Source: Reclinomonas americana ATCC 50394
Taxonomy: Eukaryota
Assembly (NCBI GenBank): GCA_048213135.1
Contig: PS015062.1
Span: 1 to 64,000 of the forward strand
Direction of reading: 5' to 3'
Length of the DNA: 64,000 bases
Shown: positions 1 through 64,000 of the stretch, piece after piece
Position numbering within the stretch: position 1 is the first letter of the stretch
How the letters are laid out: each line of letters begins with the position of its first letter
Made by a program: the position numbers and the translations under genes
The notes under the pieces: generated by a model
Database searches by the model: none
Seen by the model: only the letters and a program-made list of their open reading frames with translations
Told to the model about the DNA's origin: nothing

Positions 1-95
1 CCGTACGTTGTCGTCGTAGTAGTTGTAGTACGTCTCCTTACTTAGTTCGTTCCTACCACCGAACTACTAACTAACTACCGTCCGTACTTACTTCT

Positions 96-100
<5 letters not shown>

Positions 101-139
<39 letters not shown>
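101..139. repeat. (CT)n microsatellite opening a pyrimidine-rich intronic tract (to 596)
   Basis: Direct reading of tctctctc run. Confidence 0.9.
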
Positions 140-142
<3 letters not shown>

Positions 143-596
143 CCTTGTCTCTCTTCTTCCTACTTTGTGTCCTCTCTCGCCGTTGTCCACAAACTTTTCC
201 CCGTAATGCCCCCAGCTTCTCGTTCTTCTCTCGCCAGTCAATTCATCGTCCTTGCGTTTTCTTCTCTTATCCTTCTCTCACATATTCGTCCCTCTCCTTG
301 TCTGTTTCTTTCCTCTGATTCTGGTCGTCTAAGCTTTCCTCTGTGTATTCCCAGACTCTCTCATCGTTGTTGTCTCGGCTCCCATTGTTTCTTTCTCTCT
401 CCCTCTCGCTGTCATTCTTCCATGGTTTCAAGTCGGCAAATACCTGCTCCTCAAGTCGTCCTTGTTTTTTCCCTCTCCCTCGCACACCTTTCTCTTTCGT
501 TTTCTCTCTCTTTTTCTGTCTCCATTTTTCCAGCCTCCTGTCATCATTTTTTCCTCTCCCTTCCCTTGCCCTCATCCGCCCTTCGATTCCGTGCAG

Positions 597-1629
597 CCTC
601 GTGAACGCCGGCGCTGTCGCCATTGAGAAGCTCGTGCCCACCGCCCCCGCCATCATCGAAGCCTTCTACCCGTCCACTGGCGGCGCGTCGGCCATTGCTC
701 GCCACCTGTTTGGCCTCGAAAATCGCTGGGGCCGTCTGCCGTACACGGTTCGTCGGCACCTCCCCCGGCTCACTTTTCTGTTCAAAAAAAGGACTGACCT
801 CCTTGCTTTTCCCCTCTCGCAGATCTACTCGTCAAACTACGTGAACAAGGTGACAAGTGTAGAGCACACTCTGCCACCCACCCACACATCTGCTCTCTGA
901 TTTGCGCGCAGATCGCCATGGACGACATGTCCATCACCGACGCTCCGGGTCGCGGCTATCGCTACTTTACTGGCCAGCCGCTGTTCCAGTTCGGTCAGGG
1001 TCTCTCGTATACCACCTTCAATGTGCAGTGCACAGCGTCGCCGTCTTCCGTGCAGCTGGGCATGAACGTCAATGTGCGTTGTTTGGGTAATTTGTCTCGC
1101 GACAGGCGTGCTGATGAGTGACTGCAGGTGAAATGCACGTTGGTGAACACCGGAAGCATGCCGGGCGATGAGGTACCGATCTCTCGTCTCCCTTTTCCTC
1201 TCCTCCACCTGGCTCATCGCGCTGGCGCAGGTGCTGATGGCCTTCCACCGCGTCAGCGACGACATTCGCAAGCAGGCGAGCGCCAAGCACCCCGTGCCCT
1301 TCAAGAACCTCGTCGAGTTTGCTCGCTTGTCGACCATGCCAGCGGCCACCCAGACTGTCGCGCTGCCTGCCATTAGCGTGGAGGACCTGGCCATCACCGA
1401 CGAGAACGGCCGGTGCGTGCGCCTCATCTCCGTCTCCCAGTTCTCTCTCCATCTCGATGTTCTCATGGCCACACTCTCACACATGTCTTCGCACACCAGG
1501 TACGTGTTGTACCCGGGCCAGCACTTCATCGACGTGTACGACAACACCGCCACTGCCCCACAATCCATGAGCATCACCGTCACCACGCCCAACAACCAGC
1601 CACAGGTGGTCTTCACCCCGCCGCAGTGA
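597..1629 (+). CDS. GH3 beta-xylosidase/beta-glucosidase, 3' part (C-terminal domain plus Fn3-like domain); 5' end lies upstream of the window
   Basis: Spliced exons read AIIEAFYPSTGGASAIARHLFGLENRWGRLPYT|IY...GRGYRYFTGQPLFQFGQGLSYTTF...NTGSMPGDEV...LVEFAR, typical GH3 C-terminal motifs; GT-AG introns; TGA at 1627-1629. Confidence 0.88.
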
Positions 1630-1672
1630 GTGAGCTGATGAAAAAGAAACACTCGCCAAGATCGCATTTCAA

Positions 1673-2246
1673 TCATCTCGGAGGCTGCGAACTTCCCTCA
1701 GCAACTGGTGGTGGCGGAGGTGGTGGAGGAGGCCGCTCATCGCTCACTCCCTCGCGAAATCCGGCGACAAACTCACTCACTGCATCGCGCACCAACGACA
1801 TGCGATTGCCAATGAGCTGTTGCACCACAGGCGCCGCCTCTTGCGCCGTCTTCTCCGCAGAAGACGCTGACACACACACACACACACACAGTCAGCAACA
1901 CTCCACTGACACACAAAACGCGCACACACACACAGACCAAGTCGCGCAAGGTTCTCTTCGCGCTCTCTCTGCGCCGCCGCCTCTCTCGCATCCTCGCGTC
2001 GCTGTGCCACCATTGAGCGGAACTCCTCCGCGTACTCTTTGCTCGCAGCAGCCCACACCTACTCACACACACACACACTTGAGCACACAAGAACAAACAG
2101 AGAGACAACGCAGTCACTCTTGCCTGCTTGTGTTGCGCCCATGTGAATCGATGCTTCCGCACTTGCCCCGGAGGATCTGGCAAGCAGTTGCGCGCATCCC
2201 ACTGATCCCATGCCTCTCGCACACGCAACAGACCTCTTCTCAACAT
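1673..2246 (-). CDS. Small conserved protein, probably mitochondrial, resembling plant EMB2735-like proteins (3 exons)
   Basis: MLRRGLLRVREAW...LPDPPGQVRKHRFTWAQHKQ|VWAAASKEY...RMSLVRDAVSEFVAGFREG; LPDPP...TW and RDA..F..G..EG motifs match my recollection of that family; Arg-rich N-terminus. Confidence 0.6.
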
Positions 2247-2296
2247 CAGTACACTTGTCGCGAGCGACTGACAATTCCTCTTTGTTCTCAATCATC

Positions 2297-4113
2297 ATGT
2301 TGGTGAGCTGGTTACTCAGCGACTCCTCCTCGTCCTCCTCGCGACGATGGAGCATTGCACTGGTGGCCTTGGACACTGCGCTCACCACACTCATCATCTC
2401 TCTCGTGGCGTACACGGAGATCGACTGGATCGCCTACATGCAAGAGGTGGAGGGCGCACTGGGCGGGGAATTCGATTATATGCAGCTCAAGGGCGATACG
2501 GGTCCGCTCGTCTACCCCGCCGGCTTTGTATACGTGTACGCATTGCTGTACAAGCTCACCGGCGGCGGAGCGCACATTCGGCTGGCGCAGTACGTGTTTG
2601 CCGCGCTCTACGCGGCCATGCTGGCAATCGTGCATGTGGTGTATCGCAAGTCGCGGGTTTCGGCGCCGATTGTGCTGGCAATGTTGTCGCTGAGTCGACG
2701 AGTGCACTCGATTTTCGTTTTGCGCCTATTCAACGATGGAGTGGCGATGTTGTTGTTGTATGCGTCGTTGGCGCTGTTGTTGTGGACGCGCGATCGGCGG
2801 CGACGGAACTATGTGTGGATTTCGTTGCTGTTCAGTGCGGCGGTGTCGGTCAAGATGAATGTGTTGCTGTTTGCGCCCGGCTTCCTCGTGGTGCTGCTCG
2901 TCGATTTGGGAGTGGGTGGGGCGATTGCGCAGATTGGCGTGTGCGCGTTGTTGCAGGTTTGGAGGATTCTGGGTGGACGCTGGCTCTCTTCCCCTCTGTT
3001 CTCTCGCTCTCTTTCTCGCTCTTCTTCTCTCACTCTTGTCCTCTCTCTCGCTCTGCTCTTTCTTCTCATTCGTCATCGTCTCTCTTTCTCTCCTTCTCCC
3101 TCTACTCACTCTCCTCTCATCTCTCTCCCCTCTCCGCTCCTCTCTTCTTCTCTTCTCTCTTTCCTCCCTCTTTCCCCTCGCCCCCTCACCTCTCCCCCCT
3201 CTCTTCTCTCTCTCCTCCCCTCTCCTTCTCCCCTCCCCTCTCCTCCCCTCTCTTCTTCTCTTCTCTCTTTCTTCTCTCTTCTTCCTCTCTTCCCCTCTCT
3301 TTCTCTCACTCTTGTCTTCTCTCTTCTCTCTCTCTCTTCCCCTCTTTCCCCTTGTCTTCATCCTCTCACTCATCCCTCTACTCACTCTCCTCCCATCTCC
3401 TCCCCTCTCGTCTGCCTCTCCTCCCTCCCCTCTCCTCCCCTCTCCTTCTCCCTCTCCTCCCCTCTCCTTCCCTCTCCTCCCCTCCCTTCCCCTCCCCTCC
3501 CCTCCCCTCTTTCCCCTTCCCTCACTCTTTCCCTCTGTCCCCCTCCCTTCCCCCTCTTTTGCAGCTCATGCTCGGCGCCCCTTTCCTTGTCGGCAACGCG
3601 TGGAGCTACGTGTCGCGCTCGTTCGACCTCGGTCGCCAGTTCCTCTACGTGTGGACCGTCAACTGGCGCTTCCTGCCCGAGTCCATCTTCACCGACCGCA
3701 CGCTGGCCGTCGGGTTGCTGGCGGCGCACTTGGGCGCGCTGGTGTGGCTGGGCGTGCGCTTCTGGCGCGAGCGACGCCGCACGCCGCTCTCCAACTACGA
3801 CGTGACGTACTTGTTCTTTGTCGCCAACTTTGTCGGCATTGTGTGTGCACGCTCGCTGCACTTCCAGTTCTACGTGTGGTACTTCCACACGCTGCCGTTC
3901 CTGCTGCGCCACGCGCGCATCGGCATCACCGTGCATCGTGTGGTGTTTCTGTTGTGCGTGGAGCTCGTGTGGAACATTTTCCCCGCACGTCCAGTCACCA
4001 GCTTGGCACTCTTCCTCCTCCACTTCTACCTTCTCGCGCGACTGCTCTTCTGGGCGCCGATTGGCGACGGCACAGCCCACAAGGAGGAGGTGGCGGCGGG
4101 CAAACAACAATAA
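2297..4113 (+). CDS. ALG3: Dol-P-Man:Man5GlcNAc2-PP-Dol alpha-1,3-mannosyltransferase; exons 2297-2956 and 3565-4113
   Basis: YTEIDWIAYMQEV, GDTGPLVYPAG, RVHSIFVLRLFND, SVKMN, YVWTVNWRF, ARSLHFQFYVWYFH, ELVWNIFP. Confidence 0.96.
2957..3564 (+). repeat. 608-nt almost pure polypyrimidine low-complexity intron of ALG3
   Basis: GT...CAG boundaries restore the ALG3 frame (LLQ|LML); interior is C/T repeats. Confidence 0.9.
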
Positions 4114-4146
4114 AACAGTAGAACATACAATTTGTAATGGTGTGTG

Positions 4147-7100
4147 TCAGCGGTGTGTCTCGCTTGCGCCGCCGCCCAGGGGAGGATTGAGGGACGGCAG
4201 GCGAGGCGTGGAATTCGTGCCCGGTAACCTCGTTCGAGGTGACGCCTGCGCGCGCACAGTGAGAAATAAATTACAATGGTGGGGCAGCGTGGGGAATGGT
4301 GAGACGCACAAACTCTTGCGATCGTTGCAGGGCTGACAGATTCTGTGTGTGTGGTGTCAGCAACAGCGAAGAAGCAGCATGCACAGAAGAGATGATAAAC
4401 TCACCAGTGTCGGTGGTTGTACAATAATGTGTCGTGGGGTCACCGGTCTGTGGCAGGAAGCACGCACGATGAGTCAGGCAGAAAAAAACAGGAGAAGACC
4501 GCGTAAGCCATCCGCACCGTAATGGTCCATCACTGAGGCACACAAAACATACGTCAGCGCATAAAAAACTCCTCGTGATGCGGGGAAATCTCTCCCGACT
4601 CACCGCTGGCCTTCCCGCGGCTTCATTCGGCCGACCAAAAAGCCACCGGCGGCAAACACCTTGACGACGCTCAGCTCGCCCTCGCCCACCGTCCTCCGCA
4701 CCGGTTGCTGCACCGCCAACGACTCTGTCTGTTGTCGGTCGTAACGGTGATCTCTTCTGCACATTACACCGCGTGAGCAATCTTTTCTTCCTTCTCTCCC
4801 CTTTCACCCCCTTCCACCCTTTCCCACCTTGCTCGCGTTGGCGACGTCGAGTGGCGACTGGCCGCCACCACGGTTGGCTCGGGCGGTCGGTGTGGCACTG
4901 GACGGGGACCGACGGGTGGATGTGGCGAAAAGGCTTCGCCCACCAGTTCCGCGGCCGGTGTCACCTTGCCGATCTGATTGCTGGGCATTAGCAGCTGGCG
5001 CGGCATGGAGCGCGGCGACGGAATGCTGGTGGCGTTGTAGGTTACTGGCAGAGGCGGAGGCGGAGTCGTCACGTGCCCGGAACCCGACGGTCCACGTGCA
5101 GATCTGGGCGGACTGACCGAGGCACTGTCGCCACCGCGCGCCGACTTGGGCGACCCCGGTACACTGACATTGAGTTTCTGCGCCAGCACGAGTAACAGTG
5201 AGTGACCGACCACTTAAACAAATGATGCGTGACGTACATGAGTCTCCACATTCAGGTCCTCCAGCGGTGCCGTGCCGTACTGCTGCAGGTACTGGAGGCG
5301 CGTCCACAGCTCGTCGGCCATCAGGTGGCGCACACGGAGGCGACCTTCGGCATCGAGTTGCTCCTCGGCCTCCTCCAGTCGCTCGCGCACCACATTGTCA
5401 CGCAATCTCTGCACCTTGTCCATCTGCATCAGAGCGCGCGCCTCCAGTCGGTCAAACACGCTCATCTGACTGATGATCCACTTGAGTTTCTGCTCCTCGG
5501 TCATGTTGGCCGGCATCTCCGAGCCGCGTTTCCTCGGCGAGCGTCGTTGCTGCGCGTGGTCGGGGCGCGTCCGAGTGGCACCGGCGCTCTCACCACGCAC
5601 CAGCCACGTATCGTCGCCGTCGTGCGGTATCGCAGCTGCCGTCGGCGCGCCGTCCGCCATTTGCAACACGACCGACGAGTCTCTGTGCGAGCGATGCGCG
5701 GAGCTGGTACGTGAGTTCGCGCGGCTGACCGCCGTCCCCGGCCGCGGTGGCATCTCAACCACGTTGGGCGTGATCGACATGCGCGACTGGTTCCGCGATC
5801 CCGACCGCGAGTACGAACGATCACGATCCGCATCGCCCGACTCGCGCTCCCGACCACGCTCGTGCTCCCGTGGTGCCTGCTCGACAGGTCGTTCGGCCAA
5901 CAGGCGCTCCAGTTCCAAAATGCGTTGGGTGGCCGCCAGCAGCTGCCCCTCCAAGTCGGCAACTTCGCGCCGCAAATCCACCATGGACGATCGCTGCTGG
6001 CTCAGATCCTCCTGTGCGCGCTGCAGCTCACCCTGCAGCGCCTCATTCGCCGCCTTGGCGCTGAGCAGCTCGATACTGAGGTCGTTCACCTGTGCCACCT
6101 CCGCTGCCGCCGCATCCAGCTGCTGCCGCAACGCATCCATCTCCTCCTTCTGTGCACGAGCAGCAGCCGCCGCCTCCTCATCGAGCGCCGCCGCCTGCAT
6201 GCGCATGCGCTCCTGCACCTTGCCGAGCTCCTGCTGCATCCGCTTCTTCCACTCGTTGTTCAACTTCTCCCGCTCCTCGTCCAGCTGCTTCTGCGAGTAT
6301 TTCGGTTGCTCCTCCGGCGGCAGCTTCTTCTCCTCCTCCTCTAATATGGCGGGCCCGAGTCGATCGAGACGGCCGCCAGACAGCTGTCACACACACAGGT
6401 CAGCACGCTCTTATTCCTTCTCTATCCCTCTCTTCCTTCTCCCCCTCACACACCTTGCTGTTCAGTGCCACAATCTCCTTCAGGAGCTGCGCTCGTTCCT
6501 TGTCCCACTCTTTCTTCCGCCGATCGGTCTTGCGCGCCTCAATCTCCTCGACGGCCTCCTCCTCCTTGTACGCCTCCTCCAGCGACTTGAGCTTGCGCAT
6601 GGTGGTGGTGAGTTGCGCCTCGGCCAGTGTGGCGCGTTCGCGCCACATGCGCAGCTCACGTGCACGCGGGCGCGCACACATGGCCATGGTCCGCATCGTT
6701 GCCGCCATGAACCCATTAAACATCTTGTCGACACACCGCCGCACCGACGAACCCAACGCCCTCTCCTCCGTCACCGCCTCGCCCAGAATCACCGATTGCA
6801 GGAGAGCCAAGCCGGCCTCGCTGGTCATGCGTTCCGTCGCTCGCAGCACCTCGCCCGGCATAAAGTTCACCTCGACCGCCTCCAGCGCCCCCGCCAGTCG
6901 ACGAGCCGACGCCGGCGCTGCATCGTCGCCCACCAGCGCCACCGCCTGCAGCGGCAACGAGCGGACGAGCTCCTCATCGTCCACCGACACCACTCGCGGC
7001 TTGACCAGCTCGCCAGGCGCCGGCGCATCAAACTCCAGCTCCCTGGCCGCCTCCCTAACATCACTTTGCAGCGCCACCTTGCGTCGCGCCTCCGACAACG

Positions 7101-7788
7101 CCGTGACCATGTCCACCGCCGTGTCATCGCCGGCCACCAGTCGCTCCGCACGCAGCGTCCGCGTCGATCGCAGCGCCTCGAGATCCGCTCGCACATTGTC
7201 TTCGCGATCCTGCGGGCGCTCCTCGGCCGCCATTTGCCGAATGGGCTCGCTGATGGCGTTGTGCAGCAGACGAAACGCCGACTGCATCTGCGCGGCAATG
7301 TACCGCAGCGACCAGGCCACGGTCTCCGGCGCCGAGATGCGTCCACTGCCCACCTCGTGAACAGTCACTGTGCGTGTGTGTGTGCGAGTGTGAGAGAGCG
7401 AGGAGAGAGAGAGAGAGAGAGAGAAGTGGGCGGGAGAGTACACGCAACTGCGCTGCTCAATGCCGCGATGGTGTCGTGGGCTGCCTGCGAGCTCGTCCAC
7501 CGAGTCGGCCGTTGGTGAGCCGAGTGGAGGCGGAGAGCGGCGATCAGTGGCCAGACGGTGAATGGCGGTGAGTGCTGCGCCATCGAGGCGGCCGCGATGA
7601 GAGGTGCTGTTGCCACTGGCTTCAGTGTTGTGCTTGCTCATGGATGTAGAGAGGGACATGAAGGTGGTGGAGAGCGAGGCGGAGCCGTCGCGAAAGTTGT
7701 GGTGGTGGCGATCGCGATCGCGACTGCCCAGACCCGATCGCGCGGTGCGCGAGAGCACGTCGAGAAAGTCGTCTTCCTCCTCGTCCAT
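4147..7788 (-). CDS. Hypothetical coiled-coil protein with low-complexity Ser/Pro/Arg C-terminus (about 8 exons)
   Basis: Long exons 6454-7367 and about 5238-6383 encode heptad-rich E/Q/R sequence; GT-AG introns keep the frame to TGA at 4147-4149; start codon uncertain. Confidence 0.7.
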
Positions 7789-8215
7789 GCGAGGTGCGAA
7801 GGAGGACGGACTGACAAGCGCGTGCTTTAAGATATAAGAAATCAATTGCTCGTCGGTTGGTTGGCCGTTGGTCAAATCAAATCATCTTCGCTCTCTCTTC
7901 TCTCCCGCGATCTCCCCAGGTCACAGACGACACAATACGATGCATTTCAGCTGCGAAGAACAACACCACAGAAGAGGGACAGGGAAAAATCTCACAGAGA
8001 AAGGGAAAGTGACAAGAACGGCGAAAAAACCGAGGATGAATTTCCACCCCCGTCTGCTTCTCCTCCACACTCTCCTGCCGCCCCCACCTCCCGACGACCC
8101 ACCCGAGACGTCCACTCCTCCGCTCATCGAGCCTCAATACAGCATCCACACAGCGCACCGTTCGCCACCAATCACAACACACAAGCCGACCACACACAAA
8201 TCCACAGCGGGGAGA

Positions 8216-8898
8216 TTACTTCTTCTGCAGAATCTTGGCCTTCTCCAGACCCTTGACCTTCTTCGCGCGGTTCTTGCGCTCGCGTCGCTGCTTGCGCGAC
8301 GACTCGACCTTGGGTGACAGGCCCAGCTACACGCACAATAGAAAATCAGCGACACAAGAAACCCTTCGCATTGAACGCGCAAAACACACTGCGGTACTCA
8401 ACGCGGCGCAGACGGTGCTTCGGCTCAACGTCCTTCACGGACTCCATGTCGTCGTACACCTAACACACACTCACTCCATCAGCAATCTGCGCAAAAAAAC
8501 AACAATCTCTCGCCCTTGCGTGCACTCACCAGGGCGAAGCCCGAGGTGCGGCCACCGCCAAATGCCGTCTTCAAGCCGAACAGCTGGATGACGTCGGGGT
8601 TGTTGACCTACACACACACAACCCTCTGTCAACTCACTTGCCGGTCTTCTCCATCTCACACACATTCATGACCGCACCTTGAACATCTTGGCCAGGGTGC
8701 GGCGGAGATCGCTCTTCGACGGCGCGGCCTTGCCAGTGTGAGTGGCCTCCACGGCCTACAATCACATGCACCACTATCAGTGCCTGTCACCTTCCTCTTT
8801 GTCACTCACTCACAAACACACACACACACCATCTGCTTTCGCCGCAGAAGCGGGTTCGTCATGAACTTGCGGATACGGATGCTGTACGAGTCCGACAT
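8216..8898 (-). CDS. RPS24: 40S ribosomal protein S24 (eS24), 5 coding exons
   Basis: MSDSYSIRIRKFMTNPLLRRKQM...FGLKTAFGGGRTSGFAL|VYD...EPKHRLRR|LGL...SRKQRRERKNRAKKVKG. Confidence 0.97.
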
Positions 8899-9189
8899 TC
8901 TCCCGGGAGAACCTACACGGAAGCAAGCGGAGGAAGGGGGGGCAGCGATGGTCAGCACATGATGCGCATGGCCACTCACACACACCACCAACACGCGCAC
9001 ACGAGCACCGCCAACGACACCGATACACACAGACACATCCTCTGCGCACACAAGAGGAGAGAGGCGAGTGGCACACACAGTGCCGGCCTCGAGAGGCGAA
9101 ACCACCTCTCACCTGTGGTGGCTAGTGACAAAAGTGGACAGAGACGGTGCTCGCCACAGCAAACTGTCCCGATCGCAATCACCGACACA

Positions 9190-12100
9190 ATGCTGCGCAG
9201 TCGCACCTTTCATCGCAAGACTCGCCGCGGGCAAGTGCAGAAGCAAGTGCTGGAGCACTATCTGCGCGACGACATTTACTGTGGGTGAGTCCTGTCTCTG
9301 TCTGTGTGTGACAACACACACGCACACACAAGTCAGCAAAGGAACCCTCTCTCTCTGCGAGTCAACTGGCAGCCTGTATGTAGAGGAGAGAGATAGAGGG
9401 AGAGTCTATTGCAGCAGAGATGACCGGGAATGCGACTGAGAGCGTGATTTGAGAATGCGAGTCTGTGCATGTGCATGTGCACTTACGCAGACTCGCCCCC
9501 TTCCCGTCACAGTTCGCCGCGCTGTCTGGTGTGCCCGCAGAAGAATGCCCCTCTCGGTCTCGACTCTGATCATTACTTGATTGGTGCGTCGCTCCTCTGC
9601 ACTCCCTCGATGATTGTGAGACTGATTGTGTGTGTGCATGTCAGTCGACACGAATGTGGCGCTGCAGCAGCTGGACTTTCTCGAATCGCCACACATTCGC
9701 GACGTGATCATTCTGTACACGGTGCTGCAAGAGGTGCGCCATCGCAATCTGTCGGCGCACTCGAGGTTACGGGCGTGTCTGACGGACCCGGCGCGTCGCT
9801 GGTTCTGCTTTGCGAATGAGCACCACCGCGACGCCTACGTCGACCGCTTGCCGCACGAGACGCCCAACGACCGCAACGACCGTGCGATTCGCACCGCGGT
9901 GCAGTGGTACCTGCGTCACTTTGATCACGGCCTCAATGTGATTCTGTTGAGCAACGATCGGGAGTGTCTCGAGCTGGCGACCAAGGAGGGTATTACGGCC
10001 CTGACGCCGCAGGCCTACTGCTTGCGTCTGGGGGAGATTGCAGCACCGCTGCTGGACCTCTTGGCCGACACTCAGGGGAGCGGCGATGCGTCGCGAGGCA
10101 GGGCAGGCACGAAGAAGAAGAATAAGAGAGGCAAGAATGCGGGTGACGAGGAGATGGTGGAGATGCCGACGGATGGGGAGTCGTCGTCGGTGGTGACGTT
10201 GGGAGGTGCGGTCGATGCCGATGAGCGAGTGTTCCCCGTACACCTGCCGCTGCCGCAGTTGATGACCGGTGTGCGTGAGGGTCGTTTCCACCAGGGCGCC
10301 ATTCGTGTCAATCGTCACCACTGTCACGAGGCGTACTTGTCGTCGCCCACGCTGCCGGCCGGCTGTGACATTCTCATTCGTGGGCGTCACATGAATCGTG
10401 CCGTTGACGGTGACATTGTCGCGGTGGAGATGCTGCCGGAGGATCAGTGGATGAGTGCAAGCACGCGCGTCAAGGAGTCCGCATCTGCGGCGGCCTCCAA
10501 CGGTGGTGGTGACGACACTGACGAAGACGAGGAGGAGGAGGAGGAGATTGAGGAAGATCGTGATGCACACGTGCCGCCCATGTTTGACGAGGAGGCCGCC
10601 GTGGGACCTGCGCCGCTGCCGGCCTCCGCTCGGTCACGCCCCACTGGCCGTGTCGTTGGCATCATCAAGCGCAACTGGCGCGAGTACTGCGGATGCATCA
10701 AGATCCCGGATCGGTTGCTGCCCGAGTTGCGAGCGTTCCTGCAGCTGGTTCGCGATATTGTGGCTGTGCTCGTCTATCTCTTTCCCCACTCTCACGGTTC
10801 GCACTTTGCAGTCGGAAAAAGAACGAGCGTCGTCGGGCACTACGTCGTCGAATGTGGTGGAGAGCGTGTTGTTTGTGGCGTTGAACAAGTCGATTCCACA
10901 CATTCGCATCCGCACACGGCAGCTGCGCTCGCTGTTCAACAAGCGCATCGTGGTGCGTATCGATGATTGGCCGCACGATTCACGGCACCCGGTCGGCCAC
11001 TACGTGCGCACCCTTGGCGACATTGGTGACACGGAGGCCGAGTCGGAGGCCATTCTGATTGAGCACGCAGTCACACACTACGCCTTCTCGGAGGCGGTCC
11101 TCGCCTGCCTACCACCACCCGACTACACCATTAGCGACGATGAGGTGGCGCGGCGGCGCGATGTGCGCGACCTGTGTGTGGTGTCGGTGGATCCTCCTGG
11201 GTGCCGCGACATTGACGACGCGCTGCATGCGCGCAAGTTGCCCAACGGTAACATCGAGGTCGGAGTGCACATTGCCGATGTGACGCATTTCCTGGCCGAG
11301 GGTTCGGCCATGGATCTGGAGGCTGCGTCGCGAGCAACCACTGTGTATCTGGTCAACAAGCGCATCGACATGTTGCCGAAGCTGCTGACCGAGAGTTGCG
11401 CACCGTGTTGTCTCACGAACACAAGTACGCACGTCTCTCTGACTTGTCGTGTCGTGCAGACTTGTGTTCGCTGCGTGCTCAAGTGGATCGCTTGTCGTTT
11501 TCGGTGTTTTGGGAGGTCACACCGCAGGCCGGCGTGGTGCACGTCGACTTTGCAAAGACCGTGATCCGCTCGCGCGCAGCCCTGACCTACGCAGAGGCGC
11601 AGGCCAAGATCGACGACAAGGCGTGTCGCGACGAGGTGGCCGAGTCGTTGCGCCTGCTGATGATGTTGGCCAAGCAGTTGAAGCAGCGCCGCCTGGATGC
11701 CGGTGCTCTCTCCCTCGCCTCCCCCGAAGTCAAGTTCAGCATGGATTCCGACAGCGCCAATCCGACCGATGTCCGTTGCGTGATGCAGAGGAAAACACGC
11801 ACACACGCACACACACTTCCTCCCTCTCATTGCTGACGCGGTTGGGTGCAGAAATGTACGAGCTGCGCGACACCAACTCCATGGTCGAGGAGTTCATGTT
11901 GCTGGCCAACATTGCCGTGGCCGAGCACATCACCAATGCGTTCCCCACCCACGCACTGCTGCGTCGCCATCCTCCGCCCACACCACACGCCTTCGACATG
12001 CTGGTCAGTCAGGCGGCCACGGCTGGCGTGGAGATCGACACGTCAACATCGCGTGCGCTGGCTCTCTCGTTGGATCACGCTGTCTCCGCCGACAATCCCT

Positions 12101-13130
12101 ACTTCAACCAGCTGCTGCGCATCCTCACCACGCGATGCATGCAGCAAGCGGTGTACTTTTCTTCCGGCGACATCTCCAAGGACGAGTACTTCCACTACGG
12201 CCTCGCCACACCCATCTACACGCACTTCACCAGTCCGATTCGCCGCTACGCCGACGACATTGTGCATCGATTGTTGGCGGCGTCACTCGGCATCTCGCCT
12301 CTCACGGACCGATTGACAGACCGTGACCTCGTACGCGACATGGCCGCCAGTTGCGTTTCCCTGAGCGATGCACGAGGGAGAGAGAGAGAGAATGATGAAC
12401 AGTTGCTCACTGAACCTGTGCAGACATGAACTACCGGAATCGCATGGCGCAGTTCGCCGGGAGAGCGAGTGTCGAGCTGCACACGCTTCTCTTCTTCCGT
12501 GGCAAGCCACCAATTGTGGAGGACGCGTACATTACGCGCATCCGGGAGAATGCCGTGCTGGCACTGGTGCCGCGCTTCGGCATTGAGGCGCCGGTGTATG
12601 TGACGGATCGCGACGGCCACTCGCTGTTTGTCATGGACGAGTCGGCGCACTGTCTGCGGTCGGCACGTCTCGGCTGCACACTGGCCGTGTTTGCGCGCGT
12701 CCGCGTCTCCATTGCCGTGGAGACCGACCTGTCCACGCAGTCATCGCACGTGGTGGTGTCGTTGGTGGAGCCGTCGCTGACGGTGCCAAGAAAACGAGCA
12801 GTGGGAGGTGCGGCGGCGGCGGCGGCAGCAGGAAGTGTGGAGCCCATGCAGACCGACGAACGAAAGAAAGGAGACGAGAAGAAGAAGAAGAATCAGGACG
12901 ACGACAGCGACGAGGATGAGGAGGAGGAGGAGGAGGACGACGAGGATGGTGAGGATGCCGAGATGGTCGCCGTGAGCGAGAAGCGCAAGGGCGAACCGCC
13001 ACGAAAGCGACGCAAGCAGTCGCTGACCAGCTCCGACGCGCATCCACCAGGCAAGAAGACGGCGACGACGACGACGACGACGATGAAGAAGAAGACGAAG
13101 AGCAAGCAGGCAGGGAAGAAGGACAGATAA
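9190..13130 (+). CDS. DIS3: Exosome catalytic subunit RRP44/DIS3 (PIN + CSD + RNB + S1), 7 exons
   Basis: [81 protein letters not shown]-rich NLS-like tail. Confidence 0.97.
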
Positions 13131-13180
13131 AAGATTGCGGGAACGCGCGAGCACATTTGTCACAGGGTTTGCTTTCGCTA

Positions 13181-16100
13181 ATGAGCAGCAAGCAGTCACT
13201 TCTGTCGACGTTCTTCGCACGGTCGACAGCGGCTCCCGTGCGACCTGTGGCGCCACCTCCGGCTCCGCGAAGCGCACCGAAAAAGGCGTCACCAGTGGCC
13301 ACTCAGAAGACGAAGAAGCGCCCGCGCGATGCAAGCTCAGGCGATGCTGAGGAGGCCATGCAGCAGGAGCATGCAGTGATGGTCGTGGATGATGATGACG
13401 ACGATGCTCCTCCTCCGCCTGTCAATGAGGTGGAGGAGGAGGAGGATGATGATGATGAGCCAATGACGTCGGCTCCGCTGACACCAAGTGCGGGCGAGAG
13501 CAGGGCCAGTCCGCCACGCAAGCGTCGTAACACGCGAGTCTTGCTGGATGATGATGATGATGACGAGGATGGCGAGGATGGCGGGCGTGGTAGCGGATCC
13601 GGATCTGGAGGGATGCAAGTGGAAGCTCCTCGCGCGATGCGTCGTGAGGGGCTGTCGTGGAGTACCGATGCTCTGGCGGCAGCGCCGGCGAGTGTGGCAC
13701 CCAAGATGCCGGTGCCGAAGCGCGGTCGCTCGGCGGTCACGGCGACGAGTGGCGGGGCCAAGTTGACGCCGTTGGAGCAGCAGGTGATGGCGGTCAAGGA
13801 AAAGTACCCCGACGTGGTGCTGTTTGTCGAGTGCGGCTACCGCTATCGCTTCTTTGGCAAGGATGCCGAGGTGTGTTGGCATGGCGTGCACGCTCATCGA
13901 GAAGAGTGTGCATGGCTGAATGGTGCTTTGCAGATCGCGTCGGAGGTGCTGCAGATCATTGCCCATCCGGACCACAACTTCCTCACTGCGTCGGTGCCCA
14001 CTTACCGACTACCGTTCCATCTCCGTCGCATTGTGCAAGCGGGCTACAAGGCCGGCATTGTGAAGCAGCGGGAGACAGCGGTTCGTCAGTGTGTGTGTGA
14101 GGAAAGAGTTGTTCTCTTGAAGCATGCTGACTGATGCTTCTGTGTGTTTGTGTGCCGAGGCAGGCACTGAAAAAGGTCAGCGCCAGCAAGTCGCAGATTT
14201 TCGAGCGCCAGCTGACACAGCTCTACAGCATCTCCACCATGATTGGTGATGGTGTGCAAGGCGATTGCAGTGAATGGGTGTTGTGCTGGCCACTTCATTC
14301 ATCTCTGGTGTGTGCACAGATTTGATTGGCGACTCGGAGGTGAGCGTCACAGAGGTGCGCCCGCTGATGGCACTGTGGGAGGATCCCGAGACCGAGGGCT
14401 TGATTGACATCATTGTTGCGTGCAATGAAAGGTAGTGGAGATTGGAAGCGTCGCTGCTCACCGCCAGCTGCAGAGCATTCATCTGGAGAGCGGGCATGTC
14501 GAGTTTGACACGATTCGTGAGAGTACGTTGACAGTCGCAGCGTCGCCGATAGCCGCCAACCATCTCTCTTACTTGTCATCTCGCAGCATCGTCGGCCACG
14601 CGCCGTGAGCTGATCACACGCATCAGTCACATTCGACCGTCAGAGTTGCTCCTGCCGGCGTCGATGATGAGTGCGACGGTGCGTGTCGAATGTCGCTTTT
14701 GATTTGCCTCCTCCAACCTCGTCACATAACTGTCGTCGGATCGCAGACCGAAAAAGTGTTGTCACAAGTCTGTCGCAGTCACCTGGGCTGGCGCACGAAT
14801 CCCAACGCCGGTCGGCGACTGCAGTTCACCAGCACGGCCACGGCAGAGCCGGCGGCGGCTGAGGAAGGCGATGGCGGAGAGGAGGACGGAGGCGAGGCGA
14901 GTGGTTCGGGTGAGGCGGAGGAGTCGCCGAGTGGATCCTACGACACTGTGCGAGTGGAGCGCGTGGCCAATCGCTGTTGCGTGGTGTTCCTTGTGTGCCG
15001 TCAGAAGACAGTTGCTGAGTTGCGAATGGTGCAGTCAACGATCACGAGTCGGCACTGGAGCAGATTCAGTCATTTTTCGGCGACCACGGCATGGCGCATT
15101 TGCGCTCGGTGGCCGAGGAGGACGGTGGCATCGGCCTCACGCCTGGACTGTGCATCTGCCTCGCCAATCTTGTCGTGTACCTGGAGGATTATAAGCTGGA
15201 CGGCGCATTGCGCAATGTCGGCATGTATCGGCGGTGCGTGGTAACTTGGAGGGTTCATTCGCCCCCGTTGTTCATTTGGAGATTGCCCACTGTGCGTTGG
15301 CAGATTCGGGCGCGGTGACACGGTGCGATTGGACGCCTCCACTCTGCGAAACCTCGACATTGTGGTGCGAAGTGATCAAGTGAGCGTGTCGGAGGTCTCG
15401 GGCGCAGCAAAACCAGCACAGTACGACCGCGGTACACTGCTGTGGCTTCTCGATGCCACCAAGTCGTCGTTTGGCAAGAGGTCTTTTCGTCAGTGTGCGT
15501 GCGACTGCTGCGTGCATGCGCTGTTGTTTGACGTCTGTGCATCCCTGCAGGAAACTTCGTTCGTGGGTGTTGCATCCGCCGACGTCAATCGATGTGTGCC
15601 GACAGCGCCAGGGCGCAGTCACCTTCCTCATGCAGTCGGCATCGGCAGGTTTGTCGAGCTTGGTGTGCTTCTTATTGTGGTGTGTCAACTGAGTGTTATG
15701 CTGTGCAGATGTGCCGCAGCATGCGGGTCTGCGAGCGTCCGTCAGCGCGGCGTTGGCATTGTTGCACGGCTTGCCGGATCTGGAAAAGTTGGTAGCCAAG
15801 ATCCCTCACGGCAAATGTCTGCCAGTTGCGTACTCTCTCTCATCGTCACCCTCATTGTGACGTTGCCTGTTGGGGGTGCTGATTTTCCTCGCGAACAGAG
15901 CGAGCTCTTCAAGCTTTTTTCGACCGTCGTCAGTGTTGTCACTGCACTGGGTCCCGGTGCCGAGGTGTGTGCGACACGTTTGCAGTCTGTTGGCTTCAGT
16001 GTTGGTGATGTTGCTGACAGTTGTGTGGTGAGCAGAGAAACGCCGGTGAACAGGGCAGTGCTCTGCACGTGCGAGACATTCTGTACGGTCGCTTCAAGCT

Positions 16101-18187
16101 CGGCACAGTGCGCTCCGCCGTCGATACTCTCATGCATACCATGGACGCCGATGTTGCGTCCGTGCTGTCCACACCTCTTATCCGTTTTCATCTCACGTTC
16201 TCGTGCAGGCAGCACACAAGAACCAAAAGACTGCACTCTTCACGCCTGCGCTCGACATGTTTCCAGCCGTGGCACGCTGCATGGCCGATCGCCGTGCTGC
16301 CGAGGCGGCACTGGAGCGGGCACTGGACAAGGCTCGCGCCATTTTGCTGAAGCCGAAGCTCGAGTACACGACTGTCGGGCAGCTCGAGGTGAGTCTTTGT
16401 TGTTGTGCATGCTCGAATGTGACCAGTTTGTACTCACCGCATGTCACAGTATCTGCTCGAGGTGACGCCAACTGAGATGAAGAGTCGAATGCCCGACAAC
16501 TGGACGGTGATCAACAAGACGCAGCGCGTGCACCGCGTGCAGAGCCCCGACATTGTGACTCACCTGGATGCACTCAACCGTGCACGCGAATCGCTGACCC
16601 TGGAGTCCGACAAGGCCTACGAGTGCTTTTTGCGTGCCCTCGCCACTGGTTTGCTCGCACCCTTCTTGATGATGATCGGAAACTGTGGTTTCTCACGTGA
16701 TGTGCAGCGGTGGTGGACAAGAGCGGGCATGTGCATCTTGGCGGCCTGGCAGAGGGGGCCGTCGCTGACGGAGATGACGTGGACATGGAAAGTCAGCAGC
16801 AACACGAGGGTTTCTTGTCGCTGCTGTCGTTGTTGGTCGACGCGCTCGCCGAGTTGGACGCGCTGTCGGCGCTGGCGATTGTGTCGCAACGGCCTGGATA
16901 CTGCCGACCCACGTTCCTGGATGAACCGGGCAAGGTGCGAGGTGCTGGTCTCTTGTCACCACAGTTGTGACACTGACAACGATGATGCGCAGCTGGAGTT
17001 GGTCGATGTGAGGCACCCGATGGCCGAGGCCACCATGGACACACCCTTTGTGCCCAACACGGTGCGCTTGCAGGCAGCGACGGCGGCGGCGGCGGCGGGC
17101 GGCGGAGAAAGTGAAGCGACCGTACCATGTGCGCTGGTGATCACTGGACCCAACATGGGCGGCAAGAGCTGCTTGGTGCGCTCTGTGGCACTGGCGGTGC
17201 TCCTTGCACAGCTCGGCTGCTACGTTCCCGCCGAGTCCGCCACCCTTTCCGTCTTTGACGGCATCTACACTCGGTGCGTTTTGCTTTTTGTGCCTCTCGT
17301 TTCTCCCTCCATGTTCTCACTTGCACGCTAGCATGGGAGCCGGTGATGCCATCACGCAGGGTCGCAGCACTTTCATGGTGGAGTTGGAGGAGACGGCCAG
17401 CATTCTCCGCACGGCCACGAGGAGATCGCTGATCATTTTGGATGAGGTTTGTTGGAAAACGACATTCACTGATGGAGCGAGGCACGGTGTTCATCGCCAC
17501 TCTTTTTTTGGTACGACGCAGCTCGGTCGCGGCACGAGCACACACGATGGTGCGGCTATTGCGTACGCCACGTTGGAGCATGTGTTGCGACGAGTCGGTG
17601 CCTGCACCCTGTTCGTGACCCACTATCCTCTCGTGGGCCACCTGGAGACTCTGTACCCCGAACGGTGTCACACGGCGCACATGTTGTGCTTGACAGAATC
17701 GGTGGATGCCGAGGGCTCGGCAACGGACTCGGCGGCGCGTCAGTTGCGCAACCGCGCTCGCCTTTCATGTGTGTGGGAAGGTGGTCACTCACGCACTTGC
17801 GTTTACAGAGTGGTGACATTCCTGTACAAGCTGGATCGCGGCATTGCGCCGTCGAGTTACGGTCTCAATGTGGCCCGTCTTGCCGGCATTCCGCAGGCGG
17901 TGCTCGATCGTGCCGCCGAATTGGCTGCGCAGCTGCAGCAGCGAGTCGAGTCGAGTGCGGTGGAGTCGTCGGAGGCACACTTGCACCAATTCCGGCGGCT
18001 GGTGAGCGGGTTGAAGCAGCTGGTGTCCGTCGGCAATCGCCCTGAATTGGTACGTCGCGCCGTCAGTGAAGGGGAGAAAGAGTGGTGTTTCCATTCACTG
18101 ACTTGAATGCAGACGGACGCGGAGTGGAGGGCAGCGTGCCGGCAGTTCACTGCCGCTGGCGTGCTGATGGGTGACGGATCACAGTGA
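13181..18187 (+). CDS. MSH3: DNA mismatch repair protein MSH3 (about 19 exons)
   Basis: N-terminal PIP box QSLLSTFF; LTPLEQQV..VK.KYPD, VECGYRYRFFGKDAE (MSH3-type rather than MSH6 GKFYE); ITGPNMGGKS; STFMVEL; LDELGRGTSTHDG; FVTHY; SYGLNVARLA. Confidence 0.93.
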
Positions 18188-18210
18188 ACATTGCAATGCA
18201 TGTAATCAAC

Positions 18211-19812
18211 TCACGAGTCCCGTTCACTGCCCGTCAACTCGCGCATCTTTTGCACCACTCTACTGAGGAACACAGGCTGCTGTCGACGACTGGCCGAGGC
18301 AGCAGCGGCACTGCGTCCACGACCGCCGCCGGTCTTGCGATTGCCGGACCATGTGCGGAGCAGTCGTGCATTCTCGTTGTGGCGCCAGATGCGATCGTAG
18401 TCGATGCGGGGGCGCGATGGATCGCGAAAGAGTAGGTAACGTGCGGCCGACGAGTACACCGTCGCAGTGGCAGCCGCCTCTTCGCCAGCAGCTGCGGTGG
18501 CGGCCACCGCGCGTGACCGTCGCCGATTGGGTCTGACGAATAGCACCTCCGTCGCACCAGTCTCCATCCCCATGCTCTCCAAAAATCGATGCAGGTCCAC
18601 CTGCTCTCCCCACTCGGCCAGTGAGTAGGTGTCGAGGTGAAGACGGCGGCAACACAAACACACCGACTCTGGCATCGTGCCATCGATAATGTCTTCGTCG
18701 TCCTCCTCTCCCTCTTCGTCTTCCTCCTCCTCTTCGTCTTCGCTCATACAAACATTGCCGGCGTCGCTGCGATACCGTGCCGTCGGTTTCCGCGCACCAT
18801 ACTTTGAGCGTTGTTCCTGCAACCGCGCACGTGAGCATCAGCATCAACAGCAGAAGAGGAAAAAACCGACAGGCAGCGCACCGCTGTCGGGGTCCACGCC
18901 TGCAAAAACTGCGCCTGATCACGTGCATTCTCGTAGTCCTCGTGCCGCTCTCGACACCACTCCGCAGCGACCCACTGCACGGTGCTCATGGTCAGATCCG
19001 GATCGGCCGCACGCCGCCACATGGTCTCCGCCAGCGGCGTGGTCACCGTGACCTCGCGCGTCATGTACTGCGCACCAAACGACTCCCACAGCACCACATG
19101 CACCGCCGTCTGCGTCGACAGTGTGAGAGAATCGTCAAAACAACACGCTGGCAGCAAACAGCACCAACAACGCCGACCTCCAGTGGTGACAGCGAGTTGA
19201 GTGACTTTTGTTGTCGCCGTCGTCGCCTCCGCTGCACCACAGGAGGCGACGGAGACGCGGGTGGAGGTGTTGGTGATCTCGGTGGTGGAGGAGGAGGAGG
19301 AGGAGGAGAAGGAGGAGGAGGCGGCCGAGGCGCCGTCACTCGTCGCCTGCGCGTCACTTTCGGCAACGCAAGCGCCCTCGGCTTGCCCGCCTTCTCACTG
19401 CGTAAGTGACGCCGCTCCGCCGCCAACTCCGCTCGCGTCAACCGCTTCTCCCGCATCATAATGCTCGTGATGCTCGGTCGCCACGACTCCGACAGCGCTC
19501 CCATTAGCATTTGCGACAGGCGACGTCGATGATGCCGGCGACGCTCCTGCTGTGACTCTGTCACCTCCTCCTCCTCTTCTTCTGCCTCTTCTACCTCCTC
19601 TTCAGACTCGTGCTGCACAGTGGCACAGTGTCGCTTTTGTGGTGGCTCGTCGTCTGCTTCCGCAGATGCATTGCGCTTGCTCATCTGTCGAGCATATCTG
19701 CGCGCGTGGAGAGTGAGTCACGCTGCACTGACACAGAGGAGAACATACATGCACGCAACAGCTCCTCAAACGATGAGCGGATGATGCTGGCCAGTTGCGC
19801 CTGCTCCGCCAT
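18211..19812 (-). CDS. Hypothetical protein, probably nuclear (PPQKRH NLS-like motif, acidic and Pro tracts), 4 exons
   Basis: Frame-consistent splicing MAEQAQL...EEL|YARQMSKR...PLE|TAVHVV...PTA|EQRSKY...ERDS*. Confidence 0.65.
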
Positions 19813-19990
19813 CTCTCTCTGATGTGTCCCGTAAGTCCGTTTGCGTCTTTCTCAAGTCGTGCGAGAGAAAGCGAGGGTGTTAGCAACCGTCTGCTCTCAC
19901 AGACACTGTGCGCGCGAGTGCGTGTCTGATCACACACACATAGTCGACGACAACGCAAGCTGTGTGCGTGCGTGCGCGTGTGTGTGAGGA

Positions 19991-22900
19991 ATGTCGATCG
20001 CAGGTGACTGTTGAGCGATTTTGGCGCGCTGCTCTCTCTCTCTTTGTGACAGCACATTGCACAGCGAAATCGACGCTTGATCGTCTGCGCAACGAGGCAG
20101 CTGCTCTACGCGAGACGCTATCGCGCATTCAGCAGCCACCCGCATCGTCATCGCACAGTCTCGCGCTGTCAGTGTCCTCGTCGGCCTCCTCGTGGGCCTC
20201 CACTCCTCCTCAGACACCCGCTGCTCTGCCACTCGACTGTTCGCCGGTGGGACGCCTGCAGGCGGCGCTCGATGCCTCGTCGCTGACAGCAGGAGGCGGT
20301 TTGCGATGGAGTGGGGCGACTGATGGACTGCAGACGGCGTTCTCGGCGGATCTGGAGGCGGTGCTGTGGCGCGCTGCGGCCTCGTCGTACTCTTTTCGTG
20401 GGACCTCAGAGCAGGAGCAGGCAGAGGAGGTGCCAGAGTCGCCTCCTCCGCGGCCTCCTCCGCCACCAGCAGCACGGGTTGAGAACAACGACGATGATGA
20501 CGATCCAGAGATTGTCAACATGCGAGCGTCGGCGGCGCGGCAGTCGGCAGATGCACCGCTGGAGAGCATGTCGAAGCCGCCTCCGTCACCGCTGAGGGTG
20601 TTCTCGGGATCGATTGTGGTGACTCGACACGAGACGTCGCCGCGAAAGGTGTTTTCTGGGGCGCAGCAGCAGCAGCCGCCGCCTCTGTATCAGCCACCGC
20701 AGGCGCCGGAGCAGAGAGCGGTGCCTGTTGGTGACACGCAGCCAACGCAGCAGTCGACAACAACAGCTGCCGCACCGCCGGCGGGCGGGCTGCGAGCTGC
20801 GGTGGCCGCGTCGTCCGCACCCAAGCCGCGACCAAGCTCGGCGCCCAAGGCGAAACCGTCCGCGACACGAGCGCCTTCAGCAGCCGCGGCCACGGGAGGA
20901 GGAGGAGGAGGAGGTGGGAAGAAGGCCAAGGCAGCGCCTGCTCGTGAACCGCCGTCCAATGGTGTGCGTGTGACGCGGCACGAGCGTGAACTCATGCCGT
21001 CGGCCACTATCATGCCGGATCCCGATCCACTGCCCACCGCGGGCGGCTGGCAAGTGGACGAGAACAGGTCGCCGCCGCCCACCTCGCCTGTTCCGCCACC
21101 GCAGCAACGCCACGCAGGTGCACCGAATGCACCGCCGTGGCCCGTAGTCGGCCAGCCCAGTCGGCGTTCACGAACACCGGTGCGAGTCTCTGGCGACCAC
21201 AAGGACATTCACGAACGCGGTCCTCGTTGCGTGCTCTCTTCGTGACACCTCTCTCGTCTCCTTGTTACCTGTGCTCACCCAGTCTTTTCTTCTCAGCTGG
21301 CCAGCCACCACATTCGAGGCCAGGTCGCCCACAGTCGGCGCCACGGATGCCAGATGTGTTGCCACCGCCGCCGCGTGTGATTGTGCGACAGCCCACCATG
21401 CATCGCCCAGGCGTGCCGGGCGAGGAGCTGGGACGTGTGCGAGTACCCGGGCGGTGCGTTGCGCAGTGCGTTTTTTGATCGCGAGAGAATCCAGGCTGAC
21501 GTTTTGTCGTCGCGCAGTGCGAGCGGCGAGAAGAAAGCTGGAAAACCGGAGACGCCGCCAGCACCAGGCATCGAGGCGCGTGCTCGTCTGCGCACGCCGG
21601 CCTCGCGTCAAGTTCCCTCCTCACGCATGGTGCGGCCGCCGCCAGCCGATCCCGTTCCGGCGGGCACAAATCTGCGCGGCACGCTGACGCGTGAGTTCTC
21701 CCCGATGGCGGTGGCACGCGACACTCCGCCCGACCAAATCCGCTACCGCAATCCCCTGGCGACGCGACCACCCGCAGCCACTGTCGCAGCAACGGCGACG
21801 ACGACGACCACAGCCACCACCACCACCACCACCACCTCGTCCATCACCGCCGCCACCGCTCGGTCGACCATGAGCACACTCGCGGCGAGCACGGTGCGCA
21901 GCAGCATGGGAGCCGACGACCCACTGTTGGCCACTGCGCAGAGTCACTTTAGCGGTCTGGAGGCCACTGCCAATGCCGCGGCAGCAGCAGCGATTGCGCC
22001 GCTGGTGCCGTCTTCTTTACACGATCCAGTACCACCGGCACCACCAGCACCGCCACCAGCCCCACCAGAACAACCACAACCACTGCAGCGGCAACCGCTG
22101 CCACCGGCTGCCATCACGACCGAGACGCCCACGTCGACCTCCTCGCAGCAGCAGCGCATGATGCTGCCGGAGGAGTATCCGGTGCAGCCGCGCGAAAAGG
22201 CGCCTCACACGCAAGTGACTGTCATTCAGAACGGTGGGTCTTCGCGCCCGCCACCGTCTCCATCCGTCACTGTCGGCGGGCCAGGCGAGGTCACCAGTGG
22301 CGTATCACGAGTGGCAAGTGTGCGTGCAGAGGTCCCCACTGTGGCCGAGGCGTACGGAATCGGCAAGGCAGCACAGCAGCAGCAGCGGGGTTCATCACTG
22401 CAAGCTGGCTTGTATCCGCGCTCGTCGCTGGCCAACGATGGCGCACGCTTGCAACCCAGCATGCTGGCGAACACTGCCGGCAGTAGCAGTCGCCGTGGCA
22501 ACGATGATGACGGTGGTGGCAGCAGTAGCGATGATGAAGGCAAGCGCGGTCGGCGACGCAGCAGTGGAGGCGACAATGGACGCGATCGGCGACGACCGAG
22601 CAGTGCTCCGCGTCCGACGCGAAACGGCGAGCACACGGCGAACGGTGATCAACAGCAGCATGGCGACAATGATCGCGGTGGACGAGGCACGGTGATTATT
22701 CAGACTTTTGACTTGTCACCGAAGGACTTGGACTTGAAGATGCGCTTTGCACGCAAGCAGAGCGAAGCTCGTGAAGGTGCTGTGACCTTTTTTCCATGCT
22801 TTTCCCTCCCTTTTGTGTGACTGACTTTCTGCCGCACAGCTCGTCGCGAACGAAAACGACAGCGTCGCTCGTTGCAGTTTTCACAGGAGCAGTTTGCACA

Positions 22901-25900
22901 CCCGATGCTCGTGCCCATGGCGTACATGCCCACCATGGCCGGTGCCATGCCCATGGGAATGATGCCACTCGCGCCAACGGTATGACAGCGTCCACGTGAC
23001 AATGCTGCAAGAGCGTGTTTCTCACTCGATACATGCATGCACTGCAGGGTATTCGTCAGGGCGACACGCTGTCGGCCTCCATGGAGGACCTGCGCCGCAA
23101 CATTGACAGGGTTTGTCACTCGTTGTGAGCCGCGGCTGCTTGTACGTCGTCTCACTTCTCTCTCTCTCGCATCCCCCCCTTTGCAGATTCAGCAGCTGAC
23201 TCCCGACGGACACATGTATGGCGCCGATGGTCCCGATGACCTCGATGCACCGCCGGTGCCGCGCGATGTGTGGGAGGAGACGACGGAAAGTAGTTTGGAG
23301 GATCAAGTGACTCGCGACGCACCTGCCGCGGCTCAGCAACGCAAGTGAGTTTGCACACAACAACACACGAGTAGTCTTCTGTAATCAACTAAGTCTCTTT
23401 TGGATGGCAGGCGCTCCGTGGGCATGGAGCGCGTGGGTGAGGTTCCGGTGCGAGCGTCACCGTATGTGCACCGACTGAACTCGACGGTGGTTCGCTCGCC
23501 GTTGCTTCCGCGTCGTGCCGACACCTCCATGAACGACACCATCACTGCGGACGAGTCTGTCGATGAAACGACAAGGCGGTTCGTTGGCCACGTGATCACT
23601 CACCATCGATCGAGGGCAGCCACCACTCACCCGTACGCGCCGCGCAGAGAGCAACAGCGTCGTCGATCGTCTCAACACACGACAGATGCCGGCAAAGCGT
23701 CGACGGCGGGAGCCGGTGGAACGACGCGCTCGGACGGCGCCAAGACCGCCTCCATGCGATCGGCGCGAAGCACCTTGTCACACGGAACAGGAACAGGAAC
23801 AGGGCGTCAGGGCAAAATTGCTGCCTCGTCTCGTCGCAGCAATGGCAATGGCGGTGGTGGTGGTGGCGGCGGTAATGGTGGAGGTGGAGGTGGTGGTAAC
23901 GGGGGTGGAGGTGGTGGCGGTGGTGGCCACGGTGGTGACGGAGTCGATGGCAGGGGAGCGAGCGACGAGCTGGCGGCTAGCGGCAAGCATGCTGACGGTG
24001 AAGGCGGCAATGGTCGGCGAGCGACGTTTGACGAGAAAGACTTTGATGTGACGCCGGAGGGTCAGCAGTTGCACGAGGAGTTCCGTGGACTTATTGCGTC
24101 GGCTGAGTTGACAAAGAAGCGAGTTCGTGAGGCTGCCGCGTTGGCGCACAGCACACGGGCGCTGAAGGAGACCATTGCTGGACTGAACCAGGAGCTGTCG
24201 GATCAGCTGAATGAGGTGGCGCCGAGTGTGCACTCGCGGCTTGAGACGCTCTCTCGTGACGTGACGTCCGGCTTTCCCTCGTTTACGCCTCCCACTGGGG
24301 CACCAAAGGTGCGTTTCCCCGCTCGCTCCATTTCGATGGCATAGCAGCTCACAAGGACTCGTGACGCAGTGGCGTGAGGATGTGTCGCTGGAGAACACAT
24401 TCCGCAATCTCGATCCGCAAGCACTGGACGTTGCGTGATGGCGAACTGCATGCTTTAAAGACAACGCAACTCAATGGTGGGTGGCACAGGCACTCGGTCG
24501 GCAAGCCGACAAGCACTTTGAGTATTCCACTTTGTTGCACCAGCTGGACAGTGTGTCGCGTGACACGGCGCGTGCGCTGCAAGATGCGCGTGAGCTGGCG
24601 CTGCAGATGAAAGGTTACACACATGCAAGCGTATCAAGTCTCCTCCTGTCCGTGTGCACTCATCACCTGACTGCGCGCAGAGGAGTCCGCTCCCAAGGAC
24701 TGGCTGCCGGACCTCGCCACCGATCTCACCAAGTTCTTTGACCAGCTGCCTGCTTCGCAGTGCCCGGTGGCACCGGTGAGCGATGTTGAAACCCTGCACG
24801 AACAGCAGCAGTGCACTCACCTCGCCACCTGCGACACAGCCACTGGTTCGCCCCGAGGCCGCCATCTTTGAGGTGTACTCGAAGACTGAGCTGTTTGATG
24901 TGGCCGAGTTCATTCGAGCGCGTCGAGAGCATCGACAAAAGCCGGTGTGTGAGAACTGACTGCGTGCACGTCGCCCCACCTTTACCTCACTGTGCCCGTG
25001 CAGCTGCGACGAGAGACCCCGATGCAGACGTTGGAGACGATTCGCGACATTGGCATCAACACGCAAGCGCCATACATGAAGGTCCACGATCTGGATCAGC
25101 GCGACTCGTGGGCCGATCGCATACCAACCGCCGAGCCATTCAGGCCGCAATCATCACCACAGCGGCCACTGGAGGTCGATGTGCAAACACTCGACGACCG
25201 ATTCGACACGCACACCCAGACAACTCCGTCACGGGGAAGCGGTCGAGGTGAGCAATGTTGTCGTGTGCTTGTGCAGAAAGGTGAAAAACTCCCGTGCTTA
25301 TCTCCCTACCCTACAGTGCTCTTCGACATGCAAACATCGACCGACGAGTCGGGACGACCGTCACCACTGGCGCTCGACGTCGGTGCACAGACATCTCCGT
25401 TCCGAGCTGCCTCTGTCGCCTCGCCTCCGGTGTGTGGTCTTTCTCTCGTCTGTGTGTTCTCGCGCTCCTCCGCTGTTCTGATGTCGAGTTCCGTCGCAGC
25501 CTCGTCGACCTCCGCCGGCACCAGCACTCATCGCAGTGGCCGATCCCGGTCGCGACGAGGTTTGTACACATCACTATGACGCTGCTGTCGTCACCTCGAT
25601 TCTCATTTCTCTTTGCAGGAGATTGCCCGCGTCAGTCGCCGTGCACCGGTGAGCTGCTTTTAAGAACTCGCTTTCGTTGTCAATGGATGCTCACGGTTGG
25701 ACGCGTGTGTGTGTGTGTGTGTGTGCGTATTGCAGGCTGGCCAGTTGCAGCGCCACAAGGAGCAAGTGAGCACCGATCGTTTCGTGTTGCGAGACGCTCT
25801 GCGGCCGATGGAAACACAGGTGGTCTGCGAGTTGATTCGGTGCGTTGCTTTCCGCTGTGCGACACTTCACGCATGATGCTGACTTGTTGTATACCATCCA

Positions 25901-28745
25901 GCCACCAACTGAGCGACGACATTTGGCAGATGCTCCTGCGTCGCGGTGTGCCACTCACTCCACCTCTGTCGCCGGCCGAGCCACTCGGCTCGCCTTCCGA
26001 TGCCGTTGCGGCCACTCCAATGCGTGGCGTGCCTGCTGAAGAGCTGCTGGTGCCATTTGTGTTGCCACGAGGTTTGGTTGTGCAGTGTTGTATCTTCTTA
26101 ACATTGCCAGTCGTCTAATATTGCGCGCGTTGTGGTGGAACAGATGATCTCCCTGCACTGGTTTGCCGCTTGCCTTGCCTGCTTTGTGTCTCACGCGTTG
26201 CTTATCGATGCCCTCTTCATCTTGCAGTTGGAAGTTGTCGAAATCATGTCGGTGAGACTACTGTGCTTGTTTTCCCTTCACGTTACCAGTGCTGACATGC
26301 ATGCCGCGTGCAGCCGATATCTCCACCACCTCGCCCGCGACCAGCATCGCCACCGCCGCCACTTGTTGTGGTGCGTCGATCGAACTCACCAACTCGGTTC
26401 CATCCTCTTCGTCATAGACTAATCGTTGATTACACAGGTGCCGGAGCCGGCGGCTGATCAGTCCGTGGTGTATGAGCCGATGAGTGTGGTACGTGTGCTT
26501 TTGAACAATGATCGTCCAACCTCACCTTACGCCAGCGTTTGTCTCACGACTTGGTTGCCACAGCCTGCCACTCCACCAGCTCGCGGTCGCCCGGCGTCAC
26601 CACCACCGCCTTTGGTGACGGTGAGTGCGCATGAGTCGGTGCTGACAGCCGTGCATCCTTCGCCTCATTCCTATTCCCCCCGCAGGTCCCTGCCCCGATG
26701 CCCGATCTGGCAGTGTTGGTTGTGGACGGCGACATGCAGCCAGTGCGCCCGGTGAGTGGCAGTACGTTATCGCCATGAATCATGCATTCACTCTAACCCA
26801 TCACTTCGCATGCACGCAGTGTTCTCCGGCTGCTGGTGCTCGACCTGCCTCTCCATTCCGGGCGCCACACGTCTCCATGGTGAGAGCGCGATCTTCATCC
26901 GTACTGCAAGAAGAACTTGTCTCTCACTCTCGCCAACGCAGTTGTCCCCGCCGTCGTCACCGTACGCAATCGAGCGGTATCCACCGGAGCCGATTGAGCC
27001 GGAAGAGGAGCTCTACGTGTGAGTCGCCGTCCGCATTGCATATGTGAAGAGGGGTATCGATTGCTCATCCTCCATCGCGCACGCAGTCTCTCCGACGGCG
27101 AAATCTACATGCCCCACGTGGATGTCAGTCACGGCGAGATCATCTCCCTCAACGACGCCGTCGCCTACAATCTCCAACACTTCAAGCGCAAGATGCCGCG
27201 ACGTGGCGCACCCTTGGTGCCGGTGCCTTCGAGCCATCCGTGGTGGCAGGGATCGGAGGACTCGTTCCAGGTTGCCGAGTCGGCATCGATGGCCTCTGCC
27301 GACAGCTCGAGTGCGGCTGGACCGTCCATGCCACCGATTTCGGCACCACCGTATCCTCAGCCACCACGGCGCCCGCCACTCGACGAGTGGTCGCACGATG
27401 GCGGCAGTGAGGCCTCCTCTGAGGGAGAACTGAGCGGACGTGTGCCGACGCAGAGGACGCCGCAGACGCAACCGTGGACCGGAGCCTCGTCGCCGTGGTC
27501 TGGCTACGACATGCATCGCCCGTCGCCCCGGTCGCACTGTTGCGTCGCACACTCGGTTGTGATGCTAAAGCACGTCCGTGTACTCATCATGATGCTATTT
27601 CGTGCCGTGCAGTGCCCACTCGAAATTCTCCTTCCGAGCTCTCGGAGGGTGAATTGGTGCTGCCTGGCCACGGACAGTGGCCGAGTCCGTCTCCTTCGCA
27701 CACTGGCGAGCGTGGAAGCGACCTTGAGAGTGGAGAGTTTGTGTTGCCAGTCCGACCGGATTCGTACGAGGAGGGCGAGTTGGACACGAAGGTGTTGCAG
27801 GAGCTCGATCGGCAACGCGAGCAGCGCATTCTCGACATGCTCGATCAGCAGTCGCAGCTCCGCCTCCAGCAGGTGGTGCGAGTGACGCGTGAGCAGGAGG
27901 CGGAACGACTGCGCCGACAAATGATGCCGCGCATGGACTCACCGCCACCACCGCCACCGCCACTGCAACCTGCAGCTGCACCAGCAGCTGCTGCTGCAGT
28001 TCCGCCAGCGACTGCCGCAGCTCCACCGGTGGGTGGAGCCCGTCCGCCAGCGGCGCCAAGTGTTCACACGACTCCGTCGTCGTCGGTGGAGAGTGGCGTG
28101 GCATCGGTGCCGCCGGGAATTGGCCTCGTCACTCCCCCACGCGCTGCATCCGGTCTGCGGCGTCCAGCTCCACTGGACACGCCTGCCTCGGCTGCAGCGC
28201 CACCTGCTGCTGGATCTCAGTCACCCTCGCCGCCAGTGCCCGCAGTGGTCGACAGCCTGCGCCTGAGTGATGCGTCGTCTGTGCCGCCACAGCAACAGCT
28301 GCCGCCAACTCTTCCGCGCTACAGTGGTGTGGGCGCCTCGACGGCCACCGACTCGCGGCCGCCGCTGCCGTCGGACAGCTATTCGACGGACGGCGACGAG
28401 TCAACCGACAGCGTGCGTCGCTCCGACCCGGTGTTGCTGGGACGGCGGAACGCTGGCGATCACGACGCAGATGCAGCTCTGTCCTTTGACACCGCGTCCT
28501 CCACCGACTCGGTGCCCACTGGTGGCACACGACCACTGGCACCTGCAGGCCTCGTGGGTACCGATCGCGATCGCCCGAGTGCCTTTAGCAGTACCGGCAG
28601 TGCTCCGCGGCCGCTCGTGATGGCTCCGCCGCCGGTGCGCACCGACACAGACACCGATGCACCGGCGCAGGCGTCGACACCGCAGAGTCCACCATCGGAG
28701 ATGTACGACACGGCGCAGTCGCGACGCGATGCCGAAAAACCGTGA
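19991..28745 (+). CDS. Very large, mostly disordered Pro/Ser-rich protein with short coiled coils, TQT-like motifs and SxGE repeats (about 25 exons); could be more than one gene
   Basis: Chain of frame-consistent GT-AG introns where I checked them; coiled coil EEFRGLIASAELTKKRVREAAAL; final TGA at 28743-28745. Confidence 0.6.
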
Positions 28746-28869
28746 TCTTGTTTATAGAAAAGAATGAATAATGTTTAGCACACGCACACACACACACCTC
28801 GAGTTCACTGACTGTGGTGCGTCTCAAAACTGATTAGTGCACACGCAGTCGCTACCATTGCGTTGACTG

Positions 28870-30201
28870 TTACTTCTTGCCCGTGTTCTTCGAGTTGATG
28901 TACTTGTACATCACGGAGAAATCCTTGTCGGCGTAGCCGTCGGCAATCAGTCGTGAGTACATGTCGAGGACGTGCTTGCCGAGCTCGGCCGAGCAGCCGG
29001 CGCTCTGTGCCGCAGTCACCGCCAGACCCAAATCCTTGTGCATGAGCGGCGATCCGAAACCACCAGTGTATCTGCGAGGTGAGAGCAGGTGAGTGAGAAG
29101 GATTTCGAGGCGGTGGACGATGACGGCAGCGTCTACTCACCCTCGAGAACTCGGCACATTGTCCATCACACCCGGGCACGGATTGTATGTGTCAGAGGAC
29201 CAGCAGCGACCCGACGATCTGCGCGTGTACGAGCACGGGTGAGCTGCTATGGAGACGTGAGCGAGAATGTGAAGAGCGCACGTGTTGACAATGCCGGCCA
29301 GCGTCTTGGGATCCATGCCCAGCGTGACTCCGATATTCATGGCCTCACTGACCGCCGTCATGCTCACGGCCAGAATGAGATTGTTGCAGATCTTCGCCAC
29401 CTGTCCCGTCGACACATCGCCGCAGCGCACAATGTTCTTGCCCATGTGCCGCAAGTAGCTGCGCGCCCGCTCAAACTCCTCATCCGATCGCGCCCCACAC
29501 ATGAATGTCAACGTCGCAGCCGCCGCGCCTCCCACACCACCGCTCACAGGCGCATCCACAAACGCCACACCATGCTTGCCGGCCGCCGTCGCCACCTCCT
29601 TGGCCGTGGCCGGATCAATCGTGGAGCTATCAATCACCAGCATTCCCGGCTTTGCTGAGGAGAACACTCCATCGCGACCAAGATACACCTGCAGCAGCAG
29701 CTCAACGACTAAGCAAGTGCCTGCCAATGACGCAAAAAAGCGGAATGACCTCGTTGACAATCTTTGAGTTTGGCAACATGGTGACCAGCACCTTGGCCTG
29801 CGACGCCACTGCAGCCGGCGATGCGGCCACGGTGGCTCCCAGTGAGGCCATCTCCTTGGTCGCTGCCTATGTGTGGAGAGAGAGTAAGATGCGGAGATCC
29901 TCTTGTGTTGTTGACAAGGTGTGAGCGCAACAGCGACTGCGTCAAAGACGACCACGCGGAAGCCGGCTTTCACCAGGTGCGGTGCCATGCGAGAGCCCAT
30001 TTGCCCGAGGCCAATGAAGCCCACAGTCTGCTTGCAGAGAGTGAGTGTATGTGAGAGAATGAGAGATGCAAACAGTTGCGTACTTCCGGTGTGCCTGCTG
30101 CTGGTGAGCGAGTGAGTGTGAGAAGAGGAGAGTGGGAGGGTGGGCATGGCATAGGGAAACGCACCAGAGTAGAGGCGAGTGGCAAGCCGTGAGAGAAGCA
30201 T
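28870..30201 (-). CDS. HIBADH: Mitochondrial 3-hydroxyisobutyrate dehydrogenase, 7 exons
   Basis: Presequence MLLSRLATRLYS; TVGFIGLGQMG; IDSSTID; DAPVSGG; AKICNN; SSGRCWSSDTYNPCPGV; KDFSVMY. Confidence 0.96.
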
Positions 30202-30268
30202 TGTGAAAGAGAAGAGCAAAAGCGCGAGTCTCTGTCTCTCTCTGTCTCTCAGCCAGTGCGTGTGTGGA

Positions 30269-33200
30269 ATGGTCAAGGAGCGCACATGGTACGCCCTTGT
30301 GTGTGTGTCTGTCTGTGTGTGTGTGCGTGCGAGTGTGTGTGCAGAGTGCGTGACATGCTCACCTTGTGTGTCAACGCAGGGTCCTCGTCTCTCTGTGCGT
30401 TCTCTTTGTCACGCAGAACCTCTCGTTCTTCTTGCCAGCACCGGTGCGTAACACACACACAAGAAGAGAGAGAGAGAGAGAACAAGAAAGAAAGAGAAAG
30501 AGAGGCAAGCATGCACACACACAGATAGAGAAAGAAGTGAGAGACACTGTTGCATTCACACACACGCACACACACACACACACACACACTCCCTTTGCTC
30601 ACTCTCATTTGTCTTCGCACAGTTCCTTCCCAATGAGTCCCTCAAGCGCGGTCTCACCATGGCTGAAGTCGGTGTGGTGCTGGCCATGAGCCCACTGGCC
30701 GCCTTTCTCGCCTCTGTGTGGGTCGGCTACCTCCTGCGCATTCCCAATCGCGAGCGCCGAGTGCTCTTCACCGGCATTGTGCTGCAAGTCATTGTCTATG
30801 CGTGCTTTGCGCTGCTGGCGGTGGTCGAGTCACGAGTTGCGCTCTTGTTGTTGTTGTTGTCTGTGACTGGCCACTCATCAGCATTGGTGCGCAGGTGCTG
30901 TTCTTGTTGCTTGGTGAGACGCATGGACGAGACTGCTCTTCTGGCGTGCTCAACTCATACTGTGTGCTTGTGTTGTGCAGGCTTGACGCTGTTCTTCTGT
31001 GTGGGCACGTGTGCGGCGGCCACGCAGACGCCGGGTTTGGTGCTGGTGGCGGCGTACTTTCCCGACAATCCCGGCTCGGCTCGTGGCATTCTGGAGATTA
31101 TGACTGGACTCGGTGTTATCAGTGGTCCGCTCCTGGGTGGCGCGCTCTTCGAGGCCGGTGGCTTTGCGGTGCCGTTTATTGCCGAGTCGGCGCTGATGCT
31201 TCTGTCGCTCGTCTTCATCTTCCTGGCGTTGCGGAAGAAACCGGCGGAGTTGGTCGATGAGATGGTGGCGGATGTGGTGGAAAAGTCGCTGCTGGTGCCC
31301 GAGGGTGGCCTGGTGACGGAGGATCTCCTCACGCCGCGCTCGCCCGAGGAGACGCGCGGCGACGAGGACGACGAGGAAGGTGGCGATGATGAAGATGACC
31401 GCGGCAGCTACTACAATGTGCCCGTGGAGTCACTGACCCCCGGCCGGGTGTACGAACTTGGCAAACGTTCGCGACCCGTCAACGTGGCCACAGTGGCCGA
31501 CGTCGACACGGACGGTGAATCGGAGGATGAGAGTCGGAAGTCTGCCGATGAGCGCGCCGCGGCCGCCAGCATGAGGCGGTTGTTGGAGCGCGAAGAGGTA
31601 CATTTGCATTTTTTGCTGCTTGTCATCGCTGACCATGTGCTGACATTGTGTGTGTTGTGACAGACTTCGTCGCTGGATTCCACTCGACGCTCGCTGGCGT
31701 CGCCGCAGAAGCACTCCCCCTCTGCGTCGTCGCCGTACAGCGGGGCCGACTATGCGAGCCGGCAAGCCGACACCGAGGGCGAAGCGGAAGACGACGACAA
31801 CAAGTCCATGCTCTCCACCGCCTCCTCGCCGACCACTCCGCGCGGGCGACCGCGTACCTCCTTCAAGGTCCGCCCAGGCGAGACCATGGGCCGCCAGCTC
31901 ATGCGCTTCATTCTGCAAGCGTGGGTGCTGGTGTCATCTGCCAGTGGTGCGTTTCACATTCCACCACCACATGCACGCGTATGCATGCAACATAGTCACT
32001 TACCTTTCGCAACAGTGTTCTCCTCCATGCTCCTCTTGTCGTTCCTGGGTGCCACGCTGTCGCCGTTCCTGCAGGCCGAGTACCACCTCAACGCCTTGTC
32101 CTGTGGACTCATTTTTACCATCGGTGCCGCCATGTACCTCGTCGGATCGCCGCTTTTCGGCTACATTGTTGCGTGCATGGGCAAAGAGGCAGTCGTGCCT
32201 GTGTGCATCGTTGCTGAAAACGTCGCTTGTGAACAGGCGGATCGCACCAGTGTGCGCAATCGCCGACTCATTTTCCTCAGCGGTGAGTGTTGCTTTTCGT
32301 TGTGCTGCATGTCAATGACACTACTCAGCTTTCGTCGTCCCGCAGGCATGGCCGGCTGCGCCATTACCATGCTCATGATCGGGCCGTCGCCAGCACTGCC
32401 GTTCCTGCCACGCAGCGTCATCATGGTGTACTTGAGCATGGTGGTGCTCGGGCTGAGTGGATCGGTGCGTCGTATGTTGTAGCAAGCGCGCGTTCATGAG
32501 CGACGTTGCTCACGGTATACCTCTTCTATCCTCACACAGATGGCCTTCATTCCACCCTTCACCGAGATGCTCGAGTGCACACCGGGCGACGGCTACCAGC
32601 ACTTTGTCAGCGCCACCATCTCGGCGGCACAGGAACTCGGCTGTCTGGTTGGCGCCATGCTGAGTGGCTTCCTGGTCGATGCTGTTGCGTGAAACACACT
32701 CGCTCGCTCCGCTGTGATTCGCGCGCACACTCAACATTGTCTTCCACCCTCGGTGCAGATGGGCTTCCGCGCGGCGACATCTGTGTGCGGGCTGATTATT
32801 GCGTGCTTGCTGATGATGGTGTTTGCCGGTCTGTTCTTCCGCGAGCTGCGCATGGTGTGGAAGCAGCGCGGCATTACGCCACCGTCGGTGCCGGTCTCTG
32901 CGGCGTCGGTTGGTTTCTTTCCATAGACGTGTATGTTTTCCTCCTTTTGTTGGTGCTGACGCAGTTGACACCGCAGAGCGGATACGGATCACTCGGCGAC
33001 GTGGAGCATGGAGGCAACGGCTATGCGGGTGAGGACGCTGCGTCTGCAGCCTCTGGTGGCGGAGCTCGCGAGGGCGGTGCCAAGAGGTCGCCGAATCGTC
33101 GACCGGCCACGCCACCGCAGGCGAATGGTGTGGACGCCGACGGCACACCACCGGGCGAGCAGGCGGGATTGCTGTCGGGTCGGCCCGCATCCAAGTCTGG

Positions 33201-33780
33201 CGGCCGACAGCGCAGCGGCACATTCAGTGGCTTCCCGCAGTGGTTCCGCGTCAACGAGACCACCGAAAAGCGGCACTCGCAGCGTGCCGACCCGTCCTCG
33301 ACCAAGCCGCTCTTCTTGAGCACGGTGGGCGTCTTCTCGCTCGCCGACCGCAACGTTCCGCTGGCAGTGTTCCGTCGCGGCAAGCGTCGCACACCCGTCC
33401 GGTCCGAGTTGCCCGCCGGATTGCAGACGCACAACACGTCCATGTCGAGCGACGATGCACCGTCGGCGGCCGCCACGGCCTCGGAGCGTTCGTCGCCGGT
33501 GCGCACCGCCGCTGCGTCGGCGCACTTGTCTGTCGCCTCGGGGTCGCGACGCATCGCTTCCGATGTGCCTTCGCCGTCGCAAATGTCGGCGCGCTCCATG
33601 CCCGCTCGCGCACGCGGCCATTCGATGCTGGCCTCGCCCAGCAACCGCTCGTCGGACGATGTGGAGGCCGGCAGCGGCAGCAGGAGACCCGAATCGGTGC
33701 TCTCGGCTGACGATGTGCGGCGGGAGTTGGAGTCGGCGGCCGGCAGTTTGCCGCGTTTCCAGCGGCCTTTTGAGATCTAA
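30269..33780 (+). CDS. MFS transporter (SLC18B1/amine-transporter-like) with long acidic central loop and long cytosolic tail (about 12 exons)
   Basis: FFLPAP|FLPNESLKRG, GILEIMTGLGVISGPLLGGALFEAGGFAVPF, SPLFGYI|ADR, LMIGPSP, LGCLVGAMLSGFLVDA|MGFR; many TM-like segments. Confidence 0.85.
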
Positions 33781-33874
33781 TGCTATTCTGTTGTTATTGT
33801 TCTCCTAGAAGTCCCACACGGGTGCACTCCGGTTTAATACATAGTGATTCTTGTTTTGTTTCGTGCTGCTGATG

Positions 33875-35004
33875 CTACCGCGACTTGCGCATGCGATCGT
33901 CACGGTCGTCGGCCGACGCAGCGCCTCCACGTGTGACAAACACGGGACTGTCGCGATCGGAGCTGCTCGTCAACGCCGGCACCGATGACGCCACATCAAT
34001 CTCCCCGTCCTCATCGTTGTCTCCAGCGGCAGCAGCCGCAGCAATATTCGCCTCGAACAACTCCAGTCGGAACGGCGTGATGCACTGGCGCCGACGCAGC
34101 ATCTGCACGGCACCACGCAGCATCGGGTTGCACGTGACAACAACCACACGTTTCGGCATATCCTCCACGCCGCGCAGCGCATCGCCCCACAACGACATCA
34201 GATCGACCAGCGCCTGCGAGCTCGCCACGTACCACGCATGCCGACTGCGATCGCTGGCCTCGTACAACTCCACTCGATGCGGCGCGCGCGACCACTCCTC
34301 CCGCACGCACTCCCGCATGCGAGCATCCACCAAGTACAATGTCGGCACTGCATCCGTGGCCGCCTTTGCCGCCGAGGCTGCTGCTGCTGACGACGACTGC
34401 TGCTTGCCACGTCGACAAGTGCACAGACACGAAAGCATGCGATACAGCAGCAACAGCACGCTCTGCACCGTGGAGAACAGCACACGCAGCACACTCGGCA
34501 TACGTCGCGTGCTGCACATCGATCGCGTCCACTGTGCGCGCTGGCATGAGCGAGCGAGTGGAGAGACAGAGAGACTGTGTGACAACGTCGCGTAACTCGT
34601 ATGCACAAATTGACGACAATGTTGAGCGCAATGAGCACCATCAGCACAAAGAGAATCGTTTGCCAGTCCCACAGCTGCGACATTTGCACAGTCGAGAGCT
34701 GATCCAACTGCGATTCCAGCGTCAATGGTCCCTCCTAAGTATACAATCAATCAGTGAGTGAAGCGATCGCCTGGGGAAGATGAGTGCGCGTAACTGTACT
34801 CTTCTTCTTCATTAACAGCGCATCGCACTCATCGCTGCGCGTGGCGCACCAGCCGTGCAACGAGGCGCTGATCCACTCGACGACGTGATGCGTGACGTTG
34901 AGCACGGGGCGCACGCCATGCGCTACAAACGCGCTCGATGCGCACGGGAAGCCCGCGCACGCCACTCGCACCGCTTGCAACGGCCCAGACACCTCATCCT
35001 CCAT
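33875..35004 (-). CDS. Hypothetical membrane protein, 3 exons; start uncertain
   Basis: MEDEVSG...KKKST|EGPLTLE...WQTILFVLMVLIALNIVVNLCIR|RAQW...RKSR*; both introns GTTACG..AG in frame. Confidence 0.6.
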
Positions 35005-35235
35005 CGCGGCCTCTTCGTTGCAACGAGAATGTCCTGCGAGGACACCGTTGGTTTCCACGCACACGCCACACTTGCTCTCGTTGAACGCACGGTGTGTATG
35101 CGTGTGCATGCGAGAGCGCGCGCGTATGTGTGCCTGTTTATCACACGCGCGCGTGTGTGTGTTTGCGTGTGCGCGCCATGAAACGTCTCATGTTCCACTC
35201 TCTCACTCGCTCTCTCTTCTCTTTGTCTGTTTAAG

Positions 35236-38200
35236 ATGTCACGTCGGCATCCGCATCAGCAGCAGCACTTGCGCGGGCGATCGATCACCGGTGACTCATC
35301 TGCAGTCGTCAATGCAACGTCCACCACGGGAGTCGACAGTGTGACGAGCGCAGACACACTGTCGGACTCTGCGCTGGAGGCGGAGTTGGCGGCGATGGAG
35401 CTGGGCACTGATGTTTCGTCGTTTCCTCATCATCACAGAGTCGGTCGAAGAAAAGGCGCAACTCAAATTCGTTTTACTTGCAGGATGACGATGAGGACGA
35501 CATCTCTGGCCTCACCGGCTTGGATGACTCGAATCCGTTGGGTGGCACTGGTGGGAGTCTGGCATCGGCGACGCTGGGCACGCGTGCTGCATCAGTGGCC
35601 ACGGCGGCGGCGGCTGTGTACCCACCGCCAGTGGTCGCGACCACTGCCACTGCGCCGCCTCCGTCTGCTGCTGCTCAGCAACATCCACCACCGCCTGCGC
35701 GATCGTTGAGTGTGCCGCTGCATCAGGCGGCGTTGCGCAACACAGTGGCGGAGAGTGGAAGTTGCATGCGTTTGTGCCACACTGGTCGCTGCCGAGCTGT
35801 GTTGCTCATGATGATGATTACGACGCAGAGACGGCATCGCAGTCGTCGGTGTACTCGCAGTCGTCGCAGGCGGTGGATGATTTGCTGCAAAAGTACGCGG
35901 CCGATGCGATGCGGGAGTCCGATAGTGAGACCGATAGCACGCTGGAGGCGTCGCCGTTGCAGGCGCAGGAGTCGGCCGAGGCGCGTGATAATGGGGTGCC
36001 GCCGGCGCAGCCGCTGCGCTCGTCGCCCGAGTCGATGCCTTCCATGTCGTCGCCGGTCTCTGCGCCGACTCCCCTGGCGACCGCTGACAATGCCACGGCT
36101 GCTGCTGCTGTGCCACCGCCACAGCCGCAACTCCCGCGGCAGCCGTCGGAGCGTGTTGTGGTTCGTGTGCGCATTCTTTGTGTGATTCGCCTTCGCCGCT
36201 AACTCCAGCTGCAGGTGTCAACGACTGGCCGCACGTCACCCAAGCCGACACCCAAGAAGGAGCTTCCGTCGGCGGCGCAGCGTGCAGCGAGTCGCTCGCC
36301 GACCTCCTCTGCTGGAGCTCGTCGCCAGTCGGCGTCGCCCAATCGTCGCAACCAGCAGCAACCAGCCTCGCGCTCCGTGTCGGTGGCCAATCCGATGCTT
36401 GGCGCGAACAATGTGCCGGGACCAAAGCCGCGCACCACCGTCATGGTCATGTCGAATGCTGGGGTTGCCGCTGGCGCCGCGAGTGGTGGCGGCGGTGGTG
36501 GTGGTGGTGGTGCTCGGTCGCGTTCGCAGCCGCGCGCCGGTGCACGCAACGGACAGGCCGAGAACGGTGGCGTTAATAACACCGGCGCGTCGCGACCGCA
36601 GCAGCAACCCGCGCAGGATCAGCATGAGCAGCGATCGGGTGGCGGTGGCGGCTCTGGTGGTCGCATCACGCCGACTCGCTCACTTTCACAGCCGCGCTCG
36701 CGTACCAGTGATCCGGGTGCGAATGGATTGCCGCCTCGTTCCATCTCGCCAGCCAACGGTCGCATCACGCCAGAACAGCCGCCCATGCGCTTCTCCTCGC
36801 ATGCCAAGCCGTCGACGCAAGTGGCGCAGATTAAGGACGGCGTCAAGGCCATTTTGCAACCGGAGCGCATCAAGGAGGAGAATCGAGATTTGAGCAAGCG
36901 TATCAAGGAGGTCGATCCGCGGGTCGACTGCTACCTCGATCCATCCACGGTGTCGCAGATTGTGCCAGTGGCGCAGGTACCGAAGCGGACCAAGAAGTTT
37001 GGAGTTGCGTTGTGCATCTCATTCCACGCGATGCGGGTTGTGAAAAAACTCATTCACGGTGCGCAGAGTCTGGAGGAGGTGCCGCCGTGGAATTTTGACA
37101 CACGAGTGACTGTGGCGCCCAAGTACGGTGTGCTCTACGACGCAGGAGAAATCGATGGTGTGTAATTCTTCCATCAGTGCGTGATGCGTGACTTCCTTTC
37201 AACTCACGACGATCTGCAGGCCACATGGGCACTCTGTTGCCGCGCTCGTCAGTCGACGATTCGCTCACACCACCACGATCGGCGGCCGAGTACAGGCGAT
37301 TGCAAATGGATCTGCAGGGTGCCATGGAGACGCTGTCACCGATTGAAGTTGCGCTCAGGCCCTCGTCGCCTGTGTTGATGTCATCATGCTCACCATTGCT
37401 GTTGCGACATTAGCCCGTCAGCGCGGCCGTCAACACTGCGCAGCACCAGCCGTCGCTGGCGGCGACCATGGCTCCGCCGCCGCCGAGGCGAACTGTGGCA
37501 CCTCCTCCAGGTGGCGCCACTCGCAAACCGCAGTTGCAGCGCAGTGAGTCGGACGCTGTGGTGGTACCGTATCGCCCGCCCTCTGCCGGCGGCGACGTGG
37601 CGATGCTTATCCCTGCCGATGCTGGTCGGCCCACCTCGGCACCCAAACCACGCCCTGGTGTTCCCGTCATGTCGCGCCCACGCCCCGTGTCTGCTGAACG
37701 AACCCGCCACATTTCACCTTCGTTTATGGTGCAGCAAGATGGCGGTGCGTCAAGCGTGGTGACTGTGTGAGAGTGCGCCTTTGGAAGTTGTGTCTCATCA
37801 TAACGTCCCTTCACAGATCGCTTGTCACCACCATTCGACGCTGACGTGATGATGGCCGCCCAAGGCGCACCGCCACCACAGAGGCCACCCATGCAGCGCT
37901 ACGACTCGTCCCCGATGCGTGCCGTAACGACGGCGCAAGAGGCGCCGTATTACGATCCGAGTTTCCGACGCGCCTCGGCCACCGATGTCAACAGCCATCA
38001 GCGTCACCGACAGCGCCTCAACAGGCGGCCGTCGTCCACCACCGACTTTTCAACGGTCTCGTCGTCCACAGTCAGCCGTCAAACACCTCACAATCAGCAG
38101 CAGCAACAGCAACAGCAGCAGCCGCTGGCCGACGATCCACCACGCGGTCGCCGAGGCTCTGTGCCGCTGCTGCACATGGCACTGGCTCGTCGCAGTGGTC

Positions 38201-40024
38201 CACCGGCAGCAGCGACTCACACGTCGCATCGTCGCGAAGCTGCCCATGCCCCCGCGGCGTCTGGTGCTGCAGGCGATCGTCGTCGCATGTCGGCAGCGTC
38301 AGTCGAGCAGGCTCGTGTGCAAGCGGGTGGCGTTGCATTCGAGGCGTGGGTGGAGGACGCTCACGTCGTGGCCTCGTTGTCTCCAGTGTCGGATCCGGCG
38401 TCGCTCAACAGTGGTATGTGTCTTGCTCTCGGTATATTTTCGTAGTGCGTGTTTGTGGCAACTCACTGCTCACTCTTCGACAGATGTTGGTGGCTCGCCG
38501 ACCTATGGTCTGGAGCCAGAGCCGCAACCGCAGTCGTACTCACGACTGGCACCCAAGTTTACTCTCGGCTCCAAGCCTGTGGACCCCACTCCAGCGCCAG
38601 CGCCTCTGCCGACGCCCCCACAGCCTCCACCACGCTCGCCATCGCCTCCCTCGGTCGCCATGTACCAACCGAGTCGTGCTGCTGGCAAGCGCGATCCGCA
38701 TTTCTTGAGCGATGCTGCGTCGTCGGCCACGTCCATGGCGTCGAGCATGCAACCTGCGCCGCCAACCGCTGCCCCTCTGCGCACGCAAGGCGACCGTCGA
38801 TCACCGTCACCAATGGATTCGCGACGACGCGTGAGACCGCGCTCTGCTTCGCCGCAAGACAGACAACCGGAGAGTGCTGCCGTCGACTTGTCGATGGACA
38901 GTTTGGGTGCGGGCGACGAGCGCTCGTTTGGCCGACTGCAACAAGTGATTCGCGAGAACCACCTCATCCGCAAGGAGTTGCAAGTGCAGTTGCGTTGCAG
39001 AGAGAGAGAGAGAGTCTCTTCTCAGTCTGCAGGTGATGGTCGACGCTCACTCCAATGCAGGCGCAAGGAGGCATCAGAGGCGCTGGAGCGAACGCAGGCA
39101 GCCCGCGCCCAGGCGGCCGAGCTGCGACGATCGCTGGACGAAGCGAACCGCACCAACTTGCAGCTGGCGAGCACGGCGGAGAAGTACGTGGCCAAGTGCA
39201 AGGAGCTGGACAAGCTGAAGGCCGGCATCGAGACCCTGAGTCGTGTGCTGGTCACGGGTCTCGGCTCACCGCAGCCCAAGACCACCACCAATCTCACGAC
39301 GGTGACGGATCGCGCCGAGGAGCTGGTCTCCAAGTACCAGCAGGCCGAGTCTCGCAGCCGCCTGCTGCAAAAGGACAACAAGGCCATGGAGGCGGAGATC
39401 ACCTCGGTGCGCGACATGTGCAACATGTACAAGGAGTCCATGCAGACGGCGCAGCGGGAGAGCCGCGAGTTGCTCGACGAGGTGACGTCGTTGCGGTCGG
39501 AGGTCGAATCACTGCAGCACCGATTGTACGTGGCCAGCACCCAACACAAGAAGTTTCGTTGCCGTGCCCTCTTGCGTGCACACCTGGCGAGCTGGTGCTC
39601 ATTTGCGCGTGCAGGATGCAAGAGGAGGTCGGAGCGCATCGGCGGCAAATCACCCACATGCGCTCGCTCAACGACGAGGCCAATCAGACGGCCGAGAAGC
39701 TGCGACTGACGACCAAGGAGGCCACGCAGCGGGTACGCTCGTCGCAGCCACGTATCCACGCCCAACAACTCCTAACCTCCCTTCCTTCCTTCCTCTCGCA
39801 CACAGGCGGACAAGCTGGCCGACGACCGGCAGCGACTCGAGGCCGAGATTGCACGAGTGAAGAGCGATCGCGACGCGTGGAAGTTACGTCCACTCCGCCA
39901 TTGCCACCAAAGACATCGCCCTTGTGTCTCAAACGACAAGCAATGCGCGTACACACCAACTCACAGGATGCGCTGTCAAGAGCTCGGCCTGGTGCACACA
40001 CCAACGTCGTCTGGTCAAATGTGA
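35236..40024 (+). CDS. Hypothetical protein, disordered N-terminal part and C-terminal coiled coil (about 12 exons)
   Basis: Frame-consistent splicing where checked; coiled coil LQQVIRENHLIRKEL...AMEAEITSVRDMCNMYKESMQ; stop TGA 40022-40024. Confidence 0.65.
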
Positions 40025-40111
40025 CACCGACGGCAGTCCTTTACATCATCGTCCGCCCACTTGTTTCTTTCTCGCGATCCTTTCAAAAGTGTACACAACA
40101 ACAACGAAAGC

Positions 40112-42216
40112 ATGTCACTTGATCGCCTCCACGAGCTGTTCTCACTGATAGAAAAGGAGTTCTTGCAGCTGGAACGCGAGAATCAAGAACGTTGCGCACA
40201 CACGCACACACTCACACTCACACACACTCTCTCTCACACACGCTCACAGTCCGCGCGCGACTTGACACGCAACAAGCGTCAAGTGCGCTCTTTGGAGGCT
40301 CCAGTGCGACGAATGAGAAGATTGCATTGATGATGGGCGGAGCAGCAATGCAAGACAGAGGTGTTATGGTGATTGGAGGAGTGAGTGGAGGAGGTGCCAG
40401 TGTGACAGGAGGAGGAGGAGGAGGCGGAGGAGGAGGAGCAGCAGGTAGTGCTGGTGCTGTCTCTGTTGGAGGAGGAGGAGGCAGTGTGAGTGGTGCTGTT
40501 GGAGGAGGTGTGGTGGCCGGAGGAGGCGATCGAGGAGTGATGGGATCGCGACTGGTGACGACGGTGCCTGATCCGCGAAAGAGTTGCGTCAGTGAGCGAC
40601 ATAGGCGAGAGTGGGAGAGGAAGACGAGAGCTAATGCGCTTGTCTGATGCAGTGTCGCGATTGCGCGAGTACAAGGAGAAGGTGCGATGCGTGGACGTGC
40701 TTTTGTTTAACACTCACTGATTGAGCTGTTGTTGTTCGTGGTGGTAGTTCTTGAATGCGGTGCGCGGGTTGACGTCGCAGTCGGCCAGTGAGCTGTGGCG
40801 GGTGAAGCGGGCGCTGGAGGGGCACACGGATGCGGTGACTGATGTGACGGTCAGCGATTGGGCTGCGGCGGCGACGCCGGTGGCCGCCTCCAGCTCGTAT
40901 GGTGCATGTGTGCTCTTTCTTTGTAGCCTTTGCTGGCACTCTGCCTCACTTTGCGTTGCGTGGCAGACGGTACGGCGCGAGTGTGGCTGCTGGAGATTGA
41001 TGCGGCAGTGTGTGTGTATCGAGGTCATGTGGGCGCGGTCAATGCCGTGCGATGCCATCCGCGAGAGAATTTGCTGTGCACGGCCAGTGGTGATGGCACG
41101 GCGCACATCTGGAAGACGCCGAACATTGATTCGCCGGCCAACTCGGAGGTGCTCGGTGGCAATCGGCGCAGTGTCGACGAGGGGCTCGACACGGAGGACA
41201 TTTTGATGCGACGAAGCATGGAGGGATTTTGTGCGTCGTGTCTCTCCCCCCGCAGCACCCTTTGTCGAGGTATCTCACGTGTGGTCTCGCCTGTTGCAGC
41301 GGCATTTTCATCCGAGGTGCTGACCATGCCGCTGGTGTCGCTCGATGCACGCTCTGGCGTGTTGAGCGCGGCCGAGTGGATTTCCACGACCAACCATGTC
41401 ACCACGGGTTCGTGGAGTGGCGCTGTGCAGGTGTGGGACTTGCAGCGGAATCGAGTCGTGCCGGTGGAGACGCTGGAGGCACACGACGACCGCGTCACCG
41501 ATTTGTCGGCCGGCCCCGAGGGTAGCTCGTCGCTGGTGACCTCGTCGGCCGACGGCACCTTCAAAGTGTGGGATCTGCGCTCCTCCACGCCTCTCATCCA
41601 CACCTTTACCGGTCACTCGGGTTCCGTCAACAAGGCCGCCTTTGTGGGACCGGGAGTGACGACGCTTGTCAGTGCCAGCGACGACAAGACGCTCAAGGTT
41701 TACTGTGCAGTGCTCTTGAGGACGATGCGTGTTGTTCTGCTTCCACTCACACCATGTGTTGTCGCAGTTCTGGGATCTGCGCAACTGGAGACACCACACC
41801 AACAGCTTCAACTGTCGCGCCGGTGTCAACAGGTGACCTATGTTAAGGGGTTGTCATTGCATGGCTTGTCGTCGTGCTCACCGACTTCTGCCCCCCACCC
41901 CCCCCCCCCCCCGCCAGATTCTCTGTGTCATCGGTACACAACCACATTGCGGCACCGACCGACGTAGGCAAGGTGTATCTGCTGGATGCAGCGGGCTCGC
42001 TGATCAGCACTCTCGATGGCAAATCGGTGGTGCGCACTGACTGTGAACTCCGCGTGAATACAATCCCACTCCCGACTCACCCTCTCACCACCCCTCGCAC
42101 AGAACCAAAAACTGATGGTCAGCAAGGCGCAGTGGTCGACCGATGGACTGGAGGTGTTCACCGGTGGCCTGAATCGCTCCGTCATGTCGTGGGAGTTTGA
42201 CAAGATGAGAACATGA
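40112..42216 (+). CDS. WDR37: WD-repeat protein 37-like, 9 exons
   Basis: N-terminal LHELFSLIEKEFLQLERENQELR coiled motif typical of WDR37; YRGHVGAVNAVRCHP, TASGDGTAHIW, VTSSADGTFKVWD, FTGHSGSV. Confidence 0.82.
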
Positions 42217-42480
42217 TTGCGGTCTCACTGACTGCATGCCGTAATGTACAACTACAAAACACGTTTGATTTTCTTTTAAACACTGAACGTGCATGCACTC
42301 ACTGCGGGGGAAGATTACTTGCTAAAGACAATGCCGGTGCGGTGCGAAAGTCGGGGGGAAAAAAGGGAGAGAAAGGAAACACACACGAGAAACAAAACAA
42401 TAAGACACGCATGCACCGCAATCAGCAGGCCAATGGTGTGCACGTTTGACATTTTTCTTTTCTTCGACCTGTGGCCTGAT

Positions 42481-43660
42481 TCAGAGGCGCTTGTCGTACA
42501 GGAAGTTTTGCATTGCCTGTTGCACACAAGAGAGTCAGCGCCACCACTTTGGCAGAGCTCATCGCGCACTCCACTCACCGGATTGCCACGATCGGAGCGC
42601 GCACGCAGCCGATTGTACTCCTCCGCATTCTTTGCCCGCTCACCAGCCGCCTCACGGAGCGCCTGCTCGTACTGCTCGCGCTCCAGACGCTTGTTCACGA
42701 ATGCCTCGTCAGTGGAGGCCGCCAGCCCGCCACCATGTCGGTACTGGAACACATCACGATGCGAGTGCGTCTTGTGATCAAACGGCCGCAGACCCGGCGG
42801 CACCACCTGCTTATCAGCCTGCGCTCGATCCACACGGCCTCCCAGATACACCGGCTCCGCCACACTGCTCGCCGCCTCGGTGTAATCCCCGCCAATCTCC
42901 TGCGCCCGTCGAATGCCACTGTGATACAAATGCGTCATGTCTTCCTCCGACTCATGCCACGGCTTGCGCTCCGCCGTGCGCCCCAGACGCGGTATCGGCT
43001 GCGTCTCCTCCACCGGGCCCGACTGCACAATCGGGTTGCGCGACAATTGCTGCTGCGCGGACGCCGGTCGCCTTGTCGGCCGCTCATATGTCGCCGATTC
43101 AGCCGGCACAATCGTCCTCTTGGCCGGGCGGTCCACGTTCTACACACACATATATATAGAGTCAGCAAGACACTTATACACTCGCACACGCGCGCATATG
43201 AACACACCAGTGCGTTGGTTGTCATGCCGGCACGCGAGTCATCAAGATCCGGTCGCGCCTTCTTCTGTCGCACTGCGGGCGCATCGGCCGCAGCAAACTC
43301 ATAGTAGCCTGGCACCATGCGCTTGCTTGCTCGTGGACTCTGCACACATACACGCGAGTCAGAGACAGACTGAGAGAGAGGGGGGGGGGAGAGAGACTGA
43401 CCACTGGAGCATCGCCTTCTGTGATCGGATTCCGCGACGCTGTATGCGCGTAGCCTCGACGCGCGGTGGCCGGGCGCTCTGCGGGACCAGGACTCGCCAC
43501 AAACGTCGCCTGTGAGGTGCTCTGCATTGGTGCGTCGCTGCTCACACACACAAAGAGAGAGAGCGTTTAGAGACATGTGATGACTGTGTGAGATGAAGCA
43601 GACTGACCGTTGATAGACTGGCGGTTCTGCCACTGGATGCAAGATGCGTGCGCCGTACAT
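42481..43660 (-). CDS. Hypothetical protein (5 exons) with repeated SRNPI motif
   Basis: MYGARILHPVAEPPVYQR|D...ASRNPITEG...LSRNPIVQS...RGNP|AMQNFLYDKRL*; all junctions GT-AG in frame. Confidence 0.65.
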
Positions 43661-43795
43661 GGTCGAGTGTGTGCGTGTGTGAGAGGCAGAAAAGGTGGAC
43701 TTTTCTCGCAAAACGCGTGCAAGTACGATGATGAACGGCCGCCAATTCACGCGCCAATTGGTGTGACTCGTGTGCTGTGTGCGTCAAGACAGAGA

Positions 43796-44162
43796 ATGTT
43801 TGTGCGTGTGTTGGGTCGCATGGATGCAGAGGCCGCCACGCGCGCGCTGCGGTGAGACAATGAGAGAACGAGCGTGTGTGCGCGCGCGTGACATGTCATC
43901 ACTCACTCTCTTCTCTCACTTGCGCAGGAGAAAAATGGTGATGGATGGGCTTGTGAAGGCGGCCAAGATGCACGAGCGACACGAGACTCCGTCGGAGGCC
44001 AAGGTGCGCGTGGGCAAGGAGCAGGCGTCGCGTGCAATCAAGCGCGAGATCAAGGAGCGACTCAAGTGGGTCATGCTCAAGAAGAAGAGGTGCGTTTTTT
44101 CTGTGCATGTGTGTGAGTGACAGAGTTTGTCGCTTACACTGTGTGTTCACAGGGGATTCTAA
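43796..44162 (+). CDS. MRPS21: Mitochondrial ribosomal protein S21 (bS21m), 3 exons; not recovered intact in the ORF track
   Basis: MFVRVLGRMDAEAATRALR|RKMVMDGLVKAAKMHERHETPSEAKVR...LKWVMLKKKR|GF*; bS21 pattern V.V...E.A.R.L.RK...G...K...E.P.E. Confidence 0.75.
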
Positions 44163-44325
44163 TCCATGTAGAGACGAGGCGAGGAAAGAGAGTGATGTGG
44201 TGGAGGAATGCAGCGCTGAGAATCATCGGTTTGCATTTCATTTTTTCTTTGTAAGAAGGCGATCAAGGGAGGGAACAAGAGGCGAGCAGCGGCAAGTGCG
44301 CAGGTGGTGATCGATCGGCGATTCT

Positions 44326-47300
44326 TTAGCGGCCCGGGCAGAAGTGCTGCACCAGCAGCTTGAGGCCCTGCAGCCACTCCTTGTGCGCGTTCCAGAATTT
44401 CTTGATCATGTCTTGCAGCATGGGGCCGGCGGCGGCATTGTTCTGGAACACGGCTGTGTGTGTTGCAATGGATGAGTGTCTGCGTGTGTACGGGGCGTGC
44501 TTCGTGGAGTGCGCAAACCAACCATCGAGGAGGAAGCTGAGGTGGTCGGCGACGGCGTCTTCGATCTTGTTCTTGCGGCACATGGTCTCGAACACTTGCA
44601 CACCCTTGGTGCTGCGCTCGCGACGTTGCTTCTCGGACTGTGCGCGTCGTCGTGGTGGTGATGTTTAGGAACGGTGCAGTGCAGAGAGAAGACAATGGCG
44701 TATCACAAACCTCGGGCAAGGCCTGAATCAGACTGTTGAACTTGTCGAGCAACGGCTGCAGCTTCTCCGGCACATCACCCAGCGGCTCCGGCTCGGGAGT
44801 AGGCGGCTTTTGTGGTGGAGCATTCTTCTGCAATGGCACACACAACAAAGAGTGAGCACAAACACACACACACACATACTGCACGCTTCCTTCCCACACA
44901 CAAACCTCGGGACCGGTGCCAGGCGCGCCCGGCATCAGCGGGGTGATACCGAGGGGTGCAATCGGCGTCGGAGTCATGATGCCCACGGGGCCCGAGGGTC
45001 CAATTGGGCGCTGCATGTTCGGCGGCACGCCAGGGTTGAAGACAGCCGGCTGCGGCTGCTGCGGGCGCCCAGGTGCACCAGGGGCTCCGGGTGGTGCGGC
45101 AGCGCTGACTGGCACAGGCGCAGCTGAACCGGAGGCGGGGTACTGACGAGGAGTGCCCACACTGATTCCAGTCGACGCCATTGCACTCGACTGAGTCGCC
45201 GTCGCCTGTGGTGGCTGCGGCTGCCCCGGTTGTCCGGGGTACGGACGTGCCTGCTGCATGCCGGCCGCATTGGGTGCGGCAGGAGCAAAGGCACCCGGCT
45301 GACCAGGTGCTCCCTGTGGGCGCATGCCAGGCGGTCCTTGTTGTTGTTGCTGCTGCTGCTGCTGCTGTGGCTGCTGCGGCTGCTGCTGTGTGCCTGGTGG
45401 TGCGGGGCGAGCGGCAAACGACGGTTGCGGCTGACCAGGACGAAGAGGCTGACCCGGTTGCTGCATCTGACCCATCTGCTGTTGCTGACCCATCTGCTGC
45501 ATCTGGCCCATCTGCGGCTGCTGCGGGTGGCCCATTTGCTGAGGATGGCCCATTTGTTGAGGCTGGCCAGGCTGGCGCATCATGCCACCCTGCTGCGGGG
45601 CCATCTGCGGCTGCATCGGGTAGCCCTGCTGCGGACGACCAGGCTGCTGAGGCATGAATCCCTGCTGTGGGTGTTGCGGGTGTTGTGGTTGCTGCGGATT
45701 CGGCTGCTGGGGCGGTGCCTGCTGCTGCTGCTGCTGCTGGGCGACGGCGGCCGCCTGGGCATTGCGCATCGGCTTCTTCATCTCCTGAGCAAACGGATCG
45801 TCATCATCCTCCTCCACTGCACTGCTCTGCACCGGCGATCCGGCTTCGATGGCTGGTGTCTGTCGCGTCGGGTTGGGACGGACTGCGCACAGGAGTATTG
45901 ACGGTGAGAAAAACGGCAAAACAACTACGGAGTGGATCTTTCTGTTGACACAAGGCACGCAACCAGAGTGCGATCCTCGGCTCTCCTTGACGTCGAGGAT
46001 GCTGAATGGCATTCCCGGATCGGAAATGTTGGGCGGGCATCCAGCGGCCACATACAGGCGGTGGCGCAGCGTGCGAATGACCTTGTTGTCTCCCTGCGAT
46101 TCGCGGTGGTCGGTAAGTTCACGCGTCTCAAACCAATCACAGTCGCATGCGCGTGCTACACACCTTGAGGTGCGACAAAATCTGCAGGGCAGCCGTCAGC
46201 TCGCCCTCCATGGCCAGCATGTCACCGTACTGGTGGAACACGCGCATGTACAGGTCGCTGGTGGCCGGTCGTGAGGTGGCCTGCGACATGGCCGTCAACT
46301 TCTCCACCACCGACTGAAGCATGGCCGACGAGCGCAGCGATGCGGCGTTGCTGCCCGACACCCAGTGCTTGACGGCGGCATCGACGTTGCCGGCGAGGAT
46401 GTGGCACAGGGCAGCGGAGGTGGAGTCACCGCCCTCATTCTCCAACCGCGTACCCAGACGGTCTGTTACAGCGTGATGAGAAAAGGCAACTACCAAGAGA
46501 GCACGTGAGCACGCAACTGCACAGCGTCATAAACTGTCGTGTGTCGGCGTACGTGTTGAGCATGGCAATCGTCTCGCGCCAGTCATCGAGACCCGACTCG
46601 TCGACCAGCTGCGTAAAGTCACTCTTGGCAATGGCGACGGCCGGCTGGTGGTAGGCCTTGGCCAGACCAGCGCGCGCACGACGTGCCAGGAACTCATCGC
46701 ATGTGCGACGGAACAACTCGCCACCGCCAGTGTGCGCCAGCAGCAGAGCATCGTCCTGTGATTGCCACTTCAGTCACCAACAGACAGTTGTGTGCCAATA
46801 AAAACAAGCACTCACCAGTCGGTTGGCACTCAGAGCGACTTGCACGGCACTGCCGTAGTCGCCAATGAGCACGGCGTTCTGGATGAGGCGATCGACCTCC
46901 TCGCTGTCGTCGTACTGCCAGGCGGCTGACATGTCGCGACCCGACAGCGTCGCGTTCTCCAGATCCTGCTTGATGCGGCGAGTGTCGAGTCCCAGAGTGG
47001 TCAGCAACTCATCCTTCTGCGTGGCGCTGTCGCCGAGCCACAGCAGCCGCAGGAACTTCCACTCCGCGGCCTCGTTCGGGTCACGCTCTGAACGCGCACG
47101 CTGCTCGACCCATGATCGTGTGTCATCACGTTCGAGCGTCGTCTGCAACGCCTTGGCCCGACGAACAAACTCGGGCTCGGTCGACGTCTTGGCGATCTGC
47201 AAGCGACGTGGGTGTGAGTTATCCACAGCGTGACTGTGTGAGTGCGAGTGCTACAGTACCTTGACGACGCTGCCGCCGGCAGCATTGAAGGTCACGAAGC

Positions 47301-49253
47301 GATTGCCGAATCCAAACGACACACCGCATGGACATTGGAGCCACTTGGGTGCGCGGTGCTTGTGGGTCGACGAGGAGTCTTGCACATCGTGCAGCGAGTA
47401 GATTCGAATCTGTTCCCGAGTCACACGTCAGTGGTGACAGACAAGGGAAGGAGGGAAACTGCAATAGAGTGCACCTTGCCATCGTAGGACGACGTTGACA
47501 GCACGGCCGACACACGCGGCGACCATTGCACATTGTAGACCCACTCGGAGCAGTGCTCCAGCTCACACAACACCTCGCCGGTCTCGGGGTCCCAGCACAG
47601 AGTGCGATTGTCCTTGCCGCACGACAGCAGCAGCGACGAATCGTGCGGGCACCACGACAGCGACAGCACGCCGGCCGTGTGCTTGGTGAACTCCTCCACC
47701 GGGGCCACGGTGCGCTTCAGATCCCACGTCTGCACCACAGGCGATGTATCATCGCCCGACGCCACTGCCAGCTTGGTGGCCTGCACGAATCAAAGCATAT
47801 GAGTCGCGTGCAGCAAACACGAGCGAGAGAAAAAAAGAGCCACACCTCCTCAGGGTTCCATGCCAGCGCCGTGACGGCGTGCTTGACGTTGAAGGTGGTC
47901 ACCGTCTTCTTCTTCTTGAGGTCCCACACCACGACCAAGCCGTTGGACGAGGCCGTCGCCAGAATCTGCTGGTACTTGCGGTTCCACGCCAGCGCCGTGA
48001 TCTCACCGCCACCGGGCGAGTGCGGGTTCTTGGGAGCCGGAGGGAACACGCTGGGGTTGGACGGGTTCTCAATGTTCCAGATAAACACCTCGCCATCGCT
48101 GCCACCCGAGGCCAGCAGCTGCGGCTGCACCGGGTTGAACTCGAGGCACTTGACCGAGCCCGTGTGCTTGCACAGCGACGCCACATAGCCGAGGTTCTCC
48201 TCGCCACTCTCACTGTGCACGCAAGAGAAAAACGAATTTGAGATCCCACTGGCCTGACGCTCAACAACGGCCCACGCACACACACATGCTGTGGATGCGC
48301 ACGTCGTGGTGGCAACATGCACACACACGCAGACAGACAGACAACGTGTGGGGCTGGACATGGCGCGAAACTGGCATGGCCATCGCGCACGCTCTCTCTA
48401 GTCTCTTCCCCGCCCATCACTCACCCTGTGATGATCTCCTCGACGTTCCACAGCCCAATGCTGCCGTCCTCGAAGCCACCAGCAAGCAAGCCCGCAGAGA
48501 ACTGGGCGGCCTGGGAGGGCGCGACATTGCCCCAAGCCAAGGCGGTGAAGCGCTCAGGCACGTTGGTGGAGCCGACGACAGGCAGACCACTGTGCTGCCC
48601 GCTGCTGCCACCACTGCTGCCACCAAAGAGCGACGAGGCAGAGGAGGCCGACGAGGAGCCACCAGCTGCACTGCGCTTGCGAGCGGCAGTGGAGGGGCCG
48701 ACGGACGAGTCGCCGCCAGTGCTGCTGTGTGCGCCACCGAATGCATCGTCGATGGACGAGGAGCGGCCGCGCGGGTCAGAGTGCGCTGCAACGTCCACGC
48801 GGAAGATCTGGCACACAGACACAGAGAGAGAGTGAGCATGACGCGTGACAACATCATCATCATCATCAGCGTGCGCAGTGTCGTGCAAGCGTGTGTGCAA
48901 GCGTGATGATTGAGGAGTGAGACAGAGTGGAGTGTGGTAAGCACGCCACACGTGTAAGTGCACACTACTGGCGAGTGTGAGAGTGCCACGCGTCTTCTTC
49001 TCACGCCACTCACGCCCAACAATCGCACCACGCGCACATGCACTAGACAACACACGTGCGCCTGTTGAACATGCAAGTGGCCACTGGGGACAACTCTCCC
49101 TCTGTGTCAACCATTTCGCACCTCCAACTTGGCGCCTGTGGCAAAATCATCGTCAATGGTGCCGGCCAACGACGACGACGCAAACAACTGCGAGTGATTC
49201 GGCAGCGGCGACCACGACACGAGCGCAATGCGCTCAATCTCTTTGAGTTTCAT
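44326..49253 (-). CDS. SEC31: COPII coat protein Sec31 (WD40 + ACE1 + Pro/Gln-rich + C-terminal domain), about 16 exons
   Basis: MKLKEIERIALVSWSP, GGFEDGSIGLW, LEFNPVQPQLLASG, WNRKYQQILA, HTAGVLSLSWCPHD..LLLSCGKDNR, APKWL, FGFGNR, WRETIA. Confidence 0.95.
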
Positions 49254-49537
49254 GTGCACACCTGCACACACACACACACGCAAGAAGACGCGTGCACACA
49301 CACACGTGTCAGTGAAATGCAACATGATGATCGACACACACACACAGTGCACAAGCGAGCAGTGGCGAGACACAGAGTGCGACTGACCTCTGCTTCAGAC
49401 ACGTGTGTGTATGCGCGTGCGCAGAGTTCTTTGTGTTTTTTTCGTTGCGATGGGACAGATGAAAATCTGAACGGTCTGCGCGAGCAGCATCGCATTTGTA
49501 CCAGCTGCACACTGACAACGAAGCGCGCAAAGGAGCT

Positions 49538-52500
49538 ATGCCTGCGTCCTCCTTTGTGGAGTACGAGAAGGAGAACAACCCGCTGTTGCTCTCGATCCAG
49601 TCGAAACCATTCGCGGACATTCTCGCCTTGTGCGCCAAGCAGGTCTGTCAGTGTGTGTTTGCGCATATGCTGATCAAAGTGAGTGACTTTGACGAGAGCG
49701 CGCAGTCGTGTACGGTGATTGTGCCGCAGTCGGTGCAACTGGAGCAGTACACGGGAGCAGATGGGCTTGTGGGTCGCGACTTGGTGCACGCGCATGTGGT
49801 CGTATGCAGTCGCGACTGTCGCTTCGTGTCGCTCAATGGTCTGCGCGGGCGCTTCACCGAGTCGATCGACAGCTTGCGAGTTGCGCGCGATCGAGTCGTC
49901 CCTGCGTGCGCGTGAGTGTGTGTAATGTTGAGCGTTGACAGGTGTTTGAGGGTCCGCCGGAGGGGCAGCGGCTGGTGCGCTTCTTCAATGATTTTCATTC
50001 GCGCTTTGACGATTTCACGCCGCAAGAGCTGGATCCGGACACGTGGGAGATGGCGCCCGGAGTCACCGCCAGCCCGGCCGAGAAGATCCATATTCTCCGG
50101 GTGACCGAGGTCACGCTGCAGAGCTCGACGGTGTGTGTTCGCTTTTCCTGTTGCTTCCTCTCATCTACATCTGACACTTGACAAGCGCAGGATCCGGCAT
50201 TGTCGGTACGAGTGCCGATGATCATCACCGCCAATGTGCTGTGGACGCCGACTGCGACTGCGCCCACGTCCTCCAGCACTGCCGTCACCACCACCACGAC
50301 GCAGTCGACATCCGGTGCCAGCTCACCAGCGGCTGCGGGGGCGGCGCAGTCGGCCATGGCCTCGTTCATGCGCGGTCGCATCAAGGATCTGTTGGAGACC
50401 TATTCACCTCCGCTCAGCGGTGAGTGTGGTGGGGAGAGAAACATGGACGATCGCAGGTTGCTGATCTCGTTCGTGCAGAGAGTGGACTGTTCTCGTCGGC
50501 GGATGCTGCCGGTGCAATGGAACCCGACGCCGACGACGACTCGATGATGAGCTCGATGCGCGATCGATCGTTCTCGGTGGACTCGTCGCAGCTGATGACG
50601 CCGCGGGACCACTCCTCCGGCGACACACTGGCACTCTCCATCTCACCGACGGCCGCCGGCAACTCTGCAGTGCTACCGTCGTCGGCATCATCGTCGGCCG
50701 CCACGTCGGTCCACACCTCGCCACAAGCGGCCGACGACGCAAGTGGCCGCCACGCTGGCACAGCTGGTGCTGCTGCTGCTGCGCCGCGCAAAACCAACTT
50801 TCAGTACTTTCGTCTGGATGCACTGACGCATCGGGCTGCCGCACCGCTGGTGCAACGCATCTTTGCCTTCCTGCAAGCGACACGAGCGCAGCCTCTGCGT
50901 GATCTGGAGGAGTGCATTCACGATTTCGTCGACGACATCACCGACAAGTTTGTCAGTGTGCATGAACTCGTACAGCAGCTGTTGCGTGGGGAGGAAAGGC
51001 CGCACAGGAGTGTGTGTGTGTGTACGGTCGCTCACCCTGTGAAATCAGGCATTTGGACGAAGAGGATGCGCGAGACGAAGATCTGGTGCGAGAGCGTGTG
51101 CAGGAGAATGTCGAGCGTCTGCTGATGACCAAGTTGTATCAGCGGTGAGTGGCGCACTCCACAAGCGCGTGTGCCGTGTGCCTCGATCTGACTTTACGTG
51201 TCGCAGTGTGTTCAACCGCGATGCCGATGCACACGAAGAGGACGCGGCATTCGACCGCCGAATACAGCAGCTGCAGTTCTTGACGCCGGAAAACCTCGAC
51301 CTCGACGCGTCCATTGTGTCTGACAAGTCGTGGGAGCGTGCGCGTGAGGAGTTGCAAAAGGTGGGGCGCTACAAGGCACCCCGTGACAAGGTCGTGTGCG
51401 TCGTCAATGCGTGCAAGTTTCTCTTTTGTTGCGTGCATTGTGACAACGTGTCTGAATCGAGTCGCACACTCACTTTCTATTGTTGTTGTTGTTGTTGTCT
51501 GTGCAGCCGCCCTGTCGCGTCTGTCGACCAAGGGTGGTGGCATCTCGGCCGACGAGTTTTTCCCGTCGCTCATCTATTTGATACTGGAGAGCCAGGTGCC
51601 ACACCTGCTGGCCAACATGCGCTACATCACCACCTTTCGCCACCCGACTCGCCTGACGGCCGAGAACGCCTACTACATGACCAACTTGGAGAGTGCGATC
51701 TGCTTCCTCCAGAATCTCGACGCGTCACAGTTGTCGGTGGATCCCGAAGAGTTTCACAGGTGCGTGTGCGACGGCGAGGCGTGCGGCCCACCGGCACTCC
51801 TCGTCTCTCATGCCTCTCGCTTGCAGGCACGTGAGCAGTGACGAGCGACTGGAAGAACCGCTGCCGTCGTTGCCGCAAATGTTGCCACTGAGAAACAAGC
51901 ACGTGGATGGCGGTGATCTGCAGGCACCGATGACAGTGTCGTCCTCGGCAGCACATGAGGGTGCGAGTGGAGGAGGAGCACAGGCCGACGACGTCTACGA
52001 CATGTTCGCGCTGCCGGCGCAGCTGGAGAAGAGATTACGAAGGCACGGTAAGAGGCAGGCAGGTGACGATGGCGACTCGGACGACGATGCAGAGGAGGAG
52101 GCGAGGGCGCGGTCGGCGCGAGTGCGCGAGGCCACCGACACGTTGCTGCGTGAGCTGCGACACGAGCAAGACTTGGAGATGCAGTTCCGCTTTGGCGGGG
52201 TGCGCGATGCTGACGAACTGCGCCTCGGTGATGTGCATGCGCTGTTGGCTGAAGTTGCGTTTCGAGATGAGGTGAAGGAGGAGAAGCGGTGGAGCTGTGT
52301 CTCATGTGCGTGTGTTGGTGCTTCCGGCAGTACCACATCCTGCTCGAGTTTCGCGAGCGTGTGCTGCAGAACGCGCTGGCCATTCAGTTGGAGTGCGCCA
52401 AAGTGGAGCCTGGCCAAGTCGTCTCGGTGGACTCGACGCCCATCTGCTCGCCCAACGGAGTGTCACCGCCACCACTGCCACCGGCACCGGCGGCTGCGGC

Positions 52501-52666
52501 AGGGAACGACGCGTCGGCCAGCGAAGTGGCGCGGCTGCGACAGGAGCTGGATGATGCCAGGCGCCTCCTGTCGCAGGCGGAGAAGTCATCGGCTGCTGCG
52601 CCACTGGGCGGCGAGGTAGCGGAGGAGAAGGAGGTGGCTGACTCGAAGGGCGACGACGAGGAGTAG
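49538..52666 (+). CDS. VPS9-domain Rab GEF with VARP/ANKRD27-like N-terminus (about 12 exons)
   Basis: NVERLLMTKLY, LQFLTPENLDL, YKAPRDKVVCVVN, ISADEFFPSLIYLIL, LLANMRYI..F, YYMTNLESAICFL. Confidence 0.85.
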
Positions 52667-52876
52667 CGGAGCGCGAGAGAGAACTCCCATTGGAGAGTGC
52701 CACAGCAGGTGCTGGCGACGACTGAGCTGTCGCGGTCTTGAGAGAGAAGGCGCCCTGTTGGCACACCACCACACCATCACCATCGAGTGCAATCGCCTCG
52801 CAGGTGCTGAATAACACATGGACAGTGACAGCAATGTACTCGTTCCATTCTTTTCACCAGCATGCACACACAACGC

Positions 52877-53256
52877 TCACTCCGCAGGCGCCTTCAGCAA
52901 CAAAACCTCCACATTGTCGTGCACAGGCGACAGCAGCATTTGACCCTGCAGCAGCACATGGGCATCAGAAGAACAAGCATGCATTCCCCTCCAACAACAC
53001 ACAAACCTCAAACTGCACATGCCCAAGTCGCTTGGCCGCTCGCAACGTGCCCACTAGTGCCTCAAAACGATTCGCAACGGCCTACAACACACACACGCAC
53101 GTGAGATAACGCACTCAATCACAGAGACAGACAGTGTTGCGCAACATCATCGCGGAAGAGAACGCCAAACGGCACAACGTACTGCCCCTCGCCGCGAGGA
53201 GTGCCCAACCGCACAATCTCCTTGAGCAGATCCTGAACCTCGGCCTCCACGTCCAT
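52877..53256 (-). CDS. ABRACL: Costars/ABRA C-terminal-like protein, 3 exons; absent from the ORF track
   Basis: MDVEAEVQDLLKEIVRLG...VPFGVLFRDD|AVANRFEALVGTLRAAKRLGHVQFE|GQMLLSPVHDNVEV. Confidence 0.92.
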
Positions 53257-53447
53257 CTTTAAAACTCACTCAGCAGGACTTTGTGAAGGCGCATGCTCTT
53301 CTATATCGCCAATCATGACGTCGTTTCCACCGGAAGAAGTGCGCGGATAGAGAGGTTAAGCAACTGCATCGTTTGCTGCGTTGCTTTGACCGCTACCAGC
53401 TTTGCTCGACGTGCAGGACGACTGCATCTTCGTTTTGTTGTGCCCCA

Positions 53448-54466
53448 ATGGAGAATCTGTTGGAGTACGTTGCCGCACACAAGCTGCTTGTGGCGGCCAT
53501 TGCCTCTGTGGCCGTGGCCGTGGCCGGTGTCATTGGCTGGTTGCTGCGTCCGCGTGAACCAACTGTCGTCCGTTGCGTGTGCGTGTGCGCCGCCATGCCC
53601 ATGCACATCCTCCCCCCCCCCTCCTCTCTCTCCGCTCACTTCCCTGTTGTGTTTGCCAGCGATGCACGAGTCGGAGTGGCGCCGCTTCCGGTTGATCGAC
53701 AAGGTGGCGATCACGACTGGCACGCAGTTCCCGGTGTCATTGTTCCGCTTTGCGTTGCCGGAGGGGCAGTCGCTGCAGCTGCCGATTGGTCATCACGTGC
53801 GTGTGCGTGCGCTGTTGGAGGTCGATGGTGCGCCAAAGATGGTCTCGCGCCCGTACACGCCGACGTCGACCAATGATCAGCTGGGCTCGTTTGATCTGGT
53901 CATCAAGGTGTACCCGCAGGGCCTGATGACCAAGCACTTTGAGTCGATGCAGGTCGGCGACACGATTGAGATGATCAAGCCTGTGGGAAGGTGTGCGCGC
54001 GGGTGAACACCACAGGCACTTGATAGCCGTGCTCAACATGCGTGCGCACAGAATGGAGTACCGCAAGAATCAGTACAAGCACATTGGCATGATTGCTGGT
54101 GGCACGGGCATTACGCCGATGCTGCAGGTGGCGGCCGAGATCCTGAAGCACGCCGACGATCACACGCGCGTCAGTCTGGTGTTTGCCAATCGCACCTTTG
54201 CCGATATCATTCTCAAGGAGAAGCTGGACGAGATGGCGGCCAGCTCCAACAAGCTCACCGTGCACTACGTGCTCGAGCAGCCTCCAGTGCCCGACTGGAA
54301 AGAGGGCGACATTGGGTTTGTCACGCCGGCCATTCTGCGACGCACCATGCCGCAACCAGGCGACGATTCCAAGGTTCTGCTGTGTGGACCACCGCCCATG
54401 CTCGCCGCCATGGATCGCGCGCTGGGCGAGCTCGGTTTCGCTGAGCAGCACATTTTCAAGTTTTGA
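53448..54466 (+). CDS. NADH-cytochrome b5 reductase with N-terminal membrane anchor, 3 exons
   Basis: FRFALP, LPIGHHV, RPYTPTS, IKVYPQGLMT, GMIAGGTGITPMLQ, FANRT, CGPPPM, terminal FKF. Confidence 0.95.
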
Positions 54467-54877
54467 GCTGCCACGCGCAGCAGAAGAGGAGAGTCGAATA
54501 AAGGTGGTGGTGTGTTTTGTGTGCAGATCGAGATGATGAGATCAGATCGATCGTCAAGGCCAAGAGCGATCAAGAAGCAAGGTACTCAGTGTTAACTTGC
54601 CGGTGCACAAGAAGCTGAGCAGCGAAGTCGATCATGATACTTGCAATGGTGTCGGTGATTGCCAGTCGCTGATCATGAGGCGTATTATCGCTCTTTGATC
54701 CTTCAAAGCAATTTCTTTGCGTATAACCACTGTCCCATGACACGCACACTTCTTTCTCCCTCCTCGCCTCGCCCTCACTCTTGCCTTCGTGTCAATGAAA
54801 CCGACAATGCGCGGGAATTCCATTCGGCCAACCGACCAACCGACCAGGGCGTTATCGTTTCATCACACACACACAAA

Positions 54878-55148
54878 ATGTCTGACTTGACCGCTGAGGA
54901 AGAGCGCGATCGCCGCATTGAGGCGCGTCAGGAGGGAAGGCGAAGAAAAGCCGAGGAGAAGTCAAGTTGCGCAAGAGAGAAAAGAGTGCACTGTGTCTCT
55001 CACTCACACTCACTCACACTCTCTCACTCACAGAGACTGAGGAGGCTGAGAAGCAGGCAGGTGCAGTGGCTGATGTGGGCCTCGGTGTGCGACAAATCCG
55101 CGAGAGTAAGGCGCACTTGGACAACCTGAAGGTGACGATCAAACACAA

Positions 55149-55182
<34 letters not shown>

Positions 55183-57697
55183 GCAGAGAGAGACAGTGAG
55201 TATATGTGTGTGAGAGAGGCTCTCCCGCTCACTCATCCTCTTCCCTTCCTTCACTCTCCCTCTCTCTCCCTCCCCACTCACTCCCTTTTCTCTCTCAGCG
55301 AGTGACCGAGGACCAAGTGACGCGCATCCGCATCGAGACCGACCAGTCGGAGAATGAGCGGCGCACGCTGGAGGAGCACATGGCGCAAGAGCGACTGAAG
55401 AAGCTGCGAGAGGAGTCGTCGACCTCGTCGAAACGCAACGCCACTGTCAGCATGCGATGGCAGGCGTTGTATGACATTTCGCAGCCGCAGCAGCTGCATA
55501 GTGAGCTGGAGCAGCAGCGAGAGGCGTGTGAGTTGATCATTGCCTCGAAGGATCGCCTGGTCAAGGACTTTCAAGGTGCGCCGTGCATGCTCAATCTCTC
55601 ACGCGATTGTCGCCTGTCACTCATCGCCAATGTGCATGCAGCGGAACTGAAGCGCAAGGACGACATGTACACCAAGGCGCTGCGCAAGCAGGCCGACGAC
55701 ATTGACAAGCTGCTGGCGCTCATGCAGAAGCAGACGCAGGATTTGCAGCGGCAGTACGACTCGGAGTTGGTCGACATTGAGACGTCGTTCAAGGAGGGGC
55801 GCAAGAAATTGCTCGACGAGACATCGTCGGAGCTGGAGGTGAGCGATGGAGCACGAACAGGCGTCGTCCAGCAGTGCAGCTCGTATCTCATGAGTGTGTG
55901 CACGTTCAGAGTCTGTGGGAGAAGCGACGGCACTTGGAGAAGACCAAGCTGGAGGACCGGCAGACGGCCATTGCCACGTACCAGAAAAACTTGGATGAGC
56001 TGCGACACAAGCTGGCCGAGGACTACCACTCGTTGCGCATGCAGCTGCAGCAGACGATTCACGGCCTCGAGCAGGAGCTGGAGGGCATGCGAGCCAAGTA
56101 CCAACTCAACCTGGAGAAGCTCAAGTACAACTTCCAAGTGCTGAACGAGCGCGTGGCGGAGAACAACGAGACCATCACCCACTACAAGAAGCGTATCACG
56201 CGCTTGCAAGACCTGTTGAGCAAGTTTATGGCCAAGTACGCTTCGTCGGACAAGAAGTACAAGAAGGAGAATGCGGAGCTGACGGCGGCGTACAACAAGC
56301 TCACGCTGCAGTACAAGGTTCGTACGTTCATTGGCGTTCCTGATGCCATCGCGACCGTCGTTGTGCTCAACCTCGTTACACACAGGAACTGCAAAAGAAG
56401 TTTAGGCATTTCGAGATCGCCGATCAGGCCAAGTACGAGGAGGTGTGGCGCATGAATGATGACATTGTGCAAGAGTTGCGACGATCGCTGTTGGACGCCG
56501 ATCGAATCCTGCACGAGCAGCAGCTGGGTGTGGCGTGGACGGAACCGACTGCTGACGAGCATGGCATGCGGTCGGCATCACCACACACGCTGGCGACCTC
56601 TATTCTCACGGGCACTGGCGATGGATCACGGGGTCGACCAGGCGACAGCAGTGGCGGGCAGGGCGGACAGGAGGATGGGTCGGCGTCGGGAGGAGGTTTG
56701 CATGACGGCACTGTTCGATTCACTCACTTTTCTTCGCTGACGGTGTGTCGTGCAGCTGCCGAGCCCATGTCGGAGCAGGCGGAGATTCTCGGCAAGGTAC
56801 TGAGCCTGGTCGGCGACGAACTCGGTTTCTTGGTGGACGACCGATTGGCGGAGTTTGCCGACAATCTGCCGCACGAGGAGGGCAACCTGATCAAAGTGAG
56901 TGGGAGGAGGTTGCAGGATGACCGGAAACACAGCGGTGCTGAGGAGTGTGTACGCCACAGTTGAACAGCATTCTGGAGGCTCTGGGTGCCACCACCCAGG
57001 AGGACATTTCAGCCATGGTGCCGTTCTTTGTCGACAAGGATGCGGGGTATGTGGACCACGTGTGCTCTCACTATGGAGCGCATTCAGTGTTCTGATAAAG
57101 GCCCGCAGTGACTACTCGGGCGAGACATTTATCACACACGAGGTGGTGGTCAAGGCTGTGCGCGATTTTGTGGAGGAGCAACATCGGAAATTGGCTCGCC
57201 AAATCTGTGCGTCCTTCACTGCTCACTCGCCGTTTGCTTTTTCTCTGCGATCACTGATGGCGAGTGTCGTACAGCTCGTGCCAATGTCACCATCTCGGCC
57301 GAGGAACAGGCTCGCGCACGCGCCAAGATTCAAGAGAAGCAGTACTGGGAGCGTGCTTCGGTGGTGCTACCCGACGGTCGCCGCCGTCTGTGGAATGTGC
57401 GTGGTGGCGGACACGAAGCATGCTTCCATCCACAGTGCGCTCTCTTTGCTTACCGGGTGTGTGTTGCAGGGACTGGAGAAGGGACTGGGACTCTACAATC
57501 AAGTGCTAATTGAGCGCGCCGAGTTGATGGAGCAGACAGATGGGCTGCGCCAGCAGAACGACGAACTGCGGTTGCTGCTGAACCAGTATTTGAGTGCCAA
57601 GATCAACGAGGAGTTGCAGGTGCCGCCCATGGCCACGCTGGGTGCGGCTGCCGGAAGCGGCAGTGGCAGCGGCAACGGCAATGGTCTCTTCCGATAA
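54878..57697 (+). CDS. DRC1: Dynein regulatory complex subunit 1 (CCDC164), about 12 exons
   Basis: IIASKDRLVKDFQ, ELKRKDDMYTKALRKQADDID, YQLNLEKLKYNFQVL, FRHFE, YNQVLIER...LRQQNDELRLLLNQYLSAKINEELQVPP. Confidence 0.93.
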
Positions 57698-57779
57698 GTG
57701 AGATCGGCGCCCCAGTGTGCGTGTACGTGTGTGTGTATTGTGCGCAAAATGAACAGGTCAAAGTGGTGATGGTACGCGA

Positions 57780-58865
57780 TCACGGTCGCTTGGCTGCCGC
57801 CGTGGTGGCGCTGGAGGCCTCTTGCAGTTGGCGCCGGAGTGCTTGGATTTCACGCTCGAACGTGATTTTCTGCTGCATGAGGCGCTTCTTGTACGTGTCC
57901 ACCAGTGCTGCAGAGTCGGCGGTGTTGCCAGATGCACTTGCCGTAGTGCCAGCACCAGTCGTGGCAGCAGCAGCGGAAGCCGCGGCTGCTGTGGAAGTGG
58001 CATGCAGGCGTGCCCGATGCAGTTCCTGCTGGTACTGCTCCCGCGCCGCATTGAGGGCGTGGTTGAGTCGCGCCACCTCTTCGTCACGCTCCGCGAGCGA
58101 CGTGCGAAACTGTTCCTCACGCTCGCGAGCTGCAGACGCAAGATGACGATGAGCTCACCGCGGCAGTCATGGCTCACGCACGGACATTCCTCACCGCGCA
58201 GCGTGGCCATGTCGTTCTCGGTGCCAAGAAAGTGGACTGTATCGTGCGCCTCCTGCAGCTCCACGTTCATGCTCTCGCGCAGTCGCTCGCTCTCCTCCAG
58301 TCGAGCCTGCACCTCCAGCAGCCGATCTGTGCCACAACGTCAACATTTCCACTCGTGACAGGCATCGTACACGGCACATGGACTCTACCTTGCAGCTCGC
58401 GCTTCTCACTGGCCGCCGCCCCATGCACTCGTTCCAATTCAACCTGCCACCTTTGCGTGGTCTCGGCCTCTGTGCGTCGCCACGTGGCCGATTCGTCGCG
58501 TAAACGCTCGGCTTCGCGCGCCAGTTGTGCCAGATCGGCGAGCGAGCGTTGTAGAGCGGTGGACAGTGCGCGTTCCTGTGCCATTTCTGTCGCGCGCGAG
58601 ACAGGTGAACTTCAATGGTGTGTTCTGCATGCTTGTTGGTGGAAAGACGCACCATCTTGCAGTCTGCACACGATTTGCTGCTCTTCTTGCAGTTGTCGCT
58701 TGACAGACTTGTGCTCCTGCTTACAGGTCTCCAATTGAAGCTCCAACTGTGTTCGCTCCTGCTGAACATTTGAGACATTTGTCGTCGGTTTGTGTGTGTG
58801 CGATGTACACGCACCTCAATAGCCTGTTGCATCAGTGAGACGACTGTCGTGCGCATGTGCTCCAT
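57780..58865 (-). CDS. Hypothetical coiled-coil protein, 5 exons
   Basis: MEHMRTTVVSLMQQAIE|QERTQLELQ...YKKRLMQQKITFEREIQALRRQLQE; GT-AG junctions in frame. Confidence 0.65.
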
Positions 58866-59523
58866 GGCGGGCAGATGAAAGTTAAGCAAGGGGAAGTCGG
58901 TCGACTATCGATCCGATCACGATGCTTCAAGTGCGCCGGTTTGTTCGATCGTGGCTTCGATCACTTTGTCGCGTATCGTCGATGTCTGTGCTCGAGGAGG
59001 AGATCTCCTCGTCGCGGTGCATGCGACTTGGTGTGTTGGCTTTCCAGTTTTTGTCATTGTGTTCGAGTTTGCAGCAATGATTCGGTCATAACAACAGCAG
59101 CTTCGTATGTTGGTGACTGAGTTCATTCGTGCTCAATATCAACACAATCGCCACTCCTGACGACAGCAGCAGCATGTTTTCCTGGTGTTCGCACTTGGAG
59201 CACGAGGTGCGGACAAGTCGATCTGCATCGCATACGCATGCGACAGCGACTGTTCCCTACGTGCTATGACCCCGACATACACATACTGCATCGCAGAGGC
59301 GATGTGCACCATGCCAGCAAAGTGCTTCATCGCGATCGGACGAGCTTCAAGTCGGTTTTTCCGACGTCGACCCGAGATCGGCGCGAGTTGTTTATCGATA
59401 GATTCCCTCCGGGTCGTCACGCGGAGGAGCGAGAGTAAGAGAGGGAGAGAGGCAGTAGCACCTCTTCTTCGCGTGCGTGAGCGACTTCCGATCGTGATCG
59501 TCCCACACACACTTTCGATATCG

Positions 59524-61929
<2,406 letters not shown>

Positions 61930-62153
61930 ATAGATGCCGTAGTGAAAACACGCACCACGAGATCGCACACGGGTTAACCAATGATACGAAATCGTGTTTC
62001 ACTCTATGCGAGCACAAGAAAGACACACACACCTAACCCACACACAACACACACACACACACACACGTAAATGCACAACACACACAGATGTATTCGTCGA
62101 CATGCAAGCCGCGTTTTGATTCTCGCCGTTACCAGCAGGTGCCTAGGAGCAAA

Positions 62154-63659
62154 TTACCACTCCTCCTCACTGTCAGAGTCGCTGCGAGCACGCGCCTGCG
62201 TTGGCGGCGGCGGCGGCAACAGGGGCTGAGCGGGCGCAGCGACCGGCTCTGCCGCGGGCTCGGCGTGCGCAGCTGGTGCGGGCTCCGGCTCGGCGTGGTG
62301 CACCACAGGCTCCGGCTCGGCGTGGACTGGCTCTGGCTCCGCATGCACTGGCTCTGGCTCGGCGTGGACTGGCTCTGGCTCAGCATGCACTGGCTCTGGC
62401 TCCACGTGCACTGGGGCTGGCGGTGGCGGGGCAACGACTGGGGCTGGGGCTGGGGCTGGGGCCGGTGCAGGCGCTGGAGCTGGGGCTGGGGCGGGAGCAG
62501 GTGCTGGGGCCGGAGCAGCGAGCGGCTTGGGGGCCGGCTGTGTGAGCTGCATGAGTGACAACAAGCGAGCCACAGCCACCACCACCACCAACAACAACAG
62601 TACGACAGACGCAACAGCAGCAGCAGGCGGAGCCGCGGCGGCAGCCGACGCGCTTGGGCCAGCGCGCGAGCCCGACGCACCAGAACCCGGAGTGATGTAG
62701 CTCACGTTGCCGTAGTTGGCACCCATCGACTTGACCACCTTGTCCATGATGGCAGCCTCGTCAAAGTCGCCCGGCTCAGCAGCCTGCCACTCGACATTGA
62801 TGCCCTGTGCACATACACATACCATGAGACCCCGACATGGAATACCGACAACCAGCATGTATGCATGCAATCACCTGGAACAGGTTGGGCAAGTCGTTGT
62901 TGTAGCCCATGGCCGCACCACGCTTGAGCGGAGACACGCGCTCGCCCACCCACTTGACCAGCACAAACTTGGCGCGCTTCGACAGCTCATCGCCCGTCGC
63001 AATGCGAATCGTCGCAAATTGCACCTGCGCAATGCACAAATATGGTAAAAATGTCGGGAATTCACCAACCAAGAGAGATTGCGGCAAAAGGCGTACCTTG
63101 GTCACATCCATCTTGGCCTTCACGTGCGACAGCACAGCGTCGGCGCCGACAGCGCCCTTGTCTTGCACAATGAGGCGCTCCTTGTCAGCGGGAGAGATCT
63201 GCCATGCACACACACACACGCGCACACACGTTTAGCATGAGCGTGCGCGCATGGAGCACAAGAGACACAGAGACGCAGAGAGAGAAGAGAGAGCGTGCGC
63301 GCGTCAGTTGGTCTGAACTGCACGACGGAACATTTCACAACCCACACACTAACTCTTACACGCACACACACGCGCGCACAGAGCACACACACACATGCAA
63401 GAGTCACAGCGCATGCACACACACAAAGGGCAAGCAAGTCGGGTGCGGGGGGAGGGAAGAGGAGGAAGAAGGGTGAAGTTTCATGGTGCCATGACCACAC
63501 AAACCTCGTACAACACATCTGCGCCGCGCGAGGAGACGTGAGTGTATGAGAAAAGAGCGCGCACACACAGAGAGAGGGAAAAACGCAACAGTTGAGCGTG
63601 CCCTCGCGCAGCTGCTCGTACGCAGACGACTCGTTGCCAGACAAGAACTGAAGCGGCAT
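62154..63659 (-). CDS. Coactosin/ADF-H domain actin-binding protein with Pro/Ala-rich and acidic tail, 6 exons
   Basis: TGDELSKRAKFVLVKWVGERVSPLKRG and VKSMGANY are coactosin-type motifs; tail has (PA)n, HAEPEPV repeats, PPPPP, SDSDSEEEW*. Confidence 0.85.
62283..62412 (-). repeat. Coding 21-bp tandem repeat (about 5-6 copies of HAEPEPV)
   Basis: Repeated ctggctctggctc..cgtg/gcatg units on the + strand; PVHVEPEPVHAEPEPVHAEPEPVHAEPEPVHAEPEP. Confidence 0.85.
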
Positions 63660-63801
63660 GTTTGCTGTTGTGTGTGTGCGTGTGCGGTGATCTGCATGCA
63701 CGTAAGCACACAAGCAGAGAGAGAACACAGTGTGAGCGCTGTGCTCACCCGAAGCGGTGCCGTATAGTGAGAGAGTGGATTTTGGACGTTCATCGAGTCA
63801 A

Positions 63802-64000
63802 TCAACGTCGGAAGAAGCCTCTTATTAATGGCCGCGCCGCGCAAGACGTTCTCATACGCAGCAGCAGCTGCCAGTGCGCCTGCTCCTGTTGCTGTTGTCG
63901 ACATTCCCGCTGTTCCTGCGCATGAGGAGCATACAGTCACGACAACAACGACAACAACAGCTGCTGCTGCTGTCGTGCCTGACAGTGCATCCTCCGCTGC
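63802..64000 (-). CDS. Possible last exon(s) of a gene entering from beyond the window; frame and stop not resolved
   Basis: Acceptor-like tcctcatgcgcag near 63916 followed by open frames; no recognisable motif. Confidence 0.25.

What the first reader, a model, noticed from the sequence alone, without database searches (positions are those of the whole stretch)
7448..63589. Abundant second class of 5' splice site: GTTGCG (+1-shifted GTGCG), used only after a non-G exon base
Seen: a dominant donor here is G|GTGCG, but I count 31 introns starting GTTGCG. First intron base: DIS3 11395, 11775, 12350; MSH3 14415, 14976, 15825, 16153, 17743; HIBADH 29931(-); MFS 30836, 32168, 32684; WDR37 40191, 40583; SEC31 46517(-); VPS9 49880, 52254; ABRACL 53145(-); b5 reductase 53572; DRC1 54966; TrxR 60296, 61730; coactosin 62615(-), 63589(-); hypotheticals 7448(-), 19759(-), 21226, 24430, 27539, 37004, 38989. 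Several junctions are pinned by conserved protein sequence (LLTE-N-LCSL, FRDD|AVAN, NQE-L-R). All 31 follow A, C or T at -1, and I found no G|GTTGCG donor. G|GTGCG and |GTTGCG align as the same G-[G/T]-TGCG word cut one base apart. By rough hand count this is about one intron in six. Known: 5' sites of the GUUAAGU type are recognised by U1 in a shifted/bulged register in human but are rare. Inference: this lineage uses that register routinely, possibly via variant U1/U6 snRNAs or altered U1C/LUC7/U5-loop factors.
Basis: partly seen in the sequence, partly recalled or inferred. Interest (0 to 1): 0.85.

Follow-up and report, generated by a model that had tools for sequence, protein, structure and literature searches.

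The report
Abundant out-of-register GTTGCG intron starts
In this intron-rich eukaryotic DNA about one intron in four starts with GTTGCG instead of the usual G|GTGCG-type signal, almost only where the exon does not end in G, which suggests that a way of reading splice sites one base out of register, rare in humans, is routine here.

Summary
All 31 sites read GTTGCG after A, C or T. My own unsupervised gene parse, whose donor model ignores exon bases, finds 138 introns. Of these, 35 start GTTGCG, making it the commonest donor hexamer, and 29 of the 31 reader sites are recovered. One more reader site is confirmed by homology.

G at -1 occurs in 1 of 35 GTTGCG donors against 75 of 103 other donors (Fisher 4e-14). 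In phase-0 introns the -1 base is A or T in 13 of 15, against 27% expected at third codon positions.

Homologous proteins pin five junctions exactly: three in DIS3 and two in TrxR.

Branch sites and 3' ends match those of other introns, and there are no intron families. This looks like the major spliceosome, not introners or U12-type introns.

The motif equals G|GTGCGT with the cut one base upstream. T at +3 and C at +5 are invariant.

The mechanism (U1/U6 shift or bulge, or a variant snRNA) could not be tested: no genome, no RNA reads and no snRNA gene were available. Simple U1 energetics do not explain the avoidance of G at -1. No paper describing this donor was found.

The parts
2059..2229 (-). 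intron t|GTTGCGT, 171 nt, phase 0 (weak gene model)
   Evidence: parse; not a reader site
7368..7448 (-). intron a|GTTGCGT, 81 nt, phase 1
   Evidence: reader site; parse; in frame without a stop, so not frame-forced
11395..11459 (+). DIS3 intron a|GTTGCGC, 65 nt, phase 1
   Evidence: junction codon aligns without gaps to the homologues that cover it (one of the 12 starts just before the junction); frame-forced
11775..11851 (+). DIS3 intron c|GTTGCGT, 77 nt, phase 1
   Evidence: gapless junction in the homolog alignment
12350..12423 (+). DIS3 intron a|GTTGCGT, 74 nt, phase 1
   Evidence: gapless junction in the homolog alignment
14415..14473 (+). MSH3 intron t|GTTGCGT, 59 nt, phase 0
   Evidence: parse; best of all GT/GC-AG pairs against 9 homologs by a small margin
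14976..15034 (+). MSH3 intron t|GTTGCGT, 59 nt, phase 1
   Evidence: parse; top by a small margin
15825..15898 (+). MSH3 intron a|GTTGCGT, 74 nt, phase 0
   Evidence: parse; top by a small margin
16153..16208 (+). MSH3 intron t|GTTGCGT, 56 nt, phase 0
   Evidence: parse, frame-forced; homology does not discriminate, ranked third
17743..17808 (+). MSH3 intron a|GTTGCGC, 66 nt, phase 2
   Evidence: parse; MutS_V continues across it, 86-138 then 147-188, in a variable stretch; ranked second
19698..19759 (-). intron t|GTTGCGT, 62 nt, phase 2
   Evidence: reader site; parse
19794..20064 (+). dubious intron a|GTTGCGC, 271 nt
   Evidence: parse only; 4-aa first exon
21226..21296 (+). intron c|GTTGCGT, 71 nt, phase 1
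   Evidence: reader site; parse
24430..24489 (+). intron c|GTTGCGT, 60 nt, phase 0
   Evidence: reader site; parse
27539..27612 (+). intron t|GTTGCGT, 74 nt, phase 1
   Evidence: reader site; found in every parse
29867..29931 (-). HIBADH-like intron t|GTTGCGC, 65 nt, phase 0
   Evidence: parse; the next exon matches NAD_binding_2 34-71 from its residue 2
30836..31027 (+). MFS intron a|GTTGCGC; 3' end uncertain (192 nt in the parse)
   Evidence: reader site; parse
32168..32236 (+). MFS intron t|GTTGCGT, 69 nt, phase 0
   Evidence: reader site; parse
32684..32758 (+). MFS intron t|GTTGCGT, 75 nt, phase 0
   Evidence: reader site; parse
35413..35483 (+). variant t|GTTTCGT intron, 71 nt
   Evidence: parse
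37004..37066 (+). intron a|GTTGCGT, 63 nt, phase 0
   Evidence: reader site; parse; in frame without a stop
37348..37413 (+). intron a|GTTGCGC, 66 nt, phase 0
   Evidence: parse; not a reader site
38989..39060 (+). intron a|GTTGCGT, 72 nt, phase 2
   Evidence: reader site; parse
39553..39614 (+). variant a|GTTTCGT intron, 62 nt
   Evidence: parse
39883..40168 (+). variant a|GTTACGT intron; 3' end uncertain
   Evidence: parse
40191..40408 (+). intron c|GTTGCGC; 3' end uncertain (218 nt)
   Evidence: reader site; parse
40583..40652 (+). WD-repeat gene intron a|GTTGCGT, 70 nt, phase 1
   Evidence: reader site; parse
45883..45963 (-). SEC31 candidate intron g|GTTGCGT, 81 nt: the only one after G
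   Evidence: parse; CTCAC branch and GCAG acceptor; in frame without a stop in a non-conserved stretch, so unverified
46463..46517 (-). SEC31 intron a|GTTGCGT, 55 nt, phase 1
   Evidence: reader site; parse; frame-forced
49880..49941 (+). VPS9-gene intron a|GTTGCGC, 62 nt
   Evidence: reader site; parse
50981..51048 (+). VPS9-gene intron t|GTTGCGT, 68 nt
   Evidence: parse; not a reader site
51428..51506 (+). VPS9-gene intron t|GTTGCGT, 79 nt
   Evidence: [quoted passage not shown]
52254..52330 (+). VPS9-gene intron a|GTTGCGT, 77 nt
   Evidence: reader site; parse
53082..53145 (-). ABRACL/Costars intron t|GTTGCGC, 64 nt, phase 0
   Evidence: Costars HMM 2-34 then 36-59 across the junction, within 2 residues
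53572..53659 (+). cytochrome-b5-reductase-like intron c|GTTGCGT, 88 nt
   Evidence: reader site; parse; frame-forced
54966..55033 (+). DRC1-like intron a|GTTGCGC, 68 nt
   Evidence: reader site; parse; frame-forced
60296..60361 (+). TrxR intron t|GTTGCGT, 66 nt, phase 2
   Evidence: best of all GT/GC-AG pairs within 24 nt against 10 homologs, 819 against 728
60587..60662 (+). TrxR variant intron c|GTTTCGT, 76 nt
   Evidence: best pair against 10 homologs, 2282 against 1949
61730..61793 (+). TrxR intron c|GTTGCGT, 64 nt, phase 2
   Evidence: best pair, 1798 against 1709; Pyr_redox_dim reaches 83 at the exon end and resumes at 85, with the split codon as 84; missed by my parse
62547..62615 (-). 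coactosin-gene candidate intron t|GTTGCGT, 69 nt
   Evidence: reader site; in frame without a stop, so ambiguous
63519..63589 (-). coactosin-gene intron t|GTTGCGT, 71 nt, phase 1
   Evidence: reader site; parse

Best explanation
These are genuine GT-AG introns of the major spliceosome that form a second, rigid donor class, W|GUUNCGY (mostly GUUGCGU). About a quarter of the introns in this window belong to it. It accounts for most introns whose upstream exon does not end in G.

The class keeps the same intron core (U-N-C-G-U) as the canonical G|GUGCGU donors of this organism. That core lies one base further from the cut, and the G that is the last exon base in canonical sites is here the first intron base.

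The most likely mechanism is recognition of this core by the 5'-splice-site readers (U1 first, then U6) in a non-canonical register. This would be either a +1 shift with a U opposite U1 C8, or a bulged U at +2/+3. The cut is then placed at the only available GU.

Shown here: the sites, their frequency, the coupling to -1, the exact junctions for five sites plus one variant, and 3' signals shared with other introns.

Inferred: which RNA or protein reads the motif, and in which register. My confidence that the class is real is about 0.9. The figure given for this whole statement is lower because it includes the register mechanism.
For: Reality of the class:
- 35 of 138 introns in a parse blind to exon bases.
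- 22 of 89 in the frame-forced strict set.
- Top hexamer even with no donor model.
- DIS3 x3 junctions gapless in those of 12 homologues that cover them.
- TrxR 60296, 61730 and the variant 60587 are each the best of all GT/GC-AG pairs against 10 homologs.
- Pfam continuity for TrxR, Costars and VPS9.
- GTTGCGT is two-fold over shuffles, and 27 of 28 sense-strand copies inside gene models are intron starts.

Coupling to -1:
- G at -1 in 1 of 35 against 75 of 103, Fisher 4e-14; strict set 0 of 22 against 51 of 67, 5.5e-11.
- 38 of 62 introns after non-G are GTTNCG, against 1 of 76 after G.
- 13.0 G expected at -1 from codon-position composition, 1 seen, P 1.6e-6.
- Phase-0 sites have A or T at the third codon position in 13 of 15, against 27% expected, p 2e-6.

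Same spliceosome:
- CTNAY branch-like motif in the last 32 nt in 25 of 35 against 71 of 103.
- Median distance 17 against 18 nt; CAG acceptor in 31 of 35 against 98 of 103; median length 70 against 68 nt.

Register:
- T at +3 in all 35, with no GTA/GTC+GCG donors and one GTGGCG.
- Core variants are ranked as in canonical donors.
- Duplex folding with the universal U1 arm never gives the canonical register, and gives +1 shift in 15 of 35.
- Shifted and +2/+3-bulged registers are experimentally established in human (PMC4856993, passages read).
Against: - There is no RNA evidence of any junction, and no U1, U5 or U6 sequence of this organism.
- With the universal U1 arm, class A pairs very weakly: mean -1.1 against -5.6 kcal/mol.
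- With a guide complementary to G|GUGCGU, H|GUGCGU (-9.4) beats H|GUUGCGU (-6.4). Yet after non-G the window has 34 GTTGCG donors against 6 GTGCGT.
- The same model predicts that G at -1 would help (-9.3), whereas G is strongly avoided.
- C at +5 is 35 of 35, while the equivalent canonical position is C in only 22 of 56.
- All counts come from one 64-kb window and from my own self-trained gene models. Some of these models are wrong in detail: 61730 was missed, and several long 'introns' probably hide short exons.
Confidence: 0.5

Rival explanations
1. A dedicated reader. The organism has a second U1 paralogue, or a U1 5' arm that differs from the universal one, or another guide RNA or protein. 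Its recognition surface would be complementary to GUUGCGU itself (computed complement ACGCAAC, plus U opposite a -1 A). Class A would then be a cognate class of its own, not a mis-registered canonical site.
For: - C at +5 and T at +3 are invariant in 35 of 35, against 39% C at the canonical equivalent.
- The class is far more rigid than the canonical one.
- GTTGCGT is almost never tolerated in sense exons, 1 of 28.
- A perfectly complementary arm would bind class A at -11.0 against -5.1 kcal/mol for the other donors.
- The single-guide model fails to explain why GTTGCG outnumbers H|GTGCGT 34 to 6.
- Variant U1 genes exist in other species (PMC3561869 and PMC10870369, search listing only).
Against: - No snRNA could be examined.
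- The U1 5' arm and the U6 ACAGAGA box are almost invariant across eukaryotes (established knowledge).
- Such a guide would also pair with G at -1 by wobble (-11.4), so it does not explain the avoidance of G either.
- The shared U-N-C-G-U core with canonical donors is more simply explained by a single reader.
Confidence: 0.25
2. An ordinary 'intron-side strong' (right-handed, U6-type) class of the known two-class 5' splice-site system. The motif would be merely this lineage's GC-rich version, with no change of register.
For: An anticorrelation between -1 G and the strength of the intron side is the defining pattern of the two classes. Sources: PMC9803359, PMC11732430 and PMC11842720 (titles and abstract starts seen). 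The same anticorrelation is seen here.
Against: - The known intron-side class is //GURAG, complementary to the U6 ACAGA box. GUUGCG has U at +3 and C at +5. It lacks the G at +5 that 81 of 103 other donors here carry.
- In the canonical register it pairs with neither the universal U1 arm nor ACAGA.
Confidence: 0.1
3. A separate spliceosome-like system (U12-type or a derivative) that removes these introns.
For: A rigid 7-nt donor with no G preference at -1 resembles U12-type donors. Very abundant minor introns are known in Physarum (recalled, not read).
Against: - The donor does not resemble /RTATCCTT.
- Branch-like motifs (CTCAC, CTCAT, CTGAY), their distance, the acceptor and the length are the same as in the other introns.
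- There is no TCCTTRAY-like motif.
Confidence: 0.04
4. Copies of a mobile intron (introner) that brought its own donor.
For: The first 6-7 bases are identical in about 35 introns.
Against: All-against-all blastn of the 138 introns gives 5 hits from 2 intron pairs at E < 1e-3; one is a 21-nt low-complexity match, the other's sequence was not inspected. Conservation stops after +7. There is no target-site-duplication pattern, and the introns lie at unrelated positions in conserved genes.
Confidence: 0.02
5. An artefact: wrong gene models, or an extra T from sequencing error.
For: There are no reads or RNA to check. My gene models are imperfect.
Against: - Five junctions are pinned to the residue by homologs.
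- An indel error could not correlate with the preceding exon base (4e-14), or with A/T third codon positions.
- TT is not an error-prone homopolymer.
- The motif is strand-specific with respect to genes.
Confidence: 0.02

Closest known systems
Shifted (+1) and +2/+3-bulge registers of 5' splice site / U1 pairing in human. Roca & Krainer 2009 is recalled and is cited as reference 10 in PMC4856993. Tan et al. 2016, PMC4856993, passages read.
   Same: A GUU... intron start whose downstream bases match the U1 arm only if moved by one position. The cut still falls at the GU. Two U residues are needed after the G.
   Different: In human all validated non-canonical registers together make 1.5% of 201,541 sites, and the +2/+3 bulge class has 68 predicted sites. 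Here one such motif is about 25% of introns and is the commonest donor. The core is GCGU, not AAGU. It is tied to A/T at -1. Pairing to the universal U1 arm is predicted to be very weak.
[quoted passage not shown] Sources: PMC9803359, PMC11732430, PMC11842720, PMC10581693 (listings and abstract starts).
   Same: Exon-side and intron-side information are anticorrelated. Sites without G at -1 carry a strong intron-side motif.
   Different: The intron-side motif here is GUUGCGY. It does not fit the ACAGA box or U1 in the canonical register. The split is almost binary: 38 of 62 against 1 of 76.
C. elegans unc-73(e936) '-1' cryptic donor and compensatory U1 suppressors (recalled; related paper PMC6140464 seen only in the listing).
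   Same: The word G-U-U-core is cut before the G when the normal +1 G is replaced by U.
   Different: That case is a single mutant site that causes a frameshift. Here the arrangement is the constitutive, in-frame state of dozens of introns.
Rigid GTGCG(T/C) donors of Ostreococcus (Irimia & Roy 2008, PMC2483917, listing only; lead from earlier finding e1-560454).
   Same: A GC-rich genome, short introns, a GTGCGT donor and a CTGAC-like branch.
   Different: No GTTGCG class is reported there, in what I could see. Canonical donors here are degenerate (GTGCGT, GTGAGT, GTGTGT, GTTTGT and others), and the gene set does not look Mamiellophycean.
U12-type introns.
   Same: A rigid donor and no G preference at -1.
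   Different: The donor sequence differs, the branch and 3' signals are ordinary, and the abundance is far too high.

Membership tests
Major-spliceosome (U2-type) GT-AG introns | GT at the 5' end and AG at the 3' end, with removal restoring the reading frame or homology | tested here: met
   35 of 35 are GT...AG. 27 of 35 are frame-forced. Five, plus one variant, are pinned by homologs.
Major-spliceosome (U2-type) GT-AG introns | Branch-site-like motif and acceptor like those of the other introns of the genome | tested here: met
   CTNAY in 25 of 35 against 71 of 103. Median distance 17 against 18 nt. CAG in 31 of 35 against 98 of 103.
Major-spliceosome (U2-type) GT-AG introns | Spliced junctions observed in RNA | not testable with these tools
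   No RNA run was listed.
Shifted (+1) or +2/+3-bulge U1 register 5' splice sites | More stable pairing to the U1 5' arm in the non-canonical register than in the canonical one | tested here: inconclusive
   With the universal arm: no canonical register, +1 shift in 15 of 35, but mean only -1.1 kcal/mol. The organism's own U1 is unknown.
Shifted (+1) or +2/+3-bulge U1 register 5' splice sites | U at both +2 and +3 | tested here: met
   35 of 35 GTT. No GTA/GTC+GCG donors and one GTGGCG.
Shifted (+1) or +2/+3-bulge U1 register 5' splice sites | Rescue by register-specific suppressor U1 | not testable with these tools
   This is a bench experiment.
Two-class 5' splice sites (U5-type versus U6-type) | Anticorrelation of -1 G with intron-side strength | tested here: met
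   1 of 35 against 75 of 103, Fisher 4e-14.
Two-class 5' splice sites (U5-type versus U6-type) | Intron-side class is //GURAG, complementary to U6 ACAGA | tested here: not met
   The class is GUUGCG: +3 U, +4 G, +5 C.
U12-type introns | /RTATCCTT donor and TCCTTRAY branch | tested here: not met
   Donor GTTGCGY. Branch motifs CTCAC, CTCAT and CTGAY as in the other introns.
Introner elements | Sequence similarity between copies along the intron | tested here: not met
   Only two intron pairs reach E < 1e-3; the one class-A pair is a low-complexity repeat. Conservation ends at +7.

The most novel reading that the evidence does not exclude
This lineage has split 5' splice-site recognition into two cognate systems within the major spliceosome. 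One is the usual G|GU... class. The other is a W|GUUGCGY class read by a changed or duplicated snRNA arm (predicted complement ACGCAAC), with the cut one base upstream of where the U1 helix would place it. It would be a natural, genome-scale case showing that the U1 register does not set the cleavage site, and that a eukaryote can run two donor 'codes' side by side.
Probability: 0.3. Interest if true: 0.85.

Novelty: new variant of a known kind. Interest (0 to 1): 0.72.

Why it matters
Out-of-register recognition of 5' splice sites is known from a small fraction of human sites and from mutants. Here the same geometry appears to be the commonest single donor of a genome region, with a near-binary dependence on the last exon base.

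If it holds genome-wide it offers three things:
- A natural system for asking what fixes the cleavage position (U1, U6, U5 or Prp8).
- Sharp, testable predictions about this organism's U1 and U6 sequences and about the U1C, LUC7 and METTL16 factors.
- A practical warning: gene finders trained on a single donor matrix will miss or misplace about a quarter of the introns of this lineage.

Tried and rejected
**Data that could not be obtained**
- RNA evidence: no RNA holder was listed for window 52501-62500 (one search was a length slip). Read laying therefore could not be used.
- Whole genome: none is held, so no genome-wide logos and no snRNA search were possible.
- Rfam on the window: nothing at gathering scores. 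Only chance-level miRNA-like hits on low-complexity DNA at E <= 1.

**Relatives and earlier notes**
- One metagenome scan with a DIS3 exon gave 80 loci, best 64% identity, so no close relative. Their GTTGCG densities were uninformative.
- Protein databases do not hold this organism's own proteins. The best matches were 72% for the DIS3 exon and 69% for TrxR. Cluster look-up gave no organism names.
- Earlier findings of the scan: none on this genome, none on look-alikes, and none mentioning GTTGCG.

**Analyses that led nowhere**
- The first gene-finder attempts were too noisy and were discarded.
- Pfam found nothing in the middle MSH3 exons.
- Homology does not discriminate the MSH3 junctions 16153 and 17743.
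- An idea that the intron start pairs with a CGCAAC inside the same intron was dropped. From the positions I count four class A introns that contain it, two through the palindrome GTTGCGCAAC, against a rough expectation of about 1.6 (my own back-of-envelope estimate; neither figure is a tool count).
- Resemblances of GUUGCG's complement to parts of human U6 were only recalled and were not pursued.

**Literature**
Searches for GTTGCG or GUUGCG together with splice, intron, donor or spliceosome terms returned only unrelated papers. Only the listings were inspected. Supplements are closed, so donor tables in supplementary files could not be seen.

Full report
**What the window is**

The window is 64 kb of 60% G+C eukaryotic DNA, densely packed with genes that carry many short introns. 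No whole genome is held for it and no RNA run was listed. It contains no Rfam-detectable snRNA. The scan has no earlier notes on it. Its proteins have no close relative in the protein or metagenome collections: the best matches were 72% for a DIS3 exon and 69% for TrxR, and the best metagenome locus was 64%. Everything below therefore rests on this one window.

**Checking the observation**

All 31 coordinates read GTTGCG on the stated strand, preceded by A (13), C (6) or T (12) and never by G. GTTGCG occurs 83 times on both strands, 8 of them after G.

To test independently whether these are intron starts, I wrote a small unsupervised gene parser. It combines codon log-odds, explicit GT...AG introns and iterative training.
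- With no donor model at all, GTTGCG was already the commonest donor hexamer, at 13 of 93 (iteration 0).
- In the final run the donor model scores only +3..+8, so it cannot create a -1 effect. This run gives 138 introns, of which 35 start GTTGCG. The next hexamers are GTGCGT 18, GTGTGT 13 and GTGAGT 11.
- 29 of the 31 reader sites are recovered.
- 61730 was missed by the parse but is right by homology (below). 62615 is an in-frame 69-nt candidate without a stop and stays ambiguous.
- Six more GTTGCG donors were predicted, one of them dubious.
- I also built a strict set: splicing must be needed to keep the frame, the intron must be 45-130 nt, and both flanking exons must be at least 45 nt. In it 22 of 89 introns are GTTGCG.

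GTTGCGT occurs 34 times against 16.0 +/- 3.9 in dinucleotide shuffles, and 0 of 100 shuffles reach 34. Of the 34, 27 are intron starts, 1 is a sense-strand non-donor, 5 are antisense and 1 lies just upstream of a gene model. GTGCGT is far less specific: 18 donors against 34 sense non-donors.

**Junctions pinned by proteins**

- DIS3: the spliced model aligns across 11395, 11775 and 12350 with no gap at the junction codon, in those of 12 homologues that cover each junction (one starts just before the first).
- TrxR: I scored every GT/GC...AG pair within 24 nt of the predicted ends against 10 homologs. 61730 (1798 against 1709), 60296 (819 against 728) and the variant c|GTTTCGT at 60587 (2282 against 1949) are each the best pair.
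- Pfam coordinates agree. Pyr_redox_dim reaches position 83 at the last residue of one exon and restarts at 85 at the first residue of the next, with the split codon as 84. Costars is continuous within two residues across 53145. VPS9 is continuous within one residue across 51428.
- MSH3: junction regions are poorly conserved. Three of the five sites rank first by small margins, one ranks second and one third. MutS_V does continue across 17743.

**The rule about the last exon base**

- G at -1 occurs in 1 of 35 GTTGCG donors against 75 of 103 other donors, Fisher 4e-14. In the strict set it is 0 of 22 against 51 of 67, 5.5e-11.
- Seen the other way, 38 of the 62 introns after a non-G base are GTTNCG (34 GTTGCG, 3 GTTTCG, 1 GTTACG), against 1 of the 76 introns after G.
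- The single exception is G|GTTGCG at 45963(-) in SEC31. It has a CTCAC branch and a GCAG acceptor. It is 81 nt long, in frame, without a stop, and lies in a non-conserved stretch, so I cannot verify it.
- The other seven GGTTGCG copies are all antisense to genes.
- The avoidance of G is not a by-product of coding. From codon-position composition 13.0 G were expected at -1, and 1 is seen (P 1.6e-6).
- In the 15 phase-0 cases the last codon ends in A or T 13 times, although only 27% of third positions are A or T (p 2e-6). Nine of those codons have a synonymous G-ending alternative (my count from the codons listed). The motif is therefore W|GTTGCG[T>C].
- C is rare at -1 in all introns. Among phase-0 non-GTTGCG introns it is 1 of 60.

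**What kind of introns they are**

The two classes share their main properties:

| Property | GTTGCG class | Other introns |
|---|---|---|
| Median length | 70 nt | 68 nt |
| CTNAY branch-like motif in last 32 nt | 25 of 35 | 71 of 103 |
| Median branch distance | 17 nt | 18 nt |
| CAG acceptor | 31 of 35 | 98 of 103 |

All-against-all blastn of the 138 introns gives hits for only two intron pairs at E < 1e-3, one of them a low-complexity match, and conservation ends after +7. This argues for the major spliceosome and against introners or a U12-like system.

**Anatomy of the motif**

Canonical donors here are degenerate: G|GT[G66 T24 A11][C/T/A]G[T]. G at +5 occurs in 81 of 103 and T at +6 in 69 of 103.

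The second class is rigid: G T T G C G are 100% each, followed by T 71% / C 29% at +7.

Three details go beyond that description:
- +3 is always T. There are no GTA/GTC+GCG donors and one GTGGCG. This fits a +1 shift or a +2/+3 U bulge, not a bulge of any base.
- The variable core base has the same ranking (G > T, A) as in canonical GT-N-CGT donors.
- C at +5 is 35 of 35, while the equivalent canonical position is C in only 22 of 56 (P about 6e-15). GTTGAG and GTTGTG are not used.

**Energetics**

- With the universal U1 arm (printed in PMC4856993), class A pairs at a mean of -1.1 kcal/mol against -5.6 for the others.
- In the printed categories, which cover 29 of the 35 sites, none uses the canonical register and 15 use the +1 shift.
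- With an arm computed as the complement of the window's own G|GUGCGU consensus, class A binds in the shifted register at -6.2 on average. H|GUGCGU would bind at -9.4, and G|GUUGCGU at -9.3.
- A single U1-like guide therefore does not explain why GTTGCG outnumbers GTGCGT 34 to 6 after non-G, nor why G at -1 is avoided.
- An arm complementary to class A itself would bind it at -11.0.

These computations are hypothetical, because the organism's snRNAs are unknown.

**Reading**

I take the class as real (about 0.9).

I think the most likely mechanism is non-canonical-register reading of a shared U-N-C-G-U core by the normal machinery, with the cut at the only GU.

A dedicated variant snRNA arm or protein reader is a serious rival. 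The strict C at +5, the near-absence of the motif from sense exons, and the failure of the single-guide energetics all point that way.

The selected A/T at -1, and the avoidance of G there, remain unexplained by either model.

**Comparison with what is known**

- Shifted and bulged U1 registers are established in human but rare. Validated registers cover 1.5% of 201,541 sites, and the +2/+3 bulge has 68 predicted sites (PMC4856993, passages read).
- The split of 5' splice sites into an exon-side (AG//GU) and an intron-side (//GURAG) class is established (PMC9803359, PMC11732430, PMC11842720; titles and abstract starts only). The anticorrelation seen here fits that frame, but the intron-side motif does not.
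- The C. elegans unc-73(e936) -1 cryptic site is the same word geometry in a mutant (recalled, not read).
- GTGCG(T/C) donors with CTGAC-like branches are known from Ostreococcus (PMC2483917, listing only; lead from earlier finding e1-560454).
- Full-text searches for GTTGCG or GUUGCG with splice, intron, donor or spliceosome terms gave only unrelated papers (listings only). Supplementary tables could not be searched.

**Verdict**

This is a new variant of a known kind, resting on one window and without RNA evidence.

Noticed in passing
window 61795-61929 (+): The large thioredoxin reductase ends ...KGGCPSCA*, not with the ...GC(U)G end at which most homologs are cut. Only 2 of 92 full-length homologs fetched share a GGCPSCA tail. 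This looks like a selenocysteine-free C-terminal redox motif.
   Followed up: partly
window 2994-3558: About 560 bp of imperfect CT-rich low-complexity array (TC, CTCTC and CCCCT units). It gives the first 4 kb a strong strand skew: GC skew -0.26, AT skew -0.33.
   Followed up: partly
window 30075 (+): a|GTTGCGTAC lies about 190 bp upstream of the predicted start of the MFS transporter gene (30269). It may be a 5'-UTR intron of the same class.
   Followed up: no
window 17743-17752 (+) and 53136-53145 (-): Two introns of the class begin with the 10-nt palindrome GTTGCGCAAC, so the motif also appears on the opposite strand.
   Followed up: no
whole window, intron -1 positions: C is avoided as the last exon base in all introns. 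It occurs in 1 of 60 phase-0 non-GTTGCG introns, although 30% of third codon positions are C.
   Followed up: partly
window 45883-45963 (-), 62547-62615 (-), 7368-7448 (-), 37004-37066 (+) and others: 8 of the 35 GTTGCG introns are in frame and free of stop codons. Retaining them would insert residues rather than truncate the protein (13 of 103 for the other introns).
   Followed up: no
whole window: Introns are rich in (CA)n, (GA)n/(CT)n and (GTT)n microsatellites. CACACA/TGTGTG are the commonest hexamers of the window.
   Followed up: no
window 9638-13130 (+) and 59548-61929 (+): The organism's own DIS3 and TrxR are absent from the 5.8-billion-protein collection. The best hits are unnamed metagenome or Logan proteins at 69-72% identity over single exons. 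The lineage seems unrepresented by annotated genomes.
   Followed up: partly
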